A stretch of 64,000 nt of DNA. Source: Ramazzottius varieornatus (lineage: Eukaryota > Animalia > Tardigrada). Position 1 is the stretch's first letter. Every line of letters begins with the position of its first letter. The translations under genes were made by a program, and so were the position numbers. The stretch spans positions 1,982,478 through 2,046,477 of the forward strand of contig BDGG01000001.1 of NCBI GenBank assembly GCA_001949185.1. Direction: 5' to 3'. The notes under the pieces were generated by a model that worked only from the letters and a program-made list of their open reading frames with translations, had not been told where the DNA came from and did no database searches. Below are positions 1-64,000 of the stretch, piece after piece.

Positions 1-2
1 TT

Positions 3-749
3 GATGGACAGAAAATAAGCGATACGATAAACGAACTGAAAGAGAAGTCGCTGGAGACCTCCGTCTTGGGCACCATGCGAGATCTGTATGAAGCCCACAA
101 ACACGATGTGTCGTTTGGTATTTTGGGTAACTTCACTTTCGTCCAAATGATCGAACAGCTAGGGAAGCTGTTGCCGGAAAGGGAAAAGGAAAAGACGGAC
201 GCGGAAGTGGCGAAGATTGCCGATGGTACAGCAAACGCTATGGTGAAGATACCCGATCAGGATCTACCACTCGTTTCAAGTAACGTCGACCAACTTGTGG
301 AAGGCTACGAAGCTCTTGATGGTGGAACAAGTTATGGAGAACCTTATGGTGGGAAACATGTGGCTAATCCTTTGGACGAGTTCTCACCGAAGCCGGAAAA
401 GTCCAGCTTGCAAGTTCCTCAACCTAACAAAGGACCGCTTGATTCAGCTTCGCATAATGATATTATCAAACGGTTATATCCGCAAAAGTCGCAAGACATG
501 AAGCAAGTGCCTTCTGTGGTGAAGAAGTCGTCGAGTAGTTTGGGCGGAGGGAAGGGGAAGTCGTCCGAAGAGAAGCTCAGTAGTGCGCCGAAGACCCAGA
601 CTGAATACTTCCGGCAACTGGAAGCGCGGATACAGCAGGTCTTCCAGAAAAATGACGCAGCGAAGCAGGCTGCCGCTTTGTCTCCTTACCCCAATGTTGT
701 GGATGTGGATCGCATAAAACCTTCGGACAATCGGAAGCAGTTGAGCTGA
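3..749 (+). CDS. 3' part of an uncharacterised protein (open from the window start; low-complexity S/K/P-rich C-terminus)
   Basis: Frame is open from nt 3 to TGA at 747-749; no recognisable domain; 5' end lies outside the window. Confidence 0.6.
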   Translation, partial: DGQKISDTINELKEKSLETSVLGTMRDLYEAHKHDVSFGILGNFTFVQMIEQLGKLLPEREKEKTDAEVAKIADGTANAMVKIPDQDLPLVSSNVDQLVEGYEALDGGTSYGEPYGGKHVANPLDEFSPKPEKSSLQVPQPNKGPLDSASHNDIIKRLYPQKSQDMKQVPSVVKKSSSSLGGGKGKSSEEKLSSAPKTQTEYFRQLEARIQQVFQKNDAAKQAAALSPYPNVVDVDRIKPSDNRKQLS

Positions 750-1084
750 GCCGCGGTGACGTCGGCAAGCTGTGAAGATCGGCCGGTTCGACTTTCTTTT
801 ACTCCTTTTCAGCTAAGTTTTCATTCGGCTAGAATATTATAATTATTTTCGAAGAATACAGGGACCTCACTTTCTGTGTAAAGTCAGTGAGGCAACCGTA
901 AGTGGCGCGCGACAATGGTCGCTCCGAAGACTTTAATCGTTATCGGCGTTTGTCGTTCGCAGAACAAGACACATGTGGTATCATTGGCCAAAGTCAATAG
1001 AGATCAGCATAAACTATACGCCAAAAGAGCCCTTGCGTTTTCGGGGAAAGCCATTACAATCGGCGGCGTCAAAATCAATTTGTG

Positions 1085-4000
1085 TCAAATGATCGATTCT
1101 CTGTTAGGCTTCTCCAAGGGTGGCGCTAGATCAGGCGGCAGCGGTGTCAACTCTGAGAAGTCACTACCACTGGGACTGTCACTGCCGCAGATGTGCATCT
1201 CAATCTCTTGCAGCCGATGTTCCACTTCCCACTGTTGCTGGTTCAGTTTCGTATTTAGCGTACTATTTTCGGCTTCCAATTGAGCCAGTCTTTCCCGTAG
1301 CCGCTGGATCTCGGCCACAAAGTCCGCTTCGGTCGTCGAGTTCCCCACCAGACTTCGCGCATCATCCGCTGACATTGTACCGGGTGTTGTCGACCGGCTT
1401 TGACCGTTGGACAGGGACCGATGACTTCTACTGGGAACTGCTAGATGGTTGGTATACGCTGAGGTCGACGCTAGGTTGTACATGGAATGTGGTTGCGGGG
1501 AATGGTAGCCGGCGCCGGCTTGAGAGGAGGCCAGAGGAAGAGCCGAAGGAACGCTGAGCGTGGGTCGGGACATGGGTGGTGGCTCGCTTTGAGTTTGATG
1601 AAGGGATGGTTGGATGACAATGTGTGCTGTCGCTGGTGGGGATTGGCCCATAGGTTGAGACTCTTCGATGGGAGTCATACTACTAGCTGTTCGAGGTAGC
1701 CCCGAGGGCATGGACATTGCGGACTGAATGGGAACGAAAGTGGCGCGGTCCATGGTGGGATTTTCGTCCGGATGGAGATGAGGCTCGACGAGTCCGGGCG
1801 TACTTTGACTTCGATTTATAGTAGGGGTGGGACCTGTAATGGGAATGACACCTAGAGAAAAGCTGACCGTGCTTTTGATTCACATACAGGCGGTAAAATA
1901 CTGTACAACCAAGTTATGAGTAGAACGCAGGAAACTGTCACATTTGAGTGTTATGCACGTTATGGAAGAAAAACCGCACAAGTGAGTAGTAAATCGAACT
2001 GTTATAAAAAGCTAAAAAGTTTCATCGGCGCACTTTTTACTAAAATGTCGTTATTCACTTTGACTTCGAAGTGAAATCAAGCCAATTTTTCCATACCACT
2101 TTGGGCTTACCATGTTCGAGCGGACTTTTTTCATATTTGCTCAGGCGCTTTTGAGCAATCCCTTCAAGGCGAACGCGAGCTGCAGGATATTCCTGGAGTA
2201 CATCCCACATATCCTGTTTACTTAGGCAGAATAAGTCGCTGTATCCAACAGAGCGAACGGAAGCTGTGCGACGGTTTCCCAAGGTTCCCATGTTGAGCAC
2301 TGATATTTCGCCGAAGTACGAGCCGGCTCTCAGCGTAGCTAATACCGTCCTCCCATTGTCAGCCACCACTTGTAACTTCCCTCTCGCTACAATGTACATT
2401 TCTTTTCCCACTTCTCCTGCAAAGAGCCGTATCCACCATCACGAGACTGCATCGGAGGTTATCTTCGTTGTTCGTATGAGAACTGGGCAAACAAAACGTA
2501 CAACATAGTTTGTTAGAGTGGCACACTCTATCATCCAATTTCAATGGGAACGTGCGCCACTTGGGGTAACAATCAAAATCGCACGTTGGTGGCGCATTCC
2601 TATGAACCATCGCAGTGAAACTGTGCGCCACTTGAGATAACAATCTTGTACGGTTTGTTTGCTGTGCCCCCTATAGTATACCTTTTCGGCAAATGTAGTC
2701 ACCGGGCGAGAACAGAACAGGCCGAAGCCGGAGAACCAATTCGCACAAGAACCCGGCTTCGGTGTTCTGGAAGATCTCGACCCGCTTGAGGGTATCGAGA
2801 TGGACATGGATGGCGATTTCAGCTTTTAGCTTGTCCGGAAGGCACGACATAACAGCTTTTTCCTCGTCCGAAGACTTCTTGGTCAACCATAAATAATCGA
2901 ACCATTTGATAACCTTCTTCTGAAGGTGATCAGGTACGCGTCTAAGGTTCATGTAAGTCTTGACGTTATCCAGTTTGGCTGCAAGAAGAAATATTGCGGA
3001 GGAGCTTCGAGGTCTTAAGATGGCTCGATGCGAATACAAGTGAGTAATTCTCCGAGAAATAACTCTTCGGAGTACTTCAGAACTAATGGTGGGATCTGTT
3101 ATGCATGAAAGCTTCTTCGATGTCTGTTGGAAGATTATCATATTTGTGCGCTGGACTGTGCCAATATTTACTTTTTCTTCATCCGCAACAAATGACCCTG
3201 ATTATCTTGAATCTCAAGAGAGGAATCATCCTCGCGCTGCTCTCAGCGGCTGAGCCCGTCGCTCGAGAACCAGCCACAAATTGAGACCATCTCCCGTACC
3301 AAGACGAGCATTCCGTACAGCCGGCTTCCTCCGAATCCGGATTATTCATTGTCAAAACAGAATGACTTCACATACCTTGAAATTCTTTCCGCGCTGCGGA
3401 GACGCTTGTGACAATATTCGCCTACGAAATAAAAAATCGACTCGAAAGATGAATCGTAGAAAAACTCAAGTTTACAGCCCGGATCTCCGATTTTGTATAA
3501 TTTTAAGCGATGCTTACACACAAAATTCCTGTCACGCCATAATTATGATATCTGGAAATTCCTTCTGGTTCGAAGAACTGCTGACCTGTTTTGTTTTACG
3601 GGCCATCCTGTTCAAGATTGTGTTTCAGTGGCAGGCAACTTACCACATGTCCCAGTACAGTGGCGAAAAGGAGTAATCCAACGATAAGTTCCGTAATGAC
3701 AAAGATATACTCGACACGAGTTAAAGGCCGCGGAATATCACCAATATTGGTCAAAAAGAGGGTCGACCAGTACAATGAGTGCATATAATGGCGCACAGTG
3801 TCGGATTGGTCCTCGGTCTTGGCCCAGTCGGCGCGGAACTCAAAATGCGAGGATAGCAGGTAAAAAATACAGGCATTCCAATGGAACAACACCAGTAGGT
3901 AATGTATCAACACCGCACTCCGAAACACATTGGGATAATTGGTGTGCCGCTCGCTCTTGTCCAGGAAGACCCAAAATCGATAAATTTTGACCAACCGGAA

Positions 4001-4966
4001 ACCTCTCAGAGCCGAATTGAACCCAAGTGATAGATACAAAAAGTCCAACGGCAGCAAACAAAGGCAGTCCACGTAGAATAAAGTCGTGTTCATGTAATGC
4101 TGCCGCAGTTTTAGCGTCTCCGTCTGTAATACCCCATCTTCCAAATACCCGGTGCGAAAATTGAAGGCAATATCACAAATGTACAAGAAATCGGCAAAAT
4201 AGTCGAGCGGAAACCATACCACTAGATTCTGCCGGTTGATTTCTTGAAAGGAAAATCGATAAACTATAACCCACAAATTGTACAAAAAGGCGGTACTGAC
4301 AACCATGGACCAGTAATAGGCTAAACGACCGCTGGGATCAAAGACAAAGGTCCAACGACAGCCGGACCGCCGATCAGAGGATGACAACGAGGCAGCGAGA
4401 TCTTGAGCGTCACCTGTAAGCAGAGCAATTGGTCGCTGATTTTCGTTTGTGACCAGAACGTGAACAGTACGCGGGACCTGGGCAAAGAAACTCGACACGG
4501 TCATTTTCCCAAGTGGCGCACTTCTCCAGTGTTATTGTCAAAGTGCGTGCGCCACCTGGAAACTCAGCAAAGTCGGGTTTCCCGGTGTGGCGAACGATCT
4601 CAGCCAATAGGCCACTTGGGGGGACGATCTTGCCGCGTTTTTCTGCCTTGGTTTCAGTTTACCTGTCAGGAGCCTTTTCGGCCCGGACGAATAGCGCCGT
4701 GAAACCCCCGGGCTGTGCTCAAGGTCGGAGTTGGGAGAGGCCAGGCTGTTGGCCAAGTAATGTCTGCGCGCTGGTCCGCCACGCCGAGTCGCGGTCCCTC
4801 GTAATCGGTTCAGCGTCTGACTGAACCAACCACGAGGACCCGTCGACGACTTACGCACATAGACGGGAGCTGCGCTGCCGGATTGGACAGCTGCGGCAGC
4901 TGCCTGGCTCATCCGCTTGTTGTGGTGATGGATCTTGTAATCGCTGCTGTTGCTCAACCGATCCAT
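1085..4966 (-). CDS. Cyclic nucleotide-gated channel alpha subunit (CNGA-like), 6 coding exons
   Basis: In-phase GT-AG exons 4663-4966, 3644-4413, 3376-3421, 2682-2978, 2111-2416 and 1085-1851. They encode S1-S6 ([29 protein letters not shown] pore), the C-linker ([18 protein letters not shown]), the CNBD ([20 protein letters not shown]...YFGEISVL...[19 protein letters not shown]), a coiled coil and a C-terminal ESII. Confidence 0.95.
2486..2662. repeat. Palindromic element, double unit, in CNG intron 2417-2681
   Basis: Outer arms gcaaacaaaacgtacaa / ttgtacggtttgtttgc; two cores, each with a 25-bp spacer. Confidence 0.9.
4480..4647. repeat. Palindromic element, double unit, in CNG intron 4414-4662
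   Basis: caagtggcgcac-N25-gtgcgccacc plus a second, internally deleted unit. Confidence 0.88.
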
Positions 4967-5422
4967 GGTCTTCCCTCCCTGGAGATATGTGAGACGATCA
5001 AAGGATGGGTGCTACCATCGACACGCCGGCCGGCATGAACGCGGAAGAAGGACCTCCCTCTTGATCAAGCGCTGATCCTGGCGGTCCCAAGAAAGCGAAT
5101 TTTTCCGGGCTAATGGCTCGCAGTGCGATTATCCTTCACTACTACGCATTCTGCGCTGTCGATTAGTGTTACAAAGAGGAGTGTTTACTTAAGCGACTTG
5201 GCGCAAATGTCGAATGTTGTCGCGGAGTGGAACGTCTTCTTTTTGATACAGTTCCCATTGAGCTTCCTACAAAAGAGCAAAAAAAACCATGTCAACGTAT
5301 AGTACAGTAATAAACCAGTAGTAGAGAATACGCGTTGAAACCATCGAAGCACTTCGTTACTCGTGAAACAGACCACGTTCGCTCATCCGTAGAAATAAAA
5401 GGGCATGATAGTATGGGAGGAC

Positions 5423-5526
5423 AGCAAACCAAGCTCACAAAACCGCTATTTTGAGTGGCGCACACTCCCAGCTACAAACGATGAAAGCGCAACTCGGTAT
5501 AGCGATCCTGTGCGTTTGGTTTACCG
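5423..5526. repeat. Palindromic element (degenerate), upstream of the CNG ATG
   Basis: gagtggcgcac...aagcgcaactc with partial outer arms. Confidence 0.7.
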
Positions 5527-6401
5527 AACTCCCATATGGGGTATCGCCAATGCCTCCAAACAGTTAAATTAAAATTAGACGGGCTGTCGGTTTACCGTTG
5601 ACCTATAGTACGTACGAACCAGAACTCCGTTGTTTCCGTTCGATAATCAAACGCGAACTTCAGAGGGAACGACTGGACATGTAAGCTGATCACGCGCTGT
5701 AACTCAGTCTAGTTACAAGCCGTAGCACGTAGCGAGCATATCCGTCTAGCTATTCGTCAAGCATTGCATTCTTCCGGTTCGTTAGCCCAAACATCAGCAC
5801 TTTGCCAGGCATGGCACGCCATCAACCCTCTCAAGTCTTCCCATAATGCTCGCAGATTCTCGTTCCATCCACGTCAGACCTGTTCCGCATATATCTTTCA
5901 AGCATATAATTTGCCAGATAATGTATCTCGACAATTTGCCGCAAGTGAATGCCTTGTAACTTTCCTATGCTCTTACGGTCTTACCTACGTCACAAAAAAT
6001 TCTCGTACTCATGTGGAACAAGTGAACTTCTGTCGGAAGACTCAACATGCGGAAGATCAAGACACCGAAGCCATGCATGCGTACTGCGTGACGATTATCC
6101 CACTAAGTCAAACACAAGCCCAGCCACAGCTGGAACATACTATCTACCGCCAACACATCCTGTTTATGAGCTTGACAACAAAGGCATTCGTCTGGAATGA
6201 TCTGTAGCTTGTACTCCACCTTCTTACCAACGTTATCAAACCAACGTTGCCCGAGCAATCAATTCTGACTTGCTTCCTTGTTCGCGGCGCTTTAACTGGT
6301 CTAACTTTGAGACTTTGACCAACTGACCCGAGCTCGATGGTCAACGTTTGCTTCTGAGATTATGCTGAATATTTTTGAGTGCCTGAAGGTATAGGGGAGG
6401 C

Positions 6402-6510
6402 CGTCAAACGAAACGCCCAAGATCGTTATTCCAAGTGGTGCACGTTTCCATTGGTATTGCTCGAGAGTATGCGTCTTACAATAACAGTTTTGTCCGTTCC
6501 GTCCGCCGAC
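6402..6510. repeat. Palindromic element
   Basis: caagatcgttattccaagtggtgcac-N25-atgcgtc...ataacagttttgtccg. Confidence 0.8.
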
Positions 6511-7959
6511 ATTCCATACATCGAACGTCGGGGAAGGAAAACACACCAGTTCCTTCCAGAAAAACTAATTATCGTCCAGATGGAAGACACGTATTTTAAA
6601 CCGCCCTACTCTGCTTACTGGTTACCTGTGCAAGAAATTTCAATTGAATCAATTATCCAAGAGCAACAATAAAGCTTTCATGAGAGATCACGTATTTATC
6701 GATTATTGCACGGTATTGAATCGGAAACCACGACAGTACAGACGCTGCATTCGACCGGGACGGAAGACACTCGGGGCCGCAGTTCGACAAATGAAATGGC
6801 TAATGTAAATGGCAACATTATGACGATCAATGGAGCGTTATACTTCCTATCAATTCGAGCTGCGGGTCTCTGTGAATTAAAGATCCGTCTGGGTTCCCCA
6901 CAATCCACATATTACATCCCCTTCTTTCCACGCCCGTTTCTCCACTCCCCACAAACCACTTCTCTCTCATTACCACAAGCTTCCAAGGAAGCTTATCGTA
7001 ATCCACAGAATGATCCCTACTTTTACGATCATCGAACGAGACCATCACTTCTTCCCAGATTTCATCCCTCAATAACATGCAAAAAGACCTCGCGCCACGC
7101 ACCTACGTACAGTGTACCAACTTGTCCTCTGTACACTGCGCCACTGTAATTTCGAGTCCTGAAAAGTACAACGTAGAGAAATTATGTTTTTCTTAGTATA
7201 CAACGTCAACTTGGAATATTAAACGCATCATCTCACATCACGCAACTGTAAATTGATTACTTATGACAAATTTTTGGACCACGCATTCGGGCATTATTAA
7301 TGACAAAGGGTTTCACAATTCGGGCCCTGGTAGAACTAGGGTACTGCCACCGATACTGATCCAGGTCGATTTCTCACCGTTAAGGCAGTTTGACTTACAA
7401 ATCTATCATGATTCCTGCAAATCGACTTGTCTGGCTGAGATGCTCAAAATAACTGAAACCGAAGGGTGGCCATTCAAGTCTGCCGCGCGAAAGCTGGCGT
7501 TCGGAAGGTCTACATCAATTGTCAATTACGGTTAAAGTAAAAGCTATTATTTCTGCTCGCTCTACTTTCCCCAGTACGCAGACGCTGAACCCCTCGCGTC
7601 GCCTAATAGCTTGTGCAATATGGGCATACAGCTCTCTTCTGTCGACAATGCCAAGTAGGTCTTTTGTCGACAGGAAAAGGACGTGAGACAATGTGGAAGC
7701 ATGGTCCTTCTGTTGCTCCTTCAAGTGTCTTTATTATCATTTATATTGAAAAATCATTCATCATTTTTACCATTGACTGCAACGTCAAGACACTGACAGT
7801 GTCCGCCTTTCCTTCTCAGTGATAAATCATCGTCCTGATGGAAGGAAAAGCCATGCAGCGTTGCAATCACAGTCCATCTCCTGCGCCACAAGCGCAATAC
7901 ACTGCGATGACGTCACTGCGGACCGATCAAACCAGGCTTCGCCCTTTCCTTCGAAAAAT

Positions 7960-8061
7960 GAAAGCGAACAAGACGGTCGTCTTGAGTGGCGCACACTACC
8001 ACCCAACAATAACGAGTAACGTGCGCCACTTCGGACAATGATTTCAACCCTTCGTTTGACC
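7960..8061. repeat. Palindromic element
   Basis: gagtggcgcac-N26-gtgcgccactt. Confidence 0.88.
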
Positions 8062-11000
8062 AGCTCCCCAATCTTCACGGTGGAAAAAGCTTTCTTAAAG
8101 TCTTCCCTAACATCTGAACCAGGTTATGCCATTCTCTAACATGATTTGAGTCCAGACAAACCACGCAGGGTTACTCAAGAGTGTAGAATGACAGGGACAT
8201 TTTCGCTCGTACTGGCTTCGTATGGGAAGACAGCGCTATATCACTGCCGTCAACAAGGCCTGTTCCGGTTCTTTCTGCCCAGTTCTGCTTGGCGGCTCGT
8301 TTTGTACTAAACAGATAGCACCACTTCAGCAGATCGGAAGCTCCTGCTGCTGCGAAACGATACACATCTTCCGATGATCGAGGACCGGAAGACGGCAATT
8401 GAGAAGAAAAAACGAAAAAACGAACTCTCGAGGATCTCCTTCATGAAAGAAGCTGTTAGTGTTCTGCCCAACCCTAAGAGCGTAGCTAGGCCTAATCTCC
8501 AGATGTTTGCCTCCAAGAATGCAACGATCGGTAATTTATTTCCCCGACCAGTTTTCATGAGGAGGGTGTGTTTTTGTTGTGAACGCAGATCGAACGGTTG
8601 AATATGAAAAAGGACTGTTATTTTTAGAAATAAGTAACGAGGAAGAAAGGAAAGTTTTGACAGGCGTACAAAGTACATGAAACATGCAAAAGGAAAACAA
8701 TGGGGAGCTTGTGGCAGATTGACGTGCAACAGGGAATACAAAGTTTGGATGCATGTCGTAACGGGGTAATCCGGGGCTGGCAAACGCAACAAGGAGGAAG
8801 TTGGTCAACGTAGCGGCGTCAAACGGAAACGCGGAGGGATTCTAGCACTGTGCAATTAAGGTCTATAAAGCACTGTTTGGACAGTGTTGTAGTGGCAAGC
8901 TCGACGTCAGCGCGCGCAGAGACCTCATGGGTTCATATTCAGCAGCCCGTAAATCGCTTTGTGGAGTGAGAAGCTTGTATAAATCTACAGAGGAGCGTGA
9001 CCAGCTCTTCCTGCTTACTCAACGGTCGCCTGGCCGAGATCGATGATGGTAATCAGGCCTCTTTAGCACGTAAATGTCCCGCTGCAAGTGAGACGGGAAC
9101 TCTAACAGAAGGGATAATATATCCTACCTGTCCCTGTCATCCTGATCGCCACATTTCCGGAGTGATATAGTGCTGGATAAAGTCCCTGTAGATCTACTTC
9201 GCTGCAGGTCGCATTACAATCAAAGCAGGCAAAGGTTCAATTCCCAGATAATAACCCGTATAGGACCGCAGATCAAGTTGCACAATCGTCCTCTCCGGCG
9301 TTATGACGATCAACGCGCCGGATGGATCGCGTAACATCTGTTCAACACATCAGAACGGCAGACACTTGTAAGCAATCCTGGAAATTACACCCCCAGATTC
9401 ATAAATATATCCGCCTCCGATGAACAGATGTGTCTTACATAAATTCCCCCTATTCATCAAGTTATTCCAGCACCATAAAATCAACAGCTCGATGTTCCCA
9501 GATGAAGTTGCGCACAGCAAAGCGCAAGGTTTCCAATAGAACTGGTCCTCATCAACATGCATACGCAATGCAGAGAACCAATCCACGAGAATCAGAAAAA
9601 AACGGAACTCCAGAAACGTGTTTTTTTTCTGGAGTGAGCTGGTGGAATAGGATCACAGTTTGGATAAGGTCGGAAGCAGAAGACACAGTTGTTCATCAAA
9701 TAAAAGAAGGGCAGCGCTAGTCAGTAAAAGAATTGAATATTCTCATTCAATTGTGCTCGGTAATAGAATAATCAACCATCAAAGAGGAAAAAGGCAAGGC
9801 AATTCCATCACATGCCATAACCATGCAGCAAGAACAGTTCAGAGCCTCCAAGCAGACGGCGAGTACATTCTCCCCCTCGAAAAGCGCCGCCAGCTACAGA
9901 ATACATTGGGAGCATGCATCAGTAATTCTATTTTTTCTCTTCACGTATCCCCTCTAGCCGTGTGGCGCAGTTCATACAAATTTCCACTACTGTACTCAAA
10001 ATTGTCAGAAATAAAAAGAAAAAAGAAACAACGTGAAAGTCAAAGATCCTTGCTTGTTGGGGACAACGAACCCGAAATACATATGATGCATTGGGTACCA
10101 CGCTTATGAGCGCGAAGTCAAAGTACTCCAAAGCACTGTACACAGATACAAGCACAAGTGTCTGCTTCTTCCCTTCTCTTCTCTATAGCACTAACTCAAG
10201 GGAAGAAAGGAAGGTACGATAGAGGCCAGACTACTCTACACCGGAAGTAAGCAAACCATTGCCAGGCCGGATAGACCCTGATGCGGGGGCGGACTGATCG
10301 TCCACATTTATAGTACGTTCACGGCAGAGCTTTGCGGCTATTACAGTACGACTACAAACGTCTAACGGCTTTTCTCTTGACTCTTAATTTCTGCCCCAAA
10401 ATACCCTGGACTGTGTAAGTGGAAACAAATGAAGCAAACATCGCAAAGTACCCTCCAACTCGGGCCTTCTCCCTGGCAGCTTCCTCATCGGCAAACCTAC
10501 AGTACGGACGCACCTACGACTTCGCTACAAAGAACAGCAATACCTTTCGTTCCTTCTTTGTCGCTGCTAGGATTACCCTGTGACCGACTTTTCCCTCATC
10601 CTACGTAACGAATAAAGCTGCAGGACGTTTACGGGTTGATTATGTCTGTGAACGGAAAAACTGTCCCAACTGTCCCTTTGGTGTACGTTAGGACACAGTC
10701 CATTAGCCATGCTAATCATTTAAGCTCTGCTTAATAATGAACTGTGGTTAGGCCTGTTCATTTTGGCGTTCTGCTTTATTGTCCACTGGTGTGAAAGACC
10801 GTTGTTGAAATTACGCGTTCATTTTCGACGACCGAGTTGATCTACTGTAGTTGATTTTAGAGCGAAGGACTTTAGTTGAATTTCCTGAATATTTCAGGAG
10901 TATTTCGTAAACTGAGTGGCCAATTACCATTAGCGAATCCCCATTCTGCATGTCAGGCGTTCGTTGAGGTTTCCTGGCTTGTTTACACAATGTCAAAGCC

Positions 11001-11976
11001 TCTACTGCTGGTGTTAGTTGGGCGGCGTGTGTACATCAGGGACCATGACACGTCCTGTTACAAACCAACCCAGAATCAATGGAACCAACTTTACTCCGCC
11101 ACTGCTATTGATTATTAGGGTTCTCTCGATCCATCCTAGCTAGTCTCACCCTCACTATCAAGCACCATGTTGTGTTATTCAATAGCTCGAGCCCTCTTTC
11201 TCCCATTTTGTCTAGGAACCGTCTTGCCTCTCTCCCAGCCTCCCTTACTGGTTAAAGTATAATCTCAAAAATCCGCTCGTCTCGTTGCGTTGCTCCTTCC
11301 ATTTGTGGGAGCAAAGACTGCCCAGTCTACATATAACTAAAGCTTCTGTACAACACTTTTACCATGAGGATAAAGGAAGACGAAAAGATATGAGAGGCTT
11401 CGGTCTTGTCTTAGGGCACCATTGCGCTGCTCACTGTTCATTCTCGGCGCCAACTTCCTTGTCGTTCCAGGCTTTTAGCTCATTCTTGTCGCAACAATAC
11501 CGACCATTGATGTGGGATAACTGGGTACTTCCTTCTCATGCAGATCGAGCTGCACATCAGATTCCAGTCAGATAAACCCTAAAAGTGTTTGCGACCCCTT
11601 CGTCTTACTTGCCAGTCTTGAACTGCAAAATACTTCCCGTTCCAAGGGACATTTGTCTGGGCCGTCTCCCTCGTGGCGCCACCTCGAGGATACTGTGTCA
11701 ATCTCACTTTGTCTTCCCGACCTCAGTCGTGGTTCCTCGTCCTCCAGCTTTAGTACGCGCACGACGAGATATTATGCGACAGTAAAAATTATGGGACAGG
11801 CCTTTTCGCTTCGACGAGACGAAAGCACGTACGTTCTCGACCGATTCACACTAATGCACTTTTCAACACTTTGCTACGGTTGAATTTCCAGTTTGCCGTT
11901 CTATAATTTTTACTGTCCCACAATTATCCAACGTGCGTGTACTGGTCAGAACCACTGAACTGTGCCAGTACTTTAC

Positions 11977-11990
11977 GTTGCCTTAGCAAA
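11977..11990 (+). promoter_or_regulatory. Candidate RFX X-box upstream of the ENO4-like gene
   Basis: GTTGCCTTAGCAAA is close to the consensus GTTNCC-N0-3-RGYAAC and lies ~185 bp before the ATG of a flagellar-type gene. Confidence 0.4.
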
Positions 11991-12175
11991 TTCGAACATT
12001 CGCCCAGTCCTGCGCTGAGGAAAAATTCAGTGCTACGTACACTGGTACGAGGCACCGTAATCAGAACATAGATTGCGACGTTCATGGTATTTCCCATACG
12101 GAAGCTGTTGTTTGTAACAATGTTTTTGACGAGAGTATCTCATCAGACGAGAGTGCTGACTACCTAAAGCTGAGG

Positions 12176-15100
12176 ATGAACGACGAGGACTTCATCAAGC
12201 ACCAGCAGTTATGGTTCCGACCATTACTGGCCCGTGCTTTCAGCTCCGCTGCGTTGAATGGTGCCGCGGACTGGAAAAACTACCTGGTAAGGGATTCTTC
12301 GATTACATGCGGTCCGATCCAGAGCTCTCCGAATGGCATACTGTACATGGACTTCTTTTGTTTCCCAGTTTCATTACTTTAGTGGGGGACTAACACCGTC
12401 CTACATCTGTGGAATCGATGCAAATGCTAGCATATCCGGTGTTCTCGACGTCGCTTCGGTGACTCTGCAGTTCGCCATTCGGCACAGCTGCAGCATAGAG
12501 GTGAGGTTGTGATTGTCCCAAAACTAAAGTCCACATACCAATTTGAATCTTATTCTTCTCAGGTGCAAAAAATCGTTGTACAGTTGGACGATTTACACCG
12601 TGATTTGACTGGATGGGTTTCCGGGTCTTCAGGAATCAACCTAGAAAATCAGACTCAATACTTCTTTGACTATGTTGTGGATTTCATGAAAACGTACAAC
12701 CTGGCATCGGGGAACTTGAAGCTGTCGCCGTTTGATCAACATGCTTGGGATCAAATGATTTGGTACGAACTGGAAGCCAGTCATCCGACTGTTAACTCAA
12801 GTGGCGCACGTTTTCATTATGATCGGTCGAGAGCCCGCGCTACTTGGGGAAATGATCTGGGTGAATTCATTTGCCGGCGTCCCTTATTGCTCGTACAAAG
12901 TAGAAACAATCTTAATGACGAAGGCTCGATACACAGTGCTGATGTGTGCATAGGCACCACTGGTCCAAGAAGCAGCAGAGTTTTATTGTTGACGATACGG
13001 ACGACGAATCCTCACCTTCAAACTTCGTTGATGGGCAAACTCTTGTGTCGACCACGCGAGGAGGCATGCTGGAATATTTCCGTTCTCGAGATGACCAAGC
13101 AGCCTTACTGAACACATTGACATACAAGAGACTTACGGCTCCGTTATCCGAGAAAGAAGACATAACGGACGCCATGTACAAGGAGAAGTTTGAGCATCTC
13201 CTACGCGAGCTCGAACAGCGCCGCCCATCGGTTGGGCGTCTGCCATCCAGACCATTCCGCAGTGACCTCATCGCGCTCGGTGCCGTTCCAGCTCCGCTTT
13301 CGTCCTATAAAGACAACGCTCTCAACAACATCATGAAACATTTTGGCCCGAAGAAAGCCCCAAAGCCAGTTATCTTCACAAAATGGGGGCTGGTCAAGCA
13401 CGAACCGGTCAAGAGTCGAAACGACAGTCGGTATGCTAAAAGTCGCGCACGGAAGGAAATTGCGAGAAAAGCCATCGCACCAGTGTACGTTAATGGGGAA
13501 AAGATCGACGATTTCTGGACGTTTGCTGGTGGAGATTCATGCGTGGTTCCGGGTAGCGATACCCTTGACTTTGATATCCGACCTGCGAAATCGAAACAAG
13601 CTACGAAGCACAAGATAGAAGCTTCCCGTGAAGCTGGAGGAAAACAGCAGATTACTGAGCCTATGTTCCAATCAGCCAATCAAGCGGAGAATATTACGGA
13701 GCAGCCTGTCGTTCCTGTGGATGAACTGGTCGAGAAGGATGCCCATCGTGTAATGAGGGAAGAAACCGAGCAGTACCCCGGAAGTGAGACGGAAGATGAC
13801 GCTGAGCTTTTGGATGACTTCGGGGACAGCTTAGCTGTGTTGGATGAGACCAACATACCATGGAACGCTTCATACTCATCGGATGCCAACAAAAAGGCCA
13901 TAGACTCAAAAAAGGTTTGTTCAGCAATTTCAGCGTTCACTTTCGAGCTGTTTTTGTCTTACGCTCCGTAATACTCAGACTACGTGAAGCAGTGGCTTGA
14001 TTGGTGTTTTGTAAGCCCAGAGGGAAGACTCCTCTTCCGGAAATTCCTGTGGCTGTAAAACGGCTGGAACCACGGAATTCGAAAGCGACTCGACTGGACC
14101 AGGAGATCGCACGAGATGTTCGCAGTGGTTTCAATGCGCTAAACTTCTTGTCCTTTGCACTGTTGAGGTGCGCAGCGTGGATCAGCAAGTCGGAAATCTG
14201 GCAGTCCGTCCACGCGTTGCTGGACTCCGGGGCGAAGTACGAGTTCACTGATGGACAGTGGACACTTCGAGGGGTACCAACACAGCCTAAGCGTTTACCC
14301 AGGACTGCCCTGCCACTATTGGGTCAATGTTATGATGCCGACGGGCACCCGCTCTTTCTTCGGAAAGTTTTCTTGGTGCAACCGAGCACATCTTCGTTCT
14401 CATCGGTATAAGCATCTGCGCTTTGCCCATTCTCAACCGATAGCATTCTAAACGTTGCTTTGACAGTGGTTCTCCGTGGAGTTGTGTTATACCATAGCGA
14501 AGATTATAGAAAGCCTTCCTTACGCTTCGGAGCCGTTTGGCGGACAGGTATCACACTTCAATTCTTTCCCTAACGTTTCTGCGTAGTAAACTTCCGGGTT
14601 GTAGGAAGCGCGAACAGCGTGGTTGGAGTGCGGTAAATGTTGTCCAAGAATCACTTCCCTGATGGACGTCCTTACTTGCATCGTGAAGATCTTGAACGAA
14701 ACTCATCAAGACTGTCCACTCGGATTGTTCCTGAGTACGAATCAACTGTTCAAACGCAATGCGGTAAGCAATGCGGAATATTGTTGAGCATGAAACAAGC
14801 ATTGATTTCCTGCAAACTTTCAAGGAAAATGGAGTTTATATGATGGAAGACCGCGCAGCCATGTCATCCGAGGACCTTTCAGCCTTCTATGAGACTCTGC
14901 TCACCGAGTTCCCCAGCATCGAATTTATAGTCGACGCATTTGCTGACCATGTAAGACTGTTGTCTGACGCTCTTGTGGACAGCTCAAATATTGATAGATC
15001 CGTCACATTATGTTGCTTCACAGGACCAATGTGGGGACCACTATCTGCGTCACTTGGAAGAACTCGGACGCTGTCAGTTTTACCGCAGCCGGAAAGTGGT

Positions 15101-15430
15101 AAACGGAATGCCGGGGAACCGTTGCGTGTTCCTGAACCCGAGAACCCAAGTTTCCAAGCTAGTGGAAGATGTGCTTTATGCCGGAAGTAAGAGACGATGA
15201 AACCCAGCTGTTTAGTCTATGAACTTTACTGTACACGTACGCTTAATGTTTTCACAGGTGCAGGACAGAAAATCATCTTGGGAAGTGATGCCGGGTTGGC
15301 ATGGGAAACCAGCACGGAATATCAGATTGCGCTCGGTATCGGGGCAGATTACTTCGTAGCGGAGGGCTGCTCCACCCAGCGGCAGTTGAACAAGCTAGAC
15401 GAAATCATTGCTTGCGAAACCAAGACTTAG
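12176..15430 (+). CDS. Enolase-4-like (catalytically degenerate enolase fold), multi-exon
   Basis: Spliced from ATG 12176 (exons 12176-12286, 12369-12500, 12563-12762, 12954-~13914 and others) to stop 15430. C-terminal segments SSEDLSAFYETLLTEFPSIEFIVDAF and IALGIGADYFVAEGCSTQRQLNKLDEII resemble enolase barrel motifs; the N-terminus resembles the ENO4 N-terminus. Confidence 0.65.
12775..12878. repeat. Palindromic element in ENO4-like intron 12763-12953
   Basis: caagtggcgcac-N25-ccgcgctacttgg...gatctgggtgaattcatttgcc. Confidence 0.85.
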
Positions 15431-16097
15431 TTCCATAGCTGAGCCATCTATTGAGCTCAGAACTATGCACAAAATCAATTAAAGACTACTGATACTGCAG
15501 TAGTACGTGCTAAAATGGTGTTGGGAAACATGCATTTTCTGTCACGTGATTTGTGGAAAATTGACAGCTTTAATCGATACATTGTAGGGTAGTTTATCTA
15601 AACTTTTTGCTGAGTACCTACATACGTCGAAGTCAGTCTTCCCACTGTGCTGGTCGGCGTATATATGATGCCTATAATTACGCTCCGAACTAATTTTTGG
15701 CTCATAATGGTTGTCGTCAGGTCCTTAGTTTATGGAATAGAAACACTTCGCGACGTCTTGTGAGTATCAGGACAGGAAGCGCAACAAGAAATTCGAAGAA
15801 ATTTTCTCATCAGTCGTATCAAGAGCTTATATTTAAAGCTACACCACACTTAAAGTGACTTTGGTTTGTTCCAAGTCTCTCGTCTTCACTCCACTGTCTT
15901 GGATAATTGTTCGACGTGGGTATTATGGGATATTATTCTGACATTAATCAGTTTCAACTTCTACTTTCTCATGCGGCGCACACTCGTAAAATTATGCACC
16001 TATTCCGATGCGTTGTCTGACATGAAAAGCTAGTTTTCTCCAGCGCTTCCCTGCGGCAACCCTCAGCTGGGAAGTCATGGGAACAACTCAGTGATCA

Positions 16098-19000
16098 ATG
16101 ACGATGACGACAGACGAGCGAAGTGAGCACCGTTCGGTTTCCCCAGTAAGATACGATAATCAAGATAATTAATGTTAGGATCTGCTGCTGGCAAAATGGA
16201 TAGTCAAGGCTATAGTGGCATGATCACAATATGGCCTGAGTGGCTAGAGCAGGATTTGCTACAGGAGAAATGGAACGCACAAGCAGGTGGACCAGGAACA
16301 GCCAGCGTCAAGGATCCGAAAAGCAAAGGAACTTTTTTCGAAGACCCGGAAGGTCGTACTCGCTTGCCTCATACTCTCGCCCTTCAGCAAGCTGAATGGA
16401 AGCGCCCACAAGAACTTTTCGGTGATAACCTGTGCATAGTCCGCAACACCAACCATATTGACCTGAAAGAACCCAATGCGCATTTGATGCACAGTGAATT
16501 CATCCGGCATTACTTGAGCCATGTCATGCTGTTGTGGTACAACGCTCAACGAAAAAAACTCAACATAAAGAAGACGCCAATTGCTACTACGCACGCCATA
16601 CCTGTCGTGTACACGCCTTCGGAAATTCCGCAGAGTGCCAAGTCGACCGTATACAACAAAGATTCCAAGCACAACATGCCTAACAAGGATGTACCGAACG
16701 CCAAACCTGCTCCTACTGAACCTGCTGGTAAAGCGTTGTGTTTTGAGGATCCGATGAATGACTGGGCTCCTTGGAATTTGATCTATGGGGGACCTCCTCA
16801 GTCCACTGCCAGAGCACCAGTTGGGAAAGGTGATGTACCACAAGGCCATCCTGTGGTCAACCTACCGCAGTACAAGTATGGTGAGCCAAATAACGTACAT
16901 GTCATATGAATAGGTTTCGAATGGTTGGAAGTTTTTCTGATACCAGCTTGACTCTTTTTGGTTGGCATTAGCCCATATGGGAAGTACGCCGTGAAGCTGT
17001 TCTGGATGGGCTCTTGGAGGAAGGTCATCGTGGACGACTTTATTCCCGTGGACGAGAAGAACCGGCCATTACTTCCGGTCTGTGAAGAGAAGTACGAGTT
17101 ATGGCCAATTATTCTGACAAAGGCGGTCTTAAAAGTGGTCTCTCTGGACTTTGGCGGTGGTACGGCTAACTCGGAAGTCGGCGACCAAGCTTTCATTCTC
17201 AGCGTCTTAACCGGCTACATTCCATACGTTACTTACCTCGATCATCCACAATGCACTCGCAAAGCTGTATGGAATAGGCTACAAGCGTACGTCTATAACT
17301 CTGATGACAATTCGAGTCGTCCCTTCTGTCAGGCAAAATAATTGCCATAGTGGAGCGACGGCAAATGGTTTCACCCAGATTGTTTAACAGGATTGGCGCA
17401 CCTTTTCACTGCAACCGTTCGAGATATGCACCACTTGAATCAACGATCTGGGTCAAATTCCCCCAGTCCCCCCATTTACCCATGTCCCAAATTTTAAAAA
17501 CGAATATTTGAATATGAATTTCCTTTTCCGTGTTAGGCTGTTACCATTAAACAAGAAAGCGACGTCGGAGGACCTGCTTTCAGCTCTAGCCGTTAACTGG
17601 GACGTTAGGAACCCAAGAGCCTTGAAAGCATGGAAGAACGAAAACGACCCTGACTACCTAAAGAAGATCGAATCGATCCGAGGTCTTCGCATTCAGTCCA
17701 GCGCAGCCAACGCCCAAGGTGTCGGTGGAGTGACGTTAGCCCAAGTATTGGAGAAGACGCCTTCGATGTTGAACACCTTGACTCCCAAGACAATGGCTCG
17801 TTCAGCCAGCGCTCGGAGTACCAGTGCAGCACCCAGGAAGCTCGACTTCTCCATCTCCCCAACTGTTGTACAGTCGCCATCTTCACAAGATACCCAAAAG
17901 GCACCTAAAGTACCGAAGACACCGGAAGTGATCGTGTACGCCACCTATCGTAGTGCTCACCACGACCACAAGATATTCAACCCGAACGCTAACTCGAGAT
18001 CGGACAAGCTGTACAGTAATGGGTTTCTCCGGACAGAGTCCCATCCCATTCTTATTCGGCAAATAAGGGATATCTATCCCAGAGAAGTGACGGCTTCACC
18101 TGTTCCCAAGTTCAGACTGTTCAGACCGTTGAAAAATGTTTTTCCGAGTTTTTCAAAGGAGATTGCGCGAGCTCGAAGGAAGAACTCACGACCTGTTCGA
18201 TCAGTTGATTTCTTGTCGTTATTCTGGACTGGTAAAGGTAAGGAATATACTTCGTTGTGCTCAGTATCGGATTTGTCGAAGTTCTTCGGAAATGGGAGCT
18301 CGGCAAACAAACTCGACCAGATCGTTTTCACAAGTGGCGTACGCTTTCGGTTATACTGACTGGGAGAGCGCGCCACTCGAGGCAAGAAATCTGGTCGAAT
18401 TTGTTTGTCGAGATCCTAAATAATAGTTTTCAACTGATTATGCGTTTTTGTAGCGAAATTGATTCATCAAACTTCGAACAGAGCAACCGCATTAACAGCT
18501 AGTCGCACAATAACCTGCAGCTACTCCGAGGAGGATCCCACTCAAGCCAGATACAAACCTATGGACGGCTACAAACCAACACTTCCAGCACTGCCGGAAA
18601 ACAGCCAGTACCCCAGAAAGAAAGTCCGACCACCACCCGAACCCACAATTGAGCCCGTCTCCCCTCCACCAACTCCCGTTCACGGTGAGAAGACTACAGT
18701 CAAGCACAGCAAACCCGCCGATGCCAAACCGGGCGTGCCACCACCACTCGAGGTGGCGCCCCTTCCTCCTGTGTGCCCGCCAGCCGACAACACTTCGTCC
18801 CTACAAAAGAAGTGTCGATTGAACAAGGGGTGTCTAGAGTTTAACCAGTTCTACAACAGTCTAGAAAGTGTGTATGTCTTTTGCAAACCTGAGACCGTCG
18901 ACTTCCAGTCGACCTTTTCGTTCTACCAACCGAATATCCTGGCCGATGGACGTCCACCACCTACCAAGAAGAAAAACAACGAGGCGTCGCAATTGAATGT

Positions 19001-22000
19001 GGACAAGGCTGATGGTGGTGCCAAGTCAGCACCAGCCAGCGTGAAATCTCCGGCTAGCCCGCTTCCTGTCAAGTACGGGAAAGTAACAACTGACTTACCC
19101 TGTCCGCTGCTTTTCGTCGATAACCCTTATCCGACCAACGTGGTCATTTGTGTCTCGGCGTTGTCTCGATGGTTTTACATTCCAAAAACTGATCTGAAAA
19201 GTCAGGAGAAGCTGAGCATCGCTGCAGGCACTATGGAGGAGCTTAAAAGTAGGTCATGTTCTTGATCAAACTCCGTTCCGTAACACGCTTGCTTATATCG
19301 GGAGTCAGGGCGTTCGCCGATCAATTTACCCAAATCGTTTTCCCAAGTGGGGCACGCTCTCAACCAACAGCAATGAACGCGTGCGCCGCTTGGGAAAACG
19401 CTTCGGGATAATTCATATGCCAACGTCCTACTGTATTTTCTCAAGTTCAGCAAGTTAGTGCTTCTTCGGTTAGCTTGTCGATTGCCGAATCGTTTCGTGA
19501 TTTAGATATGGAGAAGCCACTTCCGCTTATGGTGTCTTTGAAACCTTTCGACTGGGTGCACATCACGACAACACAGCCAACTTTATGGACTTTGAAAACG
19601 TCCTCGGTACAAGGAGTCTGTTATCACGTACCTGCTGGACGACATGTCTTCCATCTCAAAGTCGTTTGTCCTGGAAGAAAAGACTTGGAGCCTCATGGAT
19701 TCGTCATCCGGGCATTGTGCAGGGATCCTGTCCAGATCGGCACAGAAGATGCCATCCTAAAAGTATTTAGCATGGCTCCGCAGTGACGTCCAATTCAGTG
19801 ACGTCACTGCGGAACGTTTATGTCATATCATGGTATATGTTATGTGCTATGTCATAAGAAAACAACATCTCAAACAGTCTGTTTGCAGCTTTTAGGTTCG
19901 GATTCTTACCAGTATTCCGCCTTGGCCCGGAAGTCCCTCATCCCACTCCTACGATGGTGGAAGCTGAATGGAACTGTCACATTCACCCATCCGCCGCATC
20001 GCGACGTGATCAGTGTTCTCGGGCTGGAGGAGGATGCCTGCGACAAGCAGACCCGCCGGATATTCTCCGACGCCATGCTTCACGCGATCTACACAGCCAT
20101 CCAAGTTTGCCTCAAAGAGTTCTGCACGGCCAAAATTGTCTTTGTTTTGCGAGTGTTCCTGGGAGATGTGATCACGAAGAATCCTTTGAACCTGACGACT
20201 GCTCAGCTGGCCAAGAAAGACTCCCGAGTTATCACTATTCCTCCCACTCCAACCAAGGCTGAATTGCATTACATTGCGAAGCCCGTCGAAGGTCCACCGT
20301 TGGGTAAACGAGGCAAGAAGGGCGGAGGAGCAGAAACCGCTTTGCCATCGGCTAGAAATAAACAGTTGAATCCTGATAATGCGGCGAAAGAACCAGCGAA
20401 AAAGGAACCTGCAAAGAAAGCACGGGAACCAACCGAACCTGCTATCAATCTGCAACAGGCGAAAGGGTTCGTCTACTTCCAGCTGTACTTCCAGGTGGCC
20501 AAGTCATCCCACATCCGCGAAGCCCGGATGAGCGGGAGCAAAAGGAAGGAGCAAGTATTGAGAACTGCGCAGGTAAAACTGGGAAAGATTGGAATGAACA
20601 CTCTCGTCTCACACTTATCACGTCATATCACGAAGTGTGCCAGTGTGACATTGTGTCATGTCATGTGACGTTGCAATAGGAGTTACTGGATGCCATGCTG
20701 AAGAACGAGTACTTCTTCGCCAACTGTTTCTTACGCACTCTCTGCCGGAATCTCCCCGAGAGTTGGCTGGATCTGAAATTTTTTTATAGCCAAGAAAAGC
20801 GGTTCATTTTCAAAGAATACAGCGGCAATTTCCCTGAGCTACCACCTCACACGTGGAAGCTGTTCTTCCGGGACACATTCTTCATTAACGAACCCATGGC
20901 AATCGCGTTCAAGCTGACCACAAACGTCACTCCGTGCAGGCTGTCCGTGGTTGACAATGACACTGGTAAAATATGGAAAAACTCGTTTTAAGACTTAAGA
21001 CAGTAATTAACCGTCTGACATTTGTTTTTCAGGTGAAGTTTGTCCGACCGCGCTGTCCCACCCACTGCCTCACTTTTACGAAAAGAACAACAATGGGTAC
21101 TCTGTCGTGGCCGAAGCGAAGGCTGGTACCGTAGCATGGAGAGCTACTTCCTGGTCACTCAAAATCATCGAAGCTCTTGATCCATTCAAGCATGAAGTTA
21201 CTCAATCAGATACCCTTCTCGTAAAATTCAACAGTCCTTCACCCGCAACAAACTTTTTAACCAAGGAACTCACGTAAGACATCGTTCCTTTATTCCCTAC
21301 CTCGCCGAAAAACCTAAACGCCTTTCATTTCAGTGACTACTTCCTACCCGATACTTCGGAGAATCCCACAATCGCCAGCATAGCGATCAAGGTAAAAGGT
21401 CCGCAAAGTCTTGCGACCATTTGCTTCACCACTTCCAACAGCGATTGTCTCTTTGTGTTGACCATCTTTATCGACGGAAATCCCATTCGTAAAGTGAGTT
21501 ATGTAGTTCTAGCAAAATGATAAAACAGTGAAATCTGGCCGTGAACAAATGGATGGACTCGGATTCTGTTTCAAGTGGCGCACATCTTTATTGCTATTGT
21601 TTGAAAGCGTGCGTCACTTCGGAAAGTAATCCGGCTCAGATAATCTGCTAACGTCTAATTAAAACTGGATTGCATTAAACTCTTAATAAAAACATACGAA
21701 AAATAATAATGTGAAGCAGGTTACCTTTGTAAATTAGTTTGAAAATCGTTTTTTTACAGGAGTACGGTCGTGGTACTGCGGTGGTCCCCGTCTATCCTTT
21801 CAAAGCAGGACCTGGTATGTCTGAGCAATACCAAATTCGTGTCGAGTGCCTGGAGGACTCTTGGCCTCTCGATGGCGCCGATTGGAAATTCATCTACGGG
21901 GAAAAGTTAAAGCGTCTGGCTGTCGAGTACGGCAGGGACTCACCTGTGCCCGTACAGAGCATTTCTCCACCTACGAAAGAGAAGGGCGGTAAGAAGAACA

Positions 22001-22791
22001 TCAAGAGCACCAGCGCGCGGGATAAGGGCGACAAGTCCGACAAAGAAACCGTAGAGCCTACCAGCGCACCATCCAGTGCTCGAAAAAAGGAAGAGAAAGA
22101 AAACGCAAGCATTAAGACACCAAAAGAAATATTTGACATAAACAGACCACATTGGAATATTAAACTCTTGGTCGACATCACAGACACTGAATTCGAAATA
22201 AAACGCGACACGGAAGCTGAGGAAAATTTCAAAGCGGAGCTGGCTACTGCTATGGCTGTTGATGCTGGCATTTTACAAAGGGGGAAAGAGCAACGAGAAG
22301 ACTTTCTGAAGAAAGCAGCGAACGTTGGATTTCTGACTCCGGATCTTCCAGAGTTCCCCGGTTGGGTCGATGGTTCCGCTCGACTGCGTTGGCCTGCCCC
22401 GATCACCCGGTGTCCTCTGTCGTTCGATGTAGCCGGGTTGGTTGCGCCCTCAGGTGGTGATGGACCAACTGGCGAGATTGACCTATTCGTCCACCAGAAC
22501 CGGATGGCGAAAATGTGCAGAGAGTACGAAGAGGCGTTGGCGAACCGTAGTGCTTTTGTCAAAGCGGAAAGGACTGAGCGCGATCAGTTCATTCGGAAAC
22601 AAGACGAGTTTCTGAGAAAGCTCATAGATACGGCTGTAGGTAACAGGAGAAAGTACGTGGAGCAGCGGGAGGTTTTCAAGAAAGAGTTTGACGACGTAGC
22701 TTTGGAGGAGCAACGCCGACTGGTGGCCGCTCAAGCCAGCTCACCTGTGCCAAAGGCGGACGAAAAGCACAAAAAGGCAAAGAAAGGATGA
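16098..22791 (+). CDS. ADGB: Androglobin (calpain-like domain, permuted globin/IQ region, coiled-coil tail), multi-exon
   Basis: IWPEWLEQDLLQEKW...FFEDPEGRTRLP...WKRPQE, YGKYAVKLFWMGSWRKVIVDDFIPVD...ELWPIILTKAVLK and FKEYSGNFPELPPHTWKLFFRDTF match recognisable androglobin segments. Probable first exon MTMTTDER at 16098. Confidence 0.88.
17359..17460. repeat. Palindromic element in ADGB intron
   Basis: ggcaaa...cccagattgttt...ttggcgcac-N24-atgcaccacttg...aacgatctggg. Confidence 0.8.
18301..18410. repeat. Palindromic element in ADGB intron (near-complete copy)
   Basis: cggcaaacaaactcgaccagatcgtttt...caagtggcgtac-N25-gcgcgccactcg...atctggtcgaatttgtttgtcg. Confidence 0.92.
19316..19424. repeat. 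Palindromic element in ADGB intron
   Basis: cgttttcccaagtggggcac-N25-gtgcgccgcttgggaaaacg. Confidence 0.9.
21537..21650. repeat. Palindromic element in ADGB intron
   Basis: caagtggcgcac-N25-gtgcgtcactt. Confidence 0.88.
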
Positions 22792-22906
22792 TTATTCCAG
22801 CTTAGTTCTTTACAACGTATCATAGATTATTTTTGAGCACAAAGTCTGCTTGAATGCTGAACATACGGAGGTTCGTCCTAAAAGTCAGCGTTGTTATCCG
22901 GGAGGT

Positions 22907-23035
22907 GGGCAAACAAAACGTACAAAACGGCAAACAAAGAGTTCGCTACTTCAAATCTCAAGTGGCGCACGTTTTTATGAAACTGGCTGGAAAAGTTTGC
23001 CAGTCATGATAATTAACTTGTATGTTTTCTTGCCC
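22907..23035. repeat. Palindromic element downstream of the ADGB stop
   Basis: gggcaaacaaaacgtacaa...caagtggcgcac-N24-gtttgccagt...ttgtatgttttcttgccc; left arm partly duplicated. Confidence 0.8.
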
Positions 23036-23323
23036 AGCTCCCATTTGACTCTTCTATTGTTCCGCTGAGTTTCTGTCTTTCCTGAAACTGATTATGAATC
23101 TGAATAGAACAGTCAGTTTACTTGTTGCCGAGTATTTTGAACACCGGGGCCGGAGTAGATCCACGTGAGAAAGCTACAAACACGATCGAAGCATTGTACA
23201 CATTACAAAAATAAGAGACACGAGATCAGCTGCTCGCATTGGCGTCAACCATAATGAGCCAGCGCAATCGTACTTCCGCCGTGATGATAGACGGAATCAT
23301 TGTTTACTGTATGTGTTACAGAT

Positions 23324-23878
23324 TTATCCTTTAGGCGCGCGTTTCCTCCTGCCCACACGTGGCTTCTTTAATCTACTGGCGATTGGTTGACGTGACGCTC
23401 GGAGAACCGCCAAGCGCAGTTTGTGCCGTATCGACATCAGTTCCAGATCCACGTTCACGCTGGGGCTCGTTGCATTGTCCGACTCTCCGGCCAAGTGTTC
23501 CGTGGTGAACAATACCGGAACTGGGTCTAACTTAGCAACATGAACGATGTCGCGATCGAACGCTTGCTGGAGATGTGTCGTCTGTTGAACGGGGTCTTTG
23601 ACTTTCACTCTGGTTCTTTCGGAAGATGCTGGAGACGAAAGACTGCGCCAAAGAGGTGTCCAGTTGGTGGTGAGGTCCATCTCGGCTTTCATGATCCCCG
23701 TAGTCCGTTCACGGACTTTTGGGTGGGACAACGGTGGAGACCTTTGTAAAGGCCGCCGGCTTAGTCCGGTCAGGGTTGCGCGGGGTCCGCTCCAATCGTG
23801 CTTGTTTTTGGCGTCCGCGCTCGGTCCTTTCATAAAGAGCACGCTACCAAATCCCTCAATAAGACTCATGCAGGAGCC
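23324..23878 (-). CDS. Possible hypothetical protein (basic C-terminus)
   Basis: ~185-codon open frame after a candidate acceptor (ctatatctag); no domain recognised; upstream exons unresolved. Confidence 0.3.
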   Translation of the reverse strand, partial: GSCMSLIEGFGSVLFMKGPSADAKNKHDWSGPRATLTGLSRRPLQRSPPLSHPKVRERTTGIMKAEMDLTTNWTPLWRSLSSPASSERTRVKVKDPVQQTTHLQQAFDRDIVHVAKLDPVPVLFTTEHLAGESDNATSPSVNVDLELMSIRHKLRLAVLRASRQPIASRLKKPRVGRRKRAPKG

Positions 23879-24544
23879 TAGATATAGAACAAAAGATAGG
23901 CAATGTCTGAAGATGCTCCGTAGAAGCATTTTTGGAGTGGAGGACCAACAGGTCCTCGAGGCAAGTGCACATACAGAAGCTTCGGCAAATTATAGTGACG
24001 CTAGTTAAGTTCCAGCTGTTCCACAGAGTTTGAAGGGTGCACTGCTGCTGATGAAGGCGACGGTAGACGTTTTTATATCGTTGTTGGATTGACGCACGGG
24101 TGTTTAGCCGAGTTTAAAATGTCAGAAAGCCTCGGAGGGTAGGTCAGTAGAATCAGCCAGAAGGCTAGCTGAAACTTTAGACTTCCATCCGTTTTGGCAT
24201 GCGGGAGACCGGGCATAATACAGCACAACTTCATGAGCCCCACTGCTGTTGCCCGTTGCGTGTTACCTCATTACGTCGTCATATCCGTCAGTGGGTCAAA
24301 GTTGTCCTCTCAGCTGACTTCCTTGCCATATTCGTGTGGCACAATTTCCGGGAAGGTTGATCTGTCCATACACAAGGGAATCACGCCATAACACACGACC
24401 CAATGTTTGAAAAACACTTCGGTACATAATGTACGAAATTCTCTTGCCGTCAGTTGTGAGAATTGACATTAGAATGCGTAATAAAAACATATAAATACAG
24501 CTGTGAAGTCGAAAGGTACTTGAATACCATAATGATCTAGGTAT

Positions 24545-24584
24545 TATCACAGAGTAACCTACTACTGTAGGTTACTCTGTGATA
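24545..24584. repeat. Perfect inverted repeat (18-bp stem, 4-nt loop)
   Basis: tatcacagagtaacctac-tact-gtaggttactctgtgata. Confidence 0.9.
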
Positions 24585-25870
24585 TATGGCTTCCTTTGGA
24601 CCTTTGATAATCAATTACATCTTGAAAAGACTAATTTTTGGGTCCTCCTGTGGGTAAAGTCCTAAATTTACCAGACAAGACACTATTTGCTCGAGACTGA
24701 GTCTAATCTTAACGTCTGGCTAGAAAAAGTCCACTAATACCACAAGGAGGCGACGAAACCAGGACGGGGTCTTGCCGCTCGAAATTATTCTTCGGCAGTA
24801 CGAGTGCTTCGAACACGTCTTTACGAGGATTTGATGAACGCGACAAACTAATCACAGTGCTTCCAGCAACACTATCCTGCGTCAATTTTCGTGGTGTAAT
24901 ATCTATCAAGAAAAGCCATGTGAGCGTTACATCAGTTCACATGGAGAGGTCAAACGTCTTCGGCATTATGACATATTTGAGCGATTGATTGAGCTTCCTC
25001 ATCGCTTTGGCCAAATGGCGACTGCTGACAAGATTATCTGGTCGGTTGACATGCCGTATGTACTCGTACAATAGGAAGGAGCGGCAAAGGTCCAATCATA
25101 TGCGGTATAGCGGAAAAACCAAAAATTGTAAGTTACACGTGCCAGTAGGCACTTCACATGGCTGTCCAAGCTCTAACCGATTGGTCGGTCAGACGATGTC
25201 TGAAATTTGAACTACGAAATTTGAGCAATCGGCCCTCTTCCAAAATCAAGAAAGCGTGCTTCACCCTCGGTTCCGTAAAAAACCTTAGAGCCAAAACCGG
25301 AGGGCTGACATGGATGGCACTCCATGTGACCAGCCATCTCATATTCAAGGTGGCCCTCAGCTCAAGGCTAATGCGGATGAAATTCTATCATATGGGACCA
25401 CATTTTATCTCGAGGACCTATTGCATAACCTTGCACCAGTTCGAAAATGGTCCCTTCCGGAAGTGCTAAGTAGGTTGAGGATAAGATCACCTATAATGTT
25501 CTACAGTATTATAACCAACTACGCACTTGCTGAACGAAAGCGATAGAATATTCAAAGCTATTATCCACAAATCATGGCTTTGGAATTTACTGTAGATCTG
25601 AATTTTTACAGGATTTGAGGTCACCTTCCAGCTGACTGTAGGCTTTTCGATAATCATGACAACAACTGAAAAGTATATCGTGCGAATTTCGCCTCCCTGA
25701 ATGTTCTGCAGTAAACATCGACTTAAGCAGTTCCTACCGGATGAGCTTGCAACCAGGAAGGACAACGGAGGTTATCTTCATAAGCTGGGTTTATTGTCAA
25801 TATCGCATAGAAAGTAAACATTCGTTATTAATTACATCACTGAAGACGATTACTGCGCAGCCACACCGAA

Positions 25871-27033
25871 ATGTCATCCCATACGAACTCGCCTCGAGGA
25901 GGAGACTGGTCCGATCGGCTTTATCCATACGCCAATAAAGAACCGTTGTATCATTACGTGAAACCCGGTCAAGGGCTGACAGTTGCGGAACATAGCGTGA
26001 ATAAAGGAGCTCTTCAGGGAAGATGGACTTTTGTAGACAAAGTTCTACCTGGAGGAGGAGAAACAAGATACATCACGCATCCGCAGGTCGCCATCGGGAA
26101 CTGGTGGGAACGGATGGTCGCAGAAAAACCTGGCTTCATAAACTCAATGGTCAGATATATTATATTTCGCACGCTTTTTTACTGTAATTGTTTTTGAAGC
26201 AGACTTAAAACCTCTGACGTTCAGGAAGATGTGAAACGGCCCAAATATTAAAGACGTCAGGAAAAGATTTCGCCCGGGTCGTCGCTCGAAGTGGCACACT
26301 TTTTCGATACTTTTGACCGAGAGAACGCGCCACTTCGGAAAACGATCTGGGTGAATTTGGTTGCTGACGTCTTAAATGCTCGTACTTCCTGTTTGAGCGA
26401 ATTCACAGCGGAAACCTCACCCTGTTTCCGTAGGGTAGAAGGCTTCCGGACAACCTTACAAAGTGCAGTGAATATCGAGAAGAGATATCAGAGTACGCAA
26501 AGTACTTCAAAGACTACCCGGACGAAGAAATCCGGCCTCCGCCTTCGGATGCCACCATGAAGTTCGTTCCGATGGAAGTCAAACTGGACTACCGTAAAGG
26601 CGAGTCGCCGTTGACGTATTGGATGTCCGTGTATAACCGCGACTTTCACCGGCCACAGCCTTGCATTCCACCGCAGCAGTTTAGCTGGGCAGACGCTAAA
26701 AGACGAAAATGGATTGAAAAAACTTTGGATAACAACGTGGACTTTTGCACCGAGTACCAAAAGCATTACCATCGCATCATCTATGAAACCTTGGCCGAAC
26801 AGGCTCGACGTGCATCTTTGTGTCCGTACATCAAGGCGGAAGAACAACAAGCTTATGTTAAACGCCTAGAACGAGCCAGCGAAGACATTCCAAGGAGAAT
26901 CGAGCGGGATAGATGTCTGCAAGAAGAAATGGAGCATCAGAAAAATGCTTGTTTCATACGCAATGGCTTGTGTGATCCGCTTTGCCTCCCTCCTGCGACC
27001 GTCGATCCTTTCGAACAAAGATCATGTCTGTGA
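25871..27033 (+). CDS. Axonemal microtubule inner protein with GNW motif (CFAP107/CFAP68/CFAP95-like), 2 exons
   Basis: Exon 1 contains HPQVAIGNWWER (GNW motif); intron ~26150-26433; exon 2 contains TYWMSVYNRDF (Mn-like motif). Confidence 0.6.
26253..26371. repeat. Palindromic element in the GNW-protein intron
   Basis: gacgtcag...gaagtggcacac-N25-acgcgccacttc...ctgacgtc. Confidence 0.9.
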
Positions 27034-27919
27034 CACTTTCTCACTGATACATTGTTTTCTCAAGTTGTTGAGAAGCTGAGAGATCCGGACTACATGTTCA
27101 ACTTCCTCTTAAGTAACTTCCTAACTTACGTAATGTTCTTCTGCCGATGAGTTCCCCGCCGCATCTTCAAGTTCTGGTCTTCCGAATAACGTATAGAGCT
27201 TGTCCACTCAGATTTCAATGCCCGTTCCAGTATCCAGGAAGCTCAGCCTCCATTGGGATTTTGGATTAACCTTTAGACTATGAATCTGGAACTACACATG
27301 GTGCCATCTTCCGGCCGCTTTCCTTCGTTGTATAATCGAATAAGTCTACGTTCAAACTCCAATCGAACACACCGACAGGCCGCCAAAAAACTAGCTCGGT
27401 TCATCCTTCAACGGCCACGACCATTCGTTCGATTCTATTGTCGCAGAAAACAGCCAACAACAACAGAAAGAAAAGATTTGCGTTCGATCTTCCCCGAAAG
27501 ATAAGCTGGACAGCAAGACCAAGACCAAACACAATAGACATGGTCTACGCCCATGACCATGCGATAGACCGTATGACGTCATTCCATTTGAAAGAAGCCA
27601 GAAAGAAAACAGAAGCGCGTTCTCATTTTTTCCAATCCTCAAGCCAAGAAACTTCTTTCCATTGCTCCACCATTCCGAGAGCACCTTCTGAGTACAACGT
27701 TCGATTCTCACTTCCAGGAAAGCTGAGAAAACTTTTTCATCTTATCGACTTACTGGAAAAGGGAGAGGATCGGAAGGTTCAAGCTGGAAGAAGCGATGGC
27801 TTTGGCAAAAGCAGGTACGTCCAGCATTACGAAAATTCTGAATGTCAGCTGTTTCATATCGATGGGCCTGAGGAGAGAGATCCGGGATGGGTTAGTGACA
27901 GTTTAATCCTCTTTTAGAG

Positions 27920-29580
27920 ATGGATAAGAACGAGACGATTGGTACGGACCAGATTCAAGTGACTCTGAAAGCCGCTTCGACGGGAGCGTTGCTGACGATG
28001 AAGATCGTTTGGAAGATCGACTTCTTCTCCTTTCGCCAACACCTGACCGTTCCGATGGCCTCCCCAGCGATCAAGTGCAGTGATTTAGGTGTTTCGGAGA
28101 TTGATGGAGACTGGTGCTTGGTGCTCATCCCAAAGATTATGTCTAAAAGAGAGAACGAAGAGAAAGAACGAGAGTTCGTCTCGCTTCATCTGCGTCGCGA
28201 AACGAAAGGTGGCGATGTTCCAACTCGATTTTGGCTCCGGTAAGTCGCCTCAGCTCTCACCTCTTCCCTTAAGTGGCAGAAGCAAGACCATCAGTCTCGT
28301 CACGAATCGTGCTTTTTGCAGAATCATGGACGCGAAGAACAACTGTGTATATCGACGGGACTGCCTCAAGCCTGTCATTTTCGCTCCGAAATCCACAGGT
28401 AAATGCAGATGGTCTTTTGTTCTCTCGATCATGTTGCTGATAGAAAAACCGTGCTTGTTGTTGGTCGCCTAAACTACAGTGGATCTCTGATGACAGGATT
28501 GTTTTAAAGTTATGACAGAGCCAACGACTATTTTCTTTTCAGGAAGCGCTATGTGGGGATGGGATCGCTACATTTCGCACGAAGACCTGTTTCTTCCCAA
28601 GAACAACTACCTGACAGACGACTCATTGATCCTGGAAGCTCAAGTAAGATTTTGGGAATGGAAAAATAATCTACTTTCTTTCTCATAGCTTAGAAGGGAT
28701 AATTGGAAGCTCCGCAATCGAACTTGACCATATGGTTGTTCCCCAAGTGGCGCACTCTTCCAGCCAATATCGCAGCAAACGTGCGCCACTACAGGAACCA
28801 AGCTGATCGAATTTGCTGGTTGGCGAGCTCGCAGTTTTTCGACTTTAACTGATTTTCTACCGTGTATTGGTTGGAAATCCATATAGAATAAAGCTTTTCT
28901 TCATGTCACAGATTCAGTGCCTAGCCTCCACGAAGCTGGTGGAAGACACGATGATGCCGAATACCAACTCGCGCGAAGTGAACCTTCTGACCGAGCACAT
29001 GGGGCAGATGTACCGCGCCAAAGAGTTTACGGACTTTACGCTGGTGGCATGTGACGGTCGCGAGCTCAAGGCCCACCGTGCCGTGCTGGCAGCTCGTTCC
29101 GAAGTCTTCCGTTCCATGGTCACATACGACACCAAAGAGAGTGCCAACAGACGTTGTGAGATTGACGATACAGACGGCGAAACTCTCGATCACGTTCTCA
29201 GTTACATGTACGGTCTAGACTTGGAACAGCTCGCAGACACAGAGTCAGTCAAGAAGGTGCTGGTAGCTGCTGACAAGTACTGTCTGAAGGGGTTGGTCGA
29301 AGCTTGTGAGACGCTGTTGATTAGCAAGATCACGGCGGAGACTGCAGGAAACCTCCTGACCATGGCCGATCGCCATAATGCAGCCAGTCTCAAAGTAGCC
29401 TGTTTCAAGTTCATTCTAAGCCACATGTCCGAAGTCACCAACTGTGGAGGCATGACAGAGATCGCCAAGTATGAGAATGGAAACAAGAATGGCCTGATGA
29501 ACGAGATGATGCTGCGTGTAGGGCATCTCGGTCGTCCACAAGGATACAACAAAGACACTCCCTCAAAGATGAAGTATTAG
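27920..29580 (+). CDS. MATH-BTB (SPOP/roadkill-like) protein; additional upstream exons possible from ~27539
   Basis: MATH segments (IVWKIDFFS, DWCLVLIP, EFVSLHL, WGWDRYISHEDL) are followed by a BTB domain (FTDFTLVACDGRELKAHRAVLAARSEVF) and BACK-like helices (LVAADKYCLKGLVEACE). Confidence 0.9.
28710..28828. repeat. Palindromic element in MATH-BTB intron
   Basis: caagtggcgcac-N25 (contains cagccaat)-gtgcgccact. Confidence 0.9.
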
Positions 29581-30949
29581 CTGTGATGGTTCTTCGCTGT
29601 ACCAAAACCGTTTGAATGGGCTTCTGGGTGTTCAAGCCTTTCTTTCTTTCTCTCCAGCTAGTATTATGATGTGCAGAGTTCTCAGGAAGCAAAGATAATT
29701 TTTTTGAAGATCTAGAGTTTGATCGTCAGTTTCCTCTTTGTACTTATGCTCGTTGAAATTTTCTTGTGCAGTCTGTAGGTCCTGGCTTTAGGATGGCCAT
29801 TTGTCTCTGTATTACTTGTTCTACCTCTCCATAAAGTTCTGGAATAAGCTACTTTCAATAATGAACCCGGACAGGGCGCAGCTGGTAACGAGGTCAACAG
29901 GGCAGAGCAGGCTTTAAGGTGGTGCAGGTTAGGTAACTTCCCCGACCGGAAACACCTTCCCGTCACTTTTGGACTTGAAAGGACCGCAATTTTAGAAGGA
30001 GGAGAACGGCCTCCAAACGTAAGGAAGTCAGGGGGAAAGTGGAAGACCTGATGGAAAAAACCTGCCAAGAGGCGTTTCCCATGATGTAATGCTGGTGCTT
30101 TGTAGGGCCTAATGTTCGTAGGCTCGCTGACGTCATGGACCGTTTTGGCGTCGGCTGCGTTACGTCACCGTGCCTGTCGTCAGCTTTGACGCAGCAGACA
30201 CCAAAACGGTCGTAGTCATCGCCGAAAGCTTATTGCCTACCCTCATAGCGGACTCCACGGGACAGATCAGCTTTTGGTCTGGACTTTGGTCATTTCGACT
30301 GGAATACTGAGAGTTGCAACTTGCAGGTTGCAGGCCGACTTCCGTACCAGCCCTGGGGAGCCACCTACATGTTTATACTGTTAATCTGATAATAACAATA
30401 ATCGATTCTGACCTCATCGCCACCAAGCAACAAGCGTTCATTTCTTCCATGCGTTGTGGGCGCTGACTCAGCGATGGCATCAGCATCTGCCAGCCAGTGA
30501 TATGGCCTGTTTACGCTCCAAACGGACTTTTCCAACTCATCAGACAATCAAGTAGCTATAACGAACCCTGGACTGACAACGTGCCATACAGTGCAAACTG
30601 GCAGACCTTCTTTCTTGCACAAGCCGCGCACGCGGCACGCTCCTCGCCAGCGGAAAAACCACTTTAGCCAGCAGGTTTGAGACAAGTTCAAGTTTAGCGC
30701 TGATTCGGCACAATCACAGTCAATATCGTGGAAACTTCCTTGTTGACCAAAGTCAGGATCGATTACGAGTGCATTGCCTCACTGGGTCTTCATTTTGCGG
30801 TACTCGGAGGGGCTTCTGCCTCTATCAAGATTATTGACAGTAATTGAACAGCTGCAGTCTCGACCAAGGGAAAATTCGTAAGGAAAAAACTGAGATGCAA
30901 AAACAGAAACAGGAGAACCAAAAGGGAAATTCTACAAGCCGAGCGTTTG

Positions 30950-32975
30950 TCAACGAGAAGCTTCCTCGTCCATGACCGTCTCCATTTCGCTGAACAGCTG
31001 GCAACTCCACTGGTCCAACTTTGGATCGGTGGGCAACAAGGAGATTTCCCCAGCCAGCTGCGGATCCACTTCTTCCGAGTTGGCATCCTCGTCCAGTGAG
31101 ACGACATGGTGGAAGTTGTCCAACGTGTTAGGACTGACGGCGACGACGTCGGCCAGCACAGCGTTGAATTCGTCGTGGGTCAGCGGCCAGTCTTCCACCT
31201 CCATGTCCAGCAGGTCCGAAGGGAAGAAGGAGTCAGCCACGGGTCCAGGTGTGGTGGGTGGAGTGACCATGAAGCTGCCTCCGGCCGAATGGTCCATCCA
31301 TGTCAGCGCGCCTTCTTCCGTCTCCTTTTCAACGGCCGTGTCCGCCCACTCACTGCATGGCTCGCCAAATTCCAGCCATGCCTCATGCAGCCTTTTGAAG
31401 AGGCGGACGGCTTTTGAATTCTTCTCCATGTAAGCTTGGAAAAAGTCTTCGAGGGAATGGGCTTGCCGAGTGGCCACATCCAGAATTGTCTGAGTTTGTC
31501 GACGTTTGGCAGGTCGCTTTTTGGCGCCGAACGATTGCTGGGAAAACAACAACACAAGAATCAGATCGATTGTTCGAACCGATTGGCAAATTACCGCGAA
31601 ATACTGTCATAAATTCCGTCGCAGTGACTTCACAAAAAGCAGCAGCAATGAGTCGAGCCGGTTTGCGTCACCAGCGTGTTTTCAGTGGTGGCTGTCCGAC
31701 AAACAACCGCCATTCGAACATGCGTCATATTGCTCCACATGACTCAATTAGATAACGACGCGACAGATGGCAAGCCGAAGGGGACGGTCAACAATCATAC
31801 GCACGTTCTAGTTAATGCTACGAAAACGACCCTTTGGGTCACCATGCTACCGAACGCTGGCCCAGTGTACAGCCGTCGGACTGTCCAGGCGGAGCTTTCG
31901 AGTTCGACTCCGTTCAAATCCCTTTTTGCTTACCTTCTGATGTCGGAAGCAGGCATTTCCTTTCTTTTGATAATAGAATGCAAAGTTTTCTGGAAGTTTC
32001 GTCGGAGTACTTTGGTCTTTACACAAAGTGCACGGGGAGAAGAACATTTGGCGATCCTCATCGTAGATGGAGGCGTGTCTAGCACAATATGGGGAAACGA
32101 TGCAGCTGGCCTCGAAGCAGCGTCCCTCCCAAGCGTCATCCGATGGACACTGACAAAGTTCCACGTTGCCCGCCAGTCTGTAAAAGACAGAATAACATTA
32201 GTTTTGATATCGTTTCTCTGTCAGGGACCGATCGTTCGACATGTTTGTGGCTTATCAAAGTCAGCAGTTGCGTGCGTTATCAGCTTTATCCTTATGCAGA
32301 CCGCTAAATGCGAAAAACCTATGAACCGCTGGGCTTAATGACATCCGGTATACATATAGGCGCGACTGTACATACAGGGTCCATGATTAAGAGAATGTCA
32401 TGTCTGGTGGTGTGAACGGAAGACTGGGTTCTTGGTATGTATGAGCATGTCGCAATCACTTTCCCACCTTGCGCCACACCCACGTGCAGAAGGGATTGCG
32501 AAAGACACGTCAACAAAAACACTACCGCCGGATGCATGACAACATCCGCTGAAGAGTTGGCGGTTTTTGCCCAACTTGTGTTGCAAACAAAGAAATAATA
32601 ATTATGTGGAAAGAATTTTCCTGCGGGAACATCTTCCCATGTGAAGGAACGCAGCCGTCGACTGAACCGAAGACATTTGTTGAAACGACCGGAAATATTA
32701 ATTTTTTTTTGTAGCGATTATGTTTGAATATTGTTGGCAGAATACTGATCGCGAAAAGGTATCAAAACACATGACTAACTTACCGTTCTGCTTCGATTCT
32801 CTCCATAAGATGGGCGTAATTGACCAGCGTTGTTTCATTGTCGATGATGCGTAATTTTTCCAGGGCGTATTTCTGATGACGAATATATTCCAAAAATTTC
32901 AGCCATGCCGACTCCACCTTGGGATCCACCAGGGCCGGTAATTGTTCCATAACGCCCATTAAAACCAATTTGTAG
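30950..32975 (-). CDS. zf-C3Hc3H-domain protein (INO80D/KANSL2-like); 5' exons unresolved
   Basis: Exon 31934-32177 encodes C-x-C...RCFEASCIVSPYCARH...DEDRQMFFSPCTLC...ACFRH, the C3H-c3H pattern. It splices in phase to the terminal exon 30950-31537 (NLS-like KKRPAKRR plus an acidic tail). Confidence 0.55.
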
Positions 32976-34812
32976 CACTAGATTGACAAGGATTTCCCTT
33001 TGTAACAGTGTACCGAACAAGATAGAAATGATATTGACTTCCGGTTTGATAATTCGACAAAGAAAGGAAAGTATGATCAAGAGCCCTTCACACAGCGAAG
33101 AATCACGGATTCACGTTTGACGGTTAGAGCAGGAAAAGAGGATTATGACCGGCTCTCTAGACAACGTATGAGTGGGGTAAAAATAGGGTCTCGTGCCTGG
33201 TGGTGGCTGCGTAGTTACGTAGTGGACCGTAGGTGCAGATACGTACGTGCAGCTGCCCAGTAGTACGGTTGTACGCTTGGCTTGACGCCAGGCTAACATA
33301 AGCGTCATGAGTTCGTCAGGCGGAGACTGGTGGGAAAATACCAATGGCAACGGCGAGCCCGCTTTGGCTTCAGCCACCTGCGAACCCGCATCACCCGGCA
33401 CCGGCACACTTCCCCTATAATCACGTCGAGTCTTCGTGAACGGAAGCTCACAATCGCGATGGATGCACGACAGTGTGTCTCACTTTTTTTACAGAATTGA
33501 AATTTGCAAGAAAGCAAAATATAATTTTCCAGTTTAATTATAAGCCCAAATTGCCGCATGATCTTGTGTGAGAACAATTTTCGACTTTGTACCAGCTCGT
33601 TCGCTTGGGCACGTTTCCGGGTTTGGTTACTTTGGTATCACGTCAGAGAAGTGTTCGCGGTGGCCCAGGTGGGCTAATTATAGCATTTAATTTTCAAAAG
33701 CGACCTCTGAGCTCACTGCACTTTTTTCTTCCAACGTTCCGCCAACGCACCGTGGACAACAATACAGACATTTGCTCAATATGAGAGTGACGAACTCGCT
33801 GAGCGAAAAACTGGTTTCGTCCAGGAACGTTTGCCAAGTTGTTGCTGATTTTTTTGTCTCGTCGGCAATCAGAAAGTACGTTTCGTGATGGCTCCAACTT
33901 CCAAGAAAGAGCACTGACCTCTTTTCAAAAGGCTGACTGAACCTGCAGAACGCAGTATGAAGGACAGTTTATTCTACCTGGACCACATGCGCAACTGGTG
34001 AGACAAGAACCTACGTACTGACAGCAAAGACCCCACGTCGTACTAACCCGCAATTCCTCATCGGTAGCTCATCGTTACTTCCAGAAACTTCCATCTCTGA
34101 TTCTTCTATGTGTGGAAGGGTGGGGTTGAACTTGGCTAACAAGATGAACCGAGGTCGTCTGGATGATAAGTCGGGGACTGTCGACCGAAACCCGAGGGTG
34201 CGGTCGGTGCGGGAGAACTCGATTACACTTACGTATCCGGATCCACGTGTACCAATGGGCGCAGTGGGCGCCTTCAGTATGCACATTGCACCAGTCCGCG
34301 ATGACGTCACCACCATTCAAGTGATGTCATGCGTCGAGTGAGGGAGCTGCTGCAGCCGGAAACGGCGCGGCAACCAGTTTTAAATCTATCGATCCAACGT
34401 TTACCATGAGACGACATCGCTTTCCTTAAACGGCTTGTGTACTTTGCTATTCTCGTCCAGCAGACACGTGAGGATGGATAACAGTGGGTAGTTTGTACGA
34501 CCGGAGAGGCCGGAGGCGAGAGCTTCTGCGCTTGGAACGAAGTGGAAAACGTATCTGGTAGGCAGTAGGGCCATTCACGCGTGATGTTTCTGATGAACGC
34601 TGCATGCTGACCTGCTCATTTAGCATCCTTCATTTTTTTCGTGTTTGCAGGAAGAGAACTATACATTTTGGGGATGTTTGCCAGGGGAAGCGACTCTGGA
34701 AACATTGATGGTTGCATTGCCACTGGGCAACTGCATTCTTGTTCGTTCGCACTCCCGGACAATTGCTGTTACTGCCACCTTCAGCACTTTGCCTGGATAC
34801 ACACTGCTGGAT

Positions 34813-36019
34813 ATGCACGCAGCTCGACAGAGAAATATAAAGCCTGGTAGCCCATCACAAGACCGTAAAGTTGCTGGGAATGGATCCGAACAGTTCTTCG
34901 TGGCTGGATGGCAGTCATGGCACAGGTATGTTGAATTGTTGATCCTCAGTTGTGTAGCCATGGGTGACCTCAGTTTTTATGCGAGATGTGCAGCTTGGTT
35001 TTCATGCTACAGTATAACATACAGGACGTGACGTCGTGCGTTGGTTTATGAGTTCATCGTTCAACCCGGTCAGCAAGTTTTCCAGTCACGCCATCTTTTC
35101 TTCACGCCGTTGATAATTCTCCCCGCTTCCTCAGATCAGCTTGCGGCTATTTAGCACGCGTTCCTTTTGTTATTTTTCAGGTACAAGAATCGTCGGGCAT
35201 GCCCAGGGGAAGCTTACGAACCGACGGAAGTAGAGCACGTTGCTAACATCTTCACGCACGCGGTACGCGGTACATATTCTCCGGTTAGATGATTTCGCAA
35301 TCGAATACTGTAGTTTTGTGGTTGTATTTCTGCAGATAAGCATTGTTCCCGCGCTTTGTGGAACCGCTTATTTGGTTTCCTTATCACGCTCCTCCGCGCA
35401 AACGCTCGCCGCGATAGTCTACGGACTTTCGCTGGTGGCTTTGTTCGGCATGTCGACGGCGTTCCACTGTTCGTGCTACTACGCTTGTGAAAGCAAAACG
35501 AAGTTCAGGCTACATATCTGCGACCGAGCCACCATTTTCATATTTATAGGTTGCTCCTACACACCTTGGTGCGCCAATAAACACGACAAACTTTTAGCTT
35601 TTCTTAATTTATTAGTCGAATAATGGCTGATTTTCTCTCTCGACAGGCTGCTGCTGCGTGAAACGGAGCCGGTCTACGCTGGCTTCCTCACACTGACGGT
35701 TTTATGGCTGATGGTTGCTGGTGGCATTCTCTACCAGCTGAAGTATCATGAAAAGAACAAGCACCTGGAAACGTTGATCTACCTCTTCATAGGTCTCACA
35801 CCAGCAGCAGCTATCATTCCGTCCATGCTTGACCATCGAAGCTTGTGGAACCTCGCTCAAGGTGGCGCGGTCTACGTGGTCGGTTTGGTATTCTTCAAGT
35901 GCGACGGTATAGTTCCTTTTGCACATGCCATCTGGCACCTCTTCGTGGTGCTGGGTGCCTCCATACAGTACTTCGCAGTGGTACATCACCTTTATCCCAG
36001 CGAGGCATCTACATCGTGA
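34813..36019 (+). CDS. MMD: Monocyte-to-macrophage differentiation factor / PAQR (hemolysin III family) membrane protein
   Basis: YEPTEVEHVANIFTH, STAFH, DRATIFIFIGCSYTPW and FFKCDGIVPFAHAIWHLFVVLGA are MMD/MMD2 signatures. Start codon uncertain. Confidence 0.88.
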
Positions 36020-36738
36020 TGATACATCCAGCGAAACTTCCATGTTCCGGTTTTAGAGATTTCCTTCTTCTTTTATTCTGTGTAAAGATAAGCGCAGCCC
36101 TAGGCGCGAATAGGTTTCCGGTGTAGTTATTCCTCTTCACCTTGCTTGCACTAGTTCGGTTATTCGTGATGCATTTACCTCGGTGATCTGTAATCTAGTT
36201 CCTACTTCCTAGCTTGTCTCTTGCCACTGGCAGCTTCCAGACCTGAAATCCATTTATTTACTGTATTTGTTTCCTTGAAAGCATGAGTATTGTTGCGTTT
36301 CGAAGCTTCGGCTAGTCTTGTCCTGCAAACGAAATTGCGTCATAGTACTAATAAACTCCTGATGCTGCTCCCTGTTCCTCGGATACTCAAGCCAGATGAA
36401 TCTGGCAACAGCGCGTACGGTGTCAACGTCCCAGATTTCATTCGAATCTCGTTGCTTTCTGGCCCGTTCTTCGAGTGCCTCGTTGCTGGAAGATCTAGGT
36501 GGAAGCTAGACTCAAGAACCCTTGGGAATTGTGTGCCAAAGAATCACACGGAACTTCCTCGCCCCTCGAGAGGAGCGTGTGGTCTCACCTGGGTTCCCAT
36601 AGCAGCTGTCGCACGGGAAGGCTCACCTGGGGAGCGTCACAGGCCATTTTTTTGGATTGTTCGAAGTATCTCCGAACCATCCTGACTTGACGCCCACAAA
36701 TGGTACTCCGCCATCTTTCGTAACGAATATTTGTGGCC

Positions 36739-38594
36739 ATGCCCTGGGACAGGAAGTCCAGACCACATACACCTTTGGAGCGGCCACGTTGTCATACCGC
36801 GCCACCTTGCTGCTCTTCGCCTTCCGTTGATAATTTCGACTATTGTATTGAGCCCAACAGTCCCCTTGAAGGCATTGGTGGAAATTACGGCGAAGATTCT
36901 GAGCCTGGAAGCCTGCGCGGTGGACAAACCATTTCGAAAAACCTGGTGAAAGCCTCAAGTTTATTTCAATCTTTTCCGGGGAGGAAACCCAAAACGAAAA
37001 AGACCGCGCGATCACGAAGAACCCCAGATACGGTTGACATACCCAGCCGAATTTTTGTCGGCGGCTTAACACCCGAGGTACCACAGTTCAAGCAATCAAC
37101 GCCTTGTTGATTTTACTTTTCGTTTTGATTGAACTGGGTTGTTTCGACTTCCGGTTGCGAGTCCGAAAATTCTTCCAGTTCTATTTTAGCCCATCATTCC
37201 AGCTCTCCCACACGTTGAACGAGTAACAGTATGCTCCTTTTCAGATCAATGAGGACGACCTTCGAGACCTTTTCAGACGTTTTGGTGAGATTCTCAGCGT
37301 CTACATCAAGAACAGGGGAAGCGAGAGACATCGCGGGTGAGTTCACGTTTGGAATTTCTCCCGTTAGCGATGTTGACCCTCATGATGACCATCCGTCCCT
37401 TTCGATGTGGCTTTTAGATTTGCCTTTGTCACGTTCAAGAGGAGAACTGATGCGGATGGTGTTGTTGAGGAGGTTAGTTAAGGGAAGTGTGTACTGATGT
37501 GGACTTCCGGTCGATATTATCCTGTTGTCCCTTTTCTCGTCCTAGGCCATCGCAAGAAGATCGTTCGACATCAAGGACACCGTGCTAAAAGTACTTCCGG
37601 CCTTCAGACATCTAAAGCAGTACGACAGTATGAATTTGCTTGATTTTGTTGCCTACCGTGCACGCCAATATTCGTTGCTGCTTACCGTAACAGGTCTTTT
37701 CTCTCTGGTACTCCAGCGCCTTCTGCAAGCGATGTTCATCTTCTTCCTCCAAGTGGAGCTGCTTCACCGACACTTCGGAGATCCGGACATGGCGATCGTA
37801 CCTCCTATCCCTTGCCTTCCAGCATGTCGCCAGGACTACTACGGCAACCTCCCGTTCAGCCCGTACCTGTTTTCCCAGGAGCCTTCATACCCCTTCCATA
37901 TCCTGGCGTCGTACCTTACTTCCCTTACTTTGACGGTTACGTGGTAAGTCATGTCTTGCTTCGCTCCTCTGATACTTGTAAGCTATTCTGCGAACTTGTG
38001 TTTGACTTTTATTGCGTTTTAGCCTCCTGGGTTTATCTCGCAGTTTGGCGGGCTTAACATTGTCCCGAATAGATTCTACAACCCCGGGTTTGGACCTCCG
38101 CTGAACTTTCCCGCTTACCAGGTACTGTACGAACACGTAAATCCTTCGTGAGTTCACAACAGCTGGGAAACCGGCCAACAGGACGTACAGGATCGTTGAC
38201 GCATGTGGCACGCTTTTTCATTTTACTGGCTGGAGGCGTGTGCCACTTAGGATAGCATCTTTTGCGTTTCGTTTTCCGACCTCCCGGTCACTACTGGAGG
38301 TTAGCGGGACGGGCGTATTGATTGATAAGTTTTTGTGCTTTACAGAGGCGATCGGAACGAGCTTCCTACGCCTCCGCGGACCATCGAGGATCCGGTGGGG
38401 ACTTCCAGCAGCCTTCGTCGCACTTCGCCTGTCCCAACTGCAGTGAAAAACGGCCAGCTTCCGTTGCCACTAGTGTCAACAGCGACCTCGCCTGTTGCGC
38501 TTCTTGTTCTGGTTGCGATGTCTCCAGACCGAACCGGACGGAGACCTCAAGAAGAAAGCATGGCTCGGTAAGTGTGGCTACGGGCATAACGTAA
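36739..38594 (+). CDS. Single-RRM RNA-binding protein, boule/DAZ-like
   Basis: Spliced RRM TVDIPSRIFVGGLTPE|INEDDLRDLFRRFGEI...RG|FAFVTFK...DIKDTVLKVLPAFR followed by a Pro/Tyr-rich region; resembles boule (IPNRIFVGG...LNIGPAIR). 3' end uncertain. Confidence 0.6.
38171..38280. repeat. Palindromic element in boule-like intron 38122-38345
   Basis: gtacaggatcgtt...gtggcacgc-N24-gtgtgccactt...gcgtttcgttttccg. Confidence 0.8.
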
Positions 38595-38937
38595 TTTCCG
38601 CAAGCAAGCCGGGATGGTGAGCTGAGCACCAGGGAAAAGTCTGGTCCGTAGAAGCCCTTCGAGGGAGATTGTAGTACGTCAACGGGGGCTCTTTTCTAGA
38701 CGGGTTGTGGTGCGTCCGATCCATGTCGCAAATCAGCCACCCAAACTCCCTTTGATGATTTAGGAGTAGATGTGTCTGCTTTGTCACCTAGAAGCTGCCA
38801 GCTTTATCCAAGTTGACTCCGTTTGCTGCCTGCTCGTCTCATTGTGACTTTTTCGTCTATGTTGTGGTTGCGTGAAAGCGGTTTTTTTCCTGTGATTTTT
38901 ACTAGAGCGTTTTTTTTGTTTTTCCTGCAATGGCTCG

Positions 38938-41014
38938 CTAGAATGATCGCTGGCCCTTGCCGGTAATTTTTCTAAAGGCTGTGGGTCGTAAAATTTCTTT
39001 CTCTGCGTGTTCCAACGGGATGGTTGTTTGTCCCACTCCGAGGCGCTGGGCTTCCACTTGCTTCATGTAATCGCTAGCCGTCTTCTGGTGGTCTTTATAG
39101 ACTGCTTCTTCTCTCGCGACTTGAGCTGCTCTTTCTCGAGCGTACTGTCTGTCACGTTCCATTATTCTCGGCTACAAAACAGGCAAAGCTCGTTACTTTT
39201 GGCACCTGAGTAAGGCCTTAATCTAAGGAATGACGAACCTGAGTGTCCCAGTTCGCTTCAAGTCCCATCCGCGTTTCGATTCGATCTTGTATTTTTCTGG
39301 CTTCTTGCTGGTCGAAGGCTTCCAACTGTTTATCCTTCTCCTTCTGAATTTCAGCATTCCTTGCCGCTTCGGATGCTTCGTACTTTTCTCGTTCTCGTCT
39401 CTGAAATTGATTCATAATTTCAGTCGTCGAAAGTTGGGTTAGAGCAGTGGTAATGAATGACGTCGCGCCGCAGTGACATCATAAGAGCTTACCTCTCTTT
39501 CGCGGTCTTCTTGGGCTTCTCGTTGGAATCGCTTGATGGTGGCTTCGCGCTGTCGCTCCTTTTCTTCCTCTTCTCGAGCACATGCTATCTCGGCTTGTTC
39601 GATGCGTCTTTCTTCCTTTTCTACTCTTTGGACTCTGCTGGAAGTGTCGCGAACCAGAGCGGGATGCTTGCGCCACTTGTCCTCATACCGGGCACTGAAT
39701 ATTTAGAACTATAAAACTCGAGTTTTATAATCGGTTTGTAGCTTCGTAGTTCGTACAGTGTTTTCTGTGCTCTGTACTGCCGCATCTTTTCTGTCATCTT
39801 GACTTTATCCTGAACGGTTTCTTTATGGAGTAGGCCTCGGAATGCGTACACTTGATTTTCTTCATCGCGTGCCTGTTGTCGCTGTTCCAGGTTCTCGAAG
39901 TGTTTAGCACGGAGTCGTGCTTTGTTGTCCTCTCCCGCTTTCCATTTATCGATACGTTCTTGTTCCACTTCCCTGATATGATTCTCCACATACTCGGCTT
40001 GCTTGTGAAGGTATTCGACATCGAAACCTTTAGGCTTATCTTTAGCGTATATCGGCATCTTTGCCAGCTCTTCCTCTTTCTGCTTTTGTATCTCGCGAGC
40101 TCGCATGTCCGCGAACTTTTTATCGTTCTCTGCGAAGTCTTTCTGCTTTGCGCGATACTTCATCCTTTTGACTACCTCTTAAGACACGAAACGCGTCTTC
40201 TTCACCAAGAGTGTTCTGGTTATTGATAGGTTCTATACTTGGAGGTTGACAAGTGAGCTGAACCATATCGTTTTCCCAAGTGGCGCACATTCCCAGTCAG
40301 TATCAATGAATCGCGCGCCACCCGAGATAACGATGTGGTTCAAGTCATATCTGCCCACGTCTCAGTTCGTAACTCACCCAGATCGATGGTTGATTCTGCC
40401 CACTGTGGTCCGACAAAATCCAGGCCCAAACTTTGCTTCCGAAGTTTAGCTTCTCGGGCCTTCCTTTCTTGGGATTCTACTTCCCAACTTGTCATGCATT
40501 GAGCAGTTAGTAGCGCATTCTGCAACCAGGAAGGCATTACCATGTCTTATGGGGAATATTCGATATTACGCTTTACCTATAGTACAAGGTACCTACGTTG
40601 TATTCGCGAATATCTTCCCGTCGTCGAAACAGCATATCATGTGCTCTACCAATAACCCTGCTGGCTCTTTGGTTTGCATCGTGCTCATGGAGTATATCTT
40701 GCTCGTTTTCCCCTTTCTTTCTCCTTCGCGCGATTTCGGCTTTTTCGGAATCGATTTTTCGATGTTGTCCCTAATATACCACACTGTGAACCACTCTCGG
40801 TTTCCCAGGTTTGAACTGACGGATTATTCCACTTACCAACCTCCAACATATTCGACCAAGTTCCCTTCAGAGCTTCGGAGTTCTTCGCCATCTGCTGACG
40901 TTCTTTCTCAACCAAAGTCGCTCTGGCTCTCGTGACGGGTTTGGCGTGGAAATCTTTCCATTCTTTCGCGCGGATAACTAGAGGGTGCTCGCGTAGGTGG
41001 TTCGAGGTCTTCAT
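38938..41014 (-). CDS. Coiled-coil axonemal protein, CFAP210/CCDC173-like (trichoplein-homology family)
   Basis: Spliced N-terminus KNSEALKGTWSNMLE|GQHRK...RAHDMLFRRREDIREYN|NALLTAQ resembles CFAP210; the remainder is E/K/R-rich coiled coil. Confidence 0.65.
40245..40356. repeat. Palindromic element in CFAP210-like intron
   Basis: tgaaccatatcgttttcccaagtggcgcac-N24-gcgcgccacccgagataacgatgtggttca. Confidence 0.9.
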
Positions 41015-41772
41015 TAAATCGGTAGTAAGCTGTTCGTGGTTGAGTACGTAGAATTTCTCAGTGCATGGAGTATATCAAAACATGGTCTTGTGGTGCTGCC
41101 GATCTTTGGAGCTGGATTCTAATTAGAACTGTGTTTAAGGTATTGAAAAGGCTTTTGACGACCTTGTCCAGACGTTGTTAAGGCGGAAGTGACGTCAACT
41201 CGATCATCCGCGGTTCAATTTTCCCCATGAGCTGTTCGTGATCAGACTGCATCGATCCTGACATGATTAATATTCGACCCATTCCTGTTTCTCGAATGAC
41301 ACCATGAAGTGCGGACAGTGTCCGTAAGGCTGTGGTCAGAAACTGCAGGAGTTAAGCTGGTGACATTCTCTTTCAGTTCTTTGGTAATATCGAGTACGGC
41401 GATGACTGAACAGAAAGTGACGTAGCTTCTCAGATTTTCAATCACGCGAGTGAGGGGAACTCGGTCCTGCTTCCGGCTGATTCCAACATAAACAACAAAC
41501 CTCAGGGCTTAACCAGCAGGTTTGTTTCAAAAGATATCGATTAGGTCCGCAGTGGACAGCCCGAGGCTGCAGACATTTGGCTTCCGACCATGAACATATC
41601 GCTTTGTCTGAGCGGGTTCGCCTTTTTCTTCGAGTGAGGTACACTAAAGTCACGGCTCTTCTCGAATCCTTGTTCGTGATTCAGTTCTCCTTGAAGTCTA
41701 CTTTTCATTCCTCTGGAGCTTTCCGCGAGTAGAATTCGTTGTTGACTGATCAATCATTCTTCATCCTCGACA

Positions 41773-43388
41773 ATGACTACCGCGAATTGTACTCTGTTGC
41801 GCTTGATTGACGAGAGTGGAAAGCGTCTGGATAACCTCAGTGCTTACGACTTCTATACTGCCTGGCAGAAATATGATGTCGATGGTGAGCTATGCGAAGC
41901 TTGGTCCTGTTCACGAAATCGAATCTTCCATGGTTTCCTTATCACCGTGCGATTGTCTTCTTGCAGGAAGCGGCTTCATTGAGAACACGGAGCTGGAAGG
42001 TTTTCTGAAGGAATATCTCTTCAACATTGCGGGCCTGTCAAACCAAGAGGTGGTAACAACACCCTCTTCTCGTTCTAATTAGTAATTAGTTCACCTTGGA
42101 AAAGAAGGGGTTCATAACGAAAGATCTTTCCGTTTTGCAGTCGATAACGTCGCAAGGTTGCAGAGAACTCGCCGACGCTTTCCTGACCAAGCATGACCGT
42201 GACAAAGACGGGAAAATTAGTATCTCCGAGGTAAGGTGCGCGCCTCACAGTCCGTCTTTTGCTTTACAACCGGTACGAGTACAGTGACTAAAAATTGATG
42301 AAAGATCAAGATTCTTCTGCATAGTTGTCAGCAATCTTGCCCACTGACCAGACTTTCCTTCTCATCTTCCGCTTCGATAACCCGCTGGATTCCAGCGAGG
42401 ACTTTATGAAGGTACGTGGTCACTCCACCCACGCTTGCTGGCAGGATCAGACTTTCTGGTACAGCCGTAGCTCTTCGTTTTTACAGAAATGGAAAAAGTA
42501 CGACACGGACAAGAGCGGCTACATCGAAGCCGGTGAACTCACGGTACATTCACTTCACAACATTTGGGAGCCCAGCAAACAAACTCGACCAGGTTGTTTC
42601 TCAAGTGACGCACGTTTTCGGTGTTAGTTGCTGGTAACGTGCGCCACTTGAGGAAGCGATTTGATCGAGTCTGTTTGCCGATCTACCATTCGGAAGTCCT
42701 TGCTCAACCTTAAGGTGAACTTGGCTTCGCTGGCTGAAGGGGTTCCTGAAGGATGTGATGAAGAATAAGCTCAACGATGCAAAAGTGGACGAGTACTGCA
42801 ACTCCATTGTAAGCCATTCCTTCTCGGTTGTTGGCGCATAATGACGTGTCGCATAAGTGGGCATACGTGTCGTCTCGATGATTTATTTTCTAGCTGGAAA
42901 TTTTTGATGCCAACAAAGACGGCAAACTAAGCCTGGGGGAAGCCCTACAGTAAGATCGACAGCTGTTGAAAGCTCTTAAAGGTGTGACATCGAATGTGGA
43001 GACGCTTTTTCCAGACTGCTTCCGGTCAAAGAGAACTTTCTGCGAACCGCCAAAAAAACGGTAAGATGATCGATCAGAATATCTATCTTACAATCTCTGC
43101 CGGAAGAGAACTTTATTTTTCCTCTGGCAGACTAACTTGTCGAGCTTGGATGCCGGCCAGATTCAAAAGCTCTTCGTCCAATATGACCGCGACGGAGATG
43201 GGGAAATTACAGCTGCTGAGCTGGACGGCCTCTGTACCGACATAGTTCGTATGACGAAGAAGAACTTTGACCACTCGGACGTTGAGACCTTGAAGGACAC
43301 GATCTTGAAGGGCTGTGACATCGATAATAACGGCAAGATTGACGCGAAGGAAATGCTCATGATCATTCAAACCATCGCCAAAGGATAA
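41773..43388 (+). CDS. Hexa-EF-hand calcium-binding protein (calbindin-32/secretagogin-like)
   Basis: Six EF loops across the spliced exons (DVDGSGFIENTE, DRDKDGKISISE, DTDKSGYIEAGE, DANKDGKLSLGE, DRDGDGEITAAE, DIDNNGKIDAKE) plus FLLIFRFDNPLDSS and LLPVKENFL. Confidence 0.9.
42573..42680. repeat. Palindromic element in calbindin-like intron (near-complete copy)
   Basis: gcaaacaaactcgacca...ctcaagtgacgcac-N25-gtgcgccacttgag...tgatcgagtctgtttgc. Confidence 0.92.
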
Positions 43389-43711
43389 AATCTCGTCTTA
43401 GTATAATAATCGTCTTTCAAAGAAATTTACTGTATTCCCTCGATAGTTCTGCGAACCATGCCAGTAAATTACACCCGCACTGGTATCGCTGATTGTTTGA
43501 TTGTCGCCCATCATTACACTTGACTGGGGAGCAGTCTTTGATTGAAGGTATAGTTACTTTCTGTTCCCCGCCGGATGATATTTACCACGACAGTCACGTG
43601 ATTCGCAGAACTTCCGAGGGAATACAGTACTCATGTTTTGATATAGGTTTGTTTTGCAAACAGTGTCACCACAACATAGCAAATAGGATTTGAACTCGTC
43701 AGAATAACTGC

Positions 43712-45914
43712 TCAATACGGTGGAATGGACTTGTGGGTTCGCGCCAGGCGGTTCCACAAGACTGCGTCCATGCCGGCTGGTTTGCCTATCACTTCCGACT
43801 CGTTGCGCCAGCGGGCATCTTGCGGGTCCGCATATCGCATCTTCTCTCTCGTCAGGAAGCTGCAAAAAGAAGTTTTCCTGATGAGCCAAGCAGCAAAAAT
43901 CACGCTCAGGCTTTTTTTCTGGGTCCTGGAACACAAACCTATGCTCGTTGTTGTCTCCGGCGTAGGGTTGAGCAGTGACATGTCCGGTGGGCTTGAAGCA
44001 ATGTGGGAAGCCTCCCACTGCCTTCTCGACCAGTGGCCTGTCTTTGTAACTAAAAACTTGCAAGCCTTAGATTCATGTTCCTGTCTTGAGTAAAACACTG
44101 GACAGTCCAAATGGAAGGTCCCCCAATGCAGCGCACCAGGTTGTTCTCAATTGGCGCACGTTGTCATTCTTGTGGCCTGCAGGCGTGCGCCATTTGAGAT
44201 GACAACTTTGTGCATTGGTACCCAACTCTTTTTTGCCGGCCTCCCACAGCGTTAGGCTAGATAAGGTGCGTACCTCTTGACGTAGATAGAGTCCCACTTG
44301 TCCGGATTTTCCAGACCGGCATAAGTCCTACAGAGTGTTCCATTCTTAACCCAAACAATGGAATATTGAAGTGACTGCCCCACTTGTTTTTAGAGGCCTC
44401 GGAAGTGAGGTATGGCGTCGGCTCATTCTGGCCGAAGCCGGTCGTTTCAATCTTCGGCGGGCCAAAGGGTCTCTTACGCCCATAGTCATCTTCGAAAGTC
44501 TTCCAGTCCTTCCACTTGTGCGTTACGCTGTACTGCCTGTCGAGACCACGCAAGATACGCTATGTGGCCAGCTTCAAAGACCGTGCCTGGAGAAAAATCA
44601 GGGACACTCACGTTTTCCAGCGCTCTGGATCGTCCTTCTGGTGAGTGAAGCCAGTCCGGACCGGAAGCTGTTGGTTAGGACAAGAAAATGATGAGTTACT
44701 TCCGGTTGGCCCAGCCCTAGACTTTCCGCCGGTTTACTTTCACATACATCGTCTTTCCAGATGGATCCCATTTTGCCGTCAAACTGGTTAATGTGGCACA
44801 CTTTCTCCAGCGGAATGATGTCCTCCGGTGTTACGAAGGCTACTTGGGGATTCGGGTAGGACTCGGTGTAAGCTGTTCTGGTCAGGTTGGAGTACTAGGA
44901 CCAAGAAGCCATCTGTCATGTTACATGCAGCGCCACATCCAGTCATGGTCAGGACGTTAAGTAGCTTACTCGAGAATCAGTGAGCATAGTTTCCGGTGAG
45001 ACGAAAAACGTGTGGTAATCATTGTCTTTCAAGTAAGCTGATTGTTTGTCTTTGTAGCAGGAAGTGCGGCCTTTCTCACGGATAGGCCCTAGCCAGGTCT
45101 TCGGAGCTTCGGAGATTTGCGTCGTGTAAGCGGACTTCGGCTGAGCGGGAAACTGTGGTCACAACACAAAAGACTTGCTGTAAGGGTAACGGGTCACGCT
45201 ACCGTTGCACAAAAGGACTGTTCTGGTAACTACGTATACCTTTTCTATTGATTCTAGGGTGCCAGCGGACACACGACTTGTATCCGGGTAGGAACATCGC
45301 TGGACCGGATAAGCATTCTTGAGAACAGGTACGGGGCGTCCTGCGCCGGTAAAGTCGTTGGCGTAGGTCGTGGGCGGAACTGTGGCTTCTTTGTCGGTAG
45401 CAAGGGCGCTCCTGTAAACTGTAGAATATTCGTTTGAATACTACGCATAAGATTCGTAAAATCGGTGAACTAGATACGGCAATATACTCAGTTTCAAGTG
45501 GCGCATGCTCGCAACCATTAGCAGAAATAAAACGCGCCACTTACGAACACAACCTTGCACCACCAGTTAATTTTGCAAGATTTTGTTTTCAGAAATTTTT
45601 TTCTGTAGTATCTTGTAACACTTTGAGTTTTTCTGTCCAACGATGACCCACCTTCGAACTATGGCCGGAAACAGTTCTGGTTGCCTCAAGTGAAAGTGTG
45701 TCCATCCGGAAGGATCGGGTGTATTGAACGTTAAGTAAGGTGATGCTGGCTCGGAATGTGAAAGCTTTGTGGAGTAGATTGTATTGTTGAAAGCCGGTAA
45801 TCGGTGCTCTGCTCCATGACTGTAGGCTACAGTTTTGTCGTAGGGGCCTGCTTCAGCAATGAAGGGTTTGTATCCTTCGCGAAGGCCTGCCGGTACTCTC
45901 TGGTTCTCGCTCAT
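43712..45914 (-). CDS. Axonemal microtubule-binding protein, SAXO4/PPP1R32-like, multi-exon
   Basis: Spliced product has Mn-type motifs (PPTTYANDF, RTAYTESY) and KIETTGFGQNEP; the last intron gives ...NEHS|FLTREKMRYADP. Confidence 0.5.
44128..44218. repeat. Palindromic element in SAXO4-like intron
   Basis: gttgttctcaattggcgcac-N25-gtgcgccatttgagatgacaac. Confidence 0.88.
45461..45577. repeat. Palindromic element in SAXO4-like first intron
   Basis: caagtggcgcat-N25-acgcgccactt. Confidence 0.85.
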
Positions 45915-47557
45915 GGCTGCCGGTGTAATTTGATCAATATAAGGCAGGTCTTTGAAACTCCAGTCACTCCATCAGCTTTTCATTAGGATCAAGGATTACA
46001 CGGCTTACGAAAGAAAGCTCTTAGTGTTTTTTCCCAAACGGGAAATGTGTTTTACAAGTTCATAATCGAGGAGGGAAAGTAACAAAGGACAACAGGAACA
46101 AACTGAAAGTTATCTGGTTACCAGGCATATCAACCGGAAGTCAGAAATGACATCTATATGGATATAGTATCTTGAAGTCGTGCCTGGCTTTGAAAGACCG
46201 GCACGTCGAGACCGCATGATTATGGCCGAAAAGAGCAAGAACAGCGAGCTTTGTAACCTGAAAAACGAAGGGCGACAGAGGAACCCGGTTTACCTTTTGA
46301 CACCACTGAAACAGTTTCGAGAAGCCCTGATTAACGTATCAGCATTCCGAATGGGATTCATGCCAATTTTTTTTGTAAATATCTTTTGAAATACCGGCAG
46401 GAAACTGACAGCGACGTATAATCCACTCTTTCAAGTTGTATAAGGAAAAAAGGAAAAGAATAAAAATCAAACATTAAGATAATACCAATTATGGTAATAG
46501 AAGAATAAATGGATGAGAAACGTTTTGGTTACCCTTAGGGAACAATATCTGTTAATAAAAATTTTATCTTGTCTTGCTGTGGAAATTGGATTACAGGAAA
46601 AAATGAAAGGAGGAAAGTTGGTGCGGCGGCGAGCCCGGCCCTCGTGTGGGGAAACCTTTGACATCTTTATTCACCGCAAATTGCCGGCTTAAGGCGAAAG
46701 GCGGTGAAGCATACATCTGAGGAACAATCAGGGTCTTTATCACTTGGGAAGACGTCATGGCGAATGTGTATTCCTCCGGGGATCGACATCATTATCGGTT
46801 ATCCCAAATGAGAAATTTTCCGGCTGCCGCACCGATGCAGGCCGACAAAGTCTCATCACAAGGCCATTTCGCTTAGCCTAAGACGGCTTAAGGAGATAGC
46901 TGATGTTATAGTTCTCGAGCCTATCGGGATGAATGGAAGAAGAGTCTCCACACAGATCATGAGTTTGTCCGTTTTAGGCACGTCTGATTGAATGAAGAGT
47001 GCCGATCAGCGATAACTGACAAACGATGCTAATGCACGCCTGTACAACGACATCCCTTCCAGTAAATTGCGTTAGATGTAATAGGCCAGATAGGGAGGCG
47101 GGGAAGGGAATAAGGGAACATGACCAGGACCTCCTCTAGCTCTCTGATGTTGTCATCGTGGCTTCTCTATCGCTGCGTGATATGAAGGCCATTATCCTAA
47201 GAGGACCTCGAGTAGCTATTCCAGCACCGTTTGCTCGTCTTCTGCCTGACCGATCCGTGTACAGTACTAAGTTCCGAAACATGTAAATGAGGGATGTAGG
47301 AAACGTTTTCTGAATTGCGAACGATAATCGTCCCTCTGATCGATTGTGGAGACTGGAGGAGCTTCGATAGCTGTACCTGCTGCTATCAAACGTGAAATTT
47401 CTATCGGTCCTCTTTCAATATTTGCAGTGAAGGGTCGTGCTACCCTATCCGCGTGATCAGCTCTTCAGCGTCGGCATCAATTACGCGCGCTGTTATGAGA
47501 GGATGAATTTGTTCGTCGGGAGGGCGGGTTGCCATCAATTCGAAAGTATGGGCAGAT

Positions 47558-50500
47558 ATGCGGACAACATGGTCTGATTTCGGACGCGCATGTCGGACCG
47601 AGTTTCGTATCTGCAAGTGTGTGGGGATTTCGCTGATGATCTTGATGATGTTTTATCATTGTCACGGTCGACACGTAATTGATCCCGACGGATTAACGTT
47701 TCGTAATTCCAATACTTCCGCCTTGAGAATGTTTCACGATCAAGGTGGGCCTTTTCACACTTCTGTATACCGAAGATCTAATTATGCCGCAATAGTATCA
47801 AAAATAGAAAAATCACTGCATCCGCCAGAGCACGTTTACGTACAGGAAGTTTCTACTGGGTGGTTAAGGGATAAACCCTGACTACTCCCGGAGATGAGCT
47901 ACGTACGTAGTATGACGAAGAGTGGCGGATACAGCGAATTTTTACAGTATGTACGTTTCCTTTCTCGAATGCGAGACCGGCAAACAATGTTTTCTCCAGG
48001 AGCGCTCTTCCAAGTGACACACCTTTGCAGCCAGCAACATTGAGAATGTGCGCCACTTGGAACAGAAACCGGACAAGATCGTTTTTCCAAGTGGCGCACT
48101 TGTCAAAATAATTGGAAACGTACGCCACTTGGGACAACAATCTTGTCGCGTTCGTTACGCGCTTTCCACATTAATGTCTGAGATTCTTGCATATTCCGCA
48201 CAAATTTTCTTTAATGGAAAACTTTAGGCGAACGGGTTTTTTTTCTTCTGATATTGGCGTCGGATCGGTGGTTCCGCGCCGCTAACGCGATAAAAAAAAG
48301 TCATGGTTTTTAGGACACAACTTGAAAAAGCCATTAAGCGTCGATCGATTTAACGACCTTGTCGGGCTTTGTCTAGGTGGCCTTTCCATGTCAAAGTTGT
48401 CTACTCCAAGCATAACGAAAAACTCGACCCGGGCCAGCACTGACAATCTTTCCAACCGCGAAGTTCTGCTGCGGAATTTTCTTCTGGACAACGGCAAAAC
48501 CGTTCCACCTGTAGGTCTTGCCCATTTCATTTTACAAGATAATTTGTTCGGAAAATTTAAAAAGAAAATCATAAAACAATGAATAATGCTTTCAGCAGAT
48601 CACGATCTCGAGTGACGCACGCTTCCATCGTTATTGGCTGAGAGCGTACGCCGCTTGGACAACTGAACAGAATTGTTTCCCAAGGTGACGCACGGTTTCG
48701 GTGTTATTGGTCGATAGTGCGCGCCACTTAGCAAAACGATTTGCGTGATTCTATAATTCTCGGTTGCTGACGTTTGAGTTATACTCTTCAGAATAAAATG
48801 ACAACAAAAAGACATATCAAAGACGAGGAAGATGACAGTCCCGAGTACTGCGGAGACGGAATCGTTGGTGAGGCTGAAGACTGTGATTGTGGAGGTGTGA
48901 CCAATTGCTCCTTGTCGGTTGGCGGCAAGTGCTGCGATCCGTTAACTTGTCGTCTCCTTCCCGGTGCCCAATGCGCCGCTGATGGTCCCTGCTGTAGTAA
49001 GGAGTGTCAGGTGTGTCAAAGCATGAAGTTTCACTTTCAGCCGTGACATTTAACCCCCAGCTCGAATACGCCGTATAGATCGATACTTGCATGTTTGCAG
49101 TTCAAAGGGAGCGGTCAAGTGTGTCGACCTATCCGAAACAGCTGCGATCTGCCGGAAGTCTGTTCTGGCTCCTCGTCCCATTGTCCGCCCGACGCATTTC
49201 GTCGCAACGGGGACCAGTGTACGGCGCAGCAGGGATACTGCTTCAAAAGACAATGCATCACACACGACCAGCAGTGCGTGTCAAGTAATGGGCGCAATTA
49301 ACTTTGACGACTGACTTTTGACATCACGTCTTTGATCACCTATCTCGCTTCGCGCACAAAAACCCGACAGCCATGTTAATTTTTACTATTAACTCAACAG
49401 GAAGTTTTGAAAACAAAAGGTAAAAAAACGACGGGTGTGATGCGTCTTGAAATAGTACAGATAACTGTGAGCAGCTCGATCGGGTGCGCGAAGCCGATAT
49501 ATAGGTGTGACTTTTGGTATTGATGTACAAGCAGTAAATTCTTACCATGGCTTGTTTACTGTAGTATGGGGATTTCATAGTACTTCGGGGAAGGAAGACT
49601 GCTACAACCAGTTCAACGCACGTGGTTCTTTCAACGGTAATTGCGGGTTGCTGACGGATGGCGTTACATATCGATTCTGCAAGAAAGAGTAAGAAGGTCT
49701 TCCCTACTTGACGAACTGCAGTAAAGAATAAGGGCGATTCTTATTCTTTCAGGGATGTTATGTGCGGAGTACTACAGTGTAAAGGCGGCGGGTACACGCC
49801 ATCTGCTTCGTCTCAAAGGTACTTCGCCACCACCATCCTTACCAACGCGAGCGGCACGCTCGTCCAATGCAAGTAAGTGAAAGCAGCTCACTTGTTGCCT
49901 CACCAGGTAGAAATCCTCTCGATCGAGTTCTTCTCTTGGCATGATGATAAGTAATGCACTTTTCTCGTCTCTTTCAGAACATTCACTCCGGAAGTCATCA
50001 CGTCCCAAAGCGTGCAAGTCACGTTAGTTCAAGATGGCACGAAATGCGACCACGAAAAGGTCGTTCACTTCCTCCTTTCTGATTTTGATCCATTTTAAAC
50101 CATTTCGGCGAAAGTAATTCCTATATTAATTTTTGCCGCTTGGTATAGATTTGCCTTCGAAATAAATGTATGCCTTTCAAGCACCTCCTTCCGGAATTCG
50201 ATTGCCCTTCCTATTCTTCAGTCGCCACCTGTTCTGGCCACGGGATCTGTACCGACCTGAACACCTGTTTCTGTGAGAGCGGATATCACGGAGAAGACTG
50301 TTCCTCCTACAACAACCACTCCACGCAAACGCTGGACAGACTCGCTGTCCAGGACCTACGTCACTTCCGGCGAGGGATGGCGCCACTGGACGACAGCAAA
50401 CGCCGTAAGAGCCCATCACTTCACTTGGGACCCAGGCAAACGGACTCGACACGATGGTTTGTCCAAGTGGCGAACACTTCTAGTACCATTTACTAGATGC

Positions 50501-50840
50501 GTGCGCCACTGGAAAAACAATCTTGCCGACTTTGTTGGCTCACCCTTCCTCACTTCTCCCATCCTTACTCTTATCGGCTAACGTTTCCTTTGATTCAGGA
50601 ACGAACTATAACCAGATAGTCAACAACGAAGCTCTGCAACTCGTAGTGGTCATCATGTCTGTGGTTTTGCTGGGTGCGACATTAGGCATCATGTCTTTGA
50701 CATGTTGCAGGGGACACTGGAAGAGCCAGCAGAGACCCAACGTGGCCTTGGTGGGGATGAACAGCTTTGCGGAGCGGTCTTTGAGGAAAATGGACAAAGA
50801 GACCGATGACCCGGGCTGGTCCTTGACTAGCTCTGTCTAA
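47558..50840 (+). CDS. ADAM-like membrane protein (disintegrin, Cys-rich, EGF, TM); no metalloprotease domain found
   Basis: YCGDGIVGEAEDCDCG...CCDPLTCRL, CRPIRNSCDLPEVCSG, GNCG, DVMCGVLQC, VQDGTKC, CSGHGICTDLNTCFCESGYHGEDC and TM LVVVIMSVVLLGATLGIM; hydrophobic signal-like segment in exon 1. Confidence 0.85.
47977..48160. repeat. Palindromic element, double unit, in ADAM intron
   Basis: ccaagtgacacac-N25-gtgcgccacttgg followed by ccaagtggcgcac-N20-gtacgccacttgg. Confidence 0.9.
48590..48770. repeat. Palindromic element, double unit, in ADAM intron
   Basis: gagtgacgcac-N25-gtacgccgctt and ggtgacgcac-N25-gcgcgccactt; both spacers contain gttattgg. Confidence 0.88.
50434..50540. repeat. Palindromic element in ADAM last intron
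   Basis: ggcaaacggactcgac...caagtggcgaac-N25-gtgcgccact...caatcttgccgactttgtt. Confidence 0.88.
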
Positions 50841-51153
50841 AGCTGAATATTTTCAGCGAGAAATATTCGTTGAGTGCTTGTTACCTAAACTGTGGACCAA
50901 ATGTTCGTGCAGTTTATTTTAGCATGATGATTCGTTTTTTCCCCCTCCGTTTACTGTATTTATTACGACTACGTTCCACGCATGTTGGTGCTATTCAAGA
51001 TCACAGCAATCTGTCACCGAATTCATGTATATTATTCTAGAAAACATCCAGGAAAATATGGGAAAGATTGTTCCCTAGAAGATATCAGCAAAGCATAAAA
51101 TACTGTAACACAAAAATGTATTAGATTTTGGGTTCCCAGTTCGGTGAACCAGT

Positions 51154-53543
51154 TCAAGCAGCTTGTTGTTCTCGTGCCGAGGTTTGGGTAGCGAGCCTTT
51201 TCTTCTCGCGATAGGCATTCTTCTTGTCGATAATGTTGGCCAAAGCGGCGTACACTTGTGTGACTACAGGTGGTGGGTCGTCTACAGCGTCAACGAAGCA
51301 ATCCTCGCCCTCCGCTTCGATGGAAGACTCGAGCAGCAGTGAATTCCTTGTAGTTGAAACCTCGCTCGGACCTTCTGGAGACAGTCGGGACATAGTCTTA
51401 CTGGATGACACGTTGACTGCAGGTGCTGCTGGTACCACCACAGGTTTCTGTCTCAGCTGAACGCCATTTCCACCGTTGTTCGTAGGCTGTGATTCCGGTT
51501 TCACTTCCGGCTTGGTGTTGTCACTGAAACTGCTGAAACCCAAAGGGGCGGTGGTAATGGTCGGCGTGAAAGGGTTCTCCAAATCTTTTGCATCAAACAC
51601 TTTGGTCGCGACAGTGGGAACATCGCGTCGGGTGGCAGCGTGGTTCTTGGGAAGATTGTCTGCCAATGTTGGAGGCTTTGCCTGAAGTGGGTAGAAATTA
51701 AAACTCATTCATAACAAGAATGCCATATTTTGATATCTGGGAGCTGGGCATTTAAACGTATGTCTAGTGCTTCTCACAAGGCGACTTGAGTTGGTGCACT
51801 ATTCCAGCCAGAGATAATGGAAGCGTGCGCCACTTACGCTAACGATCTTGTACGTTTCGCTTGGCCAGCTCTAAAACACAGTAGGAAAAAGTATCTTCGG
51901 AACTTTTGGTTCAGGTACCTTGTGGAAGCGGAAAGAAGCAAACCGCGGGATAGAAAAGCTCTTCACCGGCTTATATTCCTGCACAGCTTCGGCGTCCAGC
52001 GGCACGCGCCCGCGGAAGAAGGCGTGGTTTTCTATGGCGAACCTCCACAGTAACTTGGCGTCTTGCTCGCTCTTGCAGCGGAATTCGCATTTGTGATCGG
52101 TGTAATGAGGACCGGTTGCGTTGGCTGGATTGACTTGCCGCACGGTGAAGCAGAAGGTGCTTCGACGGCACGACATCTCCAGGATCTGGTTCCACCGGTA
52201 ACGTGTCACTTCCTTGTGGGTTCTTTCCTCAGGCACAGAGACTCCACGAGCTGAGATACCAAGATCCACCATGGAACTATTTGAATCCTGGAGCATAAAC
52301 ATTATCGTCGAGATAAAATTAGAGAAAAAGAGAATCGTACATGCCTTGACAGCAAAGCGGAAAACTCCGAACAGCGGTAGTCCTTGAGCGTGCTCAAGGT
52401 ATGTCACTTCCGCTTGCGCGATCGTCAAACCGCTGCAACAGGAACAAGCTGATGAAATTCAATATTACTGGGTCATTGACATGAGATTAAACAGCGAACG
52501 GATTTCCTGCGACACCTTAAATTGAATCGGTGTCTTTCCATGACACGTCGCTCGGTTTCGGCCGTTCTGTACTTGGCCGGAAGTATGTCCAGCGTGGAAA
52601 CGTAGTTGTCCAAATGCAGTGCGGGGTCGAAGGACCCGAGGTGGATCTGGACCATGAGGGCGGCAAAGACGATGAGGTCTTGAGTTGTTATTGGCAGTCT
52701 TCAACGAGGAAATGGTTGAGATGGCACAAAGCGCTCCAGTTCAAACACAAAAAGCCGTTGATCTACGTACTAACCTTCCGGAGAGGATATCTTGTTGCGT
52801 TTGTAAGATGATAAAGTATCTAAACAGGGGATTAAGATACTATTATATTCTTGCATGGGAAGAAGAACCTTAACTAACTTCGGCTTACCTGCTCATCGAG
52901 TTGTTCAACAAAGAAGGGTGTGTCGGACAAAACTTTACTCGGAAACAAACACTTTCGAAGCCTGCAACAAGGAAGTCCTACAGTATCTTAACGCGCTCCT
53001 CGATCGGCAGGACTTGTTCAAAACGTTAACACCGATATACCTTTCAGCTGACTTTTGACAGGCTTGTGCGGCTTCAGCCATTTCGTGGTCTGGGTACTTC
53101 CTGATGGCATCGAAAGACCAAAATATTCCTGGTGGTCGATGTGGAGGAAGGTGCAAATACGCTCAAGCAAATACTGTGGCAAGGACTTTTTCTACATAAT
53201 CATGCAAAAACCATCAAATTTCACCGGATAACTTCCCGAGTGGTAATTGTTGAAGACGTACGTGTATGGATAATAGACGGACATAGACATCTACTCTGCT
53301 TCTTACCGGAATAGAAAAGTCCGCCAAGCGGCTATCCAGGAGAGCAACGCGGACCACAATGTCAACGGATCCATCGGACTTCGAACCCGACGAGCCGGAA
53401 GTACCTCTGCTGGCATTTGTCTCCGACACAGGGACGACAGCCGTCGCGGAAATCTTGAAGAGACCATAACGTTCCACGTTCTCTTTGACCACTTTCGTAA
53501 GCTCAGTTTGCATCACGTGGACAGTGTGCTTCTGAGACCCCAT
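51154..53543 (-). CDS. FERM-domain (band 4.1-like) protein, multi-exon
   Basis: VRVALLDS, ICTFLHIDHQEYFGL...KWLKPHKPVKSQL, VQIHLGSFDP, YLEHAQGLPLFGV, YRWNQILEMS and AKLLWRFAIENHAFFR. Confidence 0.9.
51746..51866. repeat. Palindromic element in FERM intron
   Basis: gttggtgcac-N25-gtgcgccactt...aacgatcttgtacgttt. Confidence 0.82.
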
Positions 53544-53988
53544 CTTTTACAAACAACTTCGGGAAGGCTCTTGCCCACGTACAATTAAATATTCTATATG
53601 CAGTTCTTGACTTCTTGTAGAAAAGCGAATCGATCGACAGAAGCTTCGTACGGCAGGAAACGCACGTTTCGCTATACTTGACATGTGCTTCGCTGTGATC
53701 GATGGAGACAAATTTGAACAGTGCTCCTTACGTTATCACCTGATAAAAACCGTCGAAGCAGACAGACACTGATAACAAAAATATCATCAAAATTAAACAT
53801 CGTAAAATGAATATGACGAAGGTGTCAAGTGATAAGGCAAATTAGCGTATCAACAGCACGACGTTTACCTCACTGATAAAACTTACTATGCACACTGTAG
53901 AAAATCAGGCCTGCGATAGTTCCCTCTGAATGCATCGAGGAACCTTAGGGCACCGGATTGGGTTCTCCGGAGACCCCACCGCGAATCT

Positions 53989-54730
53989 TTATCCAACGAT
54001 GTTTTTCTTATTTAGCTTTCCTACGATCTGGCAAGCTTTGTTTTTCAGCTGATCGACAGCTGCGTCTTTGGGCATCCCTGAGATCCAAAACTCATCAAAT
54101 TTATTTTGTGGGATTCGGAAAAGCGCACTGATACCTAAAAAATCAGTTACCCTTCATTGCCGCCCAAGCGTTCATCTTGATTTGCTGGCTCGACCCGAAC
54201 CCAGCTAGCGCCTTTGACCAACTCAAAACTTGTTCTGCTGCAAACAGAGGCCAATGCATCTATAGCCATCGAGTATCCAACTCTAAGGACAAGGATAGCC
54301 TCACGCGAAGAACCTACAAAGCGACTCGGTAGCGTAGTTCACATCTCCGTGGAGAGCTTGAGAAATTAACGCGGAGAGGAAGTTTTTCTCGCTTCGATCG
54401 ATTTCTTTCGCGTTCTTCAGGATATCATTGTATATATCTTCCTAAAAAGTTCAGTGATACATTTGAGCAGTTCGGTTGGAAGAGACAAAAAATACGGGTG
54501 GCGTTTCGCCGAAACGAACTTACGACTGGATCCTGCCTCCCGAGGTAGAACTGTCGAGCCATGATCGCGCTGCTGATAGTGAGAAACAGCGCAAATCCAT
54601 GGTAGTACACCGAATTACTCTGCTTGTGGGCTTTCGCTTGGGACATAGCCAGGAAGAACAAGGAGATGGCAGCCGCGGAGCCTCCCATGGCGTAAACAGG
54701 AAGAGAATTCTGGCAGTAGTCTGGGTCCAT
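53989..54730 (-). CDS. Membrane-anchored, divergent acyl-CoA-binding (ACBP) domain protein, 168 aa, 4 exons
   Basis: Exons 54524-54730, 54318-54441, 54151-54237 and 53989-54077 splice in frame (GT-AG). Two N-terminal hydrophobic helices, then EKNFLSALISQALHGDVN...QIKMNAWAAMKGMPKDAAVDQLKNKA, matching the ACBP pattern QATxGD...KWxAW..LKGxSKExAM. Confidence 0.7.
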
Positions 54731-55646
54731 CCTAACAACCGGAACAAAGAGTCTACGAAAAAAGTCTGAACCACTCTAAAAGTCAGGCCTCCAACTTCGT
54801 GTTACAAACCTTGAGATGGATAGCCGGTTATACACTTCATGGAGGTTGGAGTCCGCGGTATGAGAGTCGCTGCATTGTAACCAGGATACGTCCACTTCCG
54901 GTCCGGAGCAGCGAGGCCAACCTGCAGAAGTAACTACATCAGCTGTTTGTAGGTGCATGTCTCGCCTAGTGCGCGTCAGGTAAGTTTTCAAGCGCAACGT
55001 ACTCTGGTGCAGAGCACGGCCTCATGAGCCAGTTCTTCCCCTCATGTAATCATGATCGCTGCAGAGATAAAGAAAATGTTGGACCTCCTGTGCAAGATAA
55101 TTACGAACGAACAAAAGCTCCAAAGATGAAGCGATAAGACTTCCGGTGGAAATGTTGAGCTAAAGCCTGGCACAGGTTGTCGACCACTGGGCAAAGCCAA
55201 AGCTCCGCCCAGCAGCACAGAATCACATTCAACCTAAACCACGATTGAAACTAACGAGGTGGGTTGTGCTCCTGTACCATTGTTTCTTGAATTTTGTGCT
55301 GGCCCGAGATCGAGCCATGTTTACCAACAGCAGCTTTCCGCAGTTTCATGCGCCACGCTGATAAGCCCTCATCACGGATGCAAGAATCTTTCAGTCGCAA
55401 CTCATCTCTTCCTGGAGATTTTCTCGCTTTCTTCGCAGCGTTTTACCTATCCCAGACATTGTTCCTGTTATCCTGTGAGCTTCCTCTAACCTCAGGTGAG
55501 CGCCCTCTCTTCACTGGCTGGACTTCAATGTGACAGTTCACCTTCATGTTGTGTGCCGTGAATAGTCCCTAGCTGACATCCTTCCGTTTGTTTTTCCAGG
55601 TTCAGTTCTTCCTTGACCTTTGTTCAAGTTCCTCCTCACGTTCACG

Positions 55647-58424
55647 ATGACTACTTATTCCGGACAAGCTCTGGACAGCTGGATCTCGGGCACCGCTACT
55701 CGCCTGTCAATCCCGCAAGCCTCAGGAGTCAAGTCCATCCAGAACTCCGTCCAAGCCAACATGCCACTGTCTGTGCCACCTCCCTTCGACCCTTCCGACA
55801 AGAGCTGGAAGGAGAAGCTTCTACCCACCAAGGATTGCCGTACCAAGACCGAAGTAAGCTTTCTGATCACCCGAAGTATTCTTTCTTTCATACCTGTCAC
55901 TTCCGTGAATTTTATTCCAAGCTTATCCTGAGCTTCGGGCTGTTTTCTTTCCTTTCCTTTCAGGATGTTACCAAGCGTGTAGGGCTGACTTTCGAGGAAT
56001 TTGGCTTGAAACGGGAGCTGCTGATGGGCATTTTCGAGGTTTGGCCTTTCCAGTCTTGAAGGTTGCGGAAATCTGAGCAGGAAGTAACAGTGTTTTTGTG
56101 TTTCCAGATGGGTTACGAAGTTCCATCGCCCATCCAGGTTTGGCTTTTTCTTTATTTTCTTCCTTGTACTCTTTTCTTGGATATTCTGTTCTAACGTCAA
56201 CGGCGGAAGTGTTCTCCGTGTAGGAGAAGGCCATTCCACACGCCTTGAATCCCGACCAAAGAGATGTGGTGGCTCGTGCTAAGAACGGAACCGGAAAGAC
56301 GGCAGCCTACTTGATTCCCGTTTTGCAGAAGATAGACACAAAGGACCAGTCCATCGGTCAACCTCAAGGTACGGTATCGTTCTCCGTTTTCCCCTCCTAA
56401 ACTGGCTGGTTTGACTGTATGAATCGCGTGGCTGAGAGGTGAAATGCGGGACTGAAGAGTTTGTTTCCTTGTAGCTCTCATCGTGGTGCCCACTCGTGAG
56501 TTGGCTCTCCAGACGTCGGCCATCTGCATGGCGCTGGGCAAGCATCTCGGTGTCCAGTCCATGGTCACCACTGGTGGAACCAATCTCCAACAAGATATCA
56601 TGACACTGGGACAAACAGGTAAGCATTTTCTCTAACAGATTCAGCTGAGTTGATCGAGAAAGTTCTGCATTGGATCATTGACTGAGATAAAACAATTTCC
56701 GTACCGGAAGCACAAACTGGATCATTTTGTTTTACAGTGCACGTCATTGTCGCCACACCTGGACGCATTGCTGATCTTCTGATGAACGATTATCGAAAGG
56801 GATACGGCATGTACGGTCAACCCATCCTTCGCATGGACAAGTGCAAGATCTTGGTTCTGGACGAGGTAAGACTTTTTCTGCTATGGGTTTCGCTGGTATT
56901 TGGGACGTCAGCAGACGAGCGTGTCAGAACCTTATCAAGTGGCGCACGTCTGCGCCATTATTAGTTGTAGACGTGCGCCACTTGAAATAACAATCTTGCA
57001 CGTTTTGTTTGCCGGCCTCCCATCTGTCCCTGTTGGTTGGCTTCCGCTCTCTCAGCTTACGGATCCCACGCTCGTAACCCATGCTGAGCATTCTTTTTGC
57101 AGGCGGACAAGCTGTTGTCGCAGGACTTTGCGGAGCACGCGGATCTCCTGATGGACAAGTTACCCAAGGATAAGCAGGTCCTGATGTTCTCTGCCACGTT
57201 TCCGGTCTCCATCAAGTCCTTCCTCGTAAGTTTGACTCATTTCACGCTAGTTTCTCTTGCGTGTTTCTGATTAGCTTTCTCGTGATGCTGTGATCATTAT
57301 CAGGCTTCCTTTTTCTTCTGTTTGGCAGACCAAGTTGAACAACTATGAAGTGATCAACCTGATGTCCGAGCTGACGCTGAAGGGTATCACGCAGTACTAC
57401 GCATACGTTCCCGAGGCCAAGAAGGTTCACTGTCTCAACACTCTCTTCCGCAAGCTCAACGTTAGCCAGTGTAAGTTTCAAATTGCTTATTCTGTTCCAA
57501 GAAAATTCTCTGCATGTTTCACAGTCGAAATTAGGAGGATTTTGTCGACTTTCGGGTACTTCGATCTTTTGAGGCAAAACGGAGCATTGATTTTTGGTTT
57601 TTCGTTTCGTAGCGATCATTTTCTGCAACAGCGCCCAGCGAGCCAGCCTCTTGGCCCAGAAACTGAACGAGTTGAAGTACTCGTGCTACTACGTTCACGC
57701 TCGCATGACGCAGAATCAACGCAACAAGATCTTCCATGACTTCCGTACCGGAATGATCCGCAACCTGGTCGCAACCGGTCAGTGCTTTTTCCTTCAATGA
57801 TGTTCAGCTCATCTCCACAGTTTCTTGAATGCATCGTGTTGTCACCGCTCTCTGATCGAGTTTCCCGTTTGTAGATTTGTTCACTCGCGGGATCGACATT
57901 CAGTCCATCAACGTGGTTGTCAACTTCGACTTCCCACGCATGGCCGAAACCTACCTCCATCGCATCGGACGCTCTGGACGCTTCGGCCATCTCGGTCTAG
58001 CCATCAACCTCATCACAGATGACGACCGCGCGACCATGCACCGCATCGAGCGAGAACTCAACACGGAGATCAAGGCCATCCCCAAGGAAGTCGACAAGCG
58101 CCTCTACGTGGCTGAAGAACAGGTTCTTATACCCTGGTCTCAAATAATGTTCCCGGACTTTTTCGCTTTTCTAACTTTCACCAGAGCGAGAATTGTGTCA
58201 AATCATTTCAGTGAAATAGTTACTCATGTTTTTTTCAGGTGAATTTGGATAAGGACTTCCTGAACGCAGTGGCAGCTGGACGTTTCGCATCGGACCACAC
58301 TTCCTCGTCGAGCTGTGGTGAAGAACTGAAGAAGGTCCAGGAAGGTATGTCCAGAGTTCAGGGAGGAATGCAAGGAATAAACGAGCGTGAGAACACGATG
58401 AAGCAGGAAGTCAGCTCTTCATAA
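55647..58424 (+). CDS. DDX6: DEAD-box RNA helicase DDX6/Me31B/CGH-1, multi-exon
   Basis: [39 protein letters not shown]|[36 protein letters not shown] and [15 protein letters not shown]. Confidence 0.93.
56904..57016. repeat. Palindromic element in the DDX6 intron that splits the DE|AD motif
   Basis: tcaagtggcgcacgtct...agacgtgcgccacttga (17-bp perfect stem; core spacer 25 bp)...caatcttgcacgttttgtttgcc. Confidence 0.92.
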
Positions 58425-58987
58425 ACTTTACTACAGGCTACCTTTACTCTTTTTCCGCTCTTATATCAATTCCTCTTTTCATGTTAGGATCTCCGGTTTT
58501 TGTGGTTGTGATGTTTGATCCCTGGTTTGAAGAAATAAGCTCTACCACCTTTATTGAGTTGTTTTATGTCTTTGTATTCGCATGTTTCTTGTGCTATTGA
58601 CCATGGAGAATCGCTGTCGAAGCTTTCCTCTGGACTTTGCACTGTTTCCGTTTTACGACATCCCTGCTTTGAATTTGATCTGTAGCCTATCAACATTCTG
58701 GACCGTTTTCATATCGATAATCCCGATGTTAGTTTTCTTTCTTCAAATCTTGCCATGTGGGAAAAACCGCTCCTTTATAAAGATGAACCTGTTTCCGCCT
58801 TTCCAGAAGTTCGCGGAAACAAGCTTCCCCCTAAATCAATATCAATCAAGCCTTCAGTCCCATCGAGCGGTGAACGAACCAGCATACGGCCTGCCGAAAC
58901 CACACGTCGTGACGTCTGAGTTTGGCCGTCCTGTGACATCCGAGTTCGAACAGTCCCGCAGTCAGTCCTTCTGTGTCTGCACGCCCA

Positions 58988-59046
58988 CCCCGTCATTCTT
59001 CAAGTAACGCTTTTCCCCGTCATTCTTCAAGTAACGCTTTTCCCCG
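58988..59046. repeat. 27-bp tandem duplication
   Basis: ccccgtcattcttcaagtaacgctttt x2 plus ccccg. Confidence 0.9.
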
Positions 59047-59181
59047 CCACTGTGACAGCCGACCGTAGTGTGGTGCTTGTGCAACAACGACTTGGTATAT
59101 TTGCAGTTTGTTGTTTTGCTTTCCAACTTCCAATCACTGATGAGCTGCTGAAGCGCGCGTTGCTGGAAGGAAGAACGCCGT

Positions 59182-59757
59182 TAGAGATGGGATAAGTGTG
59201 ATTTACCGAGATTTACCGAAACTGAATCGAACTGATCGATTTGGTATGGGAAATTACCGAAACCGGAATTATCGGTGTGAGTCTCACACCGAAAAACCGA
59301 TTTTGGTGTGCGTTCGCACCAAACCGATACCAGATCGAAATTTTTCGGTAAATTGAAACATACCGAAAGGCCCAGAAAGATGAGAGTTTGACCGATTTCT
59401 GAGCGATCCCGAGAAAGTTTTCGGCTTGCAGACTGTATTTCTGCTAGCTTGATAGACAGCCATCCGGTCGAGGAAACCCTCCCAACATCTCAAGACACGC
59501 CAAGCGTTGTGCGCTTGCTGCTCGCCCCGTTCTGCGCCAGTTTCATCTGGTTTTTCCCGTTAATAAGAGAAACTTTATATTATTCGGTTCGCCGATTTTT
59601 CGGTTTGATTTGGTGTGATAAACCGAAATTTCGGTGCAGCAACTTACCAAATCAAAAATATCGGTGTGGACTTCATACTGAAATTTTCGATTCGGTGTAA
59701 GAGTTTACCAAATCGGAAAATACCACACCGATCTTAATCACACTTATCCCATCTCTG
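59182..59757. mobile_element. Non-autonomous DNA transposon (MITE), hAT-like
   Basis: Perfect 21-bp TIR agagatgggataagtgtgatt / aatcacacttatcccatctct with YAGAG ends and many subterminal ACCGA/TCGGT motifs; no coding capacity; 8-bp TSD not evident. Confidence 0.75.
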
Positions 59758-60605
59758 ATGCGTAAAGTATTCTTGACGTCAAGGTGCAATACGGGGCAGA
59801 TTTATATCCATGACGTAACAATTTTGTGACGTCTATGACGGTCAATTTAACCGATGAGTCGGTTAAATTGAAAGAACGCTCTCTCATTCATTGTTTGGTA
59901 GTTAGCTCTCCCTGCTATGGTTGTGCGAATTTTCCACTTCCTTTCTGGTGCCTGATCTCGGATTGTAATCTCTATGTGTCAATCTCTGAAGTTAGTCTTG
60001 ATCGCTTCCACTTGCCAATGCTGTTAGTACTGTATTTTTATGTTTTGTTATCCTCTGACGATCGAGGAAGCCGTCGACTAGATTGTCGAGGCTAAATAAA
60101 TCTATCTATCGGATCAGTGTATCAACCGCTGCTACAGCTTGGAAAAGAAACAAAGTGATCCTTCGGTTGATTGACTGCACCACCTAGCTCGAGATTTGAA
60201 AAAGCATTGTTATCGGCATTCGATGTCAAGGTTTTCTCTATACGAGTCCCAGCTCCGGTAATTTTATGTTCCACCTTTTTTAATCTGCGCGTTTCGGCTT
60301 ACCATGCTCCGACAGACGCGCGGATCAGTAGCACAACAGTGCTTCCAATTGTCCATCTTGACTCCTTCGGAGCTCTTCGAGCGTGAGCTCCAAAGAATTT
60401 GTCCAGGATTAGGACGCACGCATGATCTTCAGGCTGTGGATTGTAGATCGAGCCTTGAGCTTATGATTGCCGTCTGGATACAAAACGGGACCCGCAACAA
60501 CGCCGTCGCCAGGTGGGAGAAGCATATGATTATTTACGACTCTCTCTTACAGGTGTGTCTTAACGTTTCCTCGCTCTGACCTATAGGACCCCCCCCCCCC
60601 CCCCC

Positions 60606-60899
60606 NNNNNNNNNNNNNNNNNNNNNNNNNNNNNNNNNNNNNNNNNNNNNNNNNNNNNNNNNNNNNNNNNNNNNNNNNNNNNNNNNNNNNNNNNNNNNNN
60701 NNNNNNNNNNNNNNNNNNNNNNNNNNNNNNNNNNNNNNNNNNNNNNNNNNNNNNNNNNNNNNNNNNNNNNNNNNNNNNNNNNNNNNNNNNNNNNNNNNNN
60801 NNNNNNNNNNNNNNNNNNNNNNNNNNNNNNNNNNNNNNNNNNNNNNNNNNNNNNNNNNNNNNNNNNNNNNNNNNNNNNNNNNNNNNNNNNNNNNNNNNN
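60606..60899. other. Assembly gap (N run) flanked by poly-C tracts
   Basis: Ns with C homopolymers on both sides. Confidence 0.98.
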
Positions 60900-61274
60900 C
60901 CCCCCCCCCCCCCCCCCTGAGTCTCTCTTCCATCTTCCTCCAGCTCCAAGTCATGTCTAGAGCTTCTCCCGTGGAGAAAGAAGCGGTGGAGAACAGAGCG
61001 AAATCAACGGAGCTTGTCGTTGTTATTCTCGTCGATCGCTACAAACATCACAGAGCATGCAGAGAATCTGATTCTTCGCAGGCATTGCCAGCATACAGGT
61101 TACTTGGTGCTGAGCTCGAAAAAGACGAAGTAAAACAGATACTATTCACCCCGATTGAACCGAAACCGTAATTGCTCAATTCTCGATGTCTTCTTTCAGG
61201 CTGACTCGATCGTTTCTACGTCCAGAGTCTTGCGAAGGATGTCTGATTCGTCCAGGAAAAGTATCTCATTGGGA

Positions 61275-62238
61275 TCAAGGATACCAAGGTTTACGGAGGT
61301 AAGTATTGACTAGAAGATCTTGTAGTCCTCGGTCCGCTGGCTGTCTCGAATCAACAGCAACACCTCCGTAGGGCATACCGCCTATTCCTCCGTAGAAGGG
61401 CTGAGCACCCATGACGCCCATCCCTCCATAACCTCCTCCGTATCCGGCTCCATAAGGAAGGCCCACACCGACACCGCCATACACTCCCGGATAGCCACCG
61501 ATGCCACCTAGTCCGCCTGTTCCTGATAGGCCCACGGACCTGTCATAGGCTAAGGATGGGGAAGCGAGACCTGGACGATCTACTACCCCACCGTAGATCG
61601 AGTTCGTGTCGGTCCCGCCATAAAGACCTGCTCCGGCAAGACCGTTGCCGTATCCCAACGAGTTGTAGCCGAGTGCGCTGCCGCCGCTGTACTGGAACGA
61701 TCCATAGGGATTTTTGTTCTGAGGATTTCGCCAATAACCCAAGAAAGGGTTTCTAGAAGTAAAAAAATAATAACTAGCCGTCAAATAGATTTTGCCACCG
61801 GCAAAACGGCACAACAAAAACTTTTTATTATAAATTATAGGACCAAAAAATAGGGCGTGCGCAGATGAACGCAACCAGATCGTTATCTCAAGTGGCGCGA
61901 GTTTTCTTCGTTATTGGTTGGAAGTCTGCGCCACTTGGTTAAACGATCCCAAATAACGTCTGCAGTGTTGGTTTCCTGGATGGCGTACCCGAAAGCTTGG
62001 TCGTAATAGTCGGATATGGCTCCCCCTATTGGTCCAGCACCTCCTGATTGTCCTACGAAGAGGAAAGACGAGGTTAGTGCGTCACTTGGCCCCTCGGAAA
62101 TTGTGCCCCGAACCGATACAGATGGCTTTAACCAATTTGTATCTCACCTACACAAATAGGTATCCGCCGAAGAAGGAAAGCTAAACAGGAAACGGAAAAG
62201 AAGGCAGAAATACGAGTGGTCAAGGAATTCGAATGCAT
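61275..62238 (-). CDS. Secreted Gly/Tyr-rich structural protein (cuticle/eggshell-type), 3 exons
   Basis: Exon 1 MHSNSLTTRISAFFSVSCLAFLL... (signal-like), exon 2 GQSGGAGPIGGAISDYYDQAFG, exon 3 with GGY/YGG repeats; splice phases are consistent. Confidence 0.7.
61860..61963. repeat. Palindromic element in Gly-rich gene intron
   Basis: gatcgttatctcaagtggcgcga-N25-ctgcgccacttggttaaacgatc. Confidence 0.88.
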
Positions 62239-63380
62239 CTTAATACAAGGTAAGAACAGATTACAGCACCAGAAATAGCTCCTTGGATCATAAAGGAAAA
62301 GTTGACCAAGCAGTTAGCATAACCAGCGGGTACCAGTCGAAAGTAAAGAGTCTCGGAAGTGGGTATTCAGACCACGTAAAGCTGTCTCTGAATGGCTATC
62401 TTGTCCCGGCAATCGGATATGTCGAGAGATAGGATCAAGCAAGGATGAACCATGTGGAGCCAAGTTACTTAGAAGTATTATGACTGACTTGGAAATGAGG
62501 TGGAATGGGCAGAGGCTCTTCTTTTTTTCTCTTTTGCAAGCTTTGCCGAAGTACCCGTCACCGCTTTGATGGGTGCTTGGGGGTGTTATGAGTTTTCTTG
62601 GCAGGTCTTGTACAAACACTGACCGCGGTTACGCACGTTTTGCCTTGTTTTATTAACCAGGTCCAGACGGGTCTAGTCAGTGGGTTTCATGAATTAAATC
62701 TGACGATGACAGAACACTGAATAAGCACTTGGCTTATGAGCGAGTTGCTAAACTAGTATGGGGATATTTTTCTAATGATTTCAACCGTAAAATTTGATTG
62801 AAAGGCGGAAATGGAAAATGGAGGTGAAGACGATCGTTTTCCATTTCATCGGCAGAAATCCAGGTTCAAGTTATGGGTGAACAACCTAAATGCTGCCTGT
62901 GACTTTGGCTTGCATCTCTGATAGCGTAGTGTCTAACTTCCGGTACACTATATACCTCTCCCGAGTCACGTTGGATACCGTGATCGAGTACACGACTGCG
63001 CAATTTACAAAACCTAAACACAGTGACAGAGTGTCGTTTGCCTGATGAAAGAGCGGGCTCACAAAGCATGATTAGGACGGAAATAGATGGTGCTCATCGA
63101 GAGAGAAGAATTTATTAAAATATGGGCATCAGTTTAAGAGCCGAGAACTTGAGTTTTTCGGTGATTAGAGTTCAAGAAAACTCACAGTTGCACTCCAAAA
63201 AGGTCAAGAAAGGTTTTCCGTGAGAGACACTTGAAGTAGTGCAGATTCCTTTATGTGAACCACGACCGACGTTGGAGGAGCTCTTAATGAACGACAGGAT
63301 GTCTCTAGACTAATGGGACGATTACAAAAGAGCTAACAGACCTTTATTCTATCGTTTAAAATGCAGGTGTTTGTCCACGA

Positions 63381-63421
63381 ACGCCTTCATGTCTTCACGC
63401 CTTCATGTCTTCCCGCCTTCA
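63381..63421. repeat. 16-bp tandem repeat, ~2.5 copies
   Basis: acgccttcatgtcttc x2 followed by ccgccttca. Confidence 0.85.
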
Positions 63422-63618
63422 AGAGGGTTTGTAAGAAGCGATCCGAGGGAGATCAGTTTAGAATATATTCCACCAGCGATGTCGATAATCCAGTTACAGC
63501 CTGCAGGTATATCCATCCACCCTCGTGTTCGCCAACTGTTGTAAGATTACAACCTCTCACTTCCCTTGCACGAAGACCTGCTTACCGATCGCGCTATCCA
63601 TCTTTCAAGATTATTAAA

Positions 63619-63973
63619 ATGTGGCATAGATATTCCGGCCCTTCAGTCTTTTTGTTAATGGGTCATTTCCTCACCAGTTCCGCGCAGTTCTTCACTAGTA
63701 CTCGTACGCCATCGAATGCCACGATCAGTTTGAATATTTGTCTGTCTCTAGAAACTCCGCCGTTGCTGACGGAAATTTTCAGCTACATACGAACAGCGGC
63801 GGCTGTAGATATCGCTGTTGACCAGGCCAACTCGTATGTTCTCCCGTCGAACATCCAGGTGAAGCTACATTTCCGGGATGCGGGACCTGATTGCTTTTCG
63901 GTCCAAGGACCCATCGTCGGTGCACTGGACTTGGTCATGCAAAATATCCAATGCCACGTTTACGTTGGACCAG
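63619..63973 (+). CDS. First exon of a receptor-type guanylate cyclase / natriuretic peptide receptor (ANF-receptor ectodomain); continues beyond the window
   Basis: Signal-like N-terminus, then IFSYIRTAAAVDIAVDQANSYVLP...FRDAGPDC...CHVYVGP followed by a GT donor at 63974. Confidence 0.75.
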
Positions 63974-64000
63974 GTACTATTTTCTCAGCTTTGACAGAAA

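Follow-up and report, generated by a model that had tools for sequence, protein, structure and literature searches.

The window analyzed here, a 64,000-nucleotide stretch of the Ramazzottius varieornatus genome, contains among others a cyclic-nucleotide-gated-type channel gene, an androglobin-like gene, a SPOP-like gene, and an ADAM-like gene, and dispersed through it is a repeat of ~123 bp (GGGAG...CTCCC). A profile search recovered 28 units at 24 loci spanning 2472-61948 (Table 1), the same figures given in the original prediction, whose consensus sequence was also correct. The consensus derived from the window is almost perfectly palindromic, with arms consisting of two ~56-nt inverted repeats flanking a 9-nt loop. 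Each arm includes one inner box, CAAGTGGCGCAC, and the two boxes are inverted and 25 nt apart; this 12-bp core had also been predicted, and matches to it with at most one mismatch number 30 in the window versus 0.29 expected. The assembly gap at 60606-60899 sits in poly-C sequence, bordered on either side by C runs, and is clear of all copies (the closest being 56896-57029 and 61844-61948), and no result needs continuity across it.

Table 1. Copies of the palindromic element in the window; a slash marks an exon/intron junction
Positions	Copy	Setting	Model intron and junctions	Flanking ORFs, domains, and hairpin
2472..2673	compound, 2 units	intron of minus-strand cyclic-nucleotide-gated-type channel gene; profile match	2417-2681, 265 nt, AAG/GTATAC and TTTGCAG/G	downstream exon begins at cNMP_binding profile position 16
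4464..4661	compound, 2 units	intron of same channel gene as 2472..2673; profile match	4414-4662, 249 nt, CAG/GTAAAC and CTTACAG/G	Ion_trans in downstream exon
5405..5542	full copy	likely intron		ORFs merely 37-57 aa
6386..6522	full copy	profile match		ORFs under control level
7960..8074	partial copy	profile match		
12785..12887	truncated copy	intron or 5' of start codon		joinable ORFs 360 and 999 nt; one ORF reads through copy
17350..17496	copy	intron of plus-strand androglobin-like gene		ORFs 376 and 797 nt; Peptidase_C2 in upstream exon
18288..18426	well-kept copy	androglobin-like intron; TSD AAAT	18238-18453, 216 nt, AAG/GTAAGG and TTTGTAG/C	ORFs 799 and 809 nt; hairpin z -9 to -10
19303..19435	copy	intron splitting Androglobin_II domain		Androglobin_II profile positions 19-49 upstream, 56-104 downstream
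21537..21659	copy	plus-strand intron; profile match	21494-21759, 266 nt, AAA/GTGAGT and TTTTACAG/G	downstream ORF 1029 nt
22895..23051	copy with internal insertion	probably intergenic or 3' region between convergent genes		no joinable ORFs; next ORF 23324-23929 on opposite strand
26244..26383	copy	likely plus-strand intron	26184-26433	ORFs 346 and 518 nt
28695..28838	copy	intron between MATH and BTB exons of SPOP-like gene	28644-28911, 268 nt	Pfam MATH_2 end upstream, BTB downstream
38154..38293	full copy	likely intron; host strand ambiguous		
40237..40368	full copy	profile match		
42555..42692	best-kept copy			short ORFs; hairpin z -7.5 to -8
44107..44247	copy	likely intron		joinable ORFs 286-317 nt
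45492..45558	core-only fragment	likely minus-strand intron		joinable ORFs 330 and 285 nt
47966..48170	compound, 2 units	within ADAM-like gene region; profile match		
48596..48778	compound, 2 units	directly upstream of Disintegrin exon		ORFs 260 and 265 nt; Disintegrin domain within 48780-49043 (Pfam)
50418..50544	copy	intron following EGF exon (Pfam match) of ADAM-like gene	50405-50598, 194 nt, GCC/GTAAGA and GATTCAG/G	
51732..51877	decayed copy	intron following FERM_C exon, minus strand		ORFs 581 and 547 nt
56896..57029	copy, both boxes perfect	likely intron	56866-57102, 237 nt, GAG/GTAAGA and TTTTGCAG/G	
61844..61948	truncated copy	profile match		

The element has the properties of a MITE: it is non-coding, nearly all inverted repeat with ~56-nt terminal arms, far below the limit of ~600 bp, flanked by a 4-bp target-site duplication (TSD), and dispersed in high copy number. 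In 264 kb of unselected DNA, the profile search found 75 loci, which amount to 11.8 kb or ~4.5% of the sequence, and genome-wide there are 452 perfect box pairs versus none in the control; no other repeat in the R. varieornatus genome is as abundant as this family. Copies are only 75-86% alike, so the family is old.

A curated repeat library for R. varieornatus (Peona et al. 2024, Mob DNA 15:10, PMC11071193, supplement 3) includes the entry ramVar1-7#DNA/Sola, with a length of 123 bp, a 4-bp TSD, and 56-bp terminal inverted repeats (TIRs), as well as the sister consensuses ramVar1-0, -6, -9, -15, -16, and -23, which have the box in common but vary in the outer arm and loop. The consensus derived independently from the window agrees with those of the ramVar1-7/ramVar1-0 group in termini, arms, box, spacer, and loop, and sequence, length, TSD, TIR, and species all correspond. 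Judged by this comparison, the window palindrome is the ramVar1-0/-6/-7/-23 group of the published library and is already known, not new. The element itself shows no difference from ramVar1-7; the intron bias and the better-kept box are additions made here, and the main text of Peona et al. mentions neither introns nor a better-kept inner box. No Rfam family matches the element, and two scans of metagenome contigs with a strict box-pair pattern found no match. With a loose pattern 25 metagenome contigs did match, but these are GC-rich chance hairpins in which the arms are absent.

The duplication at the insertion sites follows the pattern AWWT. It is perfect in 8 of 33 copies versus 1.9 in shuffled pairs (ATAT three times, ATTT twice, and AAAT, ATTC, and AAGT once each), the middle two bases agree in 16 of the 33 versus 3.9 expected, and the flanks on both sides have A-W-W-T composition. 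The original prediction had seen no consistent TSD and was mistaken on this point, while its proposal of an old MITE family holds, given the library match, the AWWT duplication, and the likeness among copies. Sola2 transposons (Bao and Jurka; PMC3627910) have AWWT TSDs, and the AT-rich 4-bp duplications ATAT, AAAT, and ATTT together with terminal inverted repeats are shared with the window element; however, the TIRs described for Sola2 are 12-21 bp, whereas the window element is nearly all TIR. Sola2 elements are mobilised by a Sola2 DDD transposase from an element with matching termini; no such transposase or long autonomous partner was found, and assignment to Sola2 is made from the TSD alone, in the library as here. 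Within the part of the library file covered, ramVar1-7 is the only Sola entry.

Introns were called with an ORF and splice-signal test made here, separate from the official annotation, and the exons of spliced genes were queried against Pfam one by one; ORF joining without splice-signal rules has a false-positive rate of 40-70%. In the ORF-joining test, 14 of the 24 loci reach the 95th percentile of the control versus 1.2 expected, and several of these are backed by Pfam domains split or adjoined across the copy. The earlier count (about 20 intronic loci spread over 12 genes) is upheld to this extent, but the copy at 22895-23051 looks intergenic, the one at 12785-12887 may lie 5' of a start codon, and other loci are flanked by very short exons. 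At 12785-12887, the homologue P0001 aligns only from 12943; the homologue search with the exon at 12946-13968 returned a single 270-aa ENA protein rather than the R. varieornatus gene model itself.

The intron enrichment raised in the original prediction is borne out, as insertion points lie in short introns at 2.3 to 5 times the frequency seen for random AWWT sites (p<1e-6). At T=200, detectable short introns contain 31% of insertion points versus 7.5% of AWWT sites (p=3.5e-9), and the figure for the reversed sequence is 2.5%. Where good splice signals allowed a host intron to be modelled, its length is 194-268 nt, in keeping with the predicted ~190-290 nt. Candidate element-free introns were for the most part false positives and were left out of the comparison. 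If the element is excised in silico, an intron of 40-110 nt with its own splice sites is left (51-110 nt in the well-modelled cases). Copies mostly entered short introns already present and roughly doubled their length, and the element explains a second intron size class of roughly 200-270 nt.

Introners (for example PMC12130899, PMC11282704) are MITE-like DNA transposons that, like the window element, occupy introns of many genes. If the copies were introners, bringing or completing splice sites as they inserted, then their presence in introns of many unrelated genes and the distinct length class of the host introns would follow. An introner is itself the intron, however, while the window copies lie inside older introns and supply no splice sites: the residual intron retains its own GT and Y-tract-AG, which argues that these copies are not introners. 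Copies lie 1-60 nt from the 5' splice site and 27-100 nt from the 3' splice site, with neither spacing constant, and the element ends (GGGAG/CTCCC plus AWWT) are without splice signals. No paper connecting introners with Ramazzottius was found in the literature search, and the explanation is scarcely credible.

The near-perfect palindrome and the location in introns are also what would be expected of a pre-mRNA hairpin retained for splicing, which would join the intron ends and make the effective intron shorter, as had been suggested. Fresh copies do form strong hairpins, with energies of -60 to -68 kcal/mol and z from -7.5 to -10 for both strands, but decayed copies are no more stable than shuffles (z of -1.5 and -2.5) and pairing has not been kept. 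At mirrored positions there are 1265 one-sided changes, and the 140 complementary double changes compare with 107 expected, so that compensatory change of the kind that preserves pairs in structured RNA is not seen. Copies show no significant bias in orientation with respect to their host genes (12:5), and before insertion the host introns already possessed splice sites and a normal length. The hairpin reading is largely refuted and very improbable.

The inner box is the one part of the element that does not decay like the rest. Because detection with the arms only gave just 14 copies, copies were detected with one half of the element and conservation was measured in the other half. With ascertainment removed in this way, identity is 84% in the box versus 70-71% in the arms, and divergence is 0.115 versus 0.20-0.25. 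The core had been described as far better conserved than the arms; it is better kept, but only about twofold. Likewise, the claim that this is the reverse of the usual MITE pattern is correct in part, as conservation of the termini does not exceed that of the arms (leave-one-out consensus divergence 0.21 versus 0.20-0.25). Apparent strong conservation at the extreme ends was an artefact of alignment sliding, as the leave-one-out value for the termini shows. Base composition does not account for the box difference, since arm G/C positions are conserved no better than A/T positions.

Two readings of the box can be weighed. The first is a domesticated cis-element, in which the paired boxes are bound by a host protein (chromatin, insulator-type, or transposase-derived) and selected in thousands of mostly intronic copies. 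Box divergence about half that of arms, termini, and spacer, even in the half unused for detection, is consistent with this, as are the fixed spacing of ~25 nt and the absence of any base-composition effect in the arms. The difference also persists after subfamily clustering, which leaves arm divergence well above the box level; since clustering did not lower the arms towards the box, there is room for constraint on the box after insertion. Against domestication, changes per copy in the box are Poisson-like (mean 3.0, variance 2.5) with no class of perfect copies, and both boxes are perfect in only ~2% of units. The motif is nearly absent outside the element within the window, and selection across some 30,000 sites would have to be very weak per site. 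The second reading, that the box is a site required for transposition, is no worse a fit than host use: all library subfamilies have precisely the box in common, as expected of a transposase site, and the box decays evenly. This reading predicts arm mutations common by descent, but among 72 sampled copies the surplus of similar pairs is only modest (31 at an identity of at least 0.78 versus 0.9 expected), and uneven copy age could also explain such pairs. The domesticated element of the original prediction is unsupported, the box being kept evenly and in all subfamilies, and is unlikely. It is doubtful, more specifically, that a host DNA-binding protein, possibly from a lost transposase, recognises tens of thousands of mostly intronic boxes; if it did, weak selection on binding rather than transposition history would explain the half-rate decay of the box.

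Beyond the library identity, TSD, age, copy density, and excess in existing short introns documented above, the copies are very probably the dead remains of a non-autonomous Sola2-type DNA transposon (MITE), surviving mostly in pre-existing short introns, with the box as the transposase site. Each ~123-bp copy would have inserted by cut-and-paste at an AWWT target, duplicating it. A compact genome may tolerate a 123-bp insert in introns, provided that it is clear of the last ~30 nt ahead of the 3' splice site, so copies would survive mainly there; insertions into exons, promoters, and UTRs would be purged, and intergenic copies would be lost more readily by deletion. If the transposase needed the box, then only copies with intact boxes would have kept multiplying, and for this reason the box would carry about half the changes of the remaining element.

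In compact animal genomes, such as that of Caenorhabditis elegans, palindromic MITEs or foldback-type elements are present in introns. Those elements are short, non-coding, nearly full palindromes, very numerous, and tolerated chiefly in introns and gene flanks, as here; however, they belong to other superfamilies, mostly Tc1/mariner with TA TSDs, and, unlike them, the window family by itself makes up ~4.5% of the genome sample. With the family already catalogued in a curated repeat library, its value as a discovery is small, and the element is ordinary save for an inner box that decays at half the usual rate. Neither the bias towards short introns (2- to 5-fold) nor the halved decay rate of the inner box appears to have been published. 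Extrapolated from its density, and assuming that 60-80% of loci are intronic, the family would occupy roughly 1/6 of the introns of a very compact genome, and gene finders and motif searches applied to the R. varieornatus genome should mask it.

The palindromic element dispersed through the window is already catalogued in the curated repeat library of R. varieornatus, where the consensus ramVar1-7#DNA/Sola, listed as complete at 123 bp with a 4-bp target-site duplication (TSD) and a 56-bp TIR, has the same sequence (Peona et al. 2024, Mob DNA 15:10, PMC11071193 supplement). Well-kept copies run from GGGAG to CTCCC over 120-124 bp and form a near-perfect palindrome, with arms of approximately 56 nt that each contain the box CAAGTGGCGCAC. 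The box-to-box distance is 25 nt and the spacer is a short stem around a 9-nt loop, CCAATAACA. With one mismatch at most, the 12-bp core GTGCGCCACTTG has 30 matches in the window compared with 0.29 expected, and shuffled sequences come nowhere near this number. A profile built from the window copies and iterated with nhmmer found 28 units, which after merging give 24 loci in the interval 2472-61948, a count identical to that of the original prediction. Across the genome searched (55.8 Mb in 200 contigs, with the window at C1:1982478-2046477) there are 452 perfect box-spacer-box pairs and no occurrence of a control pattern. In a 264-kb sample not selected for the element, comprising the window and twenty 10-kb pieces of contig 2, 75 loci cover 11.8 kb (4.5%), which extrapolates to approximately 16,000 loci and 2.5 Mb genome-wide. 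Pairwise identity between copies is 75-86%, and comparison of copy with copy found no young ones. Four compound loci look like products of slippage or unequal exchange inside the palindrome rather than of nested insertion.

Several relatives are in the same supplement under less specific names, with ramVar1-0, -16, -23, -6, -9, and -15 listed as plain DNA or Unknown (PMC11071193). The box is present in approximately 57 entries of the library file and is common to all subfamilies, with the outer arms and loops varying among them. The first-round RepeatModeler family numbers 0, 6, and 7 suggest that the family is the most abundant repeat of the genome. All first box occurrences in the file fall within its R. 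varieornatus part, no short consensus from Hypsibius exemplaris in that library contains the box, and the library of each species masks the other species poorly (PMC11071193); together these entries point to a family specific to the Ramazzottius side.

The original prediction reported no consistent TSD; however, a 4-bp duplication is present. Apart from this point, the original observation stands. Among 33 distinct copies with both termini anchored, the four bases outside the element are A-W-W-T at both ends. The flanking 4 bp are the same at both ends in eight copies compared with 1.9 in shuffled pairings, and the middle two bases, which are uninformed, match in 16 of the 33 compared with 3.9. 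The TSDs seen are ATAT, ATTT, AAAT, ATTC, and AAGT. Sola2 elements have AT-rich 4-bp TSDs, written AWWT (Bao and Jurka, PMC3627910), and the same form in the window element gives independent support for the Sola class assigned in the library. The element is an ordinary, old, already catalogued Sola2-type MITE family, so that the more mundane of the two interpretations first offered, an old MITE family, was right, and the alternative of a domesticated cis-element is not favoured.

Approximately 20 of the 24 window loci had been placed in introns. Individually, 14 of the 24 pass a test of ORF joining, in which a GT...AG gap, up to 130 nt wider than the copy on each side, links two stop-free stretches in frame; these rank above the 95th percentile of controls made from reversed sequence, compared with 1.2 loci expected. 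In an excision test applied to all 75 loci, each copy was removed and the insertion point checked against predicted short introns, defined as 40-220-nt gaps that link two stop-bounded ORFs, each T nt or longer, and contain GT[AG][AT], a pyrimidine tract, and YAG; a residual intron of at least 40 nt with its own splice signals was demanded. At T = 150 nt, 44% of elements fall in such introns, compared with 19% of random AWWT sites and 9% in reversed sequence; the corresponding values are 31%, 7.5%, and 2.5% at T = 200 nt and 20%, 4%, and 0.8% at T = 240 nt (p-values from 5e-7 to 4e-9). After correction for power and false positives, these values place most copies in introns, in line with the majority originally proposed. 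Exons, introns, and intergenic DNA make up 35%, 22%, and 43% of R. varieornatus bases, so introns are 34% of non-exon DNA (PMC5531438). The intron excess is real and apparently undescribed; the word "intron" does not occur in the main text of Peona et al. 2024 (PMC11071193). Flanking exons were searched against Pfam by reference, one exon at a time and without joining. Exons adjoining copies other than those at 2472-2673, 19303-19435, and 28695-28838 match Peptidase_C2, Disintegrin, EGF, and FERM_C as single exons.

Host genes and individual element copies in the window
Feature	Position	Strand	Observation
Cyclic-nucleotide-binding ion channel gene	2058-8440	-	Pfam, single exons
Androglobin-like gene (calpain domain and Androglobin_II)	16952-22788	+	Pfam, single exons
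SPOP-like MATH-BTB gene	28494-29577	+	Pfam, single exons
ADAM-like disintegrin/EGF gene	47507-50837	+	Pfam, single exons
FERM-domain gene	51157-52458	-	Pfam, single exons
Copy, compound locus	2472-2673		1.5-2 units joined via shared boxes (profile matches); precedes exon starting at cNMP_binding position 16, in channel gene with Ion_trans (Pfam)
Compound locus	4464-4661		1.5-2 units joined via shared boxes (profile matches)
Compound locus	47966-48170		1.5-2 units joined via shared boxes (profile matches)
Compound locus	48596-48778		1.5-2 units joined via shared boxes (profile matches)
Copy	18288-18426		TSD AAAT at both ends
Copy	19303-19435		Interrupts Androglobin_II: upstream exon matches profile 19-49, downstream exon 56-104 (Pfam)
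Copy	28695-28838		Between MATH and BTB exons of SPOP-like gene (Pfam)

In the nine best-modelled window cases, host introns are 194-268 nt long, with 1-60 nt between the 5' splice site and the copy and 27-100 nt between the copy and the 3' splice site. An introner was ruled out since an intron of 51-110 nt with its own splice signals is left after excision in these nine cases. Such residual introns indicate that copies entered pre-existing, ordinary short introns and approximately doubled their length. Copies can nearly abut the 5' splice site, yet none of the nine lies within approximately 27 nt of the 3' site; removal of insertions that harmed the branch point or pyrimidine tract would fit this copy-free zone. 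Separately, the open frame 12509-13111 reads straight through a truncated copy at 12785-12887. The sole homologue found (P0001, ENA, 48% identity; 12943-13917) aligns only from 12943, which may place this copy 5' of the start codon rather than in an intron.

The core had been described as far better conserved than the outer arms. Since use of the box as a query inflates its conservation, one half of the element served for detection and the other for measurement. Identity to consensus in the measured half is 84% for the box, 70-71% for the arms, and 66% for the spacer (n = 67), while leave-one-out divergence is 0.115 in the box, 0.20 in the outer arm, 0.21 at the termini, 0.25 in the inner arm, and 0.27 in the spacer. 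The box is better kept, but only about twofold relative to the arms (0.20-0.25); this half-rate decay is real and apparently undescribed. Base composition was rejected as its cause because, within the arms, G/C and A/T positions do not differ in favour of G/C. Maintenance of the proposed pre-mRNA hairpin was likewise rejected: at mirrored positions, 1265 changes affect one side only, and complementary doubles number 140 compared with 107 expected, an excess due mostly to one subfamily-defining pair; decayed copies fold like shuffles. The mirrored box columns 46 and 82 are asymmetric across all oriented copies, with G46 kept in 95% and C82 in 74% (T in 22%); the change from C to T at column 82 is of the G:T wobble type, affects one strand only, and may represent a variant of a subfamily.

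Weak host selection on the box would also produce half-rate decay, but is improbable as its explanation. Changes in the box have a mean of 3.0 per copy and a variance of 2.5, so that no class of protected copies is evident. Arm divergence stayed as high when the 72 copies were clustered; a sample of that size is far too small to reveal common ancestry in a family of 16,000 loci. The preferred reading is that the box was required for transposition, so that only copies with an intact box would have gone on multiplying; given a MITE, the chances of this are judged about even.

The window also holds other inverted repeats. At 11752-11943, a pair of 46-nt inverted repeats (76% complementary, separated by 100 nt) corresponds to the ends of ramVar1-62#DNA/TcMar and represents a second MITE family unrelated to the element. 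A 31-nt pair (90%) at 43428-43629 matches the ends of ramVar1-217#DNA/TcMar and overlaps open frame 43557-44063, taken as a flanking exon, so the exon may cover less than the full ORF. The 23-nt inverted repeat at 30138-30211 (91% complementary, 28 nt apart) is also unrelated. The assembly gap at 60606-60899 lies inside a poly-C run, with 16-18 C on both sides, is touched by no copy, and has no bearing on the other results; these borders indicate that it is probably a long homopolymer or hard-to-sequence tract, not a junction of unrelated pieces.

The family does not represent a new system; its intron excess and half-rate box merit a line in a genome paper.
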